IMG/VR virus record: IMGVR_UViG_3300002092_001548
Span: 1 to 64,000 of that record
Source: a virus
Length of the DNA stretch: 64,000 nucleotides
Reading direction: 5' to 3' (one strand)
Below, piece after piece: positions 1 through 64,000 of this stretch; within the stretch, counting starts at the first letter, position 1; each line of letters begins with the position of its first letter. Both the position numbers and the translations under genes were made by a program. The notes under the pieces were generated by a model that saw only the letters and a list, made by a program, of their open reading frames with translations, searched no databases and was not told the DNA's origin.

Positions 1-653
1 TGACTATTCTTAATCCGAATAAACATAACAGGAATACTTTGCGGTTCGACGACTACAACATTGAGTTCGACTTCACAAAGGTATCGTTCATCTTTGCCAC
101 TACTGACCCACAGAAGGTCATCACGCCCCTCAAGGACAGGTGCAAGATGGTTCACATGGAGGAGTATGGTTATGGCGAACTGGCAGAGATTGTCGAGGCT
201 AACAGCGAGGAGATCACCTATGATCCAGTTGTCCTCAAAGAGATCGCATCGACTTGCAGGGGCAACGCTAGGAATGCTACCCTCATGGCTAAAGATAACG
301 TAACGCAATTTGCGATGCGGCATAACATTCATGACATCGGGCACAAGGAGTGGGACGAGTTAAAGTGCGTCCTAGGAATCCTTCCCCTTGGACTAGAGAA
401 CACAGAGTTACAGGTCTTAAAGATCTTACGTGAGCGTGGAGCCTGTTCGTTAACAAATTTGAGTGCGGTTACTGGATTGTCCAGCAACTCCATTCGTTCA
501 GAGTTTGAGCTATATCTCTTGAAGCATGGGCTGATGGAAGTAGCACAAGGTGGTAGGAAGATTACAGCAAAGGGAGACCAGTATCTCACAGATTTAGATG
601 GATACTGCAACGAAAAAAAAACAAACCAGAGCTTTACTTTGGTCACAGAATAA
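1..653 (+). CDS. ruvB: RuvB-like AAA+ ATPase (Holliday junction helicase-like), 5'-truncated by window edge
   Basis: Frame open from nt 3. Motifs IFATT..PLKDRC (sensor 1/Arg finger), CRGNARNA, LGLENTELQVL and SLTNLSAVTG..ELYLLKHGLM..GGRKIT match the RuvB lid and C-terminal winged helix. Confidence 0.75.
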   Translation, partial: TILNPNKHNRNTLRFDDYNIEFDFTKVSFIFATTDPQKVITPLKDRCKMVHMEEYGYGELAEIVEANSEEITYDPVVLKEIASTCRGNARNATLMAKDNVTQFAMRHNIHDIGHKEWDELKCVLGILPLGLENTELQVLKILRERGACSLTNLSAVTGLSSNSIRSEFELYLLKHGLMEVAQGGRKITAKGDQYLTDLDGYCNEKKTNQSFTLVTE

Positions 654-805
654 TATATAACATACAACATGGACAAATACAATGACGGATCAATATCACT
701 ATTCTTATTATTTATCGCTAGTTGCCTAGTAGCATACGCACTGAATAAACGTTCAAAAGGAAATTCAATATTTACAAAAACACATAGACATTAATAATAA
801 ACAAA

Positions 806-991
806 ATGAAGTACTATAAAGTAATACTAGACAATGGGGATGAACTCTATCATGAGAGTAAGGTTCCCCTATCTCACGATCAATTAATCGAGGCACTCCA
901 GTTTGAGGCAAAGCTTTCCCCTGTAGAGGTGGACGAGGTTGTTGACCATGAGGAGATCGAAGAGGAAGAGTATGAAGAGAATTCGTTCTAG
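806..991 (+). CDS. small acidic hypothetical protein
   Basis: 61-aa ORF, ATG start, co-oriented with neighbours. Confidence 0.6.
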   Translation: MKYYKVILDNGDELYHESKVPLSHDQLIEALQFEAKLSPVEVDEVVDHEEIEEEEYEENSF

Positions 992-1006
992 AATTAAATA
1001 ATTTAA

Positions 1007-1035
1007 TTGCAAAGGTAACCAATAAATAATACTAT
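1007..1035 (+). promoter_or_regulatory. sigma70-type promoter, leaderless-type spacing
   Basis: TTGCAA-17-TACTAT, 6 nt before the ATG at 1042. Confidence 0.6.
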
Positions 1036-1041
1036 AACTAT

Positions 1042-1269
1042 ATGGCAAAAAACACAAACACAAACACAAAGGCAAAGTCAGTCACACCAGCGAAGCTAAA
1101 GAACGGGAGCATCTACGACTACAACGGTCGCACGGTTCGTCTCCGCCAGACGGTAGGGGCAGTCTGCACCCTGCGTGAGCCACACGGCGCGATCTTCATC
1201 GGTCGCACCAATATGCTCAAGCGTGTAGGAAAGACTCGCGTCGAGAAGTTCGTCGCCAAGTGTTCCTAA
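1042..1269 (+). CDS. small basic hypothetical protein
   Basis: 75-aa ORF with its own promoter. Confidence 0.65.
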   Translation: MAKNTNTNTKAKSVTPAKLKNGSIYDYNGRTVRLRQTVGAVCTLREPHGAIFIGRTNMLKRVGKTRVEKFVAKCS

Positions 1270-1285
1270 TAGGATAGAAGAAAGT

Positions 1286-1546
1286 ATGGCGAACTCCAAG
1301 CACGTTGAAGGGATACTAGAGACGATCCGTGGGTCAGACATTACAGAATGCTTCCTATCGGATCAGCCGATTGCGATCATAGGAATCGACACCTATCCAG
1401 AGGAGACGAACAATATCATTCTCCTCGGTAATGGTAAGAGGATAACAACCGACGACTTGGAGTTCGCCAACTGGGAGATTGTAGATAAGAATACACTGCA
1501 TATTCATTTAGGTAACTATAAGTTTGTTGGGCATAAGAGGGACTAG
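1286..1546 (+). CDS. hypothetical protein
   Basis: 86-aa ORF tightly following the previous gene. Confidence 0.6.
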   Translation: MANSKHVEGILETIRGSDITECFLSDQPIAIIGIDTYPEETNNIILLGNGKRITTDDLEFANWEIVDKNTLHIHLGNYKFVGHKRD

Positions 1547-1608
1547 AAGCGAACGATTTGGCGGCAAATAGAGAGCGCAAATACTCAGAGGAGTGTAATA
1601 AATATATT

Positions 1609-1710
1609 ATGTTGCATATCCTTTTAGAGAAAGCCGCCCTATTTGTCGTCTTCGTTTTTGGGGGTTGGTTGTTATGGAAAGGTTGGTTCGATATTAAGGA
1701 CGGACAATAG
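1609..1710 (+). CDS. small membrane peptide (33 aa)
   Basis: MLHILLEKAALFVVFVFGGWLLWKGWFDIKDGQ, preceded by GTGTAA at 1593. Confidence 0.4.
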   Translation: MLHILLEKAALFVVFVFGGWLLWKGWFDIKDGQ

Positions 1711-2111
1711 GCCAAATAGCACCTTCACCAGCCACCATGCAAGTAAACACCCCCAAGGTCATCTCTAAGAAAGAATGCAAGACAGCCCAGCCTCTCTTCC
1801 CCAGAGTTTATCCGCAGCAGATCTTGTCTCCAGAGCAGCGGACTTTGCAATTGAGGCGCAACAGCCTCTTCGCACGCTCTGTAGTGACAGGCCGCGTGAC
1901 TACTTTTTAAATGTTGAGTCAATCCAAGAAATCGACCGCGAGGACGAGGCCCACGAATAAGCGAACTAATCCGGTATAAATAGGTATATATTCCGGTATA
2001 GAGAAAGACAAGAATAGTCATATTAATAATAGAGTAGATTAGAACCTATATTGTAACCTAATTGTAACCTAATAGATAGGTAATTTTTTATTGTACTGGT
2101 TTGATTTGTTG

Positions 2112-2186
2112 TAAGTAGTTGATTATAAGGGACTTATGCGGCCGGGCCCCGCCGGGCGCCGTAACCTATTGGTATGTAGGCATTTA
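2112..2186 (-). repeat. intergenic element copy R1 (box-core-box, 25+25+25 bp)
   Basis: TAAGTAGTTGATTATAAGGGACTTA + TGCGGCCGGGCCCCGCCGGGCGCCG + TAACCTATTGGTATGTAGGCATTTA. Confidence 0.9.
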
Positions 2187-2207
2187 TGCCGATGCAATTT
2201 TAATGCA

Positions 2208-2243
2208 AAAAAAGTCGCCCCTAGCTTTACGCTAGAGGCGACC
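2208..2243 (-). terminator. intrinsic terminator after rIIB
   Basis: GTCGCC..TAGC/GCTA..GGCGAC hairpin with an A-run on + (U-run on -). Confidence 0.6.
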
Positions 2244-2264
2244 CCCATTTCTCAACCCAATCTT

Positions 2265-3131
2265 TTACTTGGCCTTGGCAACGAACCTCCCTTTGCCGTC
2301 CCTGACCTTGAAGTAGCGGTCGCCATTAGGCTTGCGTCCGTAGGTCTGGTTATCGTAATCCGAATACTCAACCTCGTCGCCCTCGTAGCTGTCCTCGTCA
2401 TAACCATCATAGTAGTTATTAGGAAGGGGAGCATCGAATGTTCCGACAACCTCGTAACGAGAAGTCCTCATCTTCTGGAAGTCGCAGTCGTGAGGAACCG
2501 AAACCACATCAGCAGGATTAACCTTGACGATGATAACCTTGCGATCACTTCCTCCGAAGTTGGTAGCATACTCAAGCGAACCAACATGGAAGCCATAACT
2601 GCATCCGTGATTAGCGTCATCACAGACAGAGTTACGAGGCATGGAGAGAACCTGTCCGATATTGTTATCGAACTTGCCAGAGTAGTGATCCGTCATATCA
2701 GGACGCACACTCTTGTAACCAAGGAAGTGACCATCGGGCGTAATTGGCATATTGCCATGCTCAAGAAAACTATACAATTCGTTGACAGACCTACGACTAG
2801 GATTGTCCATCAAATTGTCGAGGAACTTGAGGAGAGGCGTAGGAGGAATGTTCTCCTTGACGAAACCTAAAATCTTATCGACAATGGTTCCGTGGACTGC
2901 CTCGCCATTATAGAACACATGACCACCCTTAATATCGACATTCCCAACCGACCAATCGGCTACGGATTGTGCGACATCAACGAGAGCCAAAAGCTCCTCG
3001 GCAGTCGAGCCATTAACGATGCCGTCAATGATCTTCTGCCAGTTTTCGTGCGAACGCTGAATCGTGTATGGAGTATTCTCCAAGACGAGCGTGAGTGAAT
3101 TATCAGTTAGGATGTATGGGATGTCATTCAT
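2265..3131 (-). CDS. rIIB: rIIB-like protein
   Basis: PITPDGHFLGYKSVR, FDNNIG..MPRN, GCSYGFHVGSLEYA, KVNPADVVSVP..KMR..YEVV; lies next to rIIA. Start moved to ATG 3131, 6 nt after TTGATT-17-TATAAG. Confidence 0.85.
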   Translation of the reverse strand: MNDIPYILTDNSLTLVLENTPYTIQRSHENWQKIIDGIVNGSTAEELLALVDVAQSVADWSVGNVDIKGGHVFYNGEAVHGTIVDKILGFVKENIPPTPLLKFLDNLMDNPSRRSVNELYSFLEHGNMPITPDGHFLGYKSVRPDMTDHYSGKFDNNIGQVLSMPRNSVCDDANHGCSYGFHVGSLEYATNFGGSDRKVIIVKVNPADVVSVPHDCDFQKMRTSRYEVVGTFDAPLPNNYYDGYDEDSYEGDEVEYSDYDNQTYGRKPNGDRYFKVRDGKGRFVAKAK

Positions 3132-3198
3132 AAGACTCTTATAGTAAATCAAATTGTGAAAATCAACAAGGATTATTTTCAAAAATCTTTCATTGGCA

Positions 3199-3243
3199 TA
3201 AGTCGTTGATAATCAAGCACTTACGGCGCCGGGCCCCGCCGGG
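3199..3243 (-). repeat. intergenic element copy R2
   Basis: TAAGTCGTTGATAATCAAGCACTTA (near-perfect palindrome) + CGGCGCCGGGCCCCGCCGGG. Confidence 0.95.
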
Positions 3244-3269
3244 ATATTAGGTGATATTAAGTATAAAGG

Positions 3270-3305
3270 AAAAGGGTAGGATCGCCACCACAACGACCCT
3301 ACCCT
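3270..3305 (-). terminator. intrinsic terminator after rIIA
   Basis: AGGGTAGG..CCTACCCT hairpin with flanking A-run. Confidence 0.55.
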
Positions 3306-3322
3306 ACTCACCTCACCACAAT

Positions 3323-5539
3323 CTATCGGTTGAGATAGTCGAGGATGTTAGTGATTGCCTTCTCCCATCCCGACCATCTGAACGAACTCCAATCAATGTT
3401 ATTCAGAAGGGGAAAACTCTTCACTAGAGCTTTGCCGTTGTTATGAATATCAGTCGCAATCTTCTTGGAGTTGGTATTAGCCTCAACCAAGGTCATCTGT
3501 GGTGTATTCCTAACCACAAGAGCATCATACATAGCGATTGCCTTCTCTGACTCTGGCGATCCTGCTTTGCCATTGATAGCATCGAACACCGCACGAATAG
3601 TAGAAACCATATCTTTGTTCTTCAGTCCTGTAAGCAAAACCTTTTGAGCTTGCGTGTCCCGAAGGTTACGGAAGGGCAAATCGTTACATAATGCCCCTGC
3701 AATCCTGTTAGCGATTGCCATGTCAAGATTGATGCTCTTTGAAGCAATGAAGGACTCAAACTCTCCCTTGGAAGCCTCAAGGATGTGAACCCATCCCTTG
3801 CCGAGACTCTTCATCTGTGTGCCAGTAACACCGACAATAGATTGAGCCTTCAGCTTTGGAAACTTATCAAGAAAGCCCAGAAGGGTAGAGCTACTAACCC
3901 TAGAATCATTGATGATAGCTTGGTAGTTATTAACTTGGACATAGAATCCAGTTCCACCCTTCATGTCAATCTTTGCTTCCTTCCACGCCGACTTGTCACG
4001 ATAGTTCCTAGCATTAGTAGGATCAAAGGTTAGAACACCAGTCCTAGCAACCTTGCCCGAAGAGACACCGATAGCAGTTGCAGGGATAACGATGGAACTT
4101 GCGAGAACAAAGTCCTCGTCGCAATACCCATTGACACGCTTGATCTCTGCAAGTTGTGAGGCATAAAGAGAGAACTCCTCCTTCTTAACTGCTTTGGTAT
4201 CTTGGACTACACCATTCGTAATCTTGCGAACCTGTGGGGTGAACATATACACCCTGTTCTCCTTATTCGTAGAGGCAAGGTAACGAGCATTCCTCGCACC
4301 AGCGTTATACGATCCAGTATCGTTGAAAACTAGAACCGCACGACCATTAGCTTGAAAGCTATCCACAGAAAGAGAACGAACATTTCCGTTCCAGTTAGTC
4401 TCATACCGCATCAGATAAAATCCGAGCAATCCATCTTTAGACTTTTTGGCAACATCCGCATGATCGTTGATGATAGGAACACCCTTGAAGGTGATCTTAT
4501 CCAGAATCTTGCGAAGATGATAGAACCCATCTACAAAGTTATCCATGCTAAAGAGCAACTTTTTAGCACCGAATACACTCTTGGCAGACGAACCGATGTT
4601 CTTCTCGATATCCGCAACAATCTTATCCACAATCTCAAGTGATAGCTTGCGAATGTTCTGAAGCGTCCTATCAGTATATTGTAAGCCTTCACGACTCGCC
4701 GCAACATCCAAGTCACCGATCTCAAAATTGAGAACGATTGCACTAGACAGAAGGTTATAGATCCTCTTATCCTCATCTCTGCTCAAGTCGAGCTTCATGG
4801 ACGATACCGCCAACGGATAGCCGATGTTGCCCATGATTGCCGTGGCAACCGAAGCATTTTTATAGAATGCCCAACGATCACCCGAAGATATAGGAGGCAA
4901 GAACATATCCGATAGCTCTTGCTCGTTCATACCGATGATCTCTGGCTTGACCTTGAAGAAACGAAGATAGCGGTTGACCGACTTGTTAAACTCTCTGCAA
5001 TCCTCGCCCTTGACAGCGATACAGATTTCTACACCATTAGCCTCATCAGTAGCCTTGGAAGAAAGCGTTGCAATCTGACCGATGCCGCTAGGATCAATGA
5101 AGGCATTGTAGGAAGTAACTTTGCCGTCAACATAAGAATTGATTAAAAAGTTGTCACCATAAGCAAACGCACTCTTTGAGCCGAGGCCGAGTTGACCGAT
5201 GTATGCGTTGCTCTGGCGTTTCGTGCTTTCGCCATAGAAGCAATAAACCTCTTGAATATCCTCTGCGGTAAGACCACTTCCGAAGTCACGAACCTTAAAG
5301 GTTTTCTCAAGAGGAGAGGGGAGAGTTATGCGAATAGGGGTATCAGCGTTCCCTGCCTCGACATTAGCATCGTAGGCATTAGCGGAATACTCACGCACGA
5401 CTGCACCGATCTTATCGGTGTAGAGTTGGTTACGGAGAACATTGAAGATATGAGCAAGGCCAGAATCCTTGATGCCGAAAGCGACAGAGGATTTGATGCC
5501 AGCAGATTCTAGTGAGTTATATTTTTGTTCAGTTATCAT
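3323..5539 (-). CDS. rIIA: rIIA-like protein (N-terminal GHKL ATPase)
   Basis: LYTDKIGAVVREYSANAYDA, DFGSGL, YGESTKRQSN..IGQLGLGSKSAFAY and LDVAASREGL motifs; paired with rIIB. Confidence 0.85.
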   Translation of the reverse strand: MITEQKYNSLESAGIKSSVAFGIKDSGLAHIFNVLRNQLYTDKIGAVVREYSANAYDANVEAGNADTPIRITLPSPLEKTFKVRDFGSGLTAEDIQEVYCFYGESTKRQSNAYIGQLGLGSKSAFAYGDNFLINSYVDGKVTSYNAFIDPSGIGQIATLSSKATDEANGVEICIAVKGEDCREFNKSVNRYLRFFKVKPEIIGMNEQELSDMFLPPISSGDRWAFYKNASVATAIMGNIGYPLAVSSMKLDLSRDEDKRIYNLLSSAIVLNFEIGDLDVAASREGLQYTDRTLQNIRKLSLEIVDKIVADIEKNIGSSAKSVFGAKKLLFSMDNFVDGFYHLRKILDKITFKGVPIINDHADVAKKSKDGLLGFYLMRYETNWNGNVRSLSVDSFQANGRAVLVFNDTGSYNAGARNARYLASTNKENRVYMFTPQVRKITNGVVQDTKAVKKEEFSLYASQLAEIKRVNGYCDEDFVLASSIVIPATAIGVSSGKVARTGVLTFDPTNARNYRDKSAWKEAKIDMKGGTGFYVQVNNYQAIINDSRVSSSTLLGFLDKFPKLKAQSIVGVTGTQMKSLGKGWVHILEASKGEFESFIASKSINLDMAIANRIAGALCNDLPFRNLRDTQAQKVLLTGLKNKDMVSTIRAVFDAINGKAGSPESEKAIAMYDALVVRNTPQMTLVEANTNSKKIATDIHNNGKALVKSFPLLNNIDWSSFRWSGWEKAITNILDYLNR

Positions 5540-5615
5540 GGTGTGTTGGTGTGTAGTGTGAATCCTTATAGTCGTATTTTTTGCCCCATGTGTCAACAGG
5601 TATTTTCACTATTCA

Positions 5616-5660
5616 TAAAGTGTTCAATATCAACTACTTACGGCGCCGGGCCCCGCCGGG
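5616..5660 (-). repeat. intergenic element copy R3
   Basis: TAAAGTGTTCAATATCAACTACTTA + CGGCGCCGGGCCCCGCCGGG. Confidence 0.9.
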
Positions 5661-5678
5661 CATGTTATATAAGTTAAG

Positions 5679-5750
5679 TGGGATCGTCGAGACTCGAACT
5701 CGAAACCAATTCGTTAAAAGCGAACTGCTCTACCATTGAGCTACGATCCC
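5679..5750 (-). tRNA. tRNA-Lys(TTT)
   Basis: GGGATCGTAGCTCAATGGTAGAGC..CTTTTAA..GTTCGAGTC..CGATCCCA cloverleaf. Confidence 0.92.
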
Positions 5751-5753
5751 GAA

Positions 5754-5825
5754 TGCTTTCAGTAGGAATCGAACCTACATTAAGACTTTAGAAGAGTCCT
5801 GTCCTATCCGTTGAACGATGAAAGC
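5754..5825 (-). tRNA. tRNA-Arg(TCT)
   Basis: GCTTTCA/TGAAAGC acceptor stem, anticodon loop CTTCTAA, GGTTCGATTCC T-arm. Confidence 0.9.
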
Positions 5826-5912
5826 TAAATTCCTAGTCCGTCGTATTCTTCATTCATATATTTTTTTTGATAGTGTGGGTTCGAATCTCGATAATAGATG
5901 TAATTGTATTGT

Positions 5913-6545
5913 ATGTCAACGAATAAATTGAAAATCAAACTCTTGAAAGAGAAAGCTAAGAAGCATCAGTGTGAAAATTGTGGTCTAGAATCTTGGCAGG
6001 GAGGCAAAATTCCCATTGAGCTTCATCATATAGATGGTAATCCTAAAAATAATGATATCAATAATCTTCAAATTTTATGTCCAAATTGTCACGCATTAAC
6101 TAATAATTATAGGGGGCGTAACAAGAAAAGAATTCAAAAAGGAAAGTTTATAACTGATGATGAGATTGCTTTGGCTATAACTGAATGTTATAATAGGAGA
6201 CAAGTTTTACTTTTTCTTGGGATGACTGGGTATGGGGCGAGTTACGAAAGAATTAATAAAGTAATACAAGAAAGAGGAGTAGTGTTTAAAGAAGGCGCTT
6301 TAAGGGATAGGTCTACTAAATATATAAAATCCATAAATGAAAAATACGGATCTTTAAAAGAGGTTTTTAAAAAGAAAGTTAATTGGCCAACTAAAGAAGA
6401 ATTAGAGGAGATGCTAAAGAATGAGTCGGCAGTGCAGATTGGAAAAAAACTAGGTGTTTCAGATAATGCAGTTAGAAAAGCCGCTAAGAGATATGGTATA
6501 GATATTCGTTCTATCAGTAAGTGGAGCAAAAAACATGGTAGTTAA
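5913..6545 (+). CDS. HNH endonuclease with C-terminal HTH
   Basis: CENC..ELHHIDGN..NN..NL..LCPNCH; C-terminal SAVQIGKKLGVSDNAVRK HTH. Confidence 0.9.
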   Translation: MSTNKLKIKLLKEKAKKHQCENCGLESWQGGKIPIELHHIDGNPKNNDINNLQILCPNCHALTNNYRGRNKKRIQKGKFITDDEIALAITECYNRRQVLLFLGMTGYGASYERINKVIQERGVVFKEGALRDRSTKYIKSINEKYGSLKEVFKKKVNWPTKEELEEMLKNESAVQIGKKLGVSDNAVRKAAKRYGIDIRSISKWSKKHGS

Positions 6546-6549
6546 AAAG

Positions 6550-6639
6550 TGCTTGAGACGGGATTCGAACCCGTAGTGTGATCTTTAGTCGGTAGCAGAT
6601 TTTAAGTCTGCTGCGTTTCGCCAGTTTCGCCACTCAAGC
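6550..6639 (-). tRNA. tRNA-Leu(TAA)
   Basis: GCTTGAG/CTCAAGC acceptor stem, GCAGA-CTTAAAA-TCTGC anticodon arm, long variable arm, GGTTCGAATCC. Confidence 0.9.
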
Positions 6640-6674
6640 TTATTATTAAATAATAGTAGTTATTGTTTTTAAGT

Positions 6675-6768
6675 TGGTAGTGGGTGTGGGAATCGAACCC
6701 ACGCTCGGCCCTAATCAGGGGCGCACAGATTATAAGTCTGTCGATGCTTCCAATTACATTAACCCACC
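6675..6768 (-). tRNA. tRNA with TAT anticodon (nominal Ile) and long variable arm, CCA encoded
   Basis: GGTGGGT/ACCCACT-A-CCA acceptor, ACAGA-CTTATAA-TCTGT, variable hairpin CCCT-GATT-AGGG, GTGGG-TTCGATT-CCCAC. Confidence 0.85.
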
Positions 6769-6775
6769 AATAGTT

Positions 6776-7066
6776 TTATTTCGGCATAGGATAATTAGTA
6801 TTGATGTAGTCAACAGCTTCCTTATAGTATGGCTCTGCCTTCTGTTGTTTCTTAGTAATGGTTCTCCATCCATATTTAATAGTTCTTGAATAGTTCTTGC
6901 AGAACCAACGCTTCCTATCTATTACAAGATAGTAATCAAATGTGTCTCCGTTCTCGTCAGTAGAGTTATACTGATAGTTTGGATCTTTGGGCGGATAGAT
7001 ATGGACGCTGAAGGTTATTGTTGTATCCTTTTGTGGATCGCCTTTAGTGGAATGAGTGATGTTCAT
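6776..7066 (-). CDS. hypothetical protein
   Basis: 96-aa ORF; TTGACG-17-TACTAT 6 nt upstream of the ATG. Confidence 0.65.
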   Translation of the reverse strand: MNITHSTKGDPQKDTTITFSVHIYPPKDPNYQYNSTDENGDTFDYYLVIDRKRWFCKNYSRTIKYGWRTITKKQQKAEPYYKEAVDYINTNYPMPK

Positions 7067-7097
7067 ATTGTTATAGTAAAAGTTTTTTTATATCTCG

Positions 7098-7337
7098 TCA
7101 AGAAATGATACCAGTCTTTGTTCCATCTTCGTTATGTGCGAAAATAACATTTGTCGCAAACCCACGCATAATGCAACGAGGCTGGCGCTTTTGATCGTGA
7201 CTCTCTACATCCAATCCGATTGTTTTAATTTTATTGACAAGGTGACACGCGCCCTCCCAATGAATTGTGATCACATTCTTGCCAAATGATAGTGAGGCGG
7301 GTTTATTGTAGTGGTAGAAGAAGCGTTTTGGTTTCAT
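7098..7337 (-). CDS. hypothetical phage protein
   Basis: 79-aa ORF (FFYHYNKPAS); TTGACA-17-TATATT promoter at 7375-7347. Confidence 0.7.
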   Translation of the reverse strand: MKPKRFFYHYNKPASLSFGKNVITIHWEGACHLVNKIKTIGLDVESHDQKRQPRCIMRGFATNVIFAHNEDGTKTGIIS

Positions 7338-7404
7338 GGTTCCTTAAATATACCTTTCTTTGCTTATCGTGTCAATACCCTTTTAAATAAAAACTCATTA
7401 TTTA

Positions 7405-7479
7405 TAAGTAGCTCTATATCAATAGCTTACAGCGCCGGGCGCGGCCGGGCGGCGTAACCCGCTCACCACAAACGAGTTA
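7405..7479 (-). repeat. intergenic element copy R4 (box-core-box, 25+25+25 bp)
   Basis: TAAGTAGCTCTATATCAATAGCTTA + CAGCGCCGGGCGCGGCCGGGCGGCG + TAACCCGCTCACCACAAACGAGTTA. Confidence 0.85.
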
Positions 7480-7501
7480 CGCCTATCCCCCATGAAAAGT
7501 A

Positions 7502-8245
7502 CTAACTCTCTAGACAAAAGCTCCAGTAACGGCTATCGGTTTGAGATTGGTTAATATCCCACCAGATGCAACGAGCGACATATGGTGACACATTCCACAT
7601 TTTGCACATACTAACCCAATGAGTCTCCATTGCCTCGTAGTGCTTGGAGTCTTTAGTCTGATCCAGACCATAGACTTGGAAGAGGTGAGTGTCCATGCAG
7701 ACTGCTTCACACTCCGCTGAATAAACCATCTCTAGAGAGAAGGAAACCTTTGCCATGCCGAGTCCGAGAACCTTGTCAACCAAACGATTGCGGAATTCTT
7801 GCCAAGTCTCCTCATCAGTCTTCTTGAAAGATTCGGGATTGCTCCAGAACATCTGGGCGAACTCGCTAATAAAACGAGTGCGGTTCTTGTGCAAGCCTGC
7901 TCCAGAGGAGACGATCCGCTTTTCCAGTTCCTCGTTATTGTTAAGCCACTCCCACCAGTTACGGATGGCAAGATACCCTGTCACATTCGACCTCCAAGAG
8001 GTATGAACAGACATGAAGGCAAAAAGCCAGCGACGAAAGATTTCGCTATCACCTTTAGGGGCGACTGACTGCCAGTAGTCTGAATAGCGACTGATCGTAT
8101 CTGAATCCAGAGAGTTGAAGAACTTTTCTACTTTCGTCGGGTTAAACCCAGAGCGACGAGTAGGGAGGATATTAAGATTATTATCCAAGAATTGGGATTG
8201 TCTGATTGCATTGAGTGAAGTTCCGATGAAGTCTAGTTGTGTCAT
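7502..8245 (-). CDS. HhH-GPD superfamily DNA glycosylase-like protein
   Basis: VLGLGMAKVSF helix-hairpin-helix with Lys, followed by VCMDTH (catalytic Asp position). Confidence 0.65.
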   Translation of the reverse strand: MTQLDFIGTSLNAIRQSQFLDNNLNILPTRRSGFNPTKVEKFFNSLDSDTISRYSDYWQSVAPKGDSEIFRRWLFAFMSVHTSWRSNVTGYLAIRNWWEWLNNNEELEKRIVSSGAGLHKNRTRFISEFAQMFWSNPESFKKTDEETWQEFRNRLVDKVLGLGMAKVSFSLEMVYSAECEAVCMDTHLFQVYGLDQTKDSKHYEAMETHWVSMCKMWNVSPYVARCIWWDINQSQTDSRYWSFCLES

Positions 8246-8291
8246 TGTTATGTGGTGTTAGTGGTGAATCTCTATAATAATTAAAATTGAC

Positions 8292-8867
8292 CTATTGGGC
8301 AAGAACTTTCTGCGAGAAACTTTTCCAGATCATAAGGTCGAGATCAGCGGGATTCATTTCGCGTTTCCATGCCTCTGTCAAGAATTGTTTTTCAAGAATA
8401 GCATAACGCTTTTTTGTAGGCGTTTGTTTGGGCGCACTATATCCTTGCTCCCTCATCCACTTGAGAATATGGACATCAAGAACCGCAACCTTTGCATCAG
8501 CACGAGAGTGTAAGACAAAAAACCTTGCAGTCTTGCTACCAATTCCTTTAATACTCTCAAGTTCTTCGATAGTCACCTTCTTGAGCTTACCCTTGAACTT
8601 TAAAATCTCCTTGAATGCATGGCCAACACGATTGTATTGACCTAGCTTATGCCTCATCATCTCTTTAGTAAGACAATAGTTTGCAATGATATGCTCAAGA
8701 TACCTAAAGGGAGAATGGTTGCAAGAAGGGTAATAAGAAAGAAACTGGTCGAGCTTCTTGGCTTGCATCTCTGCTCCCTTTCCTGCAACGAGGATTGCGA
8801 ACATAAGGAACTCCTCAAGATCAGCTTCGGTGCGATTGAAGTTGGTGATAGTGGTTGGTGTTATCAT
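8292..8867 (-). CDS. HhH-GPD DNA glycosylase/AP lyase-like (OGG-like)
   Basis: LESIKGIGSKTARFF HhH, AVLDVHILKW, YAILEKQF, DLDLMIW. Confidence 0.75.
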   Translation of the reverse strand: MITPTTITNFNRTEADLEEFLMFAILVAGKGAEMQAKKLDQFLSYYPSCNHSPFRYLEHIIANYCLTKEMMRHKLGQYNRVGHAFKEILKFKGKLKKVTIEELESIKGIGSKTARFFVLHSRADAKVAVLDVHILKWMREQGYSAPKQTPTKKRYAILEKQFLTEAWKREMNPADLDLMIWKSFSQKVLAQ

Positions 8868-8872
8868 AGGTA

Positions 8873-9016
8873 TTACTTGGTTTGTTCTTTGAGTTGATTG
8901 GATAGACTAGCGATTATGCGTTGTGCAGTAGCAAGCATTTCTATTGCGTCTGCTTTTGCTTCTGGATGATTTTCAATAAGACGTTTGAAGTCATTATTTA
9001 ATTCTGGTGTGTTCAT
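8873..9016 (-). CDS. small hypothetical protein (47 aa)
   Basis: MNTPELNNDFKRLIENHPEAK..., fills the gap between promoter and glycosylase gene. Confidence 0.5.
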   Translation of the reverse strand: MNTPELNNDFKRLIENHPEAKADAIEMLATAQRIIASLSNQLKEQTK

Positions 9017-9101
9017 ACTAGTTGGTGATAGTGGTAGGGTTGATCATCTTATAATAATAATTAAAATTGACTACTAGCACAAGAAGTATTTCTAGTATAC
9101 A

Positions 9102-9146
9102 TAAACTATTGACTATTAGAGGGTTACGGCGCCGGGCCCCGCCGGG
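9102..9146 (-). repeat. intergenic element copy R5
   Basis: TAAACTATTGACTATTAGAGGGTTA + CGGCGCCGGGCCCCGCCGGG. Confidence 0.9.
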
Positions 9147-9356
9147 TTAGAATGCGAATGTTTGCGAATGTTTCAATGGCTCGACCTTGTATCGAAAGGA
9201 AGGCTCAGGATTTGGATGCTTAAAAAATAAAGCCCAAATAGAAATCACTAGACAAAACCATATAAAAAAGTTTCCGATTAGCGCGTAGACAATAGGATTG
9301 AGTTTCATTTCTAGGGTTTTTTGAAAATACGTTTTTGAAAGTTCTAAATTTTTCAT
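9147..9356 (-). CDS. small membrane protein
   Basis: one hydrophobic segment IVYALIGNFFIWFCLVISIWALFF; start may be 9308. Confidence 0.5.
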   Translation of the reverse strand: MKNLELSKTYFQKTLEMKLNPIVYALIGNFFIWFCLVISIWALFFKHPNPEPSFRYKVEPLKHSQTFAF

Positions 9357-9358
9357 TT

Positions 9359-9526
9359 TTAGAGTTCCGTATACAGCTTGTATTCGATCTCATGCAAACG
9401 ATCCGTGCGTTGCATTGTTGCAAGCCAACTCTCATGAGTGCAGTTAAGAATCGACATCAATAAGAGGGAGGGTTTACGGATTTCGTATCCAAATAGCTTT
9501 AATAAAAGTGTTATAGGATCTCTCAT
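9359..9526 (-). CDS. small hypothetical protein
   Basis: ATG 9526 lies 7 nt after TTGACA-17-TACCAT. Confidence 0.55.
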   Translation of the reverse strand: MRDPITLLLKLFGYEIRKPSLLLMSILNCTHESWLATMQRTDRLHEIEYKLYTEL

Positions 9527-9568
9527 GGCTTTTATGGTATGGGTTTTTGTTTGGGTTGTCAACTAAAA

Positions 9569-9710
9569 TGGAGCACAGAGTGAGATTTGAACTCACCAAA
9601 AAAGGTCGGAGAAGGATCAGGTCGCTAGTGTCCGATGCCGCCCCCCTAGTGAACTAGCGTTAGCCTCTCGACGCACCCCCTCATTGCCTTCCCCGATTAA
9701 TTTTCCGTGC
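9569..9710 (-). ncRNA. tRNA-like structured RNA (acceptor stem + T-arm + CCA, non-tRNA body), 142 nt
   Basis: 5' GCACGGA pairs with TCTGTGC-T-CCA; T-arm GTGAG-TTCAAAT-CTCAC; inner helices TCGGGGAAGG/CCTTCTCCGA and CGCTAGT/ACTAGCG; no D or anticodon arm. Confidence 0.7.
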
Positions 9711-9978
9711 AAAATGGAATCCGGAGGGGAAGAGTCCTCCGGACTTTGGGTTTTACTTCCTACATTTTATAAAATTGTCCCTGCCACTCCGTCGAGTGCT
9801 ACCCCCTACATGATCTTATTCATCATAGAGGTTGGTGACTGCACGATACGATTGCAGAACACACAGGGTTTTTGCTCTCTGCCTTTTGCTCCGACTTGAG
9901 ACGGACAACCTTTCGATTGGTAGCATTACAAAGATCGTCCTAGTTGTGTTAGACACTGCTAGGTCAGTGCTTATTCTT

Positions 9979-10007
9979 ATAGTACTACTCTTTGCCAGTC
10001 GGGTCAA
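9979..10007 (-). promoter_or_regulatory. sigma70-type promoter firing into a ~400-nt non-coding region
   Basis: TTGACC-17-TACTAT with no adjacent ATG. Confidence 0.6.
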
Positions 10008-10233
10008 CATTTATTTCTGGAAAAGTTTGCACATCGAAATAACAGAGTAGTTCAATCAGCTTATCCAACGCTACCTCTAGCCCCTTAACCGAATCAAAAT
10101 CTTCAGTGTTTTTAATTTCATCTACTAAATAACTTTCAAGGTTAACGCATACTGCGCGCCACCTCCCTGCGTTACAGGCATCACGAAACCGTACAGAATC
10201 TTTTGGTAAATTAAAGTGGAGGGTCGCATCCAT
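9985..10233 (-). CDS. hypothetical phage protein (similar to 23277-23498)
   Basis: MDATLHFNLP..NAGRWRAVC versus MKATLEFDLP..NGAHWKGVC. Confidence 0.65.
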   Translation of the reverse strand: MDATLHFNLPKDSVRFRDACNAGRWRAVCVNLESYLVDEIKNTEDFDSVKGLEVALDKLIELLCYFDVQTFPEINVDPTGKE

Positions 10234-10402
10234 CCCTATAATCGGTATTTACTAACGCCAAATCCAATAAATAGCTCGTATTAGCTAACCCGATATTCAC
10301 TAAATAGAGAACCCTTAAATAGGTGTTCCCCCTTACATCATTATCCTAATATCATTTCACCCATACTAACTAGATGAATTGATTGGATTTTGATCATATA
10401 TA

Positions 10403-10431
10403 AGTATAACACTTTTTGTGCGGCTTGTCAA
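10403..10431 (-). promoter_or_regulatory. near-consensus sigma70 promoter
   Basis: TTGACA-17-TATACT directly beside R6. Confidence 0.7.
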
Positions 10432-10438
10432 GCCCAGT

Positions 10439-10483
10439 TAAAGCGTTGAGTATCAAGCACTTACAGCGCCGGGCCCCGCCCGG
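10439..10483 (-). repeat. intergenic element copy R6 (last copy in leftward polarity)
   Basis: TAAAGCGTTGAGTATCAAGCACTTA + CAGCGCCGGGCCCCGCCCGG. Confidence 0.92.
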
Positions 10484-10513
10484 TCTGCAATGTAGGACAA
10501 GTGTCTTACCGCG

Positions 10514-10714
10514 TCACTCGTCGCCCCCTATGTGCTTCTCCCACTCCTCGTCGGTGATGCCCGTCTTGAAAAACTCGCGCTCCCCAGCGTTAAGGTTGGG
10601 GAATGCGTTCTGAAGTAACGCGCCCCGCGAGTAGGCCGCTACCTCTCCAGCGGTAATGTTGAGGTCGAGGGTGCGGGTGATGCCCGTGAAGGGCGAGGTG
10701 CGTGTTACGAGCAT
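10514..10714 (-). CDS. small hypothetical phage protein
   Basis: MLVTRTSPFTG..LLQNAFPNLNAGEREFFKTGITDEEW; ATG at 10714 after an AC-rich leader. Confidence 0.75.
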   Translation of the reverse strand: MLVTRTSPFTGITRTLDLNITAGEVAAYSRGALLQNAFPNLNAGEREFFKTGITDEEWEKHIGGDE

Positions 10715-10849
10715 AGTGTTATTGTGGTTGAGGTTGAGGTAAAAGTAAAGAAAAAAATACATTTCTTTGTCATGGATACAGCATAGCAAACTCTCACCAA
10801 ACCACAAGAAAAACTTTGCATGAATAAAAATTAATTTTAAGAAAAAAGC

Positions 10850-10878
10850 TTGACATACCACTTGTATTACAGTATACT
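10850..10878 (+). promoter_or_regulatory. near-consensus sigma70 promoter pointing into R7
   Basis: A-tract + TTGACA-17-TATACT, antisense to surrounding genes. Confidence 0.65.
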
Positions 10879-10879
10879 A

Positions 10880-10924
10880 CCGGGCGGGGCCCGGCGCCAT
10901 AAGCCGTTGACTATAAGCAACTTA
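10880..10924 (+). repeat. intergenic element copy R7 (first copy in rightward polarity)
   Basis: CCGGGCGGGGCCCGGCGCCA + TAAGCCGTTGACTATAAGCAACTTA. Confidence 0.92.
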
Positions 10925-10947
10925 CACAAACCAGAATCGTGTCAAGC

Positions 10948-10978
10948 AAAAACCTCGCCCCATGTTAGTAGGGCGAGG
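10948..10978 (-). terminator. intrinsic terminator after DUF932 gene
   Basis: CCTCGCCC..GGGCGAGG hairpin with A-run. Confidence 0.6.
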
Positions 10979-10996
10979 CTGATGTTAGGCGGGATG

Positions 10997-11785
10997 TTAG
11001 GCCGAAACGAGAACCGCATCCTGCGCCTCTACGACCTGTTGAGCCGCGATCCCTGCGAGAGGGTCGAGGAGGGCGTGAAGTGCGTCCGAGCGACGAGGGA
11101 GTGCCATCGCGTTACCGCGCAAGACATTCGTGAAGGCATTGTGAAGCCCCCAGAGGTTGCGCTCGGAACCCCAGACAGCGTGTTCGGGATCGTGCCATTG
11201 CTGGACAACATCCGCAAGCGCAGTCTTGGAAACCGCGCCGCAACGATAGGCGCGAACGATCACATCGTGCGCTTCCTTATCGCAAAGCTCGCGGCCTTGG
11301 TAGGCATCGACACGCTTCGCGTGATTGCCCCATGCAGAGGTGAGTTGACCGAACGCACCAGAGAGGAGCATCGGGAGATCACGAAGGATGAACTTCGTAT
11401 GACGACGAGCGATCTTGACCTCATTGTGGAAGGCGAGGTTATCGCACACGAAAGGCGCGGAGCCAGCGTTGATACCAGCAGGGAACGACTTGTCGTGCGA
11501 GTTACGCAAGCCGATAATCGTGCCGACACTCTCCGCAAGGGAGAAGTTGGGAACGCCAGAGACTTGGAAAAGTCCGAAGTAGCGTTGACCATCGCGAGCC
11601 AGAGCGTGACGCTCCTGCACGATTTCCATGCCAGAATCAGCGACGATACCACGCAAGCCTTCGATGAGGCGAGAATGCGGGATCGGATGCCATGACTCCG
11701 TTGCGTTAGGGGTGATGCTGTTGGTGATCTGCTCGGTCGTGACTTCGTGACCGCCGCAGTGTAGTGTTAGGTTTAGTGCTTTCAT
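10997..11785 (-). CDS. DUF932-family phage/plasmid protein
   Basis: IGLRNSHDKS..AG..FVCDNLAF..RRHT and NLWGLHNAFT motifs. Confidence 0.8.
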   Translation of the reverse strand: MKALNLTLHCGGHEVTTEQITNSITPNATESWHPIPHSRLIEGLRGIVADSGMEIVQERHALARDGQRYFGLFQVSGVPNFSLAESVGTIIGLRNSHDKSFPAGINAGSAPFVCDNLAFHNEVKIARRHTKFILRDLPMLLSGAFGQLTSAWGNHAKRVDAYQGRELCDKEAHDVIVRAYRCGAVSKTALADVVQQWHDPEHAVWGSERNLWGLHNAFTNVLRGNAMALPRRSDALHALLDPLAGIAAQQVVEAQDAVLVSA

Positions 11786-11867
11786 TAGGAGATCATCATC
11801 CGATTTTTTGTGCGGTAGGGCAACAACTATTTTGATTATTTTGTGTTTTTATTTTGGACGATTTTTG

Positions 11868-12025
11868 TTGACAGCCCATAGAGCCAGTGTTTATGCGGGT
11901 TCGCGGGCATATCAATCTGCAGGGGGGTAGCAGGCGCTAGAGCTAGTGTTTATGCGCCTCCGCGAGGGGGTGCCGACCCGCCGGGCGGGGCCGGGCGCCG
12001 TAACCCGTTGATATTCAGCGAGTTA
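11868..12025 (+). repeat. long intergenic element copy R8
   Basis: TTGACA, box B1 at 11879, box B2 at 11938, GC core, box A TAACCCGTTGATATTCAGCGAGTTA at 12001. Confidence 0.92.
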
Positions 12026-12063
12026 CAGCGAGACGGTTGGGGATGTTATATTAGCGCATGTTT

Positions 12064-12129
12064 TTAGTGTTTTTTGGTTTGGTTAACGTACAGGAGTAAG
12101 GCGACAAAAAGCATCATCAAAAAGATCAT
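12064..12129 (-). CDS. 21-aa hydrophobic micropeptide
   Basis: MIFLMMLFVALLLYVNQTKKH directly after the GP88 gene. Confidence 0.35.
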   Translation of the reverse strand: MIFLMMLFVALLLYVNQTKKH

Positions 12130-12143
12130 GATTTCCGGTTATG

Positions 12144-12827
12144 TTAGTTGGGTTGTAAGACAAAGCCCGATGCGTCTTTCTTTCCCTTGCCCTTGGCAAC
12201 GAGTCCGACAACAACGCCTTTCGCATCAAGAAACCTTGTGTCACTTTCGTCGCCGTTAATCACGGGACGGCCAAGGTAAGTTTCGGGAAGCGTGTCAGCG
12301 AATACCGCCGCAATGTTTCCGCCCATCTTCGCAATCAGTTCCGTTATTGGCTGATTGCTCTCTTTGCGTGAGAAAGTCAAGTGGTAGTTGGCAGGAAGCT
12401 CACCACGCAGGAACGCAATCATTCTGTGAGGGTTCGGCGTGTAATCGTAAAACATAACACCCTCATATTTTTCCATGTCGATCAGATTTTCCCAAGGAAG
12501 ATCAGAAAGAACATTTAGACGGACGGCAAGACGCATTCCGTCTTTTTTTGCTTTGCGGATTCCTGCGGCAAGATCCTTCTCTAATTGCATGAGAAAATTA
12601 GTGCGGTCTTGAATGAAGAAGTGTGACTTCTTGAGACGACCAGCTTGGACATTCGGAAAAACTCCCATGCCTGAAGTGTTAAGGCAAGCCTCACGACATC
12701 CGACCGATGAGTGAGAGCAAAAGTTTTTTCCCGATAGGTTAGAAGGAGAGAGAGACAAGCCAAGCGTGAGCCAGCCGAGTTTTTCGCCTTTTTTGATTTT
12801 CGTATTGTTGGATGATAGGAGTTTCAT
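12144..12827 (-). CDS. GP88-family phage protein
   Basis: C..SSVGC..ACL, VRLNVLSDLPWE, FYDYT, NYHLTFS, INGDESDTRFLD, VVGLVAKG. Confidence 0.75.
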   Translation of the reverse strand: MKLLSSNNTKIKKGEKLGWLTLGLSLSPSNLSGKNFCSHSSVGCREACLNTSGMGVFPNVQAGRLKKSHFFIQDRTNFLMQLEKDLAAGIRKAKKDGMRLAVRLNVLSDLPWENLIDMEKYEGVMFYDYTPNPHRMIAFLRGELPANYHLTFSRKESNQPITELIAKMGGNIAAVFADTLPETYLGRPVINGDESDTRFLDAKGVVVGLVAKGKGKKDASGFVLQPN

Positions 12828-12881
12828 GGTTTTAAGAGTATGGGTTTTTTCTAGTGAGTTGTAAAGAGTTTTTTTTAATTT

Positions 12882-13358
12882 TTATTCATTGTTGCACCAG
12901 TCAGATTGACCTTCACGGATTGCGTGTCCTGCTGGCTCCTTGTCAATCGCCCATCCCATGAAATTTTCCCTTGGAATAGAGTTGAGTGTGTCAACGGCAG
13001 CTTGCCGAGCATCTAGCATGAACTTGTCCTGCATTTTCTTATACTGCTTTGAAATTGGAGAGTCTTGCCATAGACGCACATTCTCCCATGTAAGACCACG
13101 AATGATATCCTCCGAAGTTGTCAGGAAGTAGGCGAAGCCGTCACCGATATAATGAAGGAAGCCATCTCCGAGAGTCTTTCCCGAAGTTGTCCATCCTCCC
13201 TCATCGTCAAGATTCCTTGTGACATTTGAACCAGCAACGCCGATATTGAACCAACGATTGAATTGACGCTCAATCTGTTCCCCTGTTCCCGATAGTCCGA
13301 AGGCGAGACCATTTCCATACGAGCTAATGACTTCTGTTCCGAGTGTGTTTTGTTTCAT
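12882..13358 (-). CDS. hypothetical protein
   Basis: 158-aa ORF; TTCCAT-17-TAGTCT 6 nt upstream of the ATG. Confidence 0.7.
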   Translation of the reverse strand: MKQNTLGTEVISSYGNGLAFGLSGTGEQIERQFNRWFNIGVAGSNVTRNLDDEGGWTTSGKTLGDGFLHYIGDGFAYFLTTSEDIIRGLTWENVRLWQDSPISKQYKKMQDKFMLDARQAAVDTLNSIPRENFMGWAIDKEPAGHAIREGQSDWCNNE

Positions 13359-13436
13359 AGGGAAAGACTATGCCGAGAGAGCAAAGAATGGAAGAACTTT
13401 TTTTCTTTTTGCCAAAGTTTTTTTATGAAGAATCTC

Positions 13437-13592
13437 TTGACACCCGCCGAGCCAGTGTTTATGCGGCTTCGCGGCCTATTCATCCGCAGGGTGGGGGGTA
13501 GCGCTAGAGCTAGTATTCATCGGCCTCCGACGATGTATGACAAGCGGCCGGGCGGGGCCGGGCGCCGTAAGTCGTTGATTATCAGTTACTTA
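13437..13592 (+). repeat. long intergenic element copy R9
   Basis: TTGACA, B1 13447, B2 13505, GC core, box A TAAGTCGTTGATTATCAGTTACTTA 13568. Confidence 0.95.
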
Positions 13593-14033
13593 GAACGAAT
13601 GGCGATTTTTATACACATCAGCCGAGGATGTTAGCTTCGGGTTTAACATTAAGTATGCCTCTTCTAGCCTCTGGAGTGGACGATTTAATGTTGGGTATGA
13701 TTCACAAATTGTTCCGTTTATGATAGCAAAAGCGTGTTTATTTGTTGCAACATAGTAGTGACCAGTTGGATGAAGTTTAATGAACTTCTGAATTGTTATA
13801 CTTTTATGACGAGTTTTTCTGTATGTTATTCCATATTTTTTTCTTGCATAGGGCAGGAGCAGTCGTGGGTGATGTCCTCGTCCATGTTTCCTTCCCGATT
13901 CTGTCCCCATCTTGTGGGCTTCCTCATAAGGGATGCCAGCACTAGTCGCCAGAGCTTTGATGGTGCAATCATTGTAGTCCTCAATTCCAGAACTCGCTTT
14001 TCCTCCATCAGTTGTTCGTGTTTTTAATTGCAT
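13590..14033 (-). CDS. hypothetical phage protein (NDC..A motif)
   Basis: NDCTIKALATSAGIPYEEAH..HAFAIING; conserved-looking Cys and His, possible papain-like fold (inference). Confidence 0.65.
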   Translation of the reverse strand: MQLKTRTTDGGKASSGIEDYNDCTIKALATSAGIPYEEAHKMGTESGRKHGRGHHPRLLLPYARKKYGITYRKTRHKSITIQKFIKLHPTGHYYVATNKHAFAIINGTICESYPTLNRPLQRLEEAYLMLNPKLTSSADVYKNRHSF

Positions 14034-14147
14034 GAAAATTTTTGTGTGCTGTCAGGGTGTTGCCTCCTCTAGTGTTTCACGACATCCAGTTAACAAGAGC
14101 GTCCTATGTAGTCGAGACGCTGACGAGGGCTTTTGTCAGGTAATCAA

Positions 14148-14423
14148 TCAGACCAACTCGAACTTGTTGATCCTATCCAGCCGAAACCTGCGGATGTCAT
14201 CTACGGCGGGCACATAACAAGTGATACCTTGACCGCCACGCTCCTTGTAATCGAACTTTCCAAAAGGACGGAAAATCTTATACTCCTTGGGGCTGAATGC
14301 GTTCGACTCTGCCGAGTAGGTGATGGAGTAAGTCCTGCCGCCGATCTTATACATCGTGCGATAGTAAGCGGTAAGGAACTTGCTCTTTAGTTTCTTGATC
14401 TTGTTTTTCATGGTGTTCTTCAT
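14148..14423 (-). CDS. small protein with WYL-like C-terminal motif
   Basis: DIRRFRLDRI resembles the WYL R.FRLDRI motif; TTGACA-17-GAAACT-6-ATG. Confidence 0.55.
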   Translation of the reverse strand: MKNTMKNKIKKLKSKFLTAYYRTMYKIGGRTYSITYSAESNAFSPKEYKIFRPFGKFDYKERGGQGITCYVPAVDDIRRFRLDRINKFELV

Positions 14424-14454
14424 ATTTCTAGTTTCTGTTTTTTTGGGTTTGTTG

Positions 14455-14664
14455 TCAATAATTTATTTGGATTGTTTTTGCGGCTCTGTATGCCGTGATC
14501 ATCTCACCGATATACTTGCGACGACCTTTTGAGAAAGAACTTGTCACGCCCCAATACTTGTTTGTTTTCTTGTAGTCACTTATCTCTTTGCGAATTGCGA
14601 TGATTAGGTAAGAACGGATATTGCAGACATTTTTGAAATCAAGTGAGGGGGTTTTGTTTTTCAT
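14455..14664 (-). CDS. hypothetical protein, paralog of 17149-17358
   Basis: shares NVCNIR, WGVTS, IGEM and AYRAAK. Confidence 0.75.
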   Translation of the reverse strand: MKNKTPSLDFKNVCNIRSYLIIAIRKEISDYKKTNKYWGVTSSFSKGRRKYIGEMITAYRAAKTIQINY

Positions 14665-14707
14665 AGTTTTAATTTATAGGGTTAGAGATGGATTGTCGAG
14701 AATTATT

Positions 14708-14926
14708 TTAGAAGAAAAATTCGTTGGCTAACTCGTTGACCAACTCGCCTTGCTCTTCTGTCAGTTGGGCAAGCTCTTCATCATTAAGAGCCGTTCCATC
14801 GTTCATCCATTGGGCTTCCCCAATCTGTGCGTCAGAGAAGTCTGGATAATCAGACCTGTCTACATTTTCGATATTGATCGAACGAGGATCAACCTCTCGT
14901 CCGTTAAGTGTTACTTGATTTTTCAT
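14708..14926 (-). CDS. small acidic hypothetical protein
   Basis: DYPDFSDA motif; TTGAGT-17-TATACT-6-ATG. Confidence 0.7.
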   Translation of the reverse strand: MKNQVTLNGREVDPRSINIENVDRSDYPDFSDAQIGEAQWMNDGTALNDEELAQLTEEQGELVNELANEFFF

Positions 14927-15012
14927 ACGATCAGTATATGCAACATCTCAAAAAAACTCAACAACAATCGCAAAAAACTTTTGTAGTATTAAAATTATTT
15001 TTACAGAAAAGC

Positions 15013-15169
15013 TTGACAGCCCGCCGAGCTAGTATTGGTGCGGCTCCGAGGCATATTCATCTGTGGGCTATAGGGTGCCGCTACAGCTAGTGTTTATGCG
15101 CCTCCGACGATGTATGACAAGCGGCCGGGCGGGGCCGGACGCTGTAAGTTGTTGATACAGAGCCACTTG
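15013..15169 (+). repeat. long intergenic element copy R10
   Basis: TTGACA, B1 15024, B2 15082, GC core, box A 15145. Confidence 0.92.
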
Positions 15170-15171
15170 CG

Positions 15172-15435
15172 TTAATCAATCATCTTTGTGATAAAAATTG
15201 GAGTATTTTCCCCCATGTAAGCACCAGAGATGTTAAATTCAAAGTATTCCCATGCCTCTTCCCTGTCCATTCCTTGGGACATTAGCTTGGTGATCACCTT
15301 GTCCGTATCGTAAACGATAAGGGATTGTCGGTTGGGTTGTGGGGCAGAGAAACCGATAATGCAGTCGTCAAAGCCGTCGGCCTTGAGTGCCTCGTCTCCA
15401 ACACATTCTAGAAGGTCTTCAAGTATAGTAGTCAT
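15172..15435 (-). CDS. hypothetical phage protein
   Basis: KADGFDDCIIG..GMDREEAWEYFEFNISGAYMGENTPIF, a pattern typical of small phage proteins. Confidence 0.75.
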   Translation of the reverse strand: MTTILEDLLECVGDEALKADGFDDCIIGFSAPQPNRQSLIVYDTDKVITKLMSQGMDREEAWEYFEFNISGAYMGENTPIFITKMID

Positions 15436-15662
15436 TATTTTTTATTATTAAAATTATCAGCGTAGTCTTGGAAGGAAATCTGACCAGTAAGGAAAGATCC
15501 TATGATGAGGGCATCATTATAGTTGTAGCCCATACCCATAGCATCTTCAATGAAGGCTTGAAGTGTAAACAGGGTAGCGTCCTCCTGTGCCCTTGTGAGA
15601 TTGCCATTAAGTAGGCTTTCGATTATGCTACTAGGGGAGATGTTGCGAAAGGTGATAGTCAT
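15435..15662 (-). CDS. hypothetical protein
   Basis: 75 aa, TAATG-coupled to both neighbours. Confidence 0.65.
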   Translation of the reverse strand: MTITFRNISPSSIIESLLNGNLTRAQEDATLFTLQAFIEDAMGMGYNYNDALIIGSFLTGQISFQDYADNFNNKK

Positions 15663-15874
15663 TAGTCTTTTTTAGTTGTGGTTGTTTTGAAAAGGAAGGA
15701 ACAGAGAACACTTAATCCCCACCCCTGAAGGTAGGTGATCGTTCCCAGTCCAAAGATTGTAGGGGCAAGCCAATTCCAGAGCAACATAATGAAGAGACCA
15801 TTAAGTAGGGCAAAAAGTGCGATAACGGCAATGACTCCGAGAGTGTAAGCAACTGGTTTAAGGATTTTGTTCAT
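15662..15874 (-). CDS. small membrane protein
   Basis: two hydrophobic segments, LWNWLAP..ITYLQGWGL; TTGGCA-17-TACTAT-6-ATG. Confidence 0.7.
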   Translation of the reverse strand: MNKILKPVAYTLGVIAVIALFALLNGLFIMLLWNWLAPTIFGLGTITYLQGWGLSVLCSFLFKTTTTKKD

Positions 15875-15895
15875 AGTGGTATAGTATAAGATTTT

Positions 15896-16162
15896 TTATT
15901 TGATGCCAAGCTTTTTCAGCTTTGCCCCGAAAGCTTCGTCTGACTTTTGCTGATAGATTTCGGGATCTTGAAAAGGAGCCTGTGCAAAGGAAACATCATT
16001 CCAATGGAAGGAAGGAACGCCCCAAGAGTTAGCTTCGTAGGATGCGGCACTATGGACAACGGCGAGGTGTTGCCAGTATAGAGAGGTGAGACAAGAGTCG
16101 ATAACGCAGAACGCTAGGGCGACGATTGAGATGATGCCGAGCTGTTTTAGTTTTGTTTTCAT
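15896..16162 (-). CDS. N-terminally anchored hypothetical protein
   Basis: 88 aa, hydrophobic N-terminus, TTGACA promoter with AC-rich leader. Confidence 0.6.
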   Translation of the reverse strand: MKTKLKQLGIISIVALAFCVIDSCLTSLYWQHLAVVHSAASYEANSWGVPSFHWNDVSFAQAPFQDPEIYQQKSDEAFGAKLKKLGIK

Positions 16163-16205
16163 GGTTTTTTGGTGTTGTTGGTTATGGGTTAATTAAAAAG
16201 AATTT

Positions 16206-16346
16206 TTAGTGAGTTGTCAACCACTCATTCGGGTTTCCATGCTCTTTGACGAGAGCTTCGATCTCATCCATCCAAGCCTCGTATTCAGAGGCGTAAGCGG
16301 CAAGGTCTTCAGCGGCGATTTCTTTAGGGTTAAGTAGTAGTTCCAT
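16206..16346 (-). CDS. small acidic hypothetical protein
   Basis: MELLLNPKEI..; TTGCAC-16-TATTCT-6-ATG. Confidence 0.6.
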   Translation of the reverse strand: MELLLNPKEIAAEDLAAYASEYEAWMDEIEALVKEHGNPNEWLTTH

Positions 16347-16422
16347 GATTAGAGAATACCATAAAAAGAGTTTTGTGCAATAATTATTTATAAAAAAGTT
16401 TCGACCGGATGGGAGAAATCGC

Positions 16423-16578
16423 TTGACAGCCACAGAGCCAGTACCAGTGCGGCTCGGAGGCATATTCGTCTGTGGGGTATGGGGCGGCGCTAGAGGCTGA
16501 TAGAATGGGCTTCTGCGAGGGGCGACCGGACGGCCGGGCGGGGCCGGGCGCTGTAAGTCGTTGATATTGAGGGCTTTA
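16423..16578 (+). repeat. long intergenic element copy R11 (diverged)
   Basis: TTGACA, B1 16433, B2 16491, GC core, box A 16554. Confidence 0.9.
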
Positions 16579-16804
16579 TGACAGGAGTTCTCTTTTAATG
16601 CCAGCGATATAAAATCTCCAAGATTTTGGGTTGCGAATTAAACAATTTAAGTGAAGTGAGATCCTAGTCATGCTCATGATGTTTAGTGGTGCGTTTGTAT
16701 ATCTTTTTTGAGGGAATTAACTTCTGAAGTGGGGCAAAGGGCTGTCTGGCCTTAATGTCTTTTAATTGAATTAAAAATCGTTTTGTTTTCATGTGATTTT
16801 GATT

Positions 16805-16880
16805 TGGCGGAAGTGACGGGACTCGAACCCGTAGCCTTTAGCTTGACAAGCTATTGCTCTGACCATTGAGCTACACTTCC
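16805..16880 (-). tRNA. tRNA-Asp(GTC), CCA encoded
   Basis: GGAAGTG/CACTTCC-G-CCA, anticodon loop TTGTCAA, GGTTCGAGTCC. Confidence 0.92.
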
Positions 16881-16886
16881 AAAATT

Positions 16887-17117
16887 TTATTCGATAGGGC
16901 AGTTCTCCGAATACCAGTCATTGTAGGACAAGTGCCATTCCTCCTCGAAAGCCGTCATCTGCGCTCCCGTGTAGGAAAAGGCTCGCTCCAGTTGACGCTT
17001 GATGATTCCGATATCCCAGTCCTCAAAGCTCCTCTGGATGAGGGTTGAAAGCTCGCGGTCATTGACTGCGCGAAGCATGAGTTCCGAAGTGGTGTTGTGT
17101 GTGATGTCAATTTTCAT
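16887..17117 (-). CDS. hypothetical protein
   Basis: 76 aa; GTGACA-17-TAGACT-6-ATG. Confidence 0.65.
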   Translation of the reverse strand: MKIDITHNTTSELMLRAVNDRELSTLIQRSFEDWDIGIIKRQLERAFSYTGAQMTAFEEEWHLSYNDWYSENCPIE

Positions 17118-17148
17118 GATTTGAGTCTAGGGGTTATTGGTTGAGTTG

Positions 17149-17358
17149 TCACCATTGAATTTCAATGTTTTTTGCGGCTCGGTAGGCGTTCACCATCTCA
17201 CCGATCCGTTTACGGCGAGCCTTGGCGAAGTCGCTAGTCACGCCCCAATCTTTGCGGCATTGCTTGTATTCCTTTATCTCGCCACGAATCGTAAGAGAAA
17301 GGAAGGTACGAATGTTGCAAACATTGTCGAAGTTGAGGGGTTGTGTTTTGTTTTTCAT
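17149..17358 (-). CDS. hypothetical protein, paralog of 14455-14664
   Basis: MKNKTQPLNFDNVCNIR..; TATTCT-6-ATG. Confidence 0.75.
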   Translation of the reverse strand: MKNKTQPLNFDNVCNIRTFLSLTIRGEIKEYKQCRKDWGVTSDFAKARRKRIGEMVNAYRAAKNIEIQW

Positions 17359-17435
17359 GGTTAAAGAATAGCACTGACCCACAAAAAAAACGAGAAAAAT
17401 CGTTCGGCTAGTGAAAATTTATTTTATGGAAAAGC

Positions 17436-17591
17436 TTGACACCCGCCGAGCCAGTGTTTATGCGGCTCTACGGCATATTCATCCGCAGGGTGGGGGGTAG
17501 CGCTAGAGCTAGTATTCATCGGCCTCCGACGATGTATGACAAGCGGCCGGGCGGGGCCGGGCGCTGTAAGTCCTTGACGGTAAGCAACTTA
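17436..17591 (+). repeat. long intergenic element copy R12 (near-identical to R9)
   Basis: TTGACA, B1 17446, B2 17504, GC core, box A 17567. Confidence 0.95.
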
Positions 17592-17759
17592 CGCTAATGT
17601 TTGTAACCCCATGTCACAGAGGCAGTTATCATAGCGGCAGCGAACCAGTAACTAACATCGCCCCACTTGCCAGAAATTGCCCATCTTGTGGCGTTTATAA
17701 CATACAAGAACATTATAACATAGTTAAAGAAGCGAGGATCAGTTATTATTTTAATCATA

Positions 17760-18158
17760 TTATTCATCATGGTGAGCTACTAAAATTCCATTGATTCCAC
17801 TTTCAAAAGCTTCAACAATAACATTAGGATTATCGTCGATGTGTAGTAAACTACCCAATTCTTGCAAGTGTGGAAGTTTAGATTTTCCTCCTGTTGAGAT
17901 TATACCCTTAATCGGCAAGTTGTGATCTTTCACGAATTGTTCAACCTCTCCAGTATCTTTTAATAGTCTAAAGGTAACAATCCATATATCATAACCTTTT
18001 TTACTATGATCGAATACAATTTCAAAGATTTCTTCAATCGGGGTTAATGTTCCCCCCTCAAGGTGTCCATGTCCCCAAGGTGATTTTGGATCCCAGACAT
18101 TATGGGTTTTAGCTAATGTCTCATCAAAGTCTACTGTTATTACTTTCTTTTTTGTCAT
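17760..18158 (-). CDS. HAD-superfamily hydrolase-like protein
   Basis: motif I ITVDFDETL, motif II IVTFR, Lys (GKSK) and motif IV HIDDN. Confidence 0.75.
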   Translation of the reverse strand: MTKKKVITVDFDETLAKTHNVWDPKSPWGHGHLEGGTLTPIEEIFEIVFDHSKKGYDIWIVTFRLLKDTGEVEQFVKDHNLPIKGIISTGGKSKLPHLQELGSLLHIDDNPNVIVEAFESGINGILVAHHDE

Positions 18159-18165
18159 ATTTTAT

Positions 18166-18381
18166 TTATTGGTTAAGTGGATCAGCAAAGAGGTTACGAA
18201 GGGCAATCTCTGCCGCTTTCTTGTTGGCGACTTCAATCTTTGCGTTGAATCTCGCATCTTTCCTCTCTTGAGGAATCCAAAAGCCTTTTGTGTAAAGGTC
18301 TCTCTTAATTGCCGAGAGTCTTTCGAGTTGGATTCTACGAAGCTCGATGATCTTTTGGTTTCTGTTGTTCTTATCTTTCAT
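18166..18381 (-). CDS. small basic hypothetical protein
   Basis: TTGTAA-17-TAGTAT-6-ATG. Confidence 0.65.
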   Translation of the reverse strand: MKDKNNRNQKIIELRRIQLERLSAIKRDLYTKGFWIPQERKDARFNAKIEVANKKAAEIALRNLFADPLNQ

Positions 18382-18458
18382 GTATTCATACTAGTCCCAA
18401 ACCGCAAAAATTACAACATCTTTTTTTGTTTTTGATAAACTTTTTTTAGCGAAAAGGC

Positions 18459-18604
18459 TTGACAGGCTCATGGTCACAGAATGCACGACCTTCATCCGCA
18501 GGCCATAGGGTGCCCCTAGAGCTAGTGTTTATGCGGGTCTACGAGGTATGGCCTCCCAACCGGGCGGGGCCGGGCGCCGTAAGTCGTTGATTATCAGGGC
18601 TTTA
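18459..18604 (+). repeat. long intergenic element copy R13 (B1 absent)
   Basis: TTGACA, B2 TAGAGCTAGTGTTTATGCGGGTCTA 18517, GC core, box A 18580. Confidence 0.92.
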
Positions 18605-18607
18605 TGA

Positions 18608-18670
18608 CTATCGCCGTATTGCTACGGCGACAACTAACATCATAAGAATTAGGACGATTATAGTACTCAT
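18608..18670 (-). CDS. 20-aa hydrophobic micropeptide
   Basis: MSTIIVLILMMLVVAVAIRR downstream of TTGACA-17-TACTAT (18720-18692). Confidence 0.4.
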   Translation of the reverse strand: MSTIIVLILMMLVVAVAIRR

Positions 18671-18741
18671 TCGGTGTGATTAGATCCTGCTATAGTATTC
18701 CCCTACGAGGGGAATGTCAAGACATTTTGTAATCATACGGC

Positions 18742-18918
18742 CTAGTGATGGCGGCGGTTGCTTGTGCCAGCATGACCGCCTGATGTGCCCTTGTGTCCAC
18801 GGCCATAGATGCCAGAGTGTGACGATGAGCTTCCCTTGTGTGACCATGCGGCCTGTGCTGGCGTGGCAACGATAAGGGCGAGGAGTGCGATGAGGGCGAT
18901 GTGTAGTGTGTGCTTCAT
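18742..18918 (-). CDS. secreted Gly/Ser/His-rich peptide
   Basis: signal peptide ending AQA, then a G/S/H-rich tail; TTGACA-17-CACAAT-6-ATG. Confidence 0.6.
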   Translation of the reverse strand: MKHTLHIALIALLALIVATPAQAAWSHKGSSSSHSGIYGRGHKGTSGGHAGTSNRRHH

Positions 18919-18955
18919 GTTGTTATTGTGGGTTATGTTGGTGAGTGTGTCAAGC

Positions 18956-19102
18956 CTATCGTGAGACGAGTTCGTGCTTGAGGTCAAGGACTAGATCGGA
19001 TGCCATGTAGGACAACCGCATGAGCAGATCATTGCCTTGACGCTCTGAACGGATAGAGAGCTTGATGAGGTAGTTGGAGAGAGTGATGAGATGTTTGTTC
19101 AT
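18956..19102 (-). CDS. small hypothetical protein (48 aa)
   Basis: TTGACG-17-CACAAT-6-ATG. Confidence 0.55.
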   Translation of the reverse strand: MNKHLITLSNYLIKLSIRSERQGNDLLMRLSYMASDLVLDLKHELVSR

Positions 19103-19114
19103 GTGTCTATTGTG

Positions 19115-19204
19115 CTAGTGATTGCAGATGCCGTCAACAAGATAAAGCAGGGCGACGAACTCGGCAACGATACCAATGGAGAGGAGTGAGATGATGAGTT
19201 TCAT
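19115..19204 (-). CDS. 29-aa membrane peptide
   Basis: MKLIISLLSIGIVAEFVALLYLVDGICNH, TAATG-coupled to the upstream gene. Confidence 0.5.
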   Translation of the reverse strand: MKLIISLLSIGIVAEFVALLYLVDGICNH

Positions 19205-19317
19205 TACTTGGAGCAAACTTCAAGAGCGAGGACGATGAGACCGACCGATGACAAGGCGAGGACGCCAAGCGAGAGGAAGGTGACGAGGATGAGGGCTGTG
19301 TCAATATGGTGTTTCAT
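19204..19317 (-). CDS. 37-aa membrane peptide
   Basis: MKHHIDTALILVTFLSLGVLALSSVGLIVLALEVCSK; TTTACA-17-CATACT-7-ATG. Confidence 0.5.
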   Translation of the reverse strand: MKHHIDTALILVTFLSLGVLALSSVGLIVLALEVCSK

Positions 19318-19361
19318 TTGATATAGTATGGTGTGTTTGTGGTGATATGTAAAGACTTTTT

Positions 19362-19766
19362 TTAGTCGTGTTTGTTATTCTTGTTGCACCAGTTATGCAT
19401 TGACTGCGAGGTTGCTTTGTAGTACGCATCAAACTCTTCGACGCTTACAGATGATTCTTTGAGAGCTTTGAGCGTTCCGACATTGCAAAGGTCGCCTTTC
19501 CAGTCAAGCATTGGAGTTGATCCGCTTGATGCTCCACGACCGAGGAGATAACCACGCTCGCCCCCTTCGTACTTGTAGATACCACCATACTTCGTATCCT
19601 CATAGATCTTGCCAACGACAAGCGTGTCGAGGATAGCACGAGCTTCTGGCTCGGTCATCTTATACTTAAACTCAAACGATAGCTTGGGCATTCCTGCGGC
19701 TCTCCATTCTTTCATGGTCATCTTGCTGATCTCTTCTTCTGTGTATTGTTTCGTTTCAGTGTTCAT
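19362..19766 (-). CDS. hypothetical protein
   Basis: 134 aa; TTTACA-17-TACATT-6-ATG. Confidence 0.7.
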   Translation of the reverse strand: MNTETKQYTEEEISKMTMKEWRAAGMPKLSFEFKYKMTEPEARAILDTLVVGKIYEDTKYGGIYKYEGGERGYLLGRGASSGSTPMLDWKGDLCNVGTLKALKESSVSVEEFDAYYKATSQSMHNWCNKNNKHD

Positions 19767-19808
19767 AGTTTTAATGTATAGGGGTTAAGGTTTATTGTAA
19801 AGGATTTT

Positions 19809-19949
19809 TTATTTTTTTATTCCTGCGTATTGTTCAAGAGCCTTGATCGTCTGTGCGTTGACCTCGGTGTATTGTTCCAGTGTCTTGGCGAAGTCGCGGA
19901 TCTGTGCCTTCAGAGGGTTCTCTCTGACTTTGTTTTTCTTAATCTTCAT
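19809..19949 (-). CDS. small hypothetical protein (46 aa)
   Basis: TTGCAA-17-TACTAT-6-ATG. Confidence 0.55.
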   Translation of the reverse strand: MKIKKNKVRENPLKAQIRDFAKTLEQYTEVNAQTIKALEQYAGIKK

Positions 19950-20026
19950 GTGTACATAGTACCCCAGATCTCCGCAGATTGCAACAATTATTTTTGTGTG
20001 TGATAAACTTTTTTTATTGAAAAAGC

Positions 20027-20070
20027 TTGACGGCTGTAGAGCTAGTGTTTATGCGGCTTGGCGGGCGGTG
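20027..20070 (+). repeat. truncated intergenic element copy R14
   Basis: TTGACG, then B box TAGAGCTAGTGTTTATGCGGCTTGG 10 bp later, then degenerate GC sequence; no box A. Confidence 0.75.
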
Positions 20071-20786
20071 CCGCCATGACTTATCCCCTCCAATTAACCG
20101 AAAGATATTGTAGGACATTGTGCCCGGCAGGGCGGGTGGGTGCAGTTTCCATCTCCACTAGCTATTTTAAACCTATAATTCAGAAATCTCCGCCCCCAAC
20201 ACTTCAAATCCCAAATCCGGGTCGCCTCGATAAGTCGCATTCGCCCCGATAAGTCGTACTCGCTACTACAGGAGAGTAGTAAATATACAATACTACCTAA
20301 ACATAGTAATTATATTCTTCTTATATTCCCGACCAATAACAAAACATAAAAAAATGACAAATAAATCAAAATTATACCCGAACGGTAATATTGTTGAGGT
20401 ATATGTCAAAATTATACCCCATCGGGCGGAATGGACGAACGAGCAGCCCCCCTCTTATTTATAAAAATTAGTACATGAAATTAAATTAATTAATTAACAT
20501 ATTCAGAAAATACCGGGCCGTTATATTCATACCCCCGCACCCGAAGGGTTCAGTATACAAGCGGCTGTAGGTCGTCCCCCTGTGTAATGTATATTATGAT
20601 TACCCGTGTTCACAGAAAGGTTATCCAGTCAGTATCACCAAACACAATTGTAACTAAATCAAAAAATCCAGTTATTATAAAAAAGTCTGGAGATAAGGAC
20701 TAGGAGAGTTAATTAGTTTCCCCCTATGAAAGGTTTATTAAACCATTTAATGGTTTTATTCTGCCGTTGGCTACTAGAGCCACCCG

Positions 20787-20969
20787 TTAAGCAAAAAGCG
20801 CGAGGAACTTCTGCCAAAGAGTCCTTTTAACTGGAAGGGGCGCTGGCTGTGGGGCTAGGGCTTCCGTAGCCCTTTTGCGCCTAGCCTGACTAGACACCTT
20901 TCCTTTCTTCGTAATGCAACAATCACTATTCTCAATACTACAACTCTTTGTTTTCTTTGTCTTGCTCAT
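20787..20969 (-). CDS. small basic hypothetical protein
   Basis: 60-aa ORF. Confidence 0.5.
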   Translation of the reverse strand: MSKTKKTKSCSIENSDCCITKKGKVSSQARRKRATEALAPQPAPLPVKRTLWQKFLALFA

Positions 20970-21184
20970 TATTATTATAAGGAAGTAGGGGGACGTTATC
21001 TATTCAATTATTTATTAGGGGGGAGAAGAGTGGGACTGAACATTTTCCGCTTCTAGTTCACGAATAGCCTCTACTAAATAATCTAGCTCTTGAGTTATTT
21101 CTTTTGTATATCCCAATTTCTCATGGCGTATTAATGAGAAGAACTTTTTCTTTAGTGTTGAGATTACATAGTCTTCCTTTTCCA

Positions 21185-21457
21185 TTATTGCAGTCTAGGA
21201 AGTGGGGTTCGGGCTTTTAGTTTTCGGCTTATGAATGTGAGTGTGTCTTCGTCCCTCGCAAAAGTAATAGTGTCAATATGTCCCTTACGGTCATAAGTCG
21301 TAAGCGCAACTGGAAAGTATGAACCGCCAGATAGTAGGAAATGTGCAAGCCGGGCACGACACCTTAATTCCCACTGGTAAACGGGAGAAAAGAAATTATT
21401 TATTCTATCTAGTAGAATAACAAGAACGTACAGGCAGTTAAATTTAAAATTGAACAT
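21185..21457 (-). CDS. hypothetical protein
   Basis: 90-aa ORF in a minus-strand gene run. Confidence 0.45.
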   Translation of the reverse strand: MFNFKFNCLYVLVILLDRINNFFSPVYQWELRCRARLAHFLLSGGSYFPVALTTYDRKGHIDTITFARDEDTLTFISRKLKARTPLPRLQ

Positions 21458-21475
21458 TATAATAATGGGTTAAGC

Positions 21476-21667
21476 CTAGATGCTCTGCAATTCAATCGTC
21501 CGCCCATCTTTGCTCTTAACCGGGCGCGCGGTGTATAGGTCAGTACCTGAATAAATTCGGTATGTGCCCTCTGAAGTATTCATTCCAATAATTTTACCAT
21601 ATCTCCAATTCTTTACCGGAGTATCTAGGAACTCTACATTGTCATTGATTTTATAATTAATTTTCAT
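21476..21667 (-). CDS. small SH3-like hypothetical protein
   Basis: YKINDNVEF..YGKIIG..YRI pattern. Confidence 0.5.
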   Translation of the reverse strand: MKINYKINDNVEFLDTPVKNWRYGKIIGMNTSEGTYRIYSGTDLYTARPVKSKDGRTIELQSI

Positions 21668-21726
21668 TCTTGTTATGTTAGTTATTATTCTAGCGTTAGT
21701 TATAGTATGCGGCGAGATTTATCTCG

Positions 21727-22068
21727 TTAGTTATAGTATGGGTCGTCATTCTCCCCATCACTATATCTTACTCTTTCTTTATTCCATTGTCTATAATTTT
21801 CTAGTACTAGTAGGTAGCATTCTAGCGCGCCGACCTTACCGCCCGGCCCTCCATCCTCGCGCCGATGGTAAACCTCGTACTCTGTTCCGCCTAGCGCCTG
21901 TTGTTCTTCGGAAGTTAAATAGGCGTCTTCGCCATACTTTAAGCTGGAAACAATTCGTTCTTCTAATAAATATTTACCTTCAAACGCGCCGAATAGGTCT
22001 ACCTCAAAACGATTAACCTCCTGCCAGCATGAAGTACCCTGTACAATCTTATAGGCCATAGTCATCAT
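21727..22068 (-). CDS. hypothetical protein
   Basis: 113 aa, overlapping its neighbour. Confidence 0.55.
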   Translation of the reverse strand: MMTMAYKIVQGTSCWQEVNRFEVDLFGAFEGKYLLEERIVSSLKYGEDAYLTSEEQQALGGTEYEVYHRREDGGPGGKVGALECYLLVLENYRQWNKERVRYSDGENDDPYYN

Positions 22069-22333
22069 CCCGTGTTAATTGGTTAAACCTATTTAGAATC
22101 TCGCAGAGATTGCACCCGCAATCCCTAGTACACTTGTACTGTTCAAATTTAATTTCTTTTATTAGTTCCATGAATAGCTCTGCAAGTTGCGCCTTTTCAC
22201 GCTTTGCTCTTTTTAAGCGTACCGATAGGTACGCGCATTCTACAACACAATCGTCGATTATATCCTCCAGATTCTTATTATCTTCTAGATTCTTCTTATC
22301 TTCTAGACCTTTATCATTTAATTCTTGGCTCAT
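22049..22333 (-). CDS. hypothetical protein (CxxxCxCxxC)
   Basis: 94 aa, short LEDxKN repeats. Confidence 0.55.
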   Translation of the reverse strand: MSQELNDKGLEDKKNLEDNKNLEDIIDDCVVECAYLSVRLKRAKREKAQLAELFMELIKEIKFEQYKCTRDCGCNLCEILNRFNQLTRDDDYGL

Positions 22334-22336
22334 ACA

Positions 22337-22996
22337 TTATCTATCTAAATGTTTAATTTGTTCTTCTAGCTTCTCTAACCTATGGGCTAGAGACTCTGCG
22401 GCCTCTTCCCAACTGCGCTCCTGTGAATTTTCTTTTTTCTGTTCGTCCGATTTTCCCATTAATTTATTTAGGAGTGCGCGCATTCGGGGTGTTTCCTCCG
22501 TGGCCTTCGCCTCGGCAAAGGTAACGTTTGTAACAAATAACTTTTTAAGATCATCATTCTTATTTAGATCAATACCGCCCCAATGTAGTGGGTGCGTTGA
22601 ATTGGCCTGTTCTTTATCGGCATAGTGCGCAAGCCTTGTTAAGTGAATCTTGTTCTCTTGTTTGAGGATGCTAATCTCATTCTTTAATTCGAGAATCTGA
22701 TTCTCATAATTTCTATTTTGGTCAGAGTCAATTTCATTAACACGATCAATTAGATCGACATTCTCCTTCTTGAGTTGGTCAATATGTCCCTGCGCGCCCT
22801 TAATTACAACCTCAAGCGCGCCATTTCTCTTCTGCGCACTATCAAGTACGGTTCTCAATTCTCTAATCTCTTCTCTTTGTTTATAGATCAGGGGGTCAGT
22901 CCAGTCAACATTACAAGCACATTCACTTTCGCTATGGGCATAACATTGGCAGTCCTGTCCGGGCGTTATATATTCTTTATTGTTTTTAGATTTCAT
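22337..22996 (-). CDS. coiled-coil hypothetical protein
   Basis: N-terminal CQC..ECAC followed by a heptad-rich region. Confidence 0.65.
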   Translation of the reverse strand: MKSKNNKEYITPGQDCQCYAHSESECACNVDWTDPLIYKQREEIRELRTVLDSAQKRNGALEVVIKGAQGHIDQLKKENVDLIDRVNEIDSDQNRNYENQILELKNEISILKQENKIHLTRLAHYADKEQANSTHPLHWGGIDLNKNDDLKKLFVTNVTFAEAKATEETPRMRALLNKLMGKSDEQKKENSQERSWEEAAESLAHRLEKLEEQIKHLDR

Positions 22997-23008
22997 ATTA
23001 TTTTAGTA

Positions 23009-23260
23009 TTATTCCTTACTAAGAACTGTCTGTCCATTCTTGTATTGAGTTTTCATCTGGGCCAAAGTATCAAAGATATAGTTCTCCACCTTATCTTTAT
23101 AGTCTTCCTTGTCTGGAATATGGTTAATAAAATTTCCAATAACCGATAGGCAAGCCACAACAATATCTTTTGGATTTACGCTGTTACCTAAGTCTCCAAA
23201 TTTGGAGACCATATCGCCATTTTCATTTTCTTTTTCGACTTGTACGAATAGTGTTCTCAT
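23009..23260 (-). CDS. hypothetical protein
   Basis: 83-aa ORF. Confidence 0.6.
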   Translation of the reverse strand: MRTLFVQVEKENENGDMVSKFGDLGNSVNPKDIVVACLSVIGNFINHIPDKEDYKDKVENYIFDTLAQMKTQYKNGQTVLSKE

Positions 23261-23276
23261 ATTTTTGTTTTTTATT

Positions 23277-23498
23277 TTAATAAAGTGTCAGGCCCCGGCC
23301 TTCGATTAGGGAATTTAATTCTAACCTTACCATTTTGAGGGTATTAATACAATTTTTAGTATCATCTTGTGCATACTTAATTTTATTTCTCAAGTACTGG
23401 TCTATCTCAAAACATACGCCCTTCCAGTGGGCGCCGTTAAACGCGGTCTGATGCTCTTCTTCCTCTTCTGGAAGATCGAATTCTAATGTAGCTTTCAT
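23277..23498 (-). CDS. hypothetical phage protein
   Basis: MKATLEFDLPEE..QYLRNKIKY; similar to 9985-10233. Confidence 0.7.
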   Translation of the reverse strand: MKATLEFDLPEEEEEHQTAFNGAHWKGVCFEIDQYLRNKIKYAQDDTKNCINTLKMVRLELNSLIEGRGLTLY

Positions 23499-23869
23499 AT
23501 TTATGCTTTAACTTTATAATAATTTTATAAAAGAGTAAAGAAAATTTTTGCCACACTGTTTTTAATAATTGGAACCATATAGAAATTCCATATAAAAAGA
23601 AAGGAAGAAAAGCCAACCCAACAAAGCAAAGAATTGTTAGGGTCACATCATCCATATTACCAATGGCGGATTATTCCCGCAATAATAAATAAATTAGTTA
23701 CAACATAAATTAAAACAATCGCTGTTCTTATTATCGCTACTCTATCGGCCTCGTGATTATGGCGCCCCGCCTTATCACCAAGCGCCTTTGCCCAAAGCCT
23801 CCAAGTATTTTGCATGTCTTATAATAGTGAAAATCTATTAAAATTTAAATAAAATGTGTAATAGGACAT

Positions 23870-24166
23870 ATGTCCGAGTTAATGAAGAAGGTATGCTCTC
23901 TCTGTGGGGGAGAGTTTGAGTTCGTTTGTTTTAACGTCAATCGCCGCAACAAGGATGGCCTCCACGCTTGGTGTAAGGTCTGTTGCCGTAGAATGGAGCA
24001 GGAAAGATATAAAATAGTTAAAGAAGACAAGCTTAAGGCGGTGCGACAATGGCAAGCAAAGAATCTAGATAAGATTAAAGAGTATAAAAAAAATTGGCGA
24101 GACAAGCAAAAGCCTGCCCCGCCAACCGAAGGTTCGTTGTCCGAAAGCCCTATTAAGCCGTCTTGA
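23870..24166 (+). CDS. zinc-binding protein resembling the N-terminus of HNH/endonuclease VII proteins
   Basis: CSLC..F....KDGL..WCKVC; no nuclease domain follows; GTGTAA 14 nt upstream. Confidence 0.6.
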   Translation: MSELMKKVCSLCGGEFEFVCFNVNRRNKDGLHAWCKVCCRRMEQERYKIVKEDKLKAVRQWQAKNLDKIKEYKKNWRDKQKPAPPTEGSLSESPIKPS

Positions 24167-24638
24167 TCGTAATTTTTTTCGGCTTTGCACTTTCGGCCTT
24201 ATTCGCCGTAATATAAAGAACTCCGTGATCTAGCTTTGCATTGATAGATTCTGGATCAATTTCCTTATACAGGGAGACCGAATGGTAAAACTTAAGACTA
24301 TCTTGTTCGGCATTGACATGTAATACTTCATTTTCTACAGAGATATTAATATTTTCTTTCTTGAATCTGGGCATCTCTAGCTCAATCTCGTAAAGGTTTT
24401 CATTATTCTTATTTACCTTCCAAGGATTTGAATAGCCGCCATAGCTACTTGTTACGGCATCGAATGTGCTAAATAGGCCGGGCCACTTACTCGTCCAGTT
24501 GTCCATGACGGAAAAGGGGTCGTAGGATGTGTTGATAGATCCTACTGTGTAGTCTCCACCAGTTAGCCCTGAAGAGGTCGTGAGACCATTAAGAATTGAT
24601 GTTGCTAGGTTATTTTTTGGTACTAGTGTTATGTTCAT
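24153..24638 (-). CDS. small heat shock protein (Hsp20/alpha-crystallin)
   Basis: YEIELEMPRFKKENINISVENEVLHV..IDPESINAKLDHGVLYIT..PKKITI. Confidence 0.9.
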   Translation of the reverse strand: MNITLVPKNNLATSILNGLTTSSGLTGGDYTVGSINTSYDPFSVMDNWTSKWPGLFSTFDAVTSSYGGYSNPWKVNKNNENLYEIELEMPRFKKENINISVENEVLHVNAEQDSLKFYHSVSLYKEIDPESINAKLDHGVLYITANKAESAKPKKITIKTA

Positions 24639-24708
24639 AATTTTGAATGTTACAATACTGAGACAAAGATTTTGTTGGAATGTTCAAATTATTTTTGTAA
24701 TATATGTT

Positions 24709-25386
24709 GTGAAAGAGTACGAGTACCTTATAGTTTCCGATTTACATATGACTAGCCTAGTCTGTCAAAGTGAAAAGTTTGAAAATGTTCTTAAAACCGT
24801 AAAGGCAAAAAATATTGTTCTTAATGGAGATATAATTGATGTTAACCATACTAATCGTTTAAAGAAGAGCGATTGGGAAATTTTCCGATTACTCAGTAAA
24901 TTGAGTAAAAATACTCAGTGTTTCTGGAATAGTGGTAATCACGATGCTGATGTATCAGAATTATTGTCTGAATTTATTGGATTTAAGCATGGCAGAGAAG
25001 TTATCGCCAATATCAATGGAAATAATATTTTAATAACACATGGAGATCAATTTGATAGCTTTATTGGAGATTACCCTATAATAACCAATATAGGCGCGGG
25101 GTTATACTACTGGCTTCAGGCCATCGATCCAAAACAACAAAGAATTCCTAGGTTCTTAAAACAACGTAGTAAAAATTTTATTAAAGCTGGACAGAGGGTT
25201 CGCAATAATGCCATAAAATGGGCAACAGCTAAGGGGTACTCTTCAGTTATTTGCTCCCACGTTCATCAGGCCGAGGTTACTCAAGTTAATGAAATTATGT
25301 ACGCAAATACTGGATGTTTTACATTTGCCGAATGCTTCTATATCACTATAGATAAATTGGGTAAGATTGAACTCCATAAGGTGTAA
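24709..25386 (+). CDS. calcineurin-like metallophosphoesterase (LpxH-like)
   Basis: SDLH, GDIID, GNHD, HGDQFD, SHVH and ANTG motifs; GTG start 14 nt after TTGTAA. Confidence 0.85.
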   Translation: MKEYEYLIVSDLHMTSLVCQSEKFENVLKTVKAKNIVLNGDIIDVNHTNRLKKSDWEIFRLLSKLSKNTQCFWNSGNHDADVSELLSEFIGFKHGREVIANINGNNILITHGDQFDSFIGDYPIITNIGAGLYYWLQAIDPKQQRIPRFLKQRSKNFIKAGQRVRNNAIKWATAKGYSSVICSHVHQAEVTQVNEIMYANTGCFTFAECFYITIDKLGKIELHKV

Positions 25387-25420
25387 TTATAACTGTAGTG
25401 AAAGATTAAAACATGATAAT

Positions 25421-25455
25421 AGCCCTCCACGTGACGTGGGGGGCTTTCTCTTTTA
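25421..25455 (+). terminator. intrinsic terminator
   Basis: AGCCCTCCACG..CGTGGGGGGCT + TTCTCTTTT. Confidence 0.6.
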
Positions 25456-25468
25456 AACCAAAAATTTT

Positions 25469-26206
25469 ATGAAACAAAAACCCGTAAACAAGAAAGACAC
25501 ATCGCCTTATGTTGATAAGAAGCGCGCAAAACCGACTATTGAATTAAGTATTCGTGATCTTCCTTGGACAGAGAAACAACTGGCATTTTTCAAGCTAGCC
25601 CATGATAAAAAAACACGTATTGTTATTGTTAAAGGCGTAGCTGGTACTTCTAAAACTTTAATAGCCGCACATGTTGCGCTAACAAAGATGAAGGAAAAGA
25701 AAATTACCGAAATCTATTATAGCCGTGTTCCAGTAGAGAGTTCTATACATGGAATTGGATATATAAAAGGAGATTCAGATGAGAAGATGGCTCCTTATAT
25801 TCAACCCATGACAGACAAGCTTCATGAGCTTCTGCCAGAGCCACAGGTAAAGGCGCTCGCAGCTGATCGTAGAGTTATTGGTTTGCCATTAGGTTTCCTT
25901 CGTGGGTTAAACATTTCTAATGCTGTATTCGTAATGGATGAGGCACAAAATTGTCGCGTTGAGGACTTTCTTCTTGTCATGAGCCGCATGGCAAATTTTT
26001 CTACCCTGTTTGTTCTTGGTGATGCCCAGCAATCCGATATTCGTAATAGCGGATTCCTTCGTGTATTCGACCTATTTAATACAGATAAAGCAAAAGAGAA
26101 CGGCATTCATACTTTCGAGTTTGGAAAAGAAGATATTGTTCGTTCGGAAGTTCTATCTTATATTATTGAGTCGTTCGAGAGCTTACGTCCGCCGAATAAT
26201 AATTAA
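25469..26206 (+). CDS. phoH: PhoH-family ATPase
   Basis: GVAGTSKT, IGYIKGD..EKMAPY, FLRG, MDEAQN, LGD..QSD, DIVRS. Confidence 0.93.
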   Translation: MKQKPVNKKDTSPYVDKKRAKPTIELSIRDLPWTEKQLAFFKLAHDKKTRIVIVKGVAGTSKTLIAAHVALTKMKEKKITEIYYSRVPVESSIHGIGYIKGDSDEKMAPYIQPMTDKLHELLPEPQVKALAADRRVIGLPLGFLRGLNISNAVFVMDEAQNCRVEDFLLVMSRMANFSTLFVLGDAQQSDIRNSGFLRVFDLFNTDKAKENGIHTFEFGKEDIVRSEVLSYIIESFESLRPPNNN

Positions 26207-26800
26207 TTAACTAACGGAATCATAGAGAGCCTTAACGTCTTCAGGGATGTTAAGGTAATCTTTATATGTTTTTAATATTTTATCGGGACATAGGGCAAAT
26301 GTCTCTTTTAATTTTGCGCCCTTAGGCCAAATTTGGTAATGATATAAGTATGCATATTTATAAAGAACAGCGTTAGCCATTTGAGCATATATCTTGTCAT
26401 CCATAATATTATTCTTTCTAATAATTTTAATACTTCTTCTTTCGCAGTCTGCTTCTAGTTTAATTAGTAGTAAGATTTTATCCTTATTCTTTTTAGGTTT
26501 TAATATAACACTATCAAAGCTAAAGTCATTATCATCAAATTCATTCCATATTTTACTCTGATCTCTCCATTGTAAAAAATGTGAATATTCATGAATTAAA
26601 ACTCCAAAGGCTTCTTGTTGTGAGGTCTTTCCTCTTGCAACTTTAATTATTGGCGTTTCTTTCGCATCAAAATAGAATACCCCTTGACACTGGCTATCGC
26701 CGCCACAATACTCACCTTTACATATAATGATTCGGCCATTATACTCTAATAGGTCTCTTTTAATAATCGTAAAAAGCGGCGACTTGAAGAGGTTGGGCAT
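26207..26800 (-). CDS. putative zinc metallopeptidase (HExxH)
   Basis: LIHEYSHFLQ and downstream LEADCE; GTGTAA 14 nt upstream on the minus strand. Confidence 0.65.
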   Translation of the reverse strand: MPNLFKSPLFTIIKRDLLEYNGRIIICKGEYCGGDSQCQGVFYFDAKETPIIKVARGKTSQQEAFGVLIHEYSHFLQWRDQSKIWNEFDDNDFSFDSVILKPKKNKDKILLLIKLEADCERRSIKIIRKNNIMDDKIYAQMANAVLYKYAYLYHYQIWPKGAKLKETFALCPDKILKTYKDYLNIPEDVKALYDSVS

Positions 26801-26884
26801 GATCTAATTTACACTCCAGATCTAATATAGGGGTTACTCAAAGAGAAATTGGAATTTTAGGTGTAATTTCTGAATAATAAGTGT

Positions 26885-27451
26885 ATGAAATACTATTGCT
26901 TAACTTGTGGAAAGCCAACAAGCTATACGTTAAATTTGCCTAAATTTTGTTCAGAATGTGGAGTTCCTACTATCGGTGCACAATTTAAGAAACCCACTGC
27001 TACCGAATTACAGCAGAATCATCGCCCCCCAGCTGATCCTAAACCTAGTGAACCACGAGTGATCCCAATAGATAAGATGAGTATGGCTACAGAAGAAGTT
27101 TCGGCCGAAGAAACATTGCTTTATCCAGAAAGCAAATTTAAAGTAAGGATTGAGGGCGGTAGAAATCGACCACAAAGAGAAGAGCCTCTCGAAGAATATC
27201 AGGAAAATATTGTATCTTCTGAAGATATTGATTCTGAATATTTTGATACTAGTAAATTTAAAAATATTAAACCTAAATTTAAGATTGAGACCTTTGCTAA
27301 CTCAAGTGATTCCTTGGAGGGACTCCTTACCCAAGGGGCAATGATGACCTCTCGACCAGAGCCTATAGAATATGATCGTGGCCCCGCCATGTCGCAAGAG
27401 CAAGTTTTAGCTGAATTTCAACGCGAAGCTGGTGCATCTAGACAAAAATAA
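26885..27451 (+). CDS. zinc-ribbon protein
   Basis: YCLTCG..PKFCSECG at the N-terminus. Confidence 0.7.
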   Translation: MKYYCLTCGKPTSYTLNLPKFCSECGVPTIGAQFKKPTATELQQNHRPPADPKPSEPRVIPIDKMSMATEEVSAEETLLYPESKFKVRIEGGRNRPQREEPLEEYQENIVSSEDIDSEYFDTSKFKNIKPKFKIETFANSSDSLEGLLTQGAMMTSRPEPIEYDRGPAMSQEQVLAEFQREAGASRQK

Positions 27452-27457
27452 AATATT

Positions 27458-28156
27458 GTGTCAAATATACCCAAGCCCTCCTTTGAGGACTCCATTGATA
27501 TTATCGATGAAGAAATAATGAAAAGAAAGTCGCGATGGCATTTAACAGCTATCGCTTGGATGGATTTTCAAGATATATCACAAAGATTAAGAATACATAT
27601 ATATAAGAAGTGGGATAAGTGGGATGATATACGACCATTACGGCCGTGGTTAAATCAGGTGATTAATCATCAAATAACCAACATGTTACGTAATCATTAT
27701 TCTAACTTTTCTAGGCCTTGTTTAAAATGCAAATTTAATACTGGGGAATATGGCTGTTCAGTCTATGGAACTCAAAATAGCGGATGTAAGGATTATGGTA
27801 AATGGGAGAGGACAAAAAAGAACGCCTATGATATAAAGTTCCCAGTTAGTATTAATAGCCCCAACTCTCAAAACCCAGAAACTACCTTAGAGACAGTTTT
27901 ACATGGTCAAGAACTGGGTGTTGATATCGAGGGACTAATGCCCGCATTTAATGACCTAATGAGAAAGAATCTTTCAGTTATTGAATGGAGAGTTTATGAC
28001 TATATGTTTCTCCAGCATTTTGAAGAGGCCGACGTTGCAAAGAAGCTTGGTTATAAATTAAGTTATAAGGATGGTCGCCCAGCCTACCGTCAAATCAGTA
28101 AAATTAAATCTAAAATATTACAAAAAGCAAGAGAGCTAGTGAAGGAGGTTGTATGA
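27458..28156 (+). CDS. RNA polymerase sigma-factor-like protein (candidate late sigma)
   Basis: region 2-like DFQDISQ..KWD..RPLRPWLNQVINHQITNMLR and region 4-like LSVIEWRVY..EADVAKKLG, with a Cys-rich insert. Confidence 0.65.
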   Translation: MSNIPKPSFEDSIDIIDEEIMKRKSRWHLTAIAWMDFQDISQRLRIHIYKKWDKWDDIRPLRPWLNQVINHQITNMLRNHYSNFSRPCLKCKFNTGEYGCSVYGTQNSGCKDYGKWERTKKNAYDIKFPVSINSPNSQNPETTLETVLHGQELGVDIEGLMPAFNDLMRKNLSVIEWRVYDYMFLQHFEEADVAKKLGYKLSYKDGRPAYRQISKIKSKILQKARELVKEVV

Positions 28157-29259
28157 GCGAACAAATGCTAATACCAGAACAAGAACAAAAGATCAAAGAC
28201 TATATTCGTAATAACCCAGAGGCAACACTGTCTGAGATTGCGGCCTATGCTTATGATGACCCATTAGTTGACAGTAGGAGTAAAGAGGGGCGCGCTGTAA
28301 AGCAGTTCCTTCTTGATAATAAGATTGAGTATAAAAATAAATCTGTAACTCAGCGTGAAAGAATTGTTTTAAATGCGGAGCAAAAAGAATTTATTACTAA
28401 TAACTATAAGAATCAACATTATATGGAAATTGCTAAATTAATTTTTAGTAATGATAAGTTAACTCATGTTACATTAGAAGCAAAAGAAGTTAATGCTTAT
28501 ATTCAAGAGCTACAGAGAAAGGATCCAATGCATTTGGAGACAATGACTTATACTCCAGATAAGGACAACCCAAGCCCAGCCGGAGCTTACTTTCCACCAA
28601 GGAGAACTGACCAGACGGTCTTCCGTATTAATAAATATTTAAGTTTAGGTTGGGATGCGACTTCCTTGAAAGCAACTCAGGCTAAACAGGTTGATGTTCT
28701 TCAGCGTTACCTTAATACTTTTAGTTTTTGTCATCAGATTAGTACCTATAAAACAAATGAAGACCGACAGCTTTTTGAAGATGCATTTATTCGATATACT
28801 TATGATAAAGAAGACCTAAGTCAGGAAGAATTAGATCAATTTATTGTTCTATGTACTGAAGTTGTTACTGCGTCAACTATTTTACAGCAAGTTGAGGAAA
28901 TGCGCGAAATGTTGCGCGGAATTACTGCTGATGGCGAGGGTAGGAATATTAAGATGCAGCTGAACGAGGCAATTAACAATCTACAAACCGAATATAACCA
29001 GTGTCGTACGCGTCAAAGTAAACTGTATAAATCGCTTGTTGACGATAGATCAAAAAGGATATCGGCTAGACGAGAAGAGAACGCCAGCATTCTTAATTTG
29101 GTTCAGGCTTGGAAAGATGAAGAGCGCCGTAAGGGTATTATTCAACTAGCCGAAGCACAGAAGCAGAATCTGAAAGATGAAGCCAAAAGACTCTCATCTA
29201 TGGATGAGCTTAAAGCGGTTATCCGTGGAATTGATATCGACGAAATGGTTAATGGTTAA
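28153..29259 (+). CDS. hypothetical protein, possible terminase small subunit / DNA-binding
   Basis: helical HTH-like N-terminal repeats and coiled C-terminus; upstream of terminase. Confidence 0.5.
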   Translation: MSEQMLIPEQEQKIKDYIRNNPEATLSEIAAYAYDDPLVDSRSKEGRAVKQFLLDNKIEYKNKSVTQRERIVLNAEQKEFITNNYKNQHYMEIAKLIFSNDKLTHVTLEAKEVNAYIQELQRKDPMHLETMTYTPDKDNPSPAGAYFPPRRTDQTVFRINKYLSLGWDATSLKATQAKQVDVLQRYLNTFSFCHQISTYKTNEDRQLFEDAFIRYTYDKEDLSQEELDQFIVLCTEVVTASTILQQVEEMREMLRGITADGEGRNIKMQLNEAINNLQTEYNQCRTRQSKLYKSLVDDRSKRISARREENASILNLVQAWKDEERRKGIIQLAEAQKQNLKDEAKRLSSMDELKAVIRGIDIDEMVNG

Positions 29260-29263
29260 TTGT

Positions 29264-30205
29264 ATGGAATATAATGAATGTTTAAAATGTAGAATTTGCC
29301 CTAAACAGGTGGTTGATCATATTGATATGATAACTCATATTAAATATCATAAGATTGGCGCCAAGTCTTATTTTAGTCAATACTTTCCAAAGAAAGACTT
29401 ATTAACTGGAGAGCCTATTCAGTACAAATCTTTTGAGCAATATTATGTATGTGACTTTATTGATAAAAGAAATTTAAAGCTATGGCTAAAAGAAATTCCT
29501 AGAGAAGAGGCCTGTAAATACTTAAAAGATAAGTTGGCACTCTATTGTAAGATTAAAGATATAGCTATAGCGCCCGGTCAAACAGAAATTAAAACAATTT
29601 CATGCTTACCTAGTATAGATGTATTTGAATTATATTGTCAGGAAGATTTTAATACTACCTGTGCGGCCGCAGGATTAAAAACAAGATTCGATTATACTAA
29701 AAAATATAGTCAGGTGGATTTCTCTAATTTTTCCGGTGGAGATATTGTAATTGATACTAGAGAGCAAACCCCATTAAAGTTTAAAGGTCTAAATATTATA
29801 TCTTCTAAACTAGAGTGTGGTGACTATGCTAAATCAGTTGATGCAAACTTAACAGTTGAGAGAAAGAGCATGAATGATTTCTATTCAACCTTGAGTGGTG
29901 GGCTAGAGAGATTTCGTAAAGAAATTGCACGAGCTAAATCATTAGGTACTTATGTTGTCGTTCTTACGGAATGCAAATTAAATACTGTTCTATATGCTAA
30001 ACGAAAGTTTGGCGCCTGTTCTGGAGATTTTGTTATGCATCATATGCGCCAAATTTGTAGAGAATTTGATAATGTTCAGTTTGTATTTTGTGATGGCCGA
30101 GCCGAAGCTTCAAAGCAAACGCTTTATATCTTAGAAATGGGCAAGACTGCTGAACGTGTTGATCTTCAACATTTATTTGATACAGGAGGATTTGAATGGC
30201 TTTAA
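29264..30205 (+). CDS. ERCC4/XPF-domain nuclease with N-terminal C2H2 zinc finger
   Basis: VIDTREQ, LECGDY, VERKSMNDF, RF..E..RA; CRIC..H...H. Confidence 0.85.
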   Translation: MEYNECLKCRICPKQVVDHIDMITHIKYHKIGAKSYFSQYFPKKDLLTGEPIQYKSFEQYYVCDFIDKRNLKLWLKEIPREEACKYLKDKLALYCKIKDIAIAPGQTEIKTISCLPSIDVFELYCQEDFNTTCAAAGLKTRFDYTKKYSQVDFSNFSGGDIVIDTREQTPLKFKGLNIISSKLECGDYAKSVDANLTVERKSMNDFYSTLSGGLERFRKEIARAKSLGTYVVVLTECKLNTVLYAKRKFGACSGDFVMHHMRQICREFDNVQFVFCDGRAEASKQTLYILEMGKTAERVDLQHLFDTGGFEWL

Positions 30206-32097
30206 TAACTGGAAAACAAAATAGCAAGGGGTGGAGCGATGTTAATAAGGAATTAATGGATCTGAAAGGCGAACTTACTGACGCCGAGGCACGAATTTCT
30301 TTAGCAAAATTTCTAAGACATAACTTGGCTTTTACTACCGAATTAATTCTTGGTATTACTTTAGAAGCTTATCAGGAACTAACTCTCAAATCTTTCTTTC
30401 ACAGAAACTACTGTATGTTGGTTTGGGGTCGTGGTTGTGCAAAGAGTTTTACTGCAGCGGTTTACTGTGTATTAAAATGCATTTTTGAACCGGGTACAAA
30501 GATACTCATCGCTTCTATTAACTTTCGTACTAGCCGACGACTGTTTAATGAGATAGAGAAATTTTTAGCTACACCTACCGCCACACTAGCTATGCAGTGT
30601 TTTGGGGCAAAAATGAAACGTAACGATCAATATGAGTGGACAATTAATGGTGGTAGTATTACCGCTATCCCGTTAACTGGAGAAAAAATTCGTGGTATCC
30701 GTGCAAACGTTCTTATTCTTGACGAGTTTTTACTCTTGCCTCCAGATATTATTGATAATGTATTAATGCCGTTCTTGAGTTCACCTAGAGATGTTAGTGA
30801 TCGTATTAGAACTAGAAAGTTAGAAGATGAATTAATTAAAAAGGGCTTGCTACATGAGGATAATAGACAGATATTTGAGAACACTTCTCAGATGATAGCT
30901 CTGAGTTCGGCAAGTTATACCTTTGAGCATTTATATCGAACTCATCAGCAATGGGCATCTCTTATTGAGGAACCTGAACAACAAGAATCTAAAAACGGAG
31001 AACTACCGGGAACTTACTTTATATCACAACTAAGTTATGAGGCACTTCCTCCACATATGGTTGATCAGGCGGCAATTCAGCTGGCAAAAAATGGTGGCAG
31101 TTCCCATAACTCATTCTTACGTGAGTATGCCGCAAGATTTATTGATGGTGGTGATAGTTATTTTTCGCCAAAGAAAATGTTCATGTGTACCGTTGCGGAT
31201 GGTGAGTATCCAACGACAAAAATTGTTGGTGAACCGGGTAAAAAGTACATCCTATCTATAGATCCTAACTTCTCATCGTCAAAGAGTGCTGACTATTTTG
31301 CGATGAGTTTAATTGAGCTTGATGAAGAAAAAAAGCAAGGTATATTAGTTCACGGATATCAGGCCGCAGGGTCTTCTCTTCAAGATCATATTAAATATTT
31401 ATATTATATCTATAAAAATTTCAATATTGTATTAGTGGTAATCGATCATGCTGGCGCAGATACATTTATGGATGCTGTTAATAATTCAACATTCTTTAAG
31501 GATATGAATAAACAGATTAAGTTCTTTGATTTTGATTCTGATAAAGAAAATGAAGATTACGTGTCAATGATAAAAGAAGCAGGAAAGCAATATAATAAAG
31601 ACCTTGGCTCAATATGTATTAAACAGTATTTTACAACTTCTTTCTTGGTTCGCGCCAATTCATACCTACAAACCTGTATCGACCATAAAAAGATCTGGTT
31701 CGCATCAAGGGCAAGTAATCACCCAGATATTCTAGAAAATATGTTCACAATGAATCTCCCTATGGATTATGTTTACCCTAGGGGTATTGGAGATAAAGCA
31801 GATAATGAGTATGAAACAAAGAAGTTAACTGTCCGTGACTTTATAGAACAACAGGACTTTATTGTTCAAGATACAAAAGATCAGTGTGCAAATGTTGAGG
31901 TTACTAGCACTTCAAGGGGTGGGCAAAGTTTTGATTTACCATCAAACCTAAGAAAGTCTACAAGTGTAAATCGTGCGCGAAAAGATAACTATACAACTCT
32001 AATGTTGGGAAATTGGGGTGTTAAATGTTATTTTGATATAACTGCGCCTGATAATTTAAAGAAAAAGAGTAATGATTTTGTGGCAGTGCTGATTTAA
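30196..32097 (+). CDS. terL: terminase large subunit
   Basis: Walker A-like WGRGCAKS, IRGIRANVLILDE, LSSA, RNase H-like SIDP..DYF and RKD. Confidence 0.88.
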   Translation: MALITGKQNSKGWSDVNKELMDLKGELTDAEARISLAKFLRHNLAFTTELILGITLEAYQELTLKSFFHRNYCMLVWGRGCAKSFTAAVYCVLKCIFEPGTKILIASINFRTSRRLFNEIEKFLATPTATLAMQCFGAKMKRNDQYEWTINGGSITAIPLTGEKIRGIRANVLILDEFLLLPPDIIDNVLMPFLSSPRDVSDRIRTRKLEDELIKKGLLHEDNRQIFENTSQMIALSSASYTFEHLYRTHQQWASLIEEPEQQESKNGELPGTYFISQLSYEALPPHMVDQAAIQLAKNGGSSHNSFLREYAARFIDGGDSYFSPKKMFMCTVADGEYPTTKIVGEPGKKYILSIDPNFSSSKSADYFAMSLIELDEEKKQGILVHGYQAAGSSLQDHIKYLYYIYKNFNIVLVVIDHAGADTFMDAVNNSTFFKDMNKQIKFFDFDSDKENEDYVSMIKEAGKQYNKDLGSICIKQYFTTSFLVRANSYLQTCIDHKKIWFASRASNHPDILENMFTMNLPMDYVYPRGIGDKADNEYETKKLTVRDFIEQQDFIVQDTKDQCANVEVTSTSRGGQSFDLPSNLRKSTSVNRARKDNYTTLMLGNWGVKCYFDITAPDNLKKKSNDFVAVLI

Positions 32098-32134
32098 AAA
32101 AAGATTTAAGTGTAATAAACTTTTATAATATATA

Positions 32135-34129
32135 ATGAGAAAAAAGGCAACAACGGTAAAAGGAAAGGATTTGGAGATAAAGGCATCTGAAGGTAAACCC
32201 AAAAAGAACCTAACTATCCCTGAACCCTCATTAATTGCTGGATCTACAACTCTGGATGATATGACGCAGATTAAAGCTGATGCGTCAAATGATTTTTATA
32301 ATACCGATACCTATTCTCAAGTGCCGGGCACAAGACGTAGTCGCGCCTCTACTATTACTCGTACATCTCAATATGCTAATATTGAGGGCGGTATTGTTCC
32401 TTTTATCTATAGTGGCGGAAGGGGTAATTATACTTCAAATGTTAGTATTCGTGATGGTATTATTCTCTGTCAGAAGGCTTATTATAATTATTCTGCTTTC
32501 CGTAATACTATTGATTTAATGACAGAGTTTGCCTGCTCTGCTATTTACTTTAGTGGTGGGAATGCTCAGTCTAGAAGATTCTTTGATGCTTGGGCTGAAA
32601 GGGTTAATCTTTGGAAGCTACAAGATAGTTTTTTTAGAGAATATTTTAGAAGCGGTAATGTGTTCATGTATAAATTGAATGCTACCTTTAAGAAAGAGGA
32701 CATGATGACCATTACGCAGTTAATGGGGGCAACAGAAAAAGATATTCCAATTCGTTATGTTGTTTTAAATCCTGCAGATATTCAATCTATCGGGTCGGCC
32801 TCGTTTATTGCCCCAAGATATGTAAAGGTTCTTAATGATTTTGAAATGCAGTTGTTAACAAATCCAAAAACGGATGAGGATAAAGAATTGGCAACAAAAA
32901 TTCGTGAGTTTGCGCAAATTCAAGATACTGTAAAAATTTCTCAAGCGAATGCTTACTTGGTTTTCTATTTGGATCCAGATAAAGTTAAGGCAGTGTTTTA
33001 TAAAAAGCAGGACTATGAGCCATTTAGTGTTCCGATGGGTTTCCCTGTTTTGCGTGATATTAACTGGAAACAAGAGCTTAAGAATATTGATATGGCAATT
33101 AGTCGTACTGTTCAACAGGCTGTTCTTTTAGTAACAATGGGTAATGATGAAATCGGAATGCCAAGTAAGGCTCAGATTCAAGCTCTAACAAATATTTTTC
33201 AAAATGAAAGTGTTGGAAGAATTCTTGTTGCGGACTATACAACAAAGGTTCAGTTTGTTATACCAGAAATTGGGCATATCCTTGACCCCAAGAAATACGA
33301 AGTAGTTGACCGAGATATTAAAGAGGGACTTAATAGTATTCTATTAGGGGATGAGAAGTATGCCAGTGCGCAATCAAAAGTAGAGGTATTTCTTTCTAGA
33401 TTAAAGCATTCTAGAGAGGCGTTCATGAATCAGTTCTTATTTCCAGAAGTAAAAGAGATTGCAAAAGAACTTGGATTCAAATCTGTTCCAACTCCAAGAT
33501 TTAAAGATGTTGATTTTAAAGATGATAATGTTCTTGCCCGTGTATATTCAAGACTAATAGAGATTGGTGTACTAACTCCAGAAGAGGGCGTTACAGCTAT
33601 TGATACTGGCAGATTGCCAACCCCAGAAGAGAGCGTTGAAAATCAGCGTAAACTTGCTGAATATCATAAGGAGGGACTATATCAGCCAGTTCTTAATAAT
33701 CCTAATTTGGTCATACCCGGTGGCGAAGGCGCTGGTAGGCCATCTGGAACTGGCGGAACTCCTAAGTCGCCGCCATCTAAGATTACGCCAGTTGGTAAGG
33801 GGAATTCTGCACCAAAAAATAAAATTTCAGCAACTAGGGTCGCAGAGAACTTGTCTAAATTTGACCTACTAGCTACAACAGTAGAAAATACATTAAAAGA
33901 TAAATTCAATAAAAAGAAATTGTCTAAAGAGCAGAAGAAAATAGTGGGAGAGGTCGCAGAAACTATTGGTATCAATGAGTCTCCCGATAAATGGTTAGAA
34001 AGTATTGCTGAATATATTAATAGTCCAGTTCAATTAACTGAAAATTTTACAGAAGTTCAAAATATTGCCGAGAAGCATGGTGTTGATACTAAAACCGCAT
34101 TAATCCTAATGCATAGTGAAATAGAATAA
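32135..34129 (+). CDS. portal protein
   Basis: follows terL; FRNTIDLMTEF, FFREYFRSGNVF, YKKQDYEPFSVP, GVLTPEE. Confidence 0.75.
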   Translation: MRKKATTVKGKDLEIKASEGKPKKNLTIPEPSLIAGSTTLDDMTQIKADASNDFYNTDTYSQVPGTRRSRASTITRTSQYANIEGGIVPFIYSGGRGNYTSNVSIRDGIILCQKAYYNYSAFRNTIDLMTEFACSAIYFSGGNAQSRRFFDAWAERVNLWKLQDSFFREYFRSGNVFMYKLNATFKKEDMMTITQLMGATEKDIPIRYVVLNPADIQSIGSASFIAPRYVKVLNDFEMQLLTNPKTDEDKELATKIREFAQIQDTVKISQANAYLVFYLDPDKVKAVFYKKQDYEPFSVPMGFPVLRDINWKQELKNIDMAISRTVQQAVLLVTMGNDEIGMPSKAQIQALTNIFQNESVGRILVADYTTKVQFVIPEIGHILDPKKYEVVDRDIKEGLNSILLGDEKYASAQSKVEVFLSRLKHSREAFMNQFLFPEVKEIAKELGFKSVPTPRFKDVDFKDDNVLARVYSRLIEIGVLTPEEGVTAIDTGRLPTPEESVENQRKLAEYHKEGLYQPVLNNPNLVIPGGEGAGRPSGTGGTPKSPPSKITPVGKGNSAPKNKISATRVAENLSKFDLLATTVENTLKDKFNKKKLSKEQKKIVGEVAETIGINESPDKWLESIAEYINSPVQLTENFTEVQNIAEKHGVDTKTALILMHSEIE

Positions 34130-34130
34130 T

Positions 34131-36041
34131 ATGGCTTTAAGTTTAATTAATAAAACACAATTAGCCCCTAACGTATCTGATTTAGTTAGTGGGTATGGCG
34201 TAAACTTTTTTTATCCACTATCTAATCCTAGCGGGTTTGCGGGTGCTGGTAGCTTCCTAACCACTGGGCAGTCTGGGCTTTTTTATTCCGCTACAAATCC
34301 AAGTGGGTTTTTACAAACTGGTACTGCAAGTACTACATATGCTACTATTACTAATTTAGCTTCGACTGGCTCAATTTTAGCCTCCTCAATTAGGACGCTA
34401 AGTGGTTTTTCAGCTTCGACCTATGCAACAACTGGAAGTCTTGGTGCCAATACTTCTGCGTGGGGCATAATAAACCCAGTTGCATTTGCAGAGTCATTAA
34501 GAGCTAATGTTAAAATAAATGGTGGCGGAACTCTTTCTGTTTTTGCGTTTACCGCTACTGCTTATGCTGTAAATTGGACTTCTAGATTCATTGTTGTTTC
34601 TAACGGCAATGGCACTAATTTTGCTAATGGTGGTTATTATGATATAACTATTCCCGGTAATGGTGCAGTTATAGCTGGCGTAGGGGGGGCAAATAATGCA
34701 TCCGTAGCTGGCGGAGTGCCCTTGGAACCATGGCAGGCACTTTATTATATTTTACCAATTGGAGGTAGTAATGTATCAGTAGAATCATATTATAGAATTG
34801 TTGATTATACTAGTTCATTAGATATTCCTTATAATTGGGTACTAATTGCTCATCGTAATGGTGATAATGGAGTAGTTTATTTTCCAAATGGTATTAATTT
34901 AAAAGTTGGGCAGAGTTATGATAACTCATATAATTTATCAGATTTGGTATCAATTGCACCCGTTATTTATAATACTTCTGGTCAGTGGATTACAAAGGCA
35001 TCGGGCAATAGTTCATATGCCACCATTACAAATCTTGCTTCGACTGGATCAACTCTTTACTCACAAATTACTGGACTAAGTGGTTATAATGCAAATACTT
35101 ATATTAAAAATAATAGCAGTATTAATTTAACTATTAGTGGCACTGGAAATTTTCAGGCAGTTAATATTAATTCTACCGGATCGAGTTCCGCATATAACGT
35201 ACCTTTTATTACAGTTTCTGGATCTGCAAGCGGATCCGTGTTTCAACAACTACAGAATACTTATACTGGAGTTACGGCAAGTACTGACATAAGTCTTTAT
35301 AATGATTTAGGAACAGCTTATCTTGATATTGGAATTAATAGTAGTAAGTATAGTGGCGCGGCTTACTCGCCACCTTTCACGGTAGTTGGGCCGAGCGATG
35401 CTTATGTTTATGCTACTGGAGGAAATTTAGCTATAGGTGTTACCAATCAGGCTAATATTAATTTCTTTGCAAACGGGGTTCAGAGTGGAAATATTGTAAT
35501 GGCTGTCAATAGTACGGGAGTATATATAAATAAAAATCCAGTATTAACTAATCAAAGTTTTTCTGTAAATTATCACAATACTGCAGATGCTCTAGCAGCG
35601 GGTTTTGTATATATTGGAACAATAGATCTTGGTATTGGTAATGCGACAACCGATAGGGCAATACCAATTCTTAGTAATTGTGTATTATCTAGGGCTTCAG
35701 CTGGTTATTATGCTGGAGGTAATGCTATTGCCCCTTATAATACTATTACTGGATACTTTATTAATGTAACGAAAGGTATTACTGGATTGGCTATAACTGG
35801 GACGGTCAGTAGCACCAATACATTTTATACATTTAGCACTGGACAAATACTCACATATTCTGGTGCGGGTGGCTTACCCCCTGCCGCGACCGCTTCTCCG
35901 CTTGCTACTGGAATGCCAGTTAGCAACGGAGACTTGGTATGTTATGGTATCAGATCTCCTGCTGGAGGTACTACTAGCCAATATTTAAGTGGATTTAGGT
36001 CAACTACTATTGCGTACTTTACACAAACTGGACAATTTTAA
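34131..36041 (+). CDS. Gly/Ser/Thr-rich virion fibre-like protein
   Basis: beta-rich low-charge composition; repeated YATITNLASTGS and NPSGF. Confidence 0.6.
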   Translation: MALSLINKTQLAPNVSDLVSGYGVNFFYPLSNPSGFAGAGSFLTTGQSGLFYSATNPSGFLQTGTASTTYATITNLASTGSILASSIRTLSGFSASTYATTGSLGANTSAWGIINPVAFAESLRANVKINGGGTLSVFAFTATAYAVNWTSRFIVVSNGNGTNFANGGYYDITIPGNGAVIAGVGGANNASVAGGVPLEPWQALYYILPIGGSNVSVESYYRIVDYTSSLDIPYNWVLIAHRNGDNGVVYFPNGINLKVGQSYDNSYNLSDLVSIAPVIYNTSGQWITKASGNSSYATITNLASTGSTLYSQITGLSGYNANTYIKNNSSINLTISGTGNFQAVNINSTGSSSAYNVPFITVSGSASGSVFQQLQNTYTGVTASTDISLYNDLGTAYLDIGINSSKYSGAAYSPPFTVVGPSDAYVYATGGNLAIGVTNQANINFFANGVQSGNIVMAVNSTGVYINKNPVLTNQSFSVNYHNTADALAAGFVYIGTIDLGIGNATTDRAIPILSNCVLSRASAGYYAGGNAIAPYNTITGYFINVTKGITGLAITGTVSSTNTFYTFSTGQILTYSGAGGLPPAATASPLATGMPVSNGDLVCYGIRSPAGGTTSQYLSGFRSTTIAYFTQTGQF

Positions 36042-36043
36042 AT

Positions 36044-36607
36044 ATGAATAAATTAACCCTACTATTACTATCACTATTCTTTATTAGCGGATGTACGGTT
36101 TATACAGAGAAACAAAGCGAAGCGGTTTCTCAAAATGTTTATGCGACAAGCCAATCACTCGGAAAGGCTCGTGTAGACTTAGCTTGTTTTTATTCAAATG
36201 AAACTACAAAGTTCATTAAACCCCCAAAACATCCCATAAAAATAGATTCTATCTACCAGCAATCAAAGACTAAGCAAAGGGTTGTAGTTGTTCCTAATCA
36301 ATACAAGAATGATAAGGTTGTTATTGTTGGATCGGCGGAATACACTCAATTGCTAAAAGATAGTCAAATAAAAAAACAATTGGAAAAGGACGCGCAATTA
36401 ACGGCCAAGCAAATTGAATCTGATAATAAGGAATTGATTAAACAAAAAACCATGTCTGATAAAATGGTTATTGACCTAAATAAATATAAGGAGTTAGTAG
36501 CAAAAAAAGATTTAAAGATCTTATGGTTAAGCATTGTTATTGTGGGACTACTTGCTCTTGATGCCGTTTATTTTTACCTTAAAGCTAACGGGTTATTCTT
36601 TTTATAA
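36044..36607 (+). CDS. lipoprotein with C-terminal TM helix (unimolecular spanin topology)
   Basis: MNKLTLLLLSLFFISG-C lipobox; C-terminal ILWLSIVIVGLLALDAVYFYL; within the lysis cluster. Confidence 0.6.
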   Translation: MNKLTLLLLSLFFISGCTVYTEKQSEAVSQNVYATSQSLGKARVDLACFYSNETTKFIKPPKHPIKIDSIYQQSKTKQRVVVVPNQYKNDKVVIVGSAEYTQLLKDSQIKKQLEKDAQLTAKQIESDNKELIKQKTMSDKMVIDLNKYKELVAKKDLKILWLSIVIVGLLALDAVYFYLKANGLFFL

Positions 36608-36608
36608 T

Positions 36609-36776
36609 ATGAACGAAGAAACAATAGTGAGTGAAATTAAAAAGGATGAGGTAATTATTAAACAGAAGACCGTACTGGTTGCGACAGCCCTACAAATTTG
36701 GTCGCGCGCGAATCCAGTTAAAGCCGCCTTTATCCTTGGTGGAATTGTTGGTTTTATTTTAGGCACTATTATTTAG
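36609..36776 (+). CDS. small membrane protein
   Basis: C-terminal AAFILGGIVGFILGTII. Confidence 0.55.
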   Translation: MNEETIVSEIKKDEVIIKQKTVLVATALQIWSRANPVKAAFILGGIVGFILGTII

Positions 36777-36789
36777 TGTAATAAGTTAT

Positions 36790-37254
36790 ATGTGGCAAGG
36801 TATTGCTAATGTAACTCAGGCTGCACTTGCGTTCTTACAGAATGGCAAGGCGCCCCCTAATACGCCCCCGGAGCTTGAGAAACAAATGGAGGATACAAAT
36901 CACCTAGCTTCTAAGAAATTCTTTGTGGTGATGACCTCACTACTGATGATTGTTTCAATGTTCTTCGTGGCGGTTGGTATTCTTTTTGTTATTCCCAAAG
37001 ATCATGATATTGTTATTACAACTTATGCTACTATTTTTACTAAAATCATGGAGCAAGTAGCTCTTGTTATATCTGTTTATTTAGGCGCACAGGGCTTAGT
37101 TGATTTAAGATATAATAGTTCGTCAAGCGTTGGGGTTCAGGGAGTTGCCCAATCATCTAATATTAATGAGAATAAAAATGTTAATTTAAATGAACAAATA
37201 TTAACTAACAACGCAAAAGAAAGTGATTATAATATAACGGAGAATAGTCTATGA
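36790..37254 (+). CDS. holin-like membrane protein
   Basis: SKKFFVV-TM1..TM2 (YLGAQGLVD); overlaps the endolysin start. Confidence 0.6.
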   Translation: MWQGIANVTQAALAFLQNGKAPPNTPPELEKQMEDTNHLASKKFFVVMTSLLMIVSMFFVAVGILFVIPKDHDIVITTYATIFTKIMEQVALVISVYLGAQGLVDLRYNSSSSVGVQGVAQSSNINENKNVNLNEQILTNNAKESDYNITENSL

Positions 37255-37865
37255 AAAATCCATCTGCAAAAGTACTATCTTTGATTTTGGAATATGAGGT
37301 TGGTGGTGGCCGGGCCTATTACGAAAAATATTTAAATGGGCCGACTTGGCCGGGCGGTGCAAGTGGCATGACTCTTGCTATAGGTATAGACTGTGGATAC
37401 TATACACCTACTGAATTACGCGAAATTTTTAACTTCCTACCTGATAACCAGATCAAGGCTATACAAGGGGCATCTGGCAAAACAGGACAGGCTGGAAAAG
37501 AATATACAGGGTCTATTAGAAATTTAGGCATAAAAATAACATGGGATCAAGCCGTTGAAATATTTGATAAATACACTTGGACAAAGTTCGCAAAACTGGC
37601 TGAAAGAACCTTTCCCGGTTTGGATCAGTTATGTGATAACGCATATGGTGCTATCGTCTCTTTGGTATTTAATCGTGGGTCTAGTTTGGTTGGGGATAGT
37701 CGTAGTGAGATGAGAGAAATTAAAAATTTAGTTCCTAAAAAAGACTATCGTTCTATCTCGCTAGAAATACAAAAAATGAAAAGGATATGGCAAGGCAAAG
37801 GGCTAGACGGCCTGTTAGCAAGAAGGGATGCAGAGTCTGCACTGGTATTAACTTGCGCTAATTAA
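37251..37865 (+). CDS. endolysin (lysozyme-like glycoside hydrolase)
   Basis: YEVG..WPGGASGMTLAIGIDCG, AIVSLVFNRG, GLLARRDAE (GH24-like). Confidence 0.8.
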   Translation: MKNPSAKVLSLILEYEVGGGRAYYEKYLNGPTWPGGASGMTLAIGIDCGYYTPTELREIFNFLPDNQIKAIQGASGKTGQAGKEYTGSIRNLGIKITWDQAVEIFDKYTWTKFAKLAERTFPGLDQLCDNAYGAIVSLVFNRGSSLVGDSRSEMREIKNLVPKKDYRSISLEIQKMKRIWQGKGLDGLLARRDAESALVLTCAN

Positions 37866-37903
37866 TTTAGTTTTAGTGTATTATTATTAATACTATTTAT
37901 TAT

Positions 37904-39826
37904 ATGACAATATTCGAAAACTCTCCCGAAAAGTTTGATCTAAGCAGTCTAGAATATCGTCCCGGAAAGCAAGTTAACTTATGTGCTTTTAATATCGAAA
38001 GTGAAAATTCTGAACACAAACTTTCCGTAGCGTCAAGACTAGAAAATATTGCACCCATCGAGGAGAACGGTGTAAAACTTACTATGCACGATAAATTTAA
38101 ATATCATTCCATCTTTGACGGTATCATTGTTCAGGCAAAGATTGCGGAAGAAGAGGATCGGTATTTAGCAACAGCTTCTATTAATCAATTAAAGAAGTTC
38201 TTACCTACACACGTTAATCTTGATGTTAACAAGGATTTGCTTGGAGTTGCTTTTGATGCTTTCGTTGTTAATCGCGGAAATAAAAATGGACATATTATTG
38301 GTAATGATGTTGCACTAGCAATGATTCCTAATTTTATTAATAAGCCTTTTAATATTGAGCATAACCGCAAAACAATTGTTGGATTCTGTACTGGTTATGG
38401 ATTTAGTGCTTTTGGTTCTAGTACGCCGCTGACACTCGAAGAAATTCAAAATACAACAGATCCATTCAATGTTGTTCTTTCTGGTTTTGTTTGGAAAGTT
38501 GCGAATCCAGAATTTGCCGCAGAGCTTGCCGAGAGTAGTGATCCAAGTTCTGGCAAATATCTTTCTGTTAGTGCAAGTTGGGAATTAGGATTTAATGAAT
38601 TCAATATTGCACAAGGTAGTAAGAATTTAAATGAGGCAACAATAATTGAAGATGAGGAACAGCTTTTAGAAATGAAAGATTGTTTAAAAGTTTTTGGCGG
38701 TAGTGGAATCAATGCGTCTGGATCCCCAGTTTACCTTAATTTACAGGGTAATGTTCTTCCGTTAGGAATTGGTTTTACAAATAATCCAGCGGCAGAAGTT
38801 AAGGGTGTTATTGTTCGCGATGAAGACTCTGACTATAAGGCCGATGCAAATTTAAATGATATTAATAACAAAAAAAGTGTCCACTCTAATACGGAGGATG
38901 TAAAAAACAACATGCAAATCAACAAGCTTGAAGATATCACCGACGAGGCTATCAAGGAAATTTCCGCAAATGCAGTGAGAGAATTTATTTCTAATAAGAT
39001 CGCTGAACATGCAAAAGACTGGTCAGCCAAACTAAACGAAAAAGAAACTTCATTAGAAGCAGCCGTTGCTGAGGCAACAGCGCTAAAGACAGACCTAGAG
39101 TCAATCAAGAGTGAAGTGGCTGCTATGCAAAGTGCTATCAAGGCTAATGAGATTGCTGGAAATTTCCAACGTAGAATGAGTCTCATTGATGAGGAGTTCA
39201 ACCTAACTGATGCAGATCGTGAGATTATCGCTGAAGACTTGAACGCAATTGAGAATGACGAAGCCTTCACAAAGTGGTATAATAAGTTCTCCGTTCTTGC
39301 TTCTGGCAAAAAGAAGTCAGAGCGTGATTCCGTTGATCAGCAAGATACAGTTCAGGGCCGTAGTAAGGTAAAGCCTGCTAAAGTTGCATCCGAACCAGAG
39401 GCTGGAAAAATTAAGAACGATAAAGACGTAAGTGCTGATGAAGATGAGATGAGCGCAGAAGAAGTTGTTGCTGATGATAACAGTGAATCTGACGACATAG
39501 ATAAAGTTAAAGACACTGGCCCGGTTTCAGCATCAAGTTTCAGTGAGGACAATAGTTCAATTTCAAAGAAAACAGCTGACAAAGTCGGAGCAAAGACTGG
39601 GTCATTTGCAGAGTCTAATGTCGAGGGTCTTAAGGAATATTCTTCTCAAGAGCACAATGCAATCAAGGCTGGCGAGCAAGCAATTACTTCCGAAGTTGAA
39701 AAGATTGTTGCTTCCGTTAAGGTTGAAGAACAGCTTATTCCTAACTCCATGAGCCCCGCTCAGGATTCACTTCTACAGAAAATTAGTGCCGCTTTCAACA
39801 AAAGCAGTGTAAAGTTCACTAAGTAA
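37904..39826 (+). CDS. prohead protease-scaffold fusion
   Basis: NKNG..FINKPFNIEH..IVG and SVSASWE protease-like N-half; acidic coiled-coil C-half; upstream of capsid genes. Confidence 0.7.
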   Translation: MTIFENSPEKFDLSSLEYRPGKQVNLCAFNIESENSEHKLSVASRLENIAPIEENGVKLTMHDKFKYHSIFDGIIVQAKIAEEEDRYLATASINQLKKFLPTHVNLDVNKDLLGVAFDAFVVNRGNKNGHIIGNDVALAMIPNFINKPFNIEHNRKTIVGFCTGYGFSAFGSSTPLTLEEIQNTTDPFNVVLSGFVWKVANPEFAAELAESSDPSSGKYLSVSASWELGFNEFNIAQGSKNLNEATIIEDEEQLLEMKDCLKVFGGSGINASGSPVYLNLQGNVLPLGIGFTNNPAAEVKGVIVRDEDSDYKADANLNDINNKKSVHSNTEDVKNNMQINKLEDITDEAIKEISANAVREFISNKIAEHAKDWSAKLNEKETSLEAAVAEATALKTDLESIKSEVAAMQSAIKANEIAGNFQRRMSLIDEEFNLTDADREIIAEDLNAIENDEAFTKWYNKFSVLASGKKKSERDSVDQQDTVQGRSKVKPAKVASEPEAGKIKNDKDVSADEDEMSAEEVVADDNSESDDIDKVKDTGPVSASSFSEDNSSISKKTADKVGAKTGSFAESNVEGLKEYSSQEHNAIKAGEQAITSEVEKIVASVKVEEQLIPNSMSPAQDSLLQKISAAFNKSSVKFTK

Positions 39827-39884
39827 AGATTTCAGATAATTCGTTATCTAAAAACAAACAAAACAAATAAAATAACAAAAATTT

Positions 39885-40454
39885 ATGCCAAACCTAAAAC
39901 CATTCAGAGATTACGATGAAAGCAACGTAATTAATCTATTCACGGTAACAGGACAGACCTTCCTATCGAAGGGTACGTTCGTTACTGCCGCTTCAAGTGG
40001 TGTTAACCTAAGAGATGATGAGACTGTAAATAACTTATCAATCTACGGTAACTCCGTTTCCGCCCTATTCACACCAGCTTGGTCATTAGCTACTGCCCCC
40101 TCTGGCTCCCTAAAGAACACAGTTATCGGTGCAACTCTAAAAGACTTCCGCACAACGGATGAAAACGGCGAAGTTCTACTTTTCCACCCTCGCAAGGCTG
40201 CTGAGATGGATGTGATCATCAGTGGACAGGCAATGCCTGTTATCACAAAGGGTATATTCCTTTACAGTGGTATCAGTACTGGTACTTATGGTAACCCAAG
40301 CTTCGGCTCTGGTTTCGCTGTAGCTGATGCTGGTGACGGATCAATCAAGGTTGCCCCTTACGCAACAAGTGGATCAATCAATGCTAACGTGCTTGGTAAG
40401 TTCCTAGGTGGAATCAACCAAGATGGCTATGCTCTTATCAAGATCGAGCTATAA
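39885..40454 (+). CDS. capsid decoration/cement protein
   Basis: position between scaffold and MCP; small, beta-rich. Confidence 0.55.
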   Translation: MPNLKPFRDYDESNVINLFTVTGQTFLSKGTFVTAASSGVNLRDDETVNNLSIYGNSVSALFTPAWSLATAPSGSLKNTVIGATLKDFRTTDENGEVLLFHPRKAAEMDVIISGQAMPVITKGIFLYSGISTGTYGNPSFGSGFAVADAGDGSIKVAPYATSGSINANVLGKFLGGINQDGYALIKIEL

Positions 40455-40482
40455 TCTTAACCACTAACCGAAACAAATTTAT

Positions 40483-41661
40483 ATGAAAATTCAATTCGAA
40501 AAAAACCCAGAGCAAATCGAGCTTATCAAGGCTCTTGCATCTGAAAATAAAACAGTTGCAATGCAGGCTCAGGAGGCTTTCGCCGCTTTTATTAGTGACG
40601 TAGTTCTTCAGGTTCTCTTACAGGCTGGTACAGCTAGCATGATCTATCGTGACATCGAGTTCGATGAGGACGATTCTCCATCTATCCCTCTTGACCTTTA
40701 CTATGGACAGGGCGAAGGAACAATCAGCGTCTGGAGTCAGACAGTTGGTGGCGGTCTTCCTTCTAACCTACAACAGGGTCTACAGGAAATGAAGCTTAAC
40801 ACCTACCGCTTAGACAGTGCTATCTCTATGGAGAAGCGCTATGTCCGCCGCGCACGTCTCGACGTTGTTGCTGCTGGTCTTGAGCGTATGGCGAACGAGC
40901 TTCTTGTTAAACAAGAGCGTAATGCATGGGCAGTTATCCTAAAGGCGCTAGCCGAAGCCTCCACAACAGTGCAGGGTTCAACAGCAGCTACTGGCGGAAC
41001 AACTCACCTTATCCGTTCTGCCAATGATGGTGTCTTTGATATCGATACACTTAATAGACTATGGACAAAAGTTCGTAGAATTAATGCTGCTTACACAGGC
41101 GGTACACCTCTAAACCTACAGGCTCGTGGTCTTACAGATATCTTTGTAAGTCCTGAAGTCAAGGAGCAGATCCGTGGTTTTGCATATCAGCCAATGAATA
41201 CTCGTGGTGCAAACGGTGCAACTGGATCTCTTTCATCTGCTGGTGTTTTAGGTCTTCCTAACGGTGTTCGTGAAGAGATCTTCCGTGGCAGTGGAACACA
41301 GGAAATCTTCGGTGTTACAATTCACGAACTGCTTGAGCTTGGTCTAACTAGAAAGTACAATACACTATTCGGTACGTTTGCAACAGCAGCGAGCCTTAGT
41401 GTTAGTGCCCCTCAGACTGGTAATGCTAACAATAGTGGAACAACTTGGAGTACAAGTAATGATGAGCTTGTTATCGGTATCGATGCAACACGTAACGCAT
41501 TCCTTCGTCCAGTTGCAATCCAGAGTGAGAGTCGTGGACAGGTCAAGGTTCTTCCTGATGACCAGTTCCTAGCTCGTAGTCAGAAGGTTGGCTTCTACAG
41601 CTATGTGGAAGAAGGCCGTGTCTGTACTGACGCTCGTGCGGTTGTTGGTGTTATTGTCTAA
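40483..41661 (+). CDS. major capsid protein
   Basis: 392 aa, strong codon bias, followed by a terminator; HK97-like layout (LTDIFVSPE, C-terminal GFYSYVEEG). Confidence 0.8.
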   Translation: MKIQFEKNPEQIELIKALASENKTVAMQAQEAFAAFISDVVLQVLLQAGTASMIYRDIEFDEDDSPSIPLDLYYGQGEGTISVWSQTVGGGLPSNLQQGLQEMKLNTYRLDSAISMEKRYVRRARLDVVAAGLERMANELLVKQERNAWAVILKALAEASTTVQGSTAATGGTTHLIRSANDGVFDIDTLNRLWTKVRRINAAYTGGTPLNLQARGLTDIFVSPEVKEQIRGFAYQPMNTRGANGATGSLSSAGVLGLPNGVREEIFRGSGTQEIFGVTIHELLELGLTRKYNTLFGTFATAASLSVSAPQTGNANNSGTTWSTSNDELVIGIDATRNAFLRPVAIQSESRGQVKVLPDDQFLARSQKVGFYSYVEEGRVCTDARAVVGVIV

Positions 41662-41682
41662 GACTAATAGCAAATAAATTAG

Positions 41683-41715
41683 AAAAGCCCCCAGAAATGG
41701 GGGCTTTTTCTTTTT
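41683..41715 (+). terminator. intrinsic terminator after MCP
   Basis: AAAAGCCCCCA-GAAA-TGGGGGCTTTT + T-run. Confidence 0.9.
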
Positions 41716-41762
41716 ACTGGCTAATTTATTATATTTTTAATTAATTTCGTAATATAATCTAT

Positions 41763-42137
41763 ATGGCAACTAAGAAAACCAAGAAGACAATTACTTTAGA
41801 AGCAACTACACAGCTTGACGGAAAAGTGCAAGATCATGGATCTCAAATGCCGGGAACATTAGATCAAATTATGAATGAATCTATGGCCACTTATAGTGCC
41901 AGAAGCTCGGAAGAGTATATTTCCCAACTAGCAGAAATGAACCAGACAGACTTGCAATCTCATGCTTATAAAGTTGGACTGATTCCTATTGAGGATAGAA
42001 AGGTTTTAGTTGAGAGATTAACCCAAGAGTTTCGGGCATGGGCATCTAGACAGGCGCCAGTTAATACTCAAAATACTACAGTTAATTCTAGCAATATTTC
42101 AGACGAAGTAAGAAAGATTCTTCGTGAGGGTGCTTAA
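41763..42137 (+). CDS. hypothetical virion-module protein
   Basis: 124-aa ORF. Confidence 0.7.
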   Translation: MATKKTKKTITLEATTQLDGKVQDHGSQMPGTLDQIMNESMATYSARSSEEYISQLAEMNQTDLQSHAYKVGLIPIEDRKVLVERLTQEFRAWASRQAPVNTQNTTVNSSNISDEVRKILREGA

Positions 42138-42162
42138 TACCGCTATCTGTGTAAAATAGTAT

Positions 42163-42708
42163 GTGAGCGACCCATTTACATACTTTGTTACTAATGTTTA
42201 TAGAGAGTTAGATTATCCAGTTGATTATACTCAGACGAGGATAAGCGGATGGTTTCTTGACTCAGCAAATATTGGCCAGTTAAATAATTTAATTGGTACA
42301 AGCTATACGCCCGGCGCAGTATACGATAATAACGGAACACCAACTGGTTGGTCTATTAATCCAACTATTAGTGGTAATGAATTAGGCATCTATAAGATGC
42401 TCTTTAATTATAACTATTATTCTCACCTTGCCCGAACTGTTGCCGTGAGCGCAACGCGCGCTGGCCAAGATTGGGTAAGTATGCAAGAAGGCGATAGTAA
42501 GATTACTCGCGTTAATAAAAATGAAATTAGTAAGAACTTACGTGCACTTGCAAAAGATGCAAAAGAAACTTTAGACAAGTCTGTGAAAATGTATCTCAAA
42601 TATGGTGCCGTTCCAATGCAGATTGCTGGCGATGATTATATTGGTATTAGCAATTATATATCTTTAAGTCATGATCGTAATCTAGACCGAAGTGATTATC
42701 AGTACTAA
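42163..42708 (+). CDS. putative head-tail adaptor
   Basis: position after MCP; EGDSKITR motif; GTGTAA 14 nt upstream. Confidence 0.55.
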   Translation: MSDPFTYFVTNVYRELDYPVDYTQTRISGWFLDSANIGQLNNLIGTSYTPGAVYDNNGTPTGWSINPTISGNELGIYKMLFNYNYYSHLARTVAVSATRAGQDWVSMQEGDSKITRVNKNEISKNLRALAKDAKETLDKSVKMYLKYGAVPMQIAGDDYIGISNYISLSHDRNLDRSDYQY

Positions 42709-42718
42709 TTATTAAAGA

Positions 42719-43150
42719 ATGAACTATTTAACTAGAGAAGAAAAAAATGCTTATAGTAAAGTATTCTATGATATTCATGATACTTTTTCTCGTAATATAG
42801 TTGTCTGGAGGCATGCAAATACAACACTAATTTCTACAACTCCAGATTATAATTTTTTATACTCTCAAGTTCAGCCTTCTATTTCTGTACAGTATACTCC
42901 AACTAGTGGAGTTTTCTCTGCGAGAATTCAGTGGGAACATGGTTGGAAAATTAATGATGGTAGAGATATTCGCCCCACAATTCGTGGTAACTACTGCCGT
43001 ATTAAAGTTAAGGGCAATGCTCTTCCATATATAAGTGGCGCCGACCGTATTGAGGTAGATGGCAGGCCAATGAATTGGATTGGCTCTTCTGAAATACATG
43101 GATTATTTACTGGGGATTTCTTTCATCTATACCTAAAGGAGAGCGAATAA
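42719..43150 (+). CDS. putative head closure protein
   Basis: beta-rich 143 aa in neck position. Confidence 0.5.
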   Translation: MNYLTREEKNAYSKVFYDIHDTFSRNIVVWRHANTTLISTTPDYNFLYSQVQPSISVQYTPTSGVFSARIQWEHGWKINDGRDIRPTIRGNYCRIKVKGNALPYISGADRIEVDGRPMNWIGSSEIHGLFTGDFFHLYLKESE

Positions 43151-43151
43151 T

Positions 43152-43733
43152 ATGGCAAGTGGATCAATTGATTTAGATCAATTTGTTGCCGAGCTTCTTT
43201 CTACCGATGAGGTTCTAAGGGCTGCTAGGCAAGAGGCTGCTAATGTTTTAGAACAACAAAAAGAAATTTTATTGAGGGAATTTGATAATCATCCAGTCAC
43301 TAAGGAAATAGAGGCCGGGCCAGAAGCGGCCAATCTCTCTGGAACATTGGGGGGTAAGGGTAATTTGTTTTCTTTTATTGGCTTTGATGATGCTGACACT
43401 CCAGTAGCCCCTGTTAAAGAACTTTTAAATGGTATATCATTGGGATCAATGAGACGAAACAATGCGATGGGGGTACTAAATTTTAAAGTTAACATGCCAT
43501 CCGAAGAGGAGTTTGAGGCTATCAGTAAAATGCCTTGGGAGACTGGTCGTAGCTGGTTATTTGAAATTGAGCGAGCAATTTCTGGTCTTGGAAATTATAT
43601 TTATGGGCAGTTCAAAAATTCAAGATCCGGAACTGGATATGAAGCTAGTTCACCAGTTGATACTAAAACTTTTTCTCCTGTCCCATATTTTAGAACGATG
43701 CTAGAAAAATTTGTAATTAAACTTAAACAATGA
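43152..43733 (+). CDS. putative neck/tail completion protein
   Basis: position; HPVTKEIEAGP..GNLFSFIGF. Confidence 0.5.
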   Translation: MASGSIDLDQFVAELLSTDEVLRAARQEAANVLEQQKEILLREFDNHPVTKEIEAGPEAANLSGTLGGKGNLFSFIGFDDADTPVAPVKELLNGISLGSMRRNNAMGVLNFKVNMPSEEEFEAISKMPWETGRSWLFEIERAISGLGNYIYGQFKNSRSGTGYEASSPVDTKTFSPVPYFRTMLEKFVIKLKQ

Positions 43734-44602
43734 ATCCTACCTATCTAACAACTTTAATGCCGAGTTTTTATTTATGGCTTGACCATGAAATACTTCAGCG
43801 CGGAAATGCGTTTACAGTATTTAGTGGACAAATGTATTCTGGTGCAGATTATAACTATGGAAACATGGTTACATATACATCGCCATTTCGCCAGTGGGTC
43901 TCTGACTCTAGTGTTACGAATGCGGTAATTCCAAGTGGCGTGTATGTCGGCGGGAACTTTGTTGGAAGAGGTACTAGCGGCCTTTCATTAAACTTTAATA
44001 AGGCAGAGGCCGTATTTACTGGGGGAATGGTAGCTTCTAATTTAAAAAATATAACCGCGCAATATTCTGTAAAGGATTTCAATCTTTATTATACAGATGA
44101 AAAAGAAGAGAATCTCTTATTTGAGAATCGAAACTATTTGGCGCCAAAGTTTAATCATGTTACTGGCGGATTATCTCCCGACGATCAGCCTTATCCATGT
44201 ATTTATATTAAAAATACATCCTATGAGAACAAACCGTTTACATTCGGGGGGCAGGAGCAGACAAAAACAACAATTCGTTGCGTTGTTATTGCTGATAATA
44301 TTTTTCTATTAGATGGAGCTATTTCTATAATGTCAGATACCGTTAGAAAGATATTTCCTATTATTCCAAATTCACAGATTCCGTATAATTATTATGGAGA
44401 TTTTAAATCTGGAACATCTTATAGTTATACTGGATTAGCCTACTCCGCACAGCAGGCCGCGCCCGGTAATAATGTATATATTGATCGTGTCACCGTATCA
44501 AGAATGGATGAAATTCGTAACAAACATATTAATCTAAAAACCGTTGCTGCTATGGTTGATTTTGACTTATGGCAAGGTAGATATCCTAGAATTTACTCTT
44601 AA
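43730..44602 (+). CDS. putative tail terminator protein
   Basis: position before tail tube; YPCIYI motif. Confidence 0.5.
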   Translation: MNPTYLTTLMPSFYLWLDHEILQRGNAFTVFSGQMYSGADYNYGNMVTYTSPFRQWVSDSSVTNAVIPSGVYVGGNFVGRGTSGLSLNFNKAEAVFTGGMVASNLKNITAQYSVKDFNLYYTDEKEENLLFENRNYLAPKFNHVTGGLSPDDQPYPCIYIKNTSYENKPFTFGGQEQTKTTIRCVVIADNIFLLDGAISIMSDTVRKIFPIIPNSQIPYNYYGDFKSGTSYSYTGLAYSAQQAAPGNNVYIDRVTVSRMDEIRNKHINLKTVAAMVDFDLWQGRYPRIYS

Positions 44603-44620
44603 AGGGGGGTATAATTATAT

Positions 44621-46819
44621 ATGGCGTCTCCGCGTGGATCAATTCCAAGTACAAGAAATCGTGTTATTTATAATGCGTTAAATTTGTACGTGGGACAAAC
44701 TGATGCTATATCTGGTGATCATACTAGTTTAGGATCGGTTCGTCAGTTAACTCGTGTACAGAGTTTTGATGAAGATTTTTCTCGTAATTTAGTTGACGTT
44801 AATCGTTATGGACAATTGGCTGCGGTGGATCGTATTGATTCGCAGTCACCAATCGTCAAGGCAAATTTTTCATATTTATTAACTGATGCAAGTAATGAGT
44901 ATTATATGGGATTAACAGTTGGTAATTTATTTTCCGGTATATATCCAGCCTCTTGTATTTCTGACATACTTAATGGAAGTACTGATTCTAAAAATTATTT
45001 TTTAACTGTAGCTGATGATGGTAATGATGCAATTAAATACAAGGGAATGAATACTGGAGTAATTGGTATAGGTAATGCATGTATTACAAATTATTCAGTT
45101 GAGGCCGCAGTAGGTCAGTTACCTAAGGCAGCAGTTTCTTTGGAAGGATTTAATATTAATGTTCTCTATCCGATGCAGGGTAATGGTTATGATCAACTTC
45201 CGTCAGTTGATCCTAATAGGGGAAGTTCTGTAGCTGGCGGCTTTATTATTCCCGTGGGGTCGGGGAGTAATTCTGTAGACCAAGTTGCGGCACTCCAACC
45301 CGGTCAAATGACACTTTCGTTAAGCGGTATTCTTGGATTTAGCTCCACTGATCTCAAGATCCAAAATTTTAAGCTTAATATTCCATTAAATAGAAAGCCA
45401 ATAATAAGAGTTGGAAATAAATTTCCCTCATATCGCCCTATAGAGTTTCCCGTTAAAGCTACCATATCAATTGATGCGGAACTAGGGTCATTATATGCTG
45501 GTGGCGCGCCATATAACGCAACTCCATACAGTGGGCAGCTTAATGTTACTGGTGTTCCGCCTTGGTACTTGAACCCTAATGAAGGCAATACTAGCGTAAA
45601 TAATTTTGATAATATACTATGTGATACTGGTGTTTATAATTTACAAGTTGCATTTAAAAATCCAAACTGTGCGGCAACAGGATCAAATGCATTATTGTAT
45701 CAATTTAATAATTGCCGACTATTGAACCAAAAAGTTTCTACTGCAATTGGATCAAATGCCAAGTTAAGTGCGGAGTGGGAAATGCGCGTGGGCGCGCCAG
45801 AAGATTTAACTAATGGAGTTTTTATATATGGAAATGTTATTAATACGCGCCCTTACACTATAACAACCCTTTTAGTAGGGGGTGGAGGAGGAGGAGATGA
45901 TATTGCTTTTAATAAACAATCATTTCTTAATTACCATTTTAATACAGGAGTTGCAAATGGTGGTGATGGTGGACAGGTAGTTATTGGAAACCTATCCTTA
46001 CAACCGAATTCCACATATGGAATATATGTTGGTCCGGGGGGCGCTGGTGCTGGAAAACAGCAAAATTTTGCTTCTACCAGTTCTGCCAGTACAAGCACTT
46101 CGTCATCAACTTCAACTTCAAGTAATAGTACGATGAACCATGCCATCCAATTTGCAACAGATGGTCAAAGTTCGTATATAAATCATAATGCTCAAACAGT
46201 TTTGTTAGCAAATGGTGGCAAAAATGGTTGTTATAATAATTATACAAGAAGTTATGCTGGGGGTGGTGGAAATTTTTCTTCAAACTTGAGCATGGGGGTA
46301 AATGGTGCACCCGGTTATTTTTCTAATATATTAGGAACTGGGACATATTATGGCGGTGGAGGTGCCGGATATTTAATAACAGGAAATATAACTGGGGTTG
46401 CTGGATCGGGGGTGTTAGGGCGAGGCGGTAATGGTGGTTATAATAATGGAAATGGTCGCTTTTATGGTCAACCGCAACATGGTTCTGATGGTGCCGTGAT
46501 TCTTTCTATACCAGCGTCACGATTCTCTTCGCAGTATGCTTTCGGATATGAAACATTTTTTGCACAAATTTCTGGAACTGTTCTTCATCTTATTCACAAT
46601 CCGAATAAATATGTTGACCTTCCTGTTGGATCGCAAATTACTGGACCTGGCGTTTCATCCGGAACTTATATAACAGCACTTCTTGGTAATGATAATTATT
46701 CTGTAAATATTTCACAAAACATTGGTTATGTATCAATGAATGCTACTTTGGGTAGTGTTTCAAGAAATGGTTCGAATGTAATTTTAACTTATCTATCGGC
46801 GGGAACATATACAGCATAA
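44621..46819 (+). CDS. tail-tube paralog fused to a glycine-rich domain
   Basis: aa ~7-405 collinear with 47686-48891; then VGGGGGG..YGGGGAG..GSDGAVI glycine-rich domain. Confidence 0.75.
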   Translation: MASPRGSIPSTRNRVIYNALNLYVGQTDAISGDHTSLGSVRQLTRVQSFDEDFSRNLVDVNRYGQLAAVDRIDSQSPIVKANFSYLLTDASNEYYMGLTVGNLFSGIYPASCISDILNGSTDSKNYFLTVADDGNDAIKYKGMNTGVIGIGNACITNYSVEAAVGQLPKAAVSLEGFNINVLYPMQGNGYDQLPSVDPNRGSSVAGGFIIPVGSGSNSVDQVAALQPGQMTLSLSGILGFSSTDLKIQNFKLNIPLNRKPIIRVGNKFPSYRPIEFPVKATISIDAELGSLYAGGAPYNATPYSGQLNVTGVPPWYLNPNEGNTSVNNFDNILCDTGVYNLQVAFKNPNCAATGSNALLYQFNNCRLLNQKVSTAIGSNAKLSAEWEMRVGAPEDLTNGVFIYGNVINTRPYTITTLLVGGGGGGDDIAFNKQSFLNYHFNTGVANGGDGGQVVIGNLSLQPNSTYGIYVGPGGAGAGKQQNFASTSSASTSTSSSTSTSSNSTMNHAIQFATDGQSSYINHNAQTVLLANGGKNGCYNNYTRSYAGGGGNFSSNLSMGVNGAPGYFSNILGTGTYYGGGGAGYLITGNITGVAGSGVLGRGGNGGYNNGNGRFYGQPQHGSDGAVILSIPASRFSSQYAFGYETFFAQISGTVLHLIHNPNKYVDLPVGSQITGPGVSSGTYITALLGNDNYSVNISQNIGYVSMNATLGSVSRNGSNVILTYLSAGTYTA

Positions 46820-46820
46820 T

Positions 46821-47621
46821 ATGGCTATTTTCACACAACTCGATTCAAATAATATAGTCCGAAATCTTTATAAGATTTCTGGTGGTACGGCATCTACCGA
46901 AGAGGGCGGGGTTGCATTCTGTGAACAGATTTGGGGACCGGGCCAATACATTCAAACTTTTGAAGAAGTGGGCCCAAAAAATAAAAGGCATAAAAATGCT
47001 GAAATTGGTGATTACTATGATTCAATAACCGATGGTTTTTATAGCACACGTATAGCACAAAATAATCGTATGCCATCTAGATGGCTAAACCTTCCAAACG
47101 GAACTTCTTACTGTGTTAATTATAGGGTTGCTAGTAGTACATTTCTTTCACTTATTGTAAAACAATATTTTAATAATAATGAGCAGTCGTCACGGCCGCA
47201 TGATTTCGCGCGCACCAATGGCGTTGCTGCGCCAACTGGTACTCCATATGCGATTATTCGTGATCCGGTAAGCAGATTCATTTCTGCATATTCATTAAGG
47301 GTTCGTGGCGTACCCGGCTGGTATCCAGTAGACCAATTTATCGATTGGATGATTGTGCAAGATAAAACAAAATTAAATCCTCACTTCATACCCCAAGTAA
47401 ATCTAGTTGGATCTCCAGAACCATTGGGTATTACTTATTTTGATTTTGCCAAAGACTTTAGTCCCATGGCGGTTACGCTTGGGCTTCCAACGCCAATACC
47501 CCAAAGAAATAAAACTGACGTATCAAAAAAACCAGTATTAACTCTAGATCAAATAACAAAATTACAGAATTTCTATTCTGATGATATGGATTTATATGCT
47601 AGAGTAAAAGCCCAAACATAA
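46821..47621 (+). CDS. sulfotransferase family 2-like protein with a phage N-terminal domain
   Basis: RVASST (5'-PSB-like), IRDPVSRFISAY (3'-PB), HFIPQ, YSDDMDLY. Confidence 0.7.
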   Translation: MAIFTQLDSNNIVRNLYKISGGTASTEEGGVAFCEQIWGPGQYIQTFEEVGPKNKRHKNAEIGDYYDSITDGFYSTRIAQNNRMPSRWLNLPNGTSYCVNYRVASSTFLSLIVKQYFNNNEQSSRPHDFARTNGVAAPTGTPYAIIRDPVSRFISAYSLRVRGVPGWYPVDQFIDWMIVQDKTKLNPHFIPQVNLVGSPEPLGITYFDFAKDFSPMAVTLGLPTPIPQRNKTDVSKKPVLTLDQITKLQNFYSDDMDLYARVKAQT

Positions 47622-47685
47622 AATATATTTAATAGTGTCTGAATTGGCCTGTCTAATGTAATTATAACTATAACCTAAAAAATTT

Positions 47686-48891
47686 ATGGCAATACCCTCT
47701 ACTAGAAATCGCATTATTTATAACGCTCTTAACCTTTATGTTGGTCAGGTTGATCCTGTTACCGGAAACCATACAGTTGCGGGAAATATGAGGCAGCTAA
47801 CTCGTATTCAGAGTTTTGATGAGGATTTTGCACGTAACTTAACTGATATTAACCAGTATGGACAATTAGCCGCTATTGACCGTATTGATCTTCAGGCACC
47901 TACAGTTAAGGCTAACTTCTCTTATCTATTAACAGACGGAAGTAATGAAGATTTCATGGGTTTGGATGTTAATACTGGTCAAGGCCAATATTCTTGTATT
48001 TCTGGTATTCTAAATAATACAAGTGATGCACTAAATTATTTCTTAACAATTGCCGATGAGGGTAATGATGCCGTTGGTTACAAAGGTGCAAATACTGGTG
48101 TTATTGGTATTGGAAATGCTTATCTAACCTCTTATGCGGTTGAGGCTGCGGTGGGTCAGCTTCCAAAAGCAACTGTTTCATTAGAGGGGTTGAATATTAA
48201 CGTTCTATACCCAATGCAGGGTAATGGTTACGATCAGCTTCCCTCAGTTAATCCTGCAAATGGAATTCCTGTTACAGGTGGTTTTATAATTCCAGCTGGT
48301 AGTGGTAATAACTCCTCAACTCAGGTTACAGCCCTCCAGCCCGGCCAGATGACTCTTGCTATTAGTGGTATTCTTGGTTTCTCCAATACAGATCTTAAGA
48401 TTCAGAACTTTAAACTTAACCTACCACTAACACGCAAACCTATCCTAAAATTAGGTAGTAAGTTTGCAATTTCCCGTGTTGTTGACTATCCAGTTAAAGC
48501 AACCCTCTCAATCGATGCTGAGATCGGTAATCTATATGCTGGTGGTGTGCCTTATAATACTGGTGCATATTCCAACCAGACTGGTGTTACTGGCGTTCCC
48601 CCTTGGTATCTTGATCCTACTGAAAATAACCAGAGTGTTAATAATCTAGCAAATGCTCTTTGTGATACTGGTGTTTACAACCTGCAGGTTGCATTCCAGA
48701 ATCCTAATTGCGCTGGAACAGGCACAAACGCTCTTATTTATCAATTCAATAACTGCCGTTTAATGAACCAAAAGATCACAACCTCAATCGGTGCCAACGC
48801 AAAGCTAACTGCCGAGTGGGAAGCCCAACTTGGCGGCCCTCAGGATCTAGTTAATGGCGTGTTTATCTCTGGAAGCTATCCTGCTCTCTAA
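47686..48891 (+). CDS. major tail (tube) protein
   Basis: 401 aa, codon-biased, followed by a strong terminator and then chaperones and tape measure. Confidence 0.7.
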   Translation: MAIPSTRNRIIYNALNLYVGQVDPVTGNHTVAGNMRQLTRIQSFDEDFARNLTDINQYGQLAAIDRIDLQAPTVKANFSYLLTDGSNEDFMGLDVNTGQGQYSCISGILNNTSDALNYFLTIADEGNDAVGYKGANTGVIGIGNAYLTSYAVEAAVGQLPKATVSLEGLNINVLYPMQGNGYDQLPSVNPANGIPVTGGFIIPAGSGNNSSTQVTALQPGQMTLAISGILGFSNTDLKIQNFKLNLPLTRKPILKLGSKFAISRVVDYPVKATLSIDAEIGNLYAGGVPYNTGAYSNQTGVTGVPPWYLDPTENNQSVNNLANALCDTGVYNLQVAFQNPNCAGTGTNALIYQFNNCRLMNQKITTSIGANAKLTAEWEAQLGGPQDLVNGVFISGSYPAL

Positions 48892-48916
48892 TAGATAAAT
48901 AAAACAATCAAAGTAC

Positions 48917-48946
48917 AGGGCACCTTCGGGTGCCCTTTATTTTTTT
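48917..48946 (+). terminator. intrinsic terminator after tail tube
   Basis: AGGGCACC-TTCG-GGTGCCCT + T-run. Confidence 0.9.
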
Positions 48947-49000
48947 ATAAGTGTAATAGAATTTGGTATAATAAGGTAATTAAAGGTTAAAGGTTTTATA

Positions 49001-49237
49001 ATGAATGTAGACATTAATAATTTTGTCGTTGCCGCTGTTACTGGCGAGATTAAAAAGCTGTATCTTTCTTTTCTTTATTCTGCTGAAGATTTAGTTAAAA
49101 CTGGAAAACTTTCCGAAGAAGATTACCAATGGTTAAGAAAACGTATTCTTGATTATGGGAATAATTCAATCCGAAATATTGACATTCAACTAAATAGTTT
49201 TGATTTTAGCTTTAGAAACAAAGAAAATAATATATAA
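49001..49237 (+). CDS. hypothetical protein
   Basis: 78 aa, RKRILDYGN. Confidence 0.65.
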   Translation: MNVDINNFVVAAVTGEIKKLYLSFLYSAEDLVKTGKLSEEDYQWLRKRILDYGNNSIRNIDIQLNSFDFSFRNKENNI

Positions 49238-49241
49238 ATTT

Positions 49242-49952
49242 ATGGAAAACAAAAAATGGTACTATCAGTTTGATGCGGAACGAGAAATTAAGAATGAGGA
49301 CGGAACTTCTACAAAAGAAAGTTCAAAGTTCGCAATCTTAAAACCAAACCGCAGAACCCGTGAGGATGGTGAGTTATTTTATGCTAGTGAAACATCTCGC
49401 TTTGCGAAGGCAGGAGTTCTTCCAAAGGCTGCATGGAATACAATTCTTTCTAATGGCGGCGGCACTGTAAGTGATGACCAGAAAGAAGAATATGGTTCTT
49501 TGATTGTACAATTTCGTGATAAGAGTTTTGAGTTGCAGTCCTTATTGATTAAATCAGATGGCGAGCGTAGTACTGAAGAGAAGGCACGTTTAGACCTCTT
49601 AACAACTGAAATGGAAGAGGTTCGTCGGAAGATTCAATCTTTTGAGTCTGCGCAAATTAATATTTTTGAGAATACTGCCGAAGCTAAGGCCAGAAATCGC
49701 GCTATCCTTTGGTGGGTTGTTAACCTTGCCCATAAGAGTATTGACGGTAAATTTGTTCCCATCTTTGATGCTGAAAATTTTGAAGCAAATCTTGATAAGT
49801 ATGATGAGATTGAGCAATTGGAAGATGGTGGCTTTATGATGGGTATTCTTCGTAAGTTTACGTATTTAGTTACGCTATGGTTCTTGGGCCGGGCCGAAAC
49901 AGAAGAAGATTTCGCCACTTTCTCTAAGAACCTAGAATCTGGCACCGCATAA
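49242..49952 (+). CDS. putative tail assembly chaperone
   Basis: helical protein between tail tube and tape measure; ATG at 49242. Confidence 0.55.
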   Translation: MENKKWYYQFDAEREIKNEDGTSTKESSKFAILKPNRRTREDGELFYASETSRFAKAGVLPKAAWNTILSNGGGTVSDDQKEEYGSLIVQFRDKSFELQSLLIKSDGERSTEEKARLDLLTTEMEEVRRKIQSFESAQINIFENTAEAKARNRAILWWVVNLAHKSIDGKFVPIFDAENFEANLDKYDEIEQLEDGGFMMGILRKFTYLVTLWFLGRAETEEDFATFSKNLESGTA

Positions 49953-49953
49953 T

Positions 49954-50985
49954 GTGCAAAAAGTCGAATATGGTAAAATTTTTACAGAGATAACAAACGG
50001 TTATTCTCAGGTTACCATTGATGGTAAAGACTATTTTTTTAAACACCCCAGTCAAGCAGAAAACTTTGAGATCTATGATAGATATAATTCTATCTATGCG
50101 TTTGCCAGATCAAGGGGTATTCAAACTGAAGAGGAAAAGGTTGCTACGGCAATAAAGGGCGGATGGTGGACGAAACAAAAAGAAGATGAGATAGAAAATT
50201 TAAGGGAGTTAAATAAAAGCCTTCGACAAACAAGGGAGAAACTCCTGTATCCATCTCAAAAAGCAGATATAGATAAACAAATCACCCGAAACGAGAGAAT
50301 ACTTGTTTTTAATAATAAGCAAAGAAGTGATGCCGTGGGCTATACTGTGGAACACTATGCTGGGGAAAGATTCCAAGACGAAACTATTATTCAGGTAACC
50401 TATAAAAATAAGGAATTAACAGAAAGGCTATTCTCGGATGATAATGAATATTACTATTTATCTGAGGACATTGTGGAGAAGATAAAGAAGGGTTATAACG
50501 CGCACTCTAACCTAATAACACAGAGAAGTATTAAATGTGTGGCTGCATGTGGCTTTTTTCAGAATTTAATCTTTGTGGCGGAGACGAAACCTTCTGACGT
50601 TTGGGGGCGCGCGGCGACTCAGTGTACAAAATACCAATTAGACTTGCTTATATACGGTAAGATATTTAAAAATTTAATTAAATACCGCGCAGAATCAGGT
50701 ACGCCATTGAGTGAAGAAGTTATTAATAGTCCAGAGAAGCTAGTTGACGTATCAGAACACGAGTCTGGAGGGTCAGCAACAAGACAGGAAACTGCTTCAG
50801 TTTCGAGTTCGGATGGGCAAAGCGAAACTAAGGTTTCTAGTTTTGTGGGCGCAACGAAAGAAGACCTAAAAGCGATGGGTGTTAAAGTTGCAAAGATTGG
50901 CGGTAAAAGCTTATTAGACCTAGCGAAAGAAAACGGTGGAAAGCTTGATAAGGGACAATATCTCGATGCGCGGTTAAAGATGTAA
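49954..50985 (+). CDS. putative second tail assembly chaperone
   Basis: 343 aa directly before the tape measure. Confidence 0.5.
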   Translation: MQKVEYGKIFTEITNGYSQVTIDGKDYFFKHPSQAENFEIYDRYNSIYAFARSRGIQTEEEKVATAIKGGWWTKQKEDEIENLRELNKSLRQTREKLLYPSQKADIDKQITRNERILVFNNKQRSDAVGYTVEHYAGERFQDETIIQVTYKNKELTERLFSDDNEYYYLSEDIVEKIKKGYNAHSNLITQRSIKCVAACGFFQNLIFVAETKPSDVWGRAATQCTKYQLDLLIYGKIFKNLIKYRAESGTPLSEEVINSPEKLVDVSEHESGGSATRQETASVSSSDGQSETKVSSFVGATKEDLKAMGVKVAKIGGKSLLDLAKENGGKLDKGQYLDARLKM

Positions 50986-51025
50986 CGTGTAAATATTACT
51001 GAGTGTTTCACTCGGCAAAAGGACT

Positions 51026-54000
51026 ATGGCTACAAACGCACAAATTAATGTAACAGCTAATACTAGCGGAGCTCAACGCGCGGTAGAGGCCATATTTAAA
51101 AAAGATTATAATCTTAATGTAAATATTAAAGGTGGGCAGCCTTTAGGGAGAATTACGGGTGACTTAAGTGAGTTTAATAAGTCGATGGAAGCAGCTAATG
51201 CTCGCGTTATTGCTTTCGGCGCTAGCGCCAGTGTTGTATATGGAATTCAAAAAGCATTTCATTCCCTTGTTGACTCGACTGTTGAGGTACAAAAAGCTCT
51301 AAACCAAATACAAGTTGTTCTTAATGTTAGTAATAAAGACATTACTCAATTTGGTGCTAATTTATTTAACGTAGCAAAGCAAACGGGGCAAAGCTTTGAG
51401 ACCGTTGCTGAGGCCGCAACACTTCTTTCTCGTCAGGGGTTAGGGATGGAAGAAACTTTAAAAAGAACTAATGATGCTCTGGTGCTTTCTCGTATTACCG
51501 GAATGGATGCTGCAAAGAGTGTTCAAGCCTTAACTGCTGCCGTTAACTCGTTTACAAGCCAAGCTGTTACCGCCTCTGAGGTTGTTAATAAATTTGCGAC
51601 AGTTGATACCCAGTTTGCTATCGGTGCCAAAGATTTGCCGGAAGCTATTGGTCGAGTTGGTTCTTCGGCGGCACAGGCAGGAGTCTCTCTGGATCAACTT
51701 ATTGCGCTTGTTACCGCAACTCAGGTTGCGACTGCTCGTGGTGGTGCCGTTATCGGTAACTCGTTCAAAACAATTTTTACAAGATTAGATCGTCCAAAAA
51801 CTCAGGCGCTATTGGAGAGTCTGGGGATTGGAACTACAGATGAAAATGGGAAAGCAAAAGGAACTATTGAACTATTACAGTCTTTGGCTGGTGCATATGA
51901 GGGACTAAGTAAAACTCAAAAGGGGCAAGTTGCAGAAAAGGTTGGTGGTGTATTCCAAATTAACATTTTAAAAGCAGCGCTAGCAGATTTAAATAAAGAG
52001 TATTCAGTTTATGGAAACGCGTTAAGGGTTTCTGCTGGTGCAACTGATGACGCTTATAAACGTAATGAGGCGTTAAATCAAACTTATTCGGCACAGTTAA
52101 ATGCCTTACAATTGAATGCAAAGCAACTTTCTGCAAATGTTGGCGAGAAGCTTTTGGGGCCATCAATGTCAAAATTAATTGGCGGCGCAAATTCTTTATT
52201 AGGTGGAATTAACGAGTCTGATTCAAATTCTGTCGGAGCTAAAATAGCAAACGGTATTCTTAGTGGCTTGGGCCAAGTCCTTTCGGGACCGGGGCTTGCA
52301 CTGATTGGCGGCGTTCTATTAAAACTGTTGGTTGACTTCACAAAATTTGCTGCTAGTGGAACAAAAGATTTATTGGGTCTAAATACTGCAACTAAAGAGC
52401 AGGCTGATTTACAAAAAAGTATAACAGCAATTCTTTCCAAGGATCCTTCAATATACAAGCAAATTGAAACTGGTGCGATGAGCGTTAATGACGTTTCTAA
52501 AGCACTTTTAGCTAATTTAAAATTACAGACCGCAGAATTAGAATTACAATCAAAGCTTTCGGCAGAAATAGCGAGTAAGGTTTTTGCTGGTGGCGCAAGA
52601 GTTAGTGGCGGTGTGGCTAGGGTTGGTAAGGCTAGTGGTTATATTCCTAATTTTGCAAGCGATGAGGATATGGAGGAGATGCATGCGAGAATGCTTGGTG
52701 CAAGGAACCCTCGCGCAAAAGAGGGGCGTGGAACTATTGGTGGCAAGAGGTTCCTAATGAATAGTGAGGAGGATGAGATTCCTAATTTTGGAAGTAATGG
52801 TGATTCGGCTGTTATTCCAAGATATGCCGGAGGTTATGTACCAAATTTTGCAGGACGACCAGCAAAAAGAAAGAGGCCATCGGATATATCTGCAGCTGAA
52901 AAAAAAGAGGCTAGAAGAGATGCTGGCCCACCTATAGACCTTGGTTTTACAAATGCTATTTCTTTGATATATGGAAGGAAGGCTGGTGTTTCAGATGCAA
53001 CTGGAACGTGGGAAGATAAAAATACATTCCAAAAATATAAATTAGGTTTTCATAAAGCTGGTTTGAAGTTGCCAGTAAACCCAAAGGAAGCAAATTTAGA
53101 AGATAGGCTTTTACAGTCCTTTATAGATGAAACTAATAATTATATTAAAATATTAGGATCAAATACAAGCATACAAAATGTTTCGCAATTTGCAAATACT
53201 GGATCTGTGAACTCAATGCTTGGTAACATATTTGAAACTGCTGTTAACTATGCGACTGGGCAAAATTTTATTGAAAGAGAGGGCGGTCAAGTTTCTGGGA
53301 TCGATTTTCCTGCTCCCCGCGATGAATTACGAGAATTATTTCATAATGCGCCTGGTCAATATGAAGCAAAACATAATGATTCTCAAAATCTTACGAACGA
53401 TGTTGTTAAAAAGGCTATTACAGCCGGATTGGTGCCAATACCTAGAAAGAGTCATGCTTCTGGCTATATTCCTAATTTTGTAGATGCACTACATGAATCT
53501 ATTTCCCGTGAAATTGGCGCCGGGGCCCCAAAGAGTGGAATCTATGTAAAACAATATTCTGAACTTGCCGGATCTGATAACCCAATGGGGCTTGGTGTTT
53601 TCAATTCTCGCGATGAGGGTTCCCCATCAAAAGAAAAGGGTGCAATTCGTCGTAAGGGTTACGCTGCTGGTTACGTTCCTAATTTCGCAGATGATTCGGT
53701 TTCGAGTGGTGGCGGTGATATGCGCGGCGCAACGACTGCGATGAGTGGAGAGTTGCTGTCTATGGTTACGATGATGGCTGTGGGCAATAAAGGTATAAAG
53801 AAATCATACGACGAGGAATTAGATAACAGAAGAAAAGCCACCGCGGAACTTATAACTGAAAATGAAAAAGAACTAGAAATAAAAAGAAATGCGGCATTAA
53901 AAGCTGTAGAAGATATTAATACTTGGACATCTCTTGAGGCGGAAGCTAGAAAAAGCGGGATAGCGGCAGATATTGAAGAAGCAGAGATGCATGTAAAGCA

Positions 54001-56908
54001 AAATTCTATTTTAAAAGCTGAATATACAAAAGAAGTAGAAGCACTACAAAAAGTACAAACCTCTCTAAATCAAGCTTCTGCTAAATTAGCAAATCCAAGT
54101 TTAAGTACGAAAGCATCGGTTGCTAGTGGTGCTTTTGGTCAGCAGGCTGCATTGGGTTTAACTTTTCTTGGGCCAATTCTTGCGCAAACAGTGGCGGCGG
54201 GTATCGATAAGACAACAAAATCTGGAAGAACTGACGCGGCAGTAGTTAAGGGTCTCGGAGATGTTGCTGCATATGCTGGTACTGGAGCTATGCTTGGGGG
54301 CGCACCGGGTGCCGTAGTTGGTGCTCTTATTGGGTCTTTCAGTGCGCTTAATGACGTAGTTAAAGAAATGAGCACGGATCTTCCTGAAGCAATGGCTAAA
54401 ACTAAAAAGGCATCAGAGGAAAAGACACAAACGCTTAATCAACAAAATACAGTAATGCCCTTACTAGAACAAATTCAAGATATTAGGAAGGGTGCTGGTG
54501 GAGTAGCTGGAACACAGCCAGAAATGGAAATTCGGAAAAAAGTTGATGAGGCTTTGGCTGGTAATGGTACTATGAGAGCTAATGTTGTTGCTAGTGATTA
54601 TAATTTTGATAATGTTAAAAACATATTTATTCAAGATGCAACTATTAAAGCTGATAATTTAAAACAAGCCCAATATGAGCAAACATTAACTGCTAGTTCA
54701 GAAAAAAGTAAAAATAAAGATTTTATTAGTTTTGGGAAGGACTTCAACACCGGTGGCGTAGCGCAGCTTAAGGTTGGAGTAGCAGATAAGGCAGAAAGTT
54801 TGCCGGTACTAGGAAATGTCGCTAAATTGGCAGAAGCGTTTAATTACGGCCCTTTCAGTGGCACGGCGGGAGCACGTCGCGCATTGAATGAAAAACAATC
54901 AAAAGCATCTGTTGAAACTGGGGAGAGTATTGGTGAACATATCATGTCTTCCATGAAGACTTTAGATGAAAAAAGTTTAATGGAAAAAGTGGAAGAAATA
55001 TCTAAGGCTAAAAATTTAACACAGTTATCTGCAGTTAGTGGTAGTGGTGTGTCTGGTGAAGAGCTGTATCGCCTTAACCAATCAGGTGTAAAAGATACGG
55101 ATGTTATTAATGGTGTTATAGATGCTTTCGGGAAGGCTGTGGTTTCTGCGAGAAATGCCGTCGCAAAAGCAAAGGAATTCGATGACGAGTTTGGCCCAAT
55201 CACCGCAATTCTTAAAAATAATAAAACTGCCCTAGACTCTGCTCTTAATGACTTCTCTAAATCATTGAAAATTGGTGCGGATCAAGTAAAATTTTCTGGA
55301 GAATTTTCTCGTGGACGGTCTGAGGCGAAAGAAAATTTTTACGAACAAACTGGGTTTTTGGGTTCCGCAAAAAAATTAGGAATTAGCAATACCTATAATG
55401 GTGTTATGGGTAAAGCTCACGATGAGAATGTTGCTGATATTGTTTCTTCTATTGCGGATGTTATTCCCCATATAACTGAAGGCATGAATATGGGGCCATC
55501 TACGTTTAGCAAGCCAGAGGCGGACGAGAAGGGGGTAAGACCTTCTGTGATTGGCGCGACTGTTGCGGATTTTAATAAAGCGGTTACTTCACAACAAGAA
55601 ATTACTGGTGGAGTAGGGGGTCTTGGTGACATGATTAGTGATATTTTAAGTAAAACAACCGCAACTAGAAATGTAAGTGGACTTGGAAATGTTAAGCAGT
55701 ACGATGTAGAGGGCGCTGTAAAGTCTTTTGAATCAAATCCTGCAATTGCTGGTATGAAAGCTAATGGAGATCAAAAGGAGTATGATAAATTGTTATCCGG
55801 ATTCAAGGGGAGTGTTGAAAGTGCAAATGATAAACTTATTGTTGCGCAGCGTGAGCTTGCAACACAAAGTGCAAAAAAGGTTGACGATTTAATTAAAGCT
55901 ACAATTGAAGGCTTTAACCGTTTTGGGGGTGGAATTCAATCTCTGCTTGATAATTCAAATCCAAATAAATCTGGAAATGATGTGTCTGATGCGGTTGGTA
56001 AACTAATGCTAACGGAAAATAGTAAGGGCGCTTCAAAAACAGATATTGCAAGGCAAGACTTGTCAGTTATCAAAAGTGTGAATACCATGATGGGTGGTAT
56101 TCCCGTATTTGATTCAAATAATCCAATATTTAAGGGACTCACTACGGGTACTCAAGAATCTTTAACAAAAAATTTAGACACGGCAGAGGCAAAGCTAAAA
56201 CAACAGGGACCGGGCGGAAAGCAAACAGTTATGGCCATGGAAGAGGAACTTTTAAAAACAACTGGTGCGGGCAATAGAAACGACGCGTTAAAAAGTATTG
56301 CTGAATTTCAATCTGTAAGGGCTACTGGTCTTAGAACAGATAATACTGATTTAGGTCAGAAGATGTATCAGAAACAAGTTGACGCTACAACCGCCAGATT
56401 AGAAAAATCTGGGCCAGAAGGTAAAGCAATGGCAGCGGCATACAAAGAATCCTCAAAAGCGGGATTAGACCCAACTACCGATGCTGTTTTGGGATTGAAA
56501 GTTAGTTATGATAGAATTGCGCAAAGCCAATTAGACGCTCTTAATAAGCTTACTGCAATAAATGATAAAAATATTGAAAGTAATCCTGAAAATAAAAAAT
56601 ATATGGAATCTAATTTAGATCCAGAAACTCAATCCTCATTTGATCGTATGAATAATCGCGCTAAAGTTAAAGGACAAATTGAAGAGCAGCAAGGCGGTAA
56701 TACACCAATTAATATTAATCCTTCCTTTACCATTAATCTTGCAAGTAATGCCCAAAACGTGCAGGCTAAAATGCCGGAATTTGAGAAGGATGTAAAGGGC
56801 GTAATACATAAACATTTTGGAGACCAAATGACTGCGGCGACAAATGTTGCAAAAAAAGACCCATCATTATATGGCGCGCCACAAACAAGTAAGCAATATA
56901 CAGCTTAA
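51026..56908 (+). CDS. tail tape measure protein
   Basis: 1960 aa, Ala/Gly-rich helical; TP901-type core (LPEAIGRVGSSAAQAGVSLDQL..IGNSFKTIFTRL). Confidence 0.88.
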   Translation: MATNAQINVTANTSGAQRAVEAIFKKDYNLNVNIKGGQPLGRITGDLSEFNKSMEAANARVIAFGASASVVYGIQKAFHSLVDSTVEVQKALNQIQVVLNVSNKDITQFGANLFNVAKQTGQSFETVAEAATLLSRQGLGMEETLKRTNDALVLSRITGMDAAKSVQALTAAVNSFTSQAVTASEVVNKFATVDTQFAIGAKDLPEAIGRVGSSAAQAGVSLDQLIALVTATQVATARGGAVIGNSFKTIFTRLDRPKTQALLESLGIGTTDENGKAKGTIELLQSLAGAYEGLSKTQKGQVAEKVGGVFQINILKAALADLNKEYSVYGNALRVSAGATDDAYKRNEALNQTYSAQLNALQLNAKQLSANVGEKLLGPSMSKLIGGANSLLGGINESDSNSVGAKIANGILSGLGQVLSGPGLALIGGVLLKLLVDFTKFAASGTKDLLGLNTATKEQADLQKSITAILSKDPSIYKQIETGAMSVNDVSKALLANLKLQTAELELQSKLSAEIASKVFAGGARVSGGVARVGKASGYIPNFASDEDMEEMHARMLGARNPRAKEGRGTIGGKRFLMNSEEDEIPNFGSNGDSAVIPRYAGGYVPNFAGRPAKRKRPSDISAAEKKEARRDAGPPIDLGFTNAISLIYGRKAGVSDATGTWEDKNTFQKYKLGFHKAGLKLPVNPKEANLEDRLLQSFIDETNNYIKILGSNTSIQNVSQFANTGSVNSMLGNIFETAVNYATGQNFIEREGGQVSGIDFPAPRDELRELFHNAPGQYEAKHNDSQNLTNDVVKKAITAGLVPIPRKSHASGYIPNFVDALHESISREIGAGAPKSGIYVKQYSELAGSDNPMGLGVFNSRDEGSPSKEKGAIRRKGYAAGYVPNFADDSVSSGGGDMRGATTAMSGELLSMVTMMAVGNKGIKKSYDEELDNRRKATAELITENEKELEIKRNAALKAVEDINTWTSLEAEARKSGIAADIEEAEMHVKQNSILKAEYTKEVEALQKVQTSLNQASAKLANPSLSTKASVASGAFGQQAALGLTFLGPILAQTVAAGIDKTTKSGRTDAAVVKGLGDVAAYAGTGAMLGGAPGAVVGALIGSFSALNDVVKEMSTDLPEAMAKTKKASEEKTQTLNQQNTVMPLLEQIQDIRKGAGGVAGTQPEMEIRKKVDEALAGNGTMRANVVASDYNFDNVKNIFIQDATIKADNLKQAQYEQTLTASSEKSKNKDFISFGKDFNTGGVAQLKVGVADKAESLPVLGNVAKLAEAFNYGPFSGTAGARRALNEKQSKASVETGESIGEHIMSSMKTLDEKSLMEKVEEISKAKNLTQLSAVSGSGVSGEELYRLNQSGVKDTDVINGVIDAFGKAVVSARNAVAKAKEFDDEFGPITAILKNNKTALDSALNDFSKSLKIGADQVKFSGEFSRGRSEAKENFYEQTGFLGSAKKLGISNTYNGVMGKAHDENVADIVSSIADVIPHITEGMNMGPSTFSKPEADEKGVRPSVIGATVADFNKAVTSQQEITGGVGGLGDMISDILSKTTATRNVSGLGNVKQYDVEGAVKSFESNPAIAGMKANGDQKEYDKLLSGFKGSVESANDKLIVAQRELATQSAKKVDDLIKATIEGFNRFGGGIQSLLDNSNPNKSGNDVSDAVGKLMLTENSKGASKTDIARQDLSVIKSVNTMMGGIPVFDSNNPIFKGLTTGTQESLTKNLDTAEAKLKQQGPGGKQTVMAMEEELLKTTGAGNRNDALKSIAEFQSVRATGLRTDNTDLGQKMYQKQVDATTARLEKSGPEGKAMAAAYKESSKAGLDPTTDAVLGLKVSYDRIAQSQLDALNKLTAINDKNIESNPENKKYMESNLDPETQSSFDRMNNRAKVKGQIEEQQGGNTPININPSFTINLASNAQNVQAKMPEFEKDVKGVIHKHFGDQMTAATNVAKKDPSLYGAPQTSKQYTA

Positions 56909-56914
56909 TAACAT

Positions 56915-58558
56915 ATGGATTTCTCAAATGCTACATTAATAACTTCCAATTGGAAGAATCAGTTTCTTGGCGAAACAACTAGATATAAATCTATTCGTGA
57001 AATAAGTATAGAGGGATTGGTTCTTAATCTAACAAATACAGATGGGGCGAATGGAATTTTGGCCGCAACTACCCTTCTAGAAAGTGGTGCTCGCAACTGG
57101 GATCAAATTATTATTAATGGCTATAATTTTGGTTCTGGTATTGTTGACTCTTTTTCGTTTCCAGAGGGTAGGGATGTCCAGACAAAAACATATAACGCTA
57201 CAATAAAAATTCCACAATCTGGAGACTTTAGTTCTCTATCTTTAGCTTCGGGATATTCGGGTTTATCTTATAATTATTTTCAATATCTTGATGGCTTTTC
57301 TGAAACTAGTAATTTTAATAGGGGAATACAAAAAGAAGATTATTCTCAAAGTATTAAGTTTAGTTTAAAGGGGCCTTATACATTAAGTGGTGTTACTGCG
57401 GCACAGGCTATTGCCACTAGCTTCTTTAATAATAATTATCTTAATAATGTCTTAGGAACAAAGTATTCTGACAATACAGTTAAAAAATTCTATTCTGAAA
57501 GCTATGATTCAATTAATAATACTTTTGACTTTGCTAGGAATTTTGAAATAAGTACTGGTTCTAATTTGCAATATTCATTGTATCGTTCGCATACCTTAGG
57601 ATTTGATGCGGGTGGGGTTTCAAGAGTAACAGAGAAGGCTGATTATCTTGGGCATACAACTGTTCCATTTATTACTGTTTCACAACAGGCATTAGCTGAT
57701 ATGTCGGGTGCTTATGCAAGATGTACTGGTTTTTTTGGTGCCTACCAACAGAATGGTGAGGCTTCTTTATTAAGTCAGCCAATTGTTAAATCTGTTTCTA
57801 CCAATCCATTTAAAGCTACATTAGGCTATACGATGCAGTTTTCCAACTCTTTTAGTGTTCAATCTAGTGCATTTTGGGATTATACTATTGATATTAATGA
57901 ATCTCAGGGCGGTGTATTTACAGCAACAGAACAGGGCAATATTATTGGGTTTGGTCATATAGCAACGCCAGTTAGTCCAAAATATAATAATGCCTTAAAT
58001 TTTTGGCAGAATACAGTTAAAACTGGGGTTTCCGGCCGGGCCTCTAGTAGTTCATATTATACACCTTTTCCGTTATCTCAAAGTAAAACAATGAGGTTGG
58101 TAAATGACTCTCTTGTGCTAAATCAAATTGAGGGTAAAATAGATTATACTCAAAAGTTTTCAAATCAAGATTCAGTTTTATCAGCTACAGATATAAGAAA
58201 AGCCCTTGTAACAATTAGCTCTGAAAATACAAGGGGTTTAGTCAGTTATTTTAGTGTTCCAAACTATAAAGAAATTGCGCAAATTCAACCAAACGTAATT
58301 CCTAATTTAACTAACTATAGTGTTGCTCTAAATGGCCGTTCGGACGTTTCTATTTCAACATATTTATCAAAAGCCAGATCTTATCTTCCGGTTGGTTTTG
58401 GTGGGGGGTCTACACGCTCATCTTATGGACAGTATACTCCGCCCTCTGGTACGGTTGGTGCATCGGGGTATTGGTCGGATGCTAGTTATTCTTATAATCC
58501 CTTTGATAGAAGTTTTTCCCTAAATGCAACAATTACCTCTCTTCCTACCCGTAGTTAA
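56915..58558 (+). CDS. tail tip/baseplate structural protein
   Basis: beta-rich 547 aa after the tape measure. Confidence 0.6.
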   Translation: MDFSNATLITSNWKNQFLGETTRYKSIREISIEGLVLNLTNTDGANGILAATTLLESGARNWDQIIINGYNFGSGIVDSFSFPEGRDVQTKTYNATIKIPQSGDFSSLSLASGYSGLSYNYFQYLDGFSETSNFNRGIQKEDYSQSIKFSLKGPYTLSGVTAAQAIATSFFNNNYLNNVLGTKYSDNTVKKFYSESYDSINNTFDFARNFEISTGSNLQYSLYRSHTLGFDAGGVSRVTEKADYLGHTTVPFITVSQQALADMSGAYARCTGFFGAYQQNGEASLLSQPIVKSVSTNPFKATLGYTMQFSNSFSVQSSAFWDYTIDINESQGGVFTATEQGNIIGFGHIATPVSPKYNNALNFWQNTVKTGVSGRASSSSYYTPFPLSQSKTMRLVNDSLVLNQIEGKIDYTQKFSNQDSVLSATDIRKALVTISSENTRGLVSYFSVPNYKEIAQIQPNVIPNLTNYSVALNGRSDVSISTYLSKARSYLPVGFGGGSTRSSYGQYTPPSGTVGASGYWSDASYSYNPFDRSFSLNATITSLPTRS

Positions 58559-58580
58559 AGTGTAAAGTAAGAAGGTACTT

Positions 58581-60212
58581 ATGGTAAAGGTTTTATATAA
58601 TGGAATTGACGCTTTTGCGGCGAATGGTGCACAAACGCCATTTATCGCTATGTCTGATCAGATGATTAACTATGGTCAAAGATGGGGTGTGGCTAAAAAT
58701 ATTACCTTAAATGGTATGATTACTGGAAGCGCCTGTGGGTCTGGAGCGTATCTTTCTCTATTATCTAGTCAAACTGGAATTGTGGGCGCATTTTCACAAG
58801 ACTTTAAACCTTTAGTTATTCAAGATGGAGATGCAGTTTCTCTAAGTGGAAATTATATTAGGGTTAACTCTTTAGATTTTGATAAATCACCCTATTTTAG
58901 CGCGCTAAATTTTAAAATTGACTTAACTTATTATCCTCCAGAATTATTTACTGGAACATATGGAGTTACTGCGCCCGTATCAACAATAAAATATACGGAA
59001 CAACCTGATCGTACAGTTAATATTACTAGATCTTTTTCAGCAAAGGGTTTTAATACTGCTATTAATGGTCAAAATAATGCTCTAAATAATGCAATAAATT
59101 ATGTACAGTCCCTAACTGGTACTAATAATATTATATCTCCAGCTTTTATTCCCCTATTCGCCGCATCTGCAAATCCAAATGCGATTGCGTCTTCTAGTAT
59201 TTTACCAAGAAAAATTTCGGAAACAGTAAACCGAATGGACTCAACATATTCTGTTAATATTGATTATACATTAAGAGAAAATGCCCAAACATCAACTGTT
59301 CTGGGGTACACGGTTGACATAAACTATGATGAACAGCAGGGTTTTTATACCGTATCTTTTCATGGTACTTTAAATGGAACTCAATCAGAATCAATAGAGA
59401 GATTAAGACAAGAGTTTGCGCTATTGAATGTTTATCAGTTGACATATTATATATTTAATAACGCAACTCAATATCCATCTTTAAATCCAAATCCTCAATC
59501 CGTTAGTGTTAATGAAAATGAGCAAGATAACTTAATTGACTTTTCTTATACATACACAACAGACCCACAAACTGTAAAGTTTGATTATACAGTAACTTTA
59601 GATGGAGATAATCTCTCAGATAAAACTACAGTTGATTTTAACGGTACACTTACAGCAAAAGGCCCCCAAGCATTAAGGTTAGCCCAGTTAGAGTCACAAT
59701 TAGCAAATTTAAACGTTACTAACTTATGTCAGGTTGCTTATAACACAAATGCAAACAGCCCGGCCGTGATGAATCCTATCCCCAAGAAGTATAATATTAA
59801 AAGAAATTTGACAAATAATAATAATTCCTATAATATAAGTGCTAGCTTTGATAATTCTCCAATACCGCCGATTGCTGGGCTCAAGGCTTTTACTTGGGCA
59901 ATAGATGTAACGCCATCGCTTTTTGCCTATTATCCTATACAATTTTTAAATGGTGATAATGGATTATTTAATATGAACTACTATAAGCGTGGAAAAATAT
60001 CTATGAAGGGAAGTGCGCTTGCCGCAGATAATTCTGATTATAGTCAACAAATACTGTCACAAGCATTAAATATTTTTAATAACTATGCCGCATCTTTTTC
60101 TAATCGGGTTAGAGTAGAAAGCAAGATTACTAGAGATCAGTTTGCTGATGAAAATGGGTATAAATATAGCTTTGTGCTAACTGACACTTGCGAAACCCCA
60201 ATATTCTCATAA
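58581..60212 (+). CDS. tail tip/baseplate structural protein
   Basis: beta-rich 543 aa, similar in size and composition to the previous gene. Confidence 0.6.
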   Translation: MVKVLYNGIDAFAANGAQTPFIAMSDQMINYGQRWGVAKNITLNGMITGSACGSGAYLSLLSSQTGIVGAFSQDFKPLVIQDGDAVSLSGNYIRVNSLDFDKSPYFSALNFKIDLTYYPPELFTGTYGVTAPVSTIKYTEQPDRTVNITRSFSAKGFNTAINGQNNALNNAINYVQSLTGTNNIISPAFIPLFAASANPNAIASSSILPRKISETVNRMDSTYSVNIDYTLRENAQTSTVLGYTVDINYDEQQGFYTVSFHGTLNGTQSESIERLRQEFALLNVYQLTYYIFNNATQYPSLNPNPQSVSVNENEQDNLIDFSYTYTTDPQTVKFDYTVTLDGDNLSDKTTVDFNGTLTAKGPQALRLAQLESQLANLNVTNLCQVAYNTNANSPAVMNPIPKKYNIKRNLTNNNNSYNISASFDNSPIPPIAGLKAFTWAIDVTPSLFAYYPIQFLNGDNGLFNMNYYKRGKISMKGSALAADNSDYSQQILSQALNIFNNYAASFSNRVRVESKITRDQFADENGYKYSFVLTDTCETPIFS

Positions 60213-60216
60213 TACA

Positions 60217-62004
60217 ATGGCTGGAAATTCTGTACCATATTTTTTAAATTTATATAACGTTCTAAGCGGCGCGCTAGATATTTATTATGATTTTAAAACA
60301 ACTGGTACTTATATTACAAACATTACTGGGTCTAATTTAACTGGACAATTATCTAATACTAATTATAGTAGCTTCTGGCAAAATTCTGGAAGTGGTTATT
60401 TTTCTGGAACTTATGTATCAATTAATACATCTGGAGTTTCTGGCCTTAATTTAAGTAATACCACGTACTTAACTGTTTATCAAAAAACTACGCCATCTGA
60501 TGGTCTTTTAATTTCTACCGCATATACCGGAGTTGATCCTGTATTTGGTAAATATACCGGAGGGTTTGATTTTGGAGTAACAGCTAATAATTATTTATAT
60601 TTTAATTACTACGTTACTGGACAGACCCAAACATTTACTTCAGACGTTCCGTTGCCAGATAAGGTTTCCGCTTTCGTGACATTACAAAATAATTTAGTAT
60701 CTTTTGGTAATTATGATTATTATGCACAGCAATTTAATTCTGTTAATTATCCTATAAATTCTAACTACTTATTTAATCCTAGTGGTATTTATTTGGGCGC
60801 AAACCCTATAATGAATAATTCACGCCCATTTACTGGTTATATAGATGAGTTTTTGGTTTTTAGTCCTTCGGTATATCCTTCTTTAATAAAATATATTAAT
60901 AGCGGTTTTGCATATGACTATTCAGTCTTGACTTCCGGGCCGCTATCTGGACAATTCACTGGAGTTACTGGGACACAGGTTTATGTGACTGGATATTATA
61001 CAAATGTAACGGGTTATAATGTAATACCAACAGGTGTTATATATGATTATTTTGGTAATCAATATACAGGGGTTCAAGTTGTTCCATTAAGTTTAACTGT
61101 ATCTGGAACTGGATTACAACAATTAACTGGGGTAACAAGCCAGATTACGGGCTATTCTTCTGTAACAGCTTCTCTTTTTTATAATACTGGATATGTTGGT
61201 ACTTTTGGGAAGAGTACTATTAACTTATTATCTCCAATAATTAGTGGAGATGTTGTAGATATTAATTTGCCCACAAATGGTTATCCATTTGGTTATGAAA
61301 ATAATTTACGGTTGAGTTATAATACTATTAATGGTGGTTGTTTTAGTAACACATATTTAAAAAGTAATCCTAATTTAAATTATATAGTTTTTCAAAATGG
61401 TCTGACACTAAATTCTGGAGCTTATAGTGTAACAGGAACAGTTGGCAATAGTGGCATACGGTTCTCTAATGATTATTACATTGATCAAAAGAATAATATT
61501 TTCCTTGCAAATGGTTTTAATGGGCTTACAGATAATATTTCAGTTGCTTACGCAGATACATTTACTGGAGTTTATAATTCTGGTTTATATATACAAAATT
61601 TTAATATAAATAGTTTGGGTGGATCATCTGGTACTTATATATTACCTTGGAATGCTTCTTCGTATAATATATTTTATAATGGGCAAAAATTAATTAGTGG
61701 ATTGCAATATGGAATTACTGGTGGCGGCTCATCTATTTATTTTAAGACGGGTAATATTTTTGATAATAATTCTGGACAGCTTTTTGCACTACCCAGAAAC
61801 TTCCAGACTGAAATAACTGGTGGCACGCAAACATTCTATAATTTACCCATATTTTATGATAATTTTTCAGAAGTTTATAAGAATGGCCAACGCCTAGCCG
61901 TCGAGCAAGATTATTTAGAACTCGGCCAATATGACATTAACTCTGGTCAGGGTATTTTTGATACTAAACCTTATTTATTGTATAATAATAGTGATCTTTT
62001 CTAG
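60217..62004 (+). CDS. tail-associated protein with LamG/concanavalin-like domain
   Basis: YYDF..IYLGA..FTGYIDEFLVF pattern; TG-rich segments. Confidence 0.6.
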   Translation: MAGNSVPYFLNLYNVLSGALDIYYDFKTTGTYITNITGSNLTGQLSNTNYSSFWQNSGSGYFSGTYVSINTSGVSGLNLSNTTYLTVYQKTTPSDGLLISTAYTGVDPVFGKYTGGFDFGVTANNYLYFNYYVTGQTQTFTSDVPLPDKVSAFVTLQNNLVSFGNYDYYAQQFNSVNYPINSNYLFNPSGIYLGANPIMNNSRPFTGYIDEFLVFSPSVYPSLIKYINSGFAYDYSVLTSGPLSGQFTGVTGTQVYVTGYYTNVTGYNVIPTGVIYDYFGNQYTGVQVVPLSLTVSGTGLQQLTGVTSQITGYSSVTASLFYNTGYVGTFGKSTINLLSPIISGDVVDINLPTNGYPFGYENNLRLSYNTINGGCFSNTYLKSNPNLNYIVFQNGLTLNSGAYSVTGTVGNSGIRFSNDYYIDQKNNIFLANGFNGLTDNISVAYADTFTGVYNSGLYIQNFNINSLGGSSGTYILPWNASSYNIFYNGQKLISGLQYGITGGGSSIYFKTGNIFDNNSGQLFALPRNFQTEITGGTQTFYNLPIFYDNFSEVYKNGQRLAVEQDYLELGQYDINSGQGIFDTKPYLLYNNSDLF

Positions 62005-62016
62005 CAATAATATATT

Positions 62017-64000
62017 ATGAATCAAGGCTTTGTAACTATACCTCAAATTAATGGAGAATTTTTTAATGCTTTGCCCTATTCGGTAAATTGGAATTTTAAT
62101 GATGGGACTAGCCCGTCTACATTAACGGTTAATCTCATTAGAGAGGATGGGGTTTATGATGTTGGTGGTATCGAAGCGTCTCTTGGGTATTCAAGAATTT
62201 ATAATATTTCTATAGGCAATGGTTTTAATTTTGTTGGGTATTTAACAGATTATTCTATAGAAAAAACGCCTGAACAAAAATTATTAACATTAGAATATAC
62301 AGATTTGGGCGCAGATTTAGATAGATATTATGTTGGATTAAATAAAAAGTATGGCAATAAGTCTAATAATTTATCGCCTAATTTAATTCTTGTTGGTAAA
62401 GAGTATCATCCATGTGATCCAAATTTAGATTCTAGCGTACCATATAGCTCTACTGCTGGGCTGGCAGTTGATCCGTGTGATCCTTGTCCGTTTATGCCTA
62501 AAGATAAATATAAGTTGGCATGTGACCCCGGTATGGCTAGTTTTAATATTTACGAAGTTTTTTATACATTTAATGAGTTGATAACTCAACTGCCAATTGC
62601 GGCAGACTCCAGTGGAATAATAGTAGATAATCAATTTAGAGCCCAGCATGTTGGAAAATTAAAGGATGTGCTGAGTGCATGGTGTTCTGCTTTAGGGTAT
62701 GCTTATTACTGGGATCCACTTCGGAATCAGTTAATTTTTATAAATCGAAGGTTACCCATTTCAATTCCAGATCCAAATTATACCCAACAAGCAAATGCTA
62801 GTATTATTGATTTTAAATATGGAGCAACGGTAAAGTCTACGTATTCCAGAGGATTTTTAGGATATTTTTCAAAAGAAGGGGCGGTTCATGATTATACATG
62901 CGCTCTAGATCCGTATGATAGTTTTGTGGATACGAAACCACTTACACTGCTAGATATAATTGATACTTCTGATGGTGGAACTGAATTCTCTGGTGGTGGA
63001 TATACTTATGCAGATAAAGTTCAAATTACTACAGCGCTATCTTATTATAGTAGGGCATTAAGGGACTCTTGGTTATGGTTTGAGTATTGGGGTATTACAG
63101 ATGATAGTTCCGCACAACAAGCAGCAGGAAAAACTTTGACAGATTTTGGTAATATGGTTATTAAGGATGTTTTTTCTCCAAATGCAAAATCCAATGTTTA
63201 TGTAAGGCTAACCTCTCCTGACGTTTTAAGCATAGCACAATTAACTTCGCTAGCTGGTAAAAATTTTTATTTTATTGTTGCAAAACAAGATGATGATCTT
63301 GCAGAGAAGCAATTTCACAATGTCGAGGGTGTTGCAAAAGGATTTTTAGGAAAATATTGGTATGCCTATTATAACACTCCTATTCCCGGTGGTTCAAATG
63401 ATAAATCAAATATTACTGCTGAAACGGCAGACGGAGGAAGCGCTGAGTGGCATTTAGCCGGAACAAATATTACATCTCTTCCTATTTTTGGTTTTGGGTA
63501 TAAACCATCGGGTAACTCTAAATTAGGACAGTTTGCAAAACAAGTGGCTGCTGATGAATCTGCTAATAATAATACAATTCAAAATCTGCAATCTCAGGGG
63601 GGAAATAACCAAACCGGGCCGCAAGATATCGCACTTACATCTTTTATTTTAGCCCAAAGAGATGCGAAGTGGTCTCCATCCGATGATCAAATTAGTTGGT
63701 ATCAGTCATTATTTCAATGGAATCAAGATATGCTACCCAAGATAGTTGGGGTTGATGGGCGTCCAGATATTTTATTTGATCCAGATATTGCACCCTATGC
63801 CAAAACCGATACTTCAATAAAGTTATTTTTAGTGGTAGAGTATCCGGGTAATTATACATTTTCGCAATCTAACGCTCAACATCCGAATGAGTATACTTCT
63901 CCAAAAAAGAAAACAAAAGTAGAGCAAGATTCTTTGGGTAATCCTATTACACTTTATTATGGGAATTATGGGCTTCGTAATCCTACCACAACACAGATTA
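62017..64000 (+). CDS. tail/baseplate hub-like protein, 3'-truncated by window edge
   Basis: ATG 62017 (MNQGFVTIPQING..), frame appears open to the window end; GKLKDVLSAWCSALGYAYYWD. Confidence 0.6.
   Translation, partial: MNQGFVTIPQINGEFFNALPYSVNWNFNDGTSPSTLTVNLIREDGVYDVGGIEASLGYSRIYNISIGNGFNFVGYLTDYSIEKTPEQKLLTLEYTDLGADLDRYYVGLNKKYGNKSNNLSPNLILVGKEYHPCDPNLDSSVPYSSTAGLAVDPCDPCPFMPKDKYKLACDPGMASFNIYEVFYTFNELITQLPIAADSSGIIVDNQFRAQHVGKLKDVLSAWCSALGYAYYWDPLRNQLIFINRRLPISIPDPNYTQQANASIIDFKYGATVKSTYSRGFLGYFSKEGAVHDYTCALDPYDSFVDTKPLTLLDIIDTSDGGTEFSGGGYTYADKVQITTALSYYSRALRDSWLWFEYWGITDDSSAQQAAGKTLTDFGNMVIKDVFSPNAKSNVYVRLTSPDVLSIAQLTSLAGKNFYFIVAKQDDDLAEKQFHNVEGVAKGFLGKYWYAYYNTPIPGGSNDKSNITAETADGGSAEWHLAGTNITSLPIFGFGYKPSGNSKLGQFAKQVAADESANNNTIQNLQSQGGNNQTGPQDIALTSFILAQRDAKWSPSDDQISWYQSLFQWNQDMLPKIVGVDGRPDILFDPDIAPYAKTDTSIKLFLVVEYPGNYTFSQSNAQHPNEYTSPKKKTKVEQDSLGNPITLYYGNYGLRNPTTTQI

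Follow-up and report, generated by a model that had tools for sequence, protein, structure and literature searches.

The window analysed here, the first 64,000 nucleotides of the record of an uncultured lake phage (IMGVR_UViG_3300002092_001548), carries between 1.7 and 21.7 kb an array of genes that all lie on the minus strand, as judged from rIIB, rIIA, five tRNAs, DUF932 and GP88. The DUF932 gene (10997-11785, minus strand; 44.1 bits, cut-off 23) falls inside the segment at 11-12 kb, whose G+C content of 0.573, against 0.41-0.46 around it, bears out an earlier description of this interval as G+C-rich. A Shine-Dalgarno motif was found in 1 of 35 genes, and the layout is mostly leaderless, the genes having their own promoters. 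rIIA is at most ~32% identical to isolates and the terminase at most ~26%, and membership of the T4-type phages is not demonstrable from the sequence.

A repeated intergenic element of 45 bp, referred to below as the module, recurs through this region and consists of a 20-bp all-G/C core fused to a 25-bp dyad. Its copies in the window are the following:

2112-2186, no single strand: dual module (dyad 2112-2136, core ~2137-2161, dyad 2162-2186), downstream of the rIIB terminator; core matched on both strands
3199-3243, minus strand: module between rIIA and rIIB (core 3224-3243, dyad 3199-3223), co-oriented with the genes, with the rIIA terminator (3305-3273) before it and the rIIB promoter region after it; the IHF regular expression matches both arms
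5616-5660, minus strand: module between tRNA-Lys and rIIA, co-oriented with the genes; on the minus strand the core is immediately preceded by TATAACATG
7405-7479, no single strand: dual module (dyad 7405-7429, core 7430-7454, dyad 7455-7479), followed by a promoter at 7375-7347 on the minus strand; border of a block inverted in three relatives (G002, G004 and G005)
9102-9146, minus strand: module between two small-gene groups, co-oriented with the genes
10439-10483, minus strand: module after the stop of gene f17; the dyad ends 7 nt before a TTGACA-17-TATACT promoter (10431-10403)
10850-10924, plus strand: class A unit (promoter 10850-10878, 1 nt, core 10880-10899, dyad 10900-10924), antisense to the DUF932 gene; promoter TTGACA-17-TATACT, 11 of 12 sigma-70 consensus matches
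11868-12025, plus strand: class B long unit (core 11981-12000, dyad 12001-12025) that runs antisense to the genes on either side, with TTGACA and two ~59-nt sub-repeats that each contain the box AGTGTTTATGCG
13436-13592, plus strand: class B long unit (core 13548-13567, dyad 13568-13592); the dyad ends in the stop codon of gene 13590-14033, which converges on it, the codon making up its last three bases
15013-15169, plus strand: class B long unit (core 15125-15144, dyad 15145-15169)
16422-16578, plus strand: class B long unit with diverged boxes (core 16534-16553, dyad 16554-16578)
17435-17591, plus strand: class B long unit (core 17547-17566, dyad 17567-17591)
18459-18604, plus strand: class B unit with the first sub-repeat replaced (core 18560-18579, dyad 18580-18604); in lake relatives another sequence stands in place of its 5' part (joint 18447 to 18512)
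20027-20064, plus strand: truncated copy with TTGACG and the first box only, without core and without dyad; DNA run X4 has an extra 29-nt box unit here

Searching the window with the core pattern CCGGGCGGGGCCGGGCGCCG (at most three mismatches) gave 13 cores, compared with a mean of 0.00 in 100 dinucleotide shuffles of the window; each of the 13 is adjoined by a 25-bp dyad, the 14th copy being the truncated one. The repeat described in the earlier note is thus real, its best copy (3199-3223) reads as it was written there, and the copy at 20027 is indeed truncated. The 14 coordinates given at that time correspond to genuine copies but mix three landmarks, namely the start of the dyad (2112-10439), that of the core (10880) and that of the long-form promoter (11868-20027). 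In the complete 138,208-bp phage record all 12 core matches with at most two mismatches fall between 3,224 and 18,579, and a reversed control pattern of the core gave no match. A loose regular expression for the 25-bp dyad matched 19 times in the 138 kb, and since all 19 matches directly flank a core, core and dyad always travel together. Neither was matched in the remaining ~120 kb of the record, the copies being confined to its first 19 kb, so that the absence of copies to the right, noted before for the window, extends to the whole record. Relatives from the same uncultured freshwater clade carry 11-15 module copies per genome. Two module patterns had no match in a bacterial collection of 185,579 species genomes, and a search of isolated phages likewise gave none. 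The module is phage-specific and occurs only in one clade of uncultured freshwater phages.

The core reads CCSGGCG-GGG-CCSGGCG-CYG, that is, two 7-bp direct repeats with a spacing of one helical turn. Over 79 copies from six genomes most core columns hold 1.5-2.0 bits, compared with ~70% identity between orthologous genes, and position -1 is a purine in 70 of the 79. Orientation changes along the array: core to dyad runs on the minus strand in the copies at 3224, 5641, 9127 and 10464 and on the plus strand in those from 10880 to 18560, and the dual copies at 2142 and 7435 have a dyad on both sides of the core. The module lies 1-2 nt downstream of a strong promoter in class A and ~115 nt downstream in class B. 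Many copies have in addition a second small dyad, TTGTnnnACAA, which can face either way and is placed in the spacer or immediately before the core. The orientation flip had escaped the earlier reading, as had the antisense promoters and the agreement with the IHF consensus described below.

A gene 3' end adjoins the module in 72 of 79 cases, which is a weak criterion in a co-directional array; 41 of the 79 modules are in a 'divergent start / converging end' setting and 21 in a 'co-directional end / start' setting. The end of the dyad usually lies -13 to +7 nt from the converging stop codon, and in 10 cases the dyad itself ends in the stop codon, which makes up its last three bases. Modules of the rII block follow the upstream gene or terminator and precede the next sigma-70 promoter. 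Those of the small-gene block are placed just downstream of strong plus-strand sigma-70 promoters, whose antisense transcripts would run into the stop codon of the neighbouring gene. Promoter-like sites are in excess (60, compared with 34.2 +/- 5.9 in shuffles), and the best sigma-70 matches in the window, at 10850 (+), 10431 (-) and 7375 (-), are all beside modules. Class A copies of the relatives have the same layout as in the window, with TTGACA-17-TATACT-like promoters 1-2 nt from the core. Terminator-like sites, said to be frequent in the intervals, number 20 compared with 17.6 +/- 4.9 in shuffles, and only three long ones lie on the gene strand (2246-2210, 3305-3273 and 10980-10951), so that this claim was overstated.

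Between the small single-gene units, sigma-70 promoters with A/T-rich upstream tracts adjoin the G/C-rich dyad, and the earlier comparison with the promoter-early stem-loops (PeSLs) of T4-type phages was in this respect apt. As far as the sources describe them (Arbiol et al. 2010, PMC2839356; Comeau et al. 2014, PMC4122927), PeSLs too are repeated intergenic composites among small non-essential early genes, in which a strong sigma-70-type promoter with an A/T-rich upstream tract stands next to a G/C-rich dyad, with one transcription unit per gene and no dedicated recombinase known, and among relatives the repeats border the indels, replacements and rearrangements by which genomes differ. It could be that core and dyad act in the classical PeSL manner, forming stem-loops in RNA or DNA by which read-through between single-gene units is terminated or attenuated, and that their sequence conservation reflects no more than common descent. 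PeSL stem-loops, as reported, are often poly-G followed by poly-C and are effective terminators (PMC2839356); by direct reading, the core can form a G/C stem of 5-6 bp with a GGG loop on either strand, gene 3' ends are the sites of modules, and hairpins, which work in both orientations, would fit the orientation flip. However, no U-tract was found after the module when the copies and their flanks were inspected, separate canonical terminators precede three modules on the gene strand, and what is conserved is the sequence, along a protein-site consensus. At the two variable core positions the combinations are CC 28, GC 25, GG 24, CG 1 and AC 1, so that 52 of 79 copies are mismatched and there is no stem-keeping covariation, and the middle of the dyad pairs at chance level (900 pairs in 75 unique copies: 548 Watson-Crick, 101 G-U, 73 A-C and 178 other). 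In class A, to judge from the spacing of 1-2 nt, transcription would start inside the core, leaving its 5' arm untranscribed. We consider a stem-loop role of this kind distinctly unlikely.

With this chance-level pairing the dyad is not mainly a hairpin; its two arms are instead two inverted matches to the consensus site of integration host factor (IHF) with a common centre, the core-side arm matching better. A published consensus, WATCAANNNNTTR as given in PMC8942017, was compared with a position matrix of the 79 modules from six genomes. The matrix follows the consensus including its degenerate classes, and the unpaired middle of the dyad corresponds to the consensus N4. On the bottom strand the core-proximal arm has A in 61, T in 71, C in 64, A in 79 and a purine in 79 of the 79 modules, followed by the four columns of lowest conservation and by T in 79, T in 79 and a purine in 79. 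For the distal arm the counts are 58 for T, 52 for C, 78 for A and 78 for a purine and, beyond four variable columns, 76 for T, 79 for T and 77 for a purine. Exact matches to the R-variant, WATCARNNNNTTR, occur in two registers only, that of the proximal arm (bottom strand, offset 20; 40 of 79 modules) and that of the distal arm (top strand, offset 32; 19 of 79), and the strict form of the consensus has 34 exact matches in the proximal and 6 in the distal arm. At least one arm is matched exactly in 50 modules and neither in 29, compared with a maximum of 5 of 79 in 400 trials with permuted consensus columns. Over the whole 138 kb there are 33 matches, compared with 25.9 +/- 5.1 in random sequence, and 13 of the 33 are inside modules. 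The earlier view of the repeat as a protein-binding site is supported in so far as the element is intergenic, phage-specific and like a protein site. Counted against an IHF reading were the few Shine-Dalgarno motifs, the distal arm, exact in only the 19 copies given above, the 29 copies in which neither arm is exact, and the absence of a phage gene for an HU/IHF-family protein (PF00216 in none of five records, complete G002 included). Scarce Shine-Dalgarno motifs and a leaderless layout are not typical of the best-studied IHF-bearing hosts. The G/C core, the most conserved part of the module, is left unexplained by IHF.

Another possibility is that the module is a conserved 5' leader, the first ~45 nt of transcripts that are sense in the rII block and antisense in the small-gene block, and acts on RNA polymerase or as RNA, for example in loading a processivity factor, as a decoy RNA or in timing an antisense shut-off of early genes. 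Several classes have a -10-type element shortly before the core, in the form of TATACT-like hexamers 1-2 nt away with TTGACA at 17 nt, of TAACAT or TAATAT directly adjoining the core in the rII-block copies, and of GTGTAA- or TTGTAA-like words 8-10 nt upstream in the long units. GTGTAA is a plausible phage promoter word because GTGTAA-N7-9-ATG precedes 12 ORFs of at least 50 aa elsewhere in the genome (13 with one GTGTAT instance). The purine at -1 would also fit, the right-half units all point the same way as the late genes, and G-U pairs outnumber A-C pairs in the oriented strand. When the two strands of the long units are compared with each other, the plus strand has the more stable fold, by 2-20 kcal/mol. 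Taken with the G-U excess and the -10-like element before the core, this means that the oriented strand may have some role at the RNA level, a point against the IHF reading. On the other hand, RNAalifold applied to 24 long units gave 6 invariant pairs and 0 compensatory changes, so that a conserved RNA structure was not found, the IHF-type column pattern has no obvious RNA meaning, and a DNA site is the better fit for the dual modules and for those copies that follow a terminator and lack a good promoter. A leader function appears rather unlikely.

The modules could also form an operator array, at which a phage regulator other than host IHF binds dyad and/or core and blocks or pauses RNA polymerase at +1 to +45. 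It overlaps the likely start region of strong promoters, the second small dyad recurs in many copies, and two Ogg-like helix-hairpin-helix proteins are encoded between the modules at 7435 and 9127 (PF22175; 34.2 bits for 8292-8867 with a cut-off of 27, and 25.6 bits, below the cut-off, for 7502-8245). Such an array would be comparable to the stoperators of cluster A mycobacteriophages, temperate phages in which the phage's own immunity repressor binds these short asymmetric sites. They are described as numerous across the phage genome, the repressor also terminating elongation there (PMC9283540). They have in common with the module the many copies, an oriented site, the location in short intergenic spaces and the placement relative to transcription, and both are proposed to act on RNA polymerase in cis. 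The module differs from stoperators in being 45 bp long and partly dyad-symmetric and in its match to a host protein consensus, and a repressor or lysogeny gene was not found. In a scan of 16 early proteins no helix-turn-helix or other recognisable regulator was seen, most of the small proteins being without family, integrase and recombinase searches of these phages gave no sign of lysogeny genes, and, column for column, the dyad keeps to a consensus known for a host protein. We regard an operator array as quite improbable.

Comparison of the relatives places modules at the borders of rearranged blocks. Compared with the window, G001 and G003, the genomes G002, G004 and G005 have the rII block in inverted orientation. 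Each of its two borders has a module, and in the window and in G005 these border modules are dual. In G001 three blocks occur in reversed order with a module at every border; all block borders in the window and in G001 have a module, and one border in G005 (f12/f16) has none. A changed neighbour was seen at 72 of 106 junctions with a module in both genomes, compared with 69 of 138 module-free junctions, and 20 of 70 homology-block ends fall inside a module +/- 20 nt, which makes up 9.9% of the region, ends being ~1.8 times denser in modules than in other intergenic DNA; both tests rest on crude ORF calls and non-independent genome pairs. Near-identical lake populations, compared through assembled contigs of DNA runs, have indels also at ordinary promoters and gene edges, and 6 of the 15 joints listed for the lake contigs have an end within 60 nt of a module. 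The role of the module in recombination is modest, because 69 of 138 module-free junctions are broken and indels occur away from modules. Breakpoints are enriched at the modules but not confined to them, and the proposed partition into self-contained cassettes is not upheld, gene gain and loss being frequent inside module-bounded intervals too. Nor is there support for shuffling by ongoing exchange: orthologous modules are more alike (identity 0.795) than paralogous ones, whether in one genome (0.729) or in different genomes (0.730), so that the family is held by selection at each site.

A dedicated site-specific recombination system, integron-like or invertase-like, by which cassettes are excised, inserted or inverted at the module, would account for modules that follow closely after ORF stops, including the stops embedded in the dyad, for the dual modules flanking the inverted block and for permuted blocks bordered by modules. 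The likeness to integron attC arrays lies in an imperfect dyad directly after the stop of a small gene and in the arrays of accessory genes. Profile searches of the 138-kb record, however, found no tyrosine integrase (PF00589), serine recombinase or Y1 transposase (PF01797), in accordance with the earlier remark that no recombinase is visible, and the complete 154-kb relative has neither tyrosine integrase nor serine recombinase. Orthologous copies are stable over six genomes with no concerted evolution, the cassettes have their own promoters, and many indels lie away from modules. The integron analogy that had been drawn fails on its defining features, as there is no integron integrase in either record, the genes have promoters of their own, both orientations occur, and sequence rather than structure is conserved. 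We consider a dedicated recombination system extremely improbable.

The explanation that we prefer is an IHF-type architectural boundary module that insulates and tunes gene units, with recombination as a secondary effect, and to this reading as a whole we would give an even chance. The module probably marks and insulates the borders of tiny gene units and serves in addition as a joint for rearrangement. We infer that host IHF, or a protein of the same specificity, binds the dyad and would bend the DNA sharply beside a stiff G/C clamp, the bend being placed precisely between the end of one transcription unit and the promoter that comes next. In this way the module would insulate the densely arrayed single-gene units, most of them leaderless, and would tune them, antisense promoters presumably being in use there, much as RIB/BIME-1 may do at the 3' ends of E. 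coli operons and the stem-loop half of PeSLs in T4-type phages. Ordinary homologous recombination between 11-15 copies per genome in both orientations would have inverted and permuted blocks over evolutionary time, so that block rearrangement would be a secondary consequence with no dedicated recombinase behind it. The antisense promoters were counted against this explanation, as it does not account for their function.

Among the closest known systems is also the RIB or RIP element of E. coli, which is BIME-1 (Boccard and Prentki 1993, in PMC3333891) and, as that source describes it, a short extragenic repeat in which a G/C-rich palindromic unit is combined with an IHF consensus site. The BIME-1 linker frequently has an IHF site, RIBs lie at the 3' ends of transcription units, as do the modules, and REPs are reported to act as terminators, mRNA stabilisers and topological insulators (PMC3333891); roles in termination, mRNA stability and topological insulation or organisation are proposed for both. 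Unlike BIME-1, where, as described, the IHF linker is placed between two inverted REPs, the module has one G/C core with an IHF-type dyad on one or both sides; it resides on a phage and not on a chromosome, the REP-associated Y1 transposase is absent, the bacterial species genomes (0 of 185,579) lack it, and its IHF site is a prediction from a consensus match. Compared with PeSLs as published, its constant part is 45 bp long, resembles the IHF consensus and has neither stem covariation nor a U-tract, its position varies (after, before or between promoters), the adjoining strong promoter is antisense to the genes in 41 of 79 modules, and the mRNAs are leaderless and without ribosome-binding sites, in a phage that is not demonstrably T4-type. 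A third parallel is the early promoter Pe of phage Mu, reported to be under positive IHF control (PMC3820752), where an IHF site lies beside a phage early promoter in a divergent-promoter region, as the predicted site of the module does. Mu, according to that source, has one such site, in contrast to 11-15 modules per genome that are each fused to a G/C core, many of them downstream of a promoter pointing at them. The module is a variant of the PeSL and RIB/BIME-1 kinds and is not integron-like. New here are the dyad as a double IHF match, the core as direct repeats, the modules at the borders of transcription units and the antisense promoters. The earlier interpretation, taken as a whole, is partly supported.

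A different arrangement, which we judge unlikely, would be a BIME-like phage array in which the IHF bend and G/C clamp at the end of each cassette are opposed by a host promoter and act as a supercoil insulator and possibly as a gyrase entry site. Converging transcription would then pile positive supercoils onto the module, and the antisense promoters would shut off the leaderless host-takeover genes, or control their dosage, in a programmed manner over the whole genome. The core, for which no known factor accounts, could alternatively be the site of an undescribed phage or host protein.

Should host IHF bind the 11-15 sites per genome, a phage of lytic type would have wired its whole host-takeover region to an architectural protein of the host, and the array would be a phage counterpart of the chromosomal RIB/BIME-1 elements, whose function remains debated. 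The layout, in which nearly every cassette of leaderless genes is paired with a strong antisense host promoter, offers a compact natural setting in which to study convergent transcription, the insulation of supercoils and the shut-off of early genes. As to the evolution of these phages, the module may represent a sequence-defined joint for the inversion and permutation of blocks without a recombinase. The preferred reading also provides a testable clue to the host, which should possess IHF.

The repeat proved to be real. Thirteen G/C cores with at most three mismatches were found in the window, against none in 100 shuffled sequences; at no more than two mismatches, all 12 core matches in the whole 138-kb record fell between 3.2 and 18.6 kb, and a loose pattern for the dyad gave 19 matches over the 138 kb, every one of them (19/19) beside a core. 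The earlier note had claimed 14 copies of a palindrome with a GC core at cassette borders. The copies themselves stand, as does the truncation of the fourteenth (20027), which holds only an upstream promoter-like hexamer and one box, but the accompanying list of coordinates does not, since it mixes three different landmarks. It had also been overlooked that the orientation of the element flips along the early region:

3224, 5641, 9127 and 10464, minus strand: copies reading from core to dyad
10880 to 18560, plus strand: copies reading from core to dyad
2142 and 7435: dual copies, with a dyad on both sides of the core

The element is clade-wide. In the viral collection, 17 loci on 9 contigs matched an exact pattern, and five of these related freshwater phage records carry 11, 11, 13, 14 and 15 cores, with none in the reversed control. 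Two pattern scans of 185,579 bacterial and archaeal species, each represented by one genome, gave no match at all, and the module is therefore not a host REP-type or CRISPR repeat of any represented genome; mimicry of either kind of repeat was rejected on this ground.

The record from which the window is taken (its first 64 kb) is linear, 138,208 bp long and 89% complete. Between 1.7 and 21.7 kb every recognisable gene lies on the minus strand, and the plus strand carries structural genes from 24.5 kb onward. The early genes identified there include:

2265-3182, minus strand: rIIB (PHROGs, E 3.9e-72)
3323-5596, minus strand: rIIA (PHROGs, E 1.5e-104)
10997-11785, minus strand: DUF932 gene
12144-12827, minus strand: GP88 gene
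within 1.7-21.7 kb, minus strand: five tRNAs

Isolated phages are very distant from this phage: no match to any was obtained by megablast with 21 kb or by blastn with one unit, and the best identity to an isolate was at most about 32% for rIIA and about 26% for the large terminase. The metagenome DNA runs that contain the stretch are labelled freshwater or lake, and among the runs listed none of RNA covered 10300-20200. The kilobase around the DUF932 gene has 57% G+C, compared with 41-46% around it, and the DUF932 family was found in all six related genomes examined. Between the modules at 7435 and 9127 lies an adjacent pair of genes for proteins resembling Ogg-type helix-hairpin-helix DNA glycosylases (7502-8245 and 8292-8867, both on the minus strand), which score 25.6 bits, below the PF22175 cut-off of 27, and 34.2 bits, above it, respectively; the segment 8274-9053, overlapping this region, is absent from one lake population. 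Further to the right, two stretches of about 1.1 kb (44744-45833 and 47794-48874; repeat families D4, D6 and D11), some 3,045 nt apart and 70-76% identical, are probably paralogous structural genes. In the complete 154-kb relative (G002), the annotated direct terminal repeat is just 127 bp long, with an internal repetition of about 84 nt, and resembles an overlap left by circular assembly more than true physical ends. With so short a repeat the map is therefore circular or permuted, and transcription-driven DNA entry from a fixed end was dropped for the same reason.

The anatomy of the module was derived from 79 copies, those of the window and of the five relatives. The conserved part has sharp edges and spans 45 bp. 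Its core has the consensus CCSGGCG-GGG-CCSGGCG-CYG, with most columns at 1.5-2.0 bits, and its two S positions (CC in 28 copies, GC in 25, GG in 24, CG and AC in one each) show no covariation that would keep a hairpin. Since they are alike more often than not, the natural reading of the core is two 7-bp direct repeats placed one helical turn apart. Within the dyad, conservation is seen at the outer and inner positions, and the middle positions lack complementarity: the 900 pairs from 75 unique copies comprise 548 Watson-Crick, 101 G-U, 73 A-C and 178 other combinations, with pairs 6-20 and 7-19 at chance level. Judged by its columns, the dyad follows the IHF consensus, given in PMC8942017 as WATCAANNNNTTR, position by position in both arms, and the palindrome is imperfect at the same places in every copy because of this. 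On the bottom strand, going from the centre to the core, one reads W, A (61), T (71), C (64), A (79) and a purine (79/79), followed by four poorly conserved columns and by T (79), T (79) and a purine (79/79); the top strand, followed outwards from the centre, has A (39), T (58), C (52), A (78) and a purine (78 of 79), then four variable columns, T (76), T (79) and a purine (77 of 79). Exact matches to the R-variant of the consensus are confined to two registers (40/79 and 19/79), and 50 of the 79 modules match it in at least one arm, nine of them in both; the strict form has 34 and 6 matches in the two registers, and 400 random permutations of the consensus columns never gave more than 5/79. 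Genome-wide the consensus is not enriched (33 matches versus 25.9 +/- 5.1 in random sequence), 13 of the 33 matches lying inside modules.

Whether the module acts as DNA or as RNA was considered from several sides. The evidence fits a DNA site, because the conserved columns are those of a protein consensus, symmetric dual copies exist, some copies stand behind true terminators and the core does not covary. Three observations keep an RNA role as a rival reading: G-U pairs outnumber A-C pairs in the dyad (101 versus 73), single-sequence folds without a shuffle control favour the plus strand in the long units, and the core has a -10-type element shortly before it. A structured RNA was rejected, as no consensus structure emerged when 24 long units were run through RNAalifold, only six invariant pairs, all in the core, and no compensatory change. 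An Rfam search of 1-22 kb returned only tRNAs and one sub-threshold twister match.

That match, to Twister-P1 (9871-9932, minus strand), reaches 45.3 bits against a gathering score of 67.2 (E 1.3e-8 in a 1-kb search), and most of the core nucleotides of the ribozyme align. In one lake run the twister-like piece of about 60 nt is kept and both of its flanks are replaced (joints 9835 to 9872 and 9932 to 9972). Nearby, at about 9599-9699 (minus strand), the summed contig depth is very high in three runs (485.9 at 9651 in the lake metagenome run X4, for example) and loose ends are numerous. At the end of this stretch a T-arm, an acceptor and CCA resemble those of a tRNA; neither ARAGORN nor Rfam called anything there, and the stretch may represent a small RNA, or an element like a tRNA, that is widely shared.

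Returning to the modules, their surroundings fall into recognisable types. Regular expressions for the upstream context sorted 45 of the 79 (class A, with a promoter 1-2 nt before the core, 8; A2, 2; class B, the long units, 20; C, 11; D, 4), and the remaining 34, 'other' by this procedure, were read by eye, so that the classes are partly a matter of visual assignment. In one group, only 1-2 nt separate the core from the end of a consensus sigma-70 promoter that has an A/T-rich tract upstream, as they do in several copies of the relatives; the best promoter match of the region is of this type:

10850-10878, plus strand: class A promoter, TTGACA-17-TATACT

The six long copies of the window (11868-18604) carry a TTGACA hexamer and, after it, two sub-repeats of about 59 nt with a common box (CTAGAGCYAGTGTTTATGCGG), a small dyad that can face either way (TTGTnnnACAA), and then core and dyad. 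Both the box and this small dyad are conserved as sequence and not as RNA helices. In the rII block, the module comes after the upstream gene, terminator or tRNA, its core is abutted by TAACAT or TAATAT, and the minus-strand promoter of the next gene lies 7-40 nt beyond the dyad. Overall, 41 of the 79 modules lie between the start of a divergent gene on their upstream side and the end of a converging gene on their downstream side, and 21 stand between a co-directional gene end and gene start, the others being flanked on both sides by gene ends (10) or by gene starts (6) or lying at a locus edge (1). In the converging class the end of the dyad usually lies -13 to +7 nt from the stop codon, and in 10 cases the stop codon itself is formed by the three final bases of the dyad. 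It follows from this layout that the promoters of the small-gene block that fire into modules point antisense to the genes, and they diverge from the promoter that serves the gene on their other side. By eye, the distances from dyad to next start codon formed no clean 10-11 bp ladder.

The early genes themselves are laid out for leaderless mRNAs. Among the 35 minus-strand genes between 1.7 and 21.7 kb, 16 have a TAnnnT hexamer whose end is 5-9 nt upstream of the ATG (8% at random positions), nine have a -35 match in addition (1.3%), and a Shine-Dalgarno-like word precedes one (9%). Across the whole record, the word GTGTAA-N7-9-ATG (GTGTAT in one case) was seen before 13 ORFs of at least 50 aa, for example:

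23856, 36776 and 38070, plus strand: GTGTAA-N7-9-ATG
26814, minus strand: GTGTAA-N7-9-ATG

It plausibly serves leaderless genes as a promoter word specific to the phage. Words resembling GTGTAA or TTGTAA are also present in the long units, 8-10 nt upstream of the core.

The proposal that the modules are the breakpoints of cassette turnover fared less well, in that they turned out to be neither the sole nor the main ones in tests of gene junctions, homology ends and lake joints. In gene-family maps of six genomes, built on crude ORF calls, the downstream neighbour of a shared gene was kept in 34 of 106 pairwise comparisons with a module at the junction in both genomes, in 69 of 138 with a module in neither and in 1 of 29 with a module in one genome only, these comparisons not being independent. 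Homology blocks of at least 250 nt have 70 ends, of which 20 fell in modules +/- 20 nt, a fraction that makes up 9.9% of the region; 29 were in intergenic or gene-edge DNA elsewhere (25.7%) and 21 within genes (64%). Near-identical lake populations in four runs gave 26 joints, and among the 15 listed, six come to within 60 nt of a module at one end. Two events are the clearest: a gene (13590-14033) is lost or replaced in two runs from two studies, with the left edge 10 nt from a dyad, and a 780-nt deletion (8273 to 9054) lies between two identical 18-nt promoter stretches. Other joints are away from modules (15437 to 15674, 16792 to 16897, 5743 to 6675). A joint between two long units (16476 to 18530) was not counted as a deletion, its short side being only 29 letters, below the caution limit of the method. 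Many lake contigs end at modules, which is attributed to assembly broken by repeats and not to biology.

The modules have also served as homology for occasional large rearrangements. The block with rIIA, rIIB, the tRNAs and gene family f10 is inverted in three relatives (G002, G004 and G005) compared with the window and the other two (G001 and G003), with modules at both borders; the window and G005 have dual modules at both. Three blocks of G001 (rIIB-rIIA, that ending in f10, and f11-f12) are in reverse order without inversion, a module standing at every border. The 138-kb record encodes no tyrosine integrase, serine recombinase or Y1 transposase, and the complete relative no tyrosine integrase or serine recombinase. 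Concerted evolution among copies was not seen, as orthologous modules (0.795 identical, 69 pairs) are more alike than paralogous ones within a genome (0.729, 482 pairs) or between genomes (0.730, 2,523 pairs). The conclusion is that the modules are long-lived sites, each under selection of its own.

Among known systems, PMC2839356 and PMC4122927 describe the PeSLs of T4-type phages as a similar composite of promoter and G/C dyad, with a similar setting and shuffling, but there the stem-loop is a terminator and the promoter serves the downstream gene. The BIME-1/RIB repeats of E. coli combine REP units with an IHF site at 3' ends of transcription units, and REPs are credited with termination, mRNA stabilisation, topological insulation and the binding of IHF, Pol I and gyrase (PMC3333891). 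Cleavage by gyrase is more frequent in BIME-2 and beyond the ends of strongly transcribed units (PMC6379681), the Mu early promoter is under positive control by IHF (PMC3820752), and stoperators (PMC9283540) were a further system compared. The literature searched contained no closer description of such a phage element. Thus, the observation behind the earlier note is confirmed and its interpretation, a site system that organises or shuffles cassettes, is partly supported. The best reading, to which we give an even chance of being correct, is an architectural boundary module mixing features of PeSLs and RIB/BIME-1, in which an IHF-type bend site would be paired with a G/C clamp and recombination would be a by-product. 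Through its IHF-type dyad, its antisense layout and its leaderless setting, the element is a distinct variant.

Follow-up and report, generated by a model that had tools for sequence, protein, structure and literature searches.

Judged from its sequence, the 142-nt element at 9710..9569 (−) is an RNA gene drawn from two sources, in which the acceptor stem and T-arm of a tRNA-Cys form a frame around a pre-existing phage RNA module. With moderate confidence, we propose that this chimera is a tRNA-scaffolded sRNA that would be cut out by RNase P and whose active part would be the module. The window, i.e. the whole stretch of DNA analysed here, is the first 64 kb of a virus record of 138,208 bases (89% complete), and the genome of the window phage (G000), a freshwater phage, carries rIIA, 18 tRNA genes and one tmRNA. 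All features of the window whose coordinates are given below lie on the minus strand.

The frame consists of three pieces: the acceptor 5′ strand GCACGGA (9704..9710, RNA positions 1–7), the T-arm GTGAG-TTCAAAT-CTCAC with a canonical T-loop and a closing pair of the G53-C61 type (9580..9596, RNA positions 115–131), and the acceptor 3′ strand TCTGTGC followed by the discriminator U73 and an encoded CCA (9569..9579, RNA positions 132–142). The T-arm directly abuts the acceptor 3′ strand, and the 7-bp acceptor stem GCACGGA/TCTGTGC contains a single G·U, at pair 5–68. All of these parts had been named in a first-pass annotation of this DNA and were found in place. Between the 5′ acceptor strand and the T-arm lie 107 nt, including a 10-bp helix. 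The two joins fall at tRNA positions 7|8 and 48|49, with the full acceptor/T-arm minihelix kept, the D and anticodon arms gone, and the module occupying the place of tRNA positions 8–48. In an alignment of the chimera with tRNA-Cys(GCA), only positions 1–7 and 115–142 could be aligned, which agrees with the earlier description of a non-tRNA body in a tRNA-derived frame. An intron-containing tRNA is excluded, because no D or anticodon arm remains. The GCA anticodon is absent from the chimera along with the anticodon arm, and since D-arm, anticodon arm and GCA anticodon are all missing, the chimera cannot decode.

The source of the frame could be traced to tRNA-Cys genes of phages. The last 28 nt of the chimera (115–142) were identical to the tRNA-Cys of contig L024 at 28 of 28 positions, and the first 7 nt at 6 of 7; the corresponding 5′ strand of the tRNA-Cys relatives is GCACAGA, and the one-base difference results in G5·U68. 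The 24-mer made up of the T-arm and the acceptor 3′ strand was present in 20 viral contigs, in all of which it lay in tRNA-Cys(GCA) genes called by ARAGORN (20/20). G1-C72, C2-G71 and U73, which the first-pass annotation had taken for features of tRNA-Gly, belong to this tRNA-Cys lineage. An exact 29-mer of the 3′ frame gave no match in viral contigs, and relaxing two loop bases led to 20 tRNA-Cys loci. The contigs carrying the frame 24-mer belong to tRNA-rich phages. No exact match to this 24-mer was obtained in the prokaryotic species genomes scanned, a search that diverged copies would escape. The tRNA-Cys of the window phage itself (G000 132459–132537) has stems different from those of the frame, as does the tRNA-Cys of the relative L007. 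Both genes were considered as the source of the frame and rejected for their different stems, indicating that the frame came from another phage lineage.

In the minimum-free-energy structure of the chimera calculated by RNAfold, the acceptor stem, the T-arm and the 10-bp helix were all formed, while the folding energy exceeded that of shuffled sequences only modestly (z = −1.95; 5 of 200 folded equally well). Energy alone being weak evidence, that the chimera is more than a chance arrangement is argued from homology, namely the identity of the frame, the covariation of the closing helix of the module (P1) and the scan with a structural descriptor. This descriptor, defined as T-arm, acceptor strand and NCCA with a complementary 5′ strand at most 260 nt upstream, gave 261 tRNA-sized matches and 7 longer ones in 470,418 bases; six of the seven longer matches ended at ordinary tRNAs called by ARAGORN, and the seventh was the chimera. 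ARAGORN called 5 tRNAs in the window, none of them at 9710..9569, and no tmRNA there. Rfam 15 (RF00005 included) had nothing at gathering score at the chimera and nothing at E ≤ 10 on its strand, in line with the earlier proposal of an uncharacterised RNA. When 9300–10000 was compared by blastn with 50,697 GenBank phage records, no match was obtained. A model built from the single sequence of the chimera (R1), which is too specific for finding relatives, picked up no chimera other than its own source when run on the window, G000, G001, L002–L008 and the T4 region. In the open-access full texts searched, no natural chimera of a phage tRNA with an sRNA was described. The element can be classed as a tRNA-like, or tRNA-framed, stable RNA built on an apparently undescribed RNA family.

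The sRNA module (9598..9699, RNA positions ~12–113) is composed of AAUC, the 5′ strand of the closing helix, a near-invariant interior, the 3′ strand of the helix and a U6 run. The closing helix P1 is the 10-bp helix TCGGGGAAGG/CCTTCTCCGA with one G·U, its 5′ strand located at 9687..9696 (RNA positions 15–24) and its 3′ strand at 9606..9615 (RNA positions 96–105); the U6 run (9598..9603, RNA positions 108–113) begins two bases past P1 and precedes the T-arm. P1 had been pointed out before, along with a call for a collection of homologues, and in nine distinct homologues P1 and a 5-bp extension of it showed compensatory changes in 7 of 15 pairs, with 100% of the cells paired. This degree of covariation was reached by none of 500 shuffled controls, and controls with slid positions gave at most 2. 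The interior of ~57 nt is nearly invariant across copies. The inner 7-mers CGCTAGT/ACTAGCG, likewise noted earlier, are present in the sequence; across copies, five of their pairs are invariant, one is G-C or G·U, and in L015 one is disrupted. The 7-bp helix (pseudoknot with a UCGA helix) fits the interior no better than an alternative nested fold does, and the two are indistinguishable because the interior hardly varies. Neither the module in the window nor that in L012 had a match in Rfam 15 at E ≤ 10. With its covarying closing helix and near-invariant core, the module appears to represent an undescribed structured RNA family.

Outside the window, 11 phage contigs were found to carry the module, in each case with no tRNA frame; 10 of them were detected by a 24-mer of its core and one, L042, was added by a second pattern. 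The claim that the RNA is uncharacterised stands insofar as it has no Rfam family, but its body, being free-standing elsewhere, is not unique to it. In a 94-nt alignment, positions 12–105 and the free-standing L014 copy were 90.4% identical, and a covariance model of the module (R2) recovered exactly these copies and that of the window, one per phage record, with the window copy scoring 123 bits (E 1e-29) among 11 matches. The core 24-mer had no exact match in the prokaryotic species genomes scanned, which diverged copies would again escape. The 11 free copies have a promoter and then variable 5′ domains ahead of the module, which lies 200–1000 nt downstream of a tRNA-Gln(UUG) and whose end is usually a U-run ~45 nt ahead of a gene. 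A U-run follows P1 in 8 of 9 other full-length or 3′-complete copies, and no T-arm or acceptor strand adjoins any of the 11 free copies, of which L011 is cut at its 5′ end. The window copy has kept the U-run, with the tRNA 5′ strand instead of a 5′ domain and the T-arm beyond the U-run. The U6 run is a possible intrinsic terminator inside the chimera.

Two of the module-bearing records are ~41–44 kb at 66–70% completeness and so represent another kind of phage than the 138-kb window phage; the module is present in freshwater phages of at least two unrelated kinds. Module copies were observed in small-RNA islands, near tRNAs, a twister-like ribozyme and orphan abiF-type RNAs. Because of its invariant core, its occurrence in unrelated phages, the lack of matches in the cellular genomes scanned and its position in small-RNA islands, the module probably acts in trans by binding a conserved partner of the host or the phage. 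Contigs from four lake or freshwater DNA runs were placed on 9400–10050. The flanks of the phage had a depth of 14–70 in these runs, whereas the summed depth at positions ~9599–9698 was 434–6268, showing that the module is 25–95 times as deep as the phage's own sequence in lake metagenomes. The short module contigs ran on into at least six different sequences on one side and at least five on the other, and no T-arm was seen among their 3′ continuations.

On the minus strand, the chimera is preceded by a sigma-70-like promoter TTGACC-17-TACTAT (9979..10007), a twister-P1-like ribozyme (9871..9932; Rfam score 45.3 bits, below the gathering score of 67.2), a conserved structured segment of ~100 nt and a GC-rich hairpin CCGGAGG..CCTCCGG followed by ATTCCATTTT (9720..9743). 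It is followed by the promoter TTGACA-17-TACCAT (9534..9562) of a downstream gene encoding a 55-aa protein, which begins 7 nt past the CCA, with the ATG at 9526. The promoter at 10007–9979 is the sole promoter-like site upstream of the chimera on its strand, and there is none directly upstream of the chimera. The hairpin is likely to be the terminator of an upstream ncRNA unit, in which case transcription of the chimera would need read-through.

Four related loci were reached by way of neighbouring proteins and a conserved upstream 28-mer. L005 aligns to 10053..9771 and 9570..9178 at 73–80% DNA identity and is missing ~200 nt, the whole chimera included; L007 is arranged in the same way, and both lack the hairpin as well as the chimera. 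L008 has kept a 60-nt segment with the GC-rich hairpin, GGCGGAGG/CCUCCGCC against CCGGAGG/CCUCCGG in the window, the differences being compensatory; the chimera is absent, and the hairpin is followed by UUCCAUUU and then directly by the next promoter. Since L005, L007 and L008 do without it, a unit of ~146–150 nt is found in the window phage only. An 8-nt direct repeat TCCATTTT (9718..9711 and 9572..9565, the second copy comprising U73, CCA and TTTT) brackets the segment that is missing from L008. Using the HhH protein as a probe, we obtained one relative, L002, which has a twister-like element and no chimera, and using rIIA we found no related locus. The downstream 55-aa protein forms one cluster of 9 members in at least 19 contigs; one metagenome scan with it gave three loci, two of which told us nothing, L004 starting too near the gene and L006 being too distant. 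A single phage lineage has the chimera, which was present in 1 of 12 module copies and in 0 of 20 tRNA-Cys loci. A diverged variant of the phage (X4/X5), from two runs of another study, has both frame-module junctions in its contigs; it differs from the window at 9586, 9700, 9701 and 9711, and the twister region at 9779–9971 is replaced by 120 other letters.

These comparisons establish the two origins of the chimera, the exact domain boundaries at which they meet, the conserved helix and interior of the module, and the insertion relative to related phages. From them we infer that the chimera is transcribed, processed by RNase P, stabilised and active in trans. In the course of events that we propose, read-through transcription from the promoter at 10007–9979 would cover the chimera, which has no promoter of its own. 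RNase P would then recognise the 12-bp acceptor/T-arm stack, the T-loop and NCCA and cut between U9711 and G9710, and the encoded CCA would halt 3′ trimming. The tRNA-like ends would shield the 142-nt RNA, and the module, as its active portion, might act in trans on a partner of the host or the phage. As the unit has neither its own promoter nor its own terminator, excision signals would be needed, and these would be supplied by the tRNA minihelix. The predicted RNase P features of the chimera are U at −1, G at +1, the 12-bp stack, the T-loop and NCCA. According to an excerpt of PMC4919913, RNase P gauges the stack of T-arm and acceptor stem and requires the T-loop, not the D-loop, and an excerpt of PMC3753655 describes engineered tRNA scaffolds that yield precisely processed and stable RNAs in bacteria. 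The joins at helix boundaries, the preserved G·U pair and the presence of both junctions in the diverged variant speak in favour of a function of the chimera.

On the other hand, several observations count against a scaffold or in favour of a recombination scar. In this explanation, the main rival, which we consider possible though unlikely, illegitimate recombination joined a tRNA-Cys to a module and the product was carried in; it would be silent, or expressed only as the module up to its own U-run, with the tRNA-like ends idle. The U6 run still precedes the T-arm, and if it terminates transcription, as it probably does elsewhere, many transcripts would stop short of the T-arm and CCA. Upstream of the chimera there is a terminator-like hairpin instead of a promoter of its own, and in L008 the same hairpin (9743–9720) ends the unit. 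The restriction of the chimera to a single lineage also counts against the scaffold, as does the lack of any compensatory change in its frame stems, where the sole variant seen alters linker and loop bases. With no mismatch to working tRNA-Cys genes in its 3′ frame (28/28, 100%), the chimera may be young and the event recent, so that its being intact does not prove selection. An intact tRNA-Cys of another lineage is present separately in the phage, and the region is mosaic: L005 and L007 have neither hairpin nor chimera, L008 has the hairpin only, and the twister segment is swapped in X4/X5.

Other observations count against a scar. Both breakpoints lie exactly at helix boundaries, leaving a complete 7-bp acceptor stem, T-arm, U73 and CCA and no remnant of the D or anticodon arm. 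Of the 261 tRNA-sized descriptor matches, just 6 had a 7-nt complement by chance in the 260 nt ahead of the T-arm and acceptor strand, the lone difference of the 5′ strand from its relatives still pairs, as G·U, and both junctions survive in the diverged variant from another study. The upstream hairpin, the position of the U6 run, the young-looking frame and the lack of compensation in it are nevertheless the reasons why the scar keeps a substantial minority share of the probability.

A more far-reaching proposal, which we regard as improbable, combines the module and the frame in another way. Here the module would be a new RNA class very abundant in lakes, acting as a decoy for a factor of host defence or an RNA-binding factor, or as a catalyst, and carried in interchangeable biogenesis cassettes, i.e. 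promoter and terminator, ribozyme-headed arrays, or the tRNA-Cys minihelix. In the chimera, the frame would be cut by RNase P and charged by the host's CysRS through U73, and the product would reach EF-Tu or the ribosome as an aminoacylated RNA that does not decode. Slightly less probable still is an aminoacylatable tRNA mimic, in which CysRS charges the U73 minihelix and the cysteine, or binding to EF-Tu or the ribosome, is needed for action as a sensor, a sink or a device resembling trans-translation. U73, G1-C72 and CCA have been inherited from tRNA-Cys, and the succession of acceptor strand, linker, long helix, pseudoknot-capable interior and T-arm resembles the tRNA-like domain of tmRNA. 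Cysteine identity depends chiefly on U73 and the GCA anticodon, and U73 by itself is enough to confer it on minihelices (PMC9976931). Charging of the chimera by CysRS is thus conceivable through U73, with the anticodon determinant gone; the remaining determinants (GCA anticodon and tRNA core) are missing, and 11 of 12 module copies work without the acceptor end. The earlier idea of a decoy for anticodon nucleases finds no support, the chimera having no anticodon arm. A mini-tmRNA was likewise judged unlikely, since pair 3–70 is A-U and not the G3·U70 of tmRNA, as had been noted before, no tmRNA was called by ARAGORN, no tmRNA-family model of Rfam matched at E ≤ 10, and the phage has its own 433-nt tmRNA. 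The latter was detected by RF00023 on the whole genome at G000 128700–129132 with 97.4 bits, while the chimera was not matched.

It is very improbable that the body is a tiny mRNA, coding for a 19-aa peptide V/M-x-REANAS-L/S-LG-G/R-RHRT-L/S-AT from a GUG or AUG start after a GGAGG-like stretch. All 9 distinct copies keep this frame open (GUG start in 8, AUG in 1), with a purine-rich stretch 9–10 nt upstream of the start. However, of the 8 columns that vary within its 60 nt, only 1 falls on a third codon position, and the other third positions are the same in every copy; this is the reverse of what coding would produce and indicates that the constraint is on the RNA. Moreover, the covarying helix P1 has the GGAGG-like stretch as its 5′ strand. 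Scarcely credible is an attP-type remnant, i.e. the 3′ part of a host tRNA gene serving as phage integration site with a coincidental upstream complement: 3′ tRNA fragments of such length are typical of integrative elements, but the frame 24-mer, while present in 20 tRNA-Cys genes of phages, is absent from the prokaryotic species genomes scanned, the acceptor stem is completed by a 5′ strand that matches, and the phage is a 138-kb rIIA-bearing virus with 18 tRNAs.

Several known RNAs resemble the chimera in part. The Y RNA-like YrlA of bacteria and phages and the gammaherpesvirus TMERs (tRNA-miRNA transcripts) are non-coding RNAs whose tRNA-like modules let tRNA enzymes recognise or process them. 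Both ends of YrlA lie in its Ro-binding stem and the tRNA-like part is internal, while in TMERs the hairpins come after the tRNA-like unit, not within it. The suggestion of a Y RNA-like molecule finds no support for the chimera, as no Rfam model matched at E ≤ 10 and its ends form a tRNA acceptor stem. The phage tRNA-Cys(GCA) genes, such as that of L024, share its T-arm, acceptor 3′ strand, U73 and CCA, whereas their D-arm and anticodon arm are absent from it. The tRNA-like domain of tmRNA is similar in combining acceptor stem and T-arm with single-stranded linkers and a long helix leading to a structured interior, but tmRNA is ~350 nt with G3·U70, and the chimera is 142 nt with A3-U70. An excerpt of PMC4919913 names tmRNA as a substrate of RNase P.

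The nearest natural analogue is T4 species 1 RNA (rnaC, 139 nt), which together with species 2 RNA (rnaD, 119 nt) belongs to the small stable RNAs of phages and comes from the T4 tRNA cluster. Close to the 3′ end of rnaC there is a T-arm hairpin, CCGGG-TTCGAAT-CCCGG; a weak stem joins the two ends of the RNA, and long non-tRNA hairpins lie in between. The likeness is confined to this general layout. When R1 was run against the T4 region, rnaC was not matched at E ≤ 10, and weak matches were obtained to the T4 tRNA-Leu and tRNA-Gly. T4 rnaC and rnaD are not known to consist of a tRNA frame and a module that occurs separately, whereas both sources of the chimera have been identified. The closest engineered counterpart is the tRNA scaffold of Ponchon and Dardel, in which a foreign structured RNA placed in a tRNA is processed and protected by factors of the cell, as described in an excerpt of PMC3753655. 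That scaffold retains the D-arm and has the anticodon stem-loop alone replaced, whereas in the chimera the D-arm, the anticodon arm and the variable loop are all replaced; the chimera is natural, and its processing is predicted from sequence.

If the chimera is processed as we propose, phages would have arrived independently at the tRNA-scaffold trick. A bare acceptor/T-arm minihelix would then be a portable cassette providing a regulatory RNA with both excision and stability. It would also offer a concrete model for T4 species 1 and 2 RNAs, whose roles are still given as unexplained in an excerpt of PMC3014915. For the module itself, its placement in small-RNA islands suggests a role in host takeover or counter-defence.

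The non-coding unit upstream of the chimera, the RNA gene in which a structured phage sRNA module is set into tRNA-Cys elements, opens with a twister-P1-like ribozyme in the window (9871–9932, minus strand, 45.3 bits). In related phage loci without the chimera, the element was matched in L008 at 9030–9124 (32.9 bits) and is present as well in L005 (123–211), L007 (10294–10194, minus strand) and L002 (5338–5435); the window and L008 scores both lie under the twister-P1 gathering score of 67.2. The core strings AAUGCUAC, GUCUCAAGUC and GCAGAGAGCAA are common to all five phages, among which the length of the element ranges from 62 to 101 nt with variable inserts. Directly 3′ of the ribozyme lies a conserved structured segment of about 100 nt (window 9771–9870, minus strand), which had no Rfam match. 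It consists of three hairpins bounded by the closing stem CCCUG/CAGGG, and one of these hairpins changes from CCUCUA/UAGGGG in the window to CCCCAG/CUGGGG in L007 and L008; L008 also carries a diverged tandem second copy of the segment. In the phage variant found in DNA sequencing runs X4 and X5 of another study, window 9779–9971, comprising the twister and most of this segment, is swapped for 120 other letters, and the promoter side and the chimera are retained.

An 8-nt direct repeat, TCCATTTT, flanks the inserted unit on the minus strand (9711–9718 and 9565–9572). The segment between the two copies runs exactly from G1 to C72, and the chimera's U73 and CCA lie within the second copy. The repeat may reflect duplication of the target, joining by microhomology or chance.

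Elsewhere in the window, two neighbouring minus-strand genes match the Ogg-HhH glycosylase family PF22175 (7502–8245, 25.6 bits; 8292–8867, 34.2 bits), the latter also matching phrog_11575. Outside the window, the phage's full record (G000) encodes a full-length tmRNA at 128700–129132 (plus strand, RF00023, 97.4 bits; tag AKAITNAVSAVKSAMTNVVEFFCEEESYALAA by ARAGORN) in a second tRNA cluster of 13 tRNA genes.

In six other phage contigs (L010, L012–L015 and L042), the small RNA that contains the module opens with another conserved motif, GYGGGRAUYUUYRGUGAAM, lying upstream of the module, and a different 5′ piece, GCUGGUUGCAUUGGAAAUAUCCGAUGG, is common to L009 and L018. Since the 5′ pieces differ among module-bearing contigs, the module is joined to interchangeable 5′ domains. 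In two phage contigs, L018 (6150–6186, plus strand, 41.9 bits) and L014 (2201–2237, minus strand, 40.9 bits), an abiF RNA motif (RF03085, gathering score 37) was matched roughly 100 nt before the module, both hits being above the gathering score. The ORFs examined beside the L014 copy do not appear to be abiF. The abiF RNA motif near the module could be a phage-borne antitoxin-RNA decoy.
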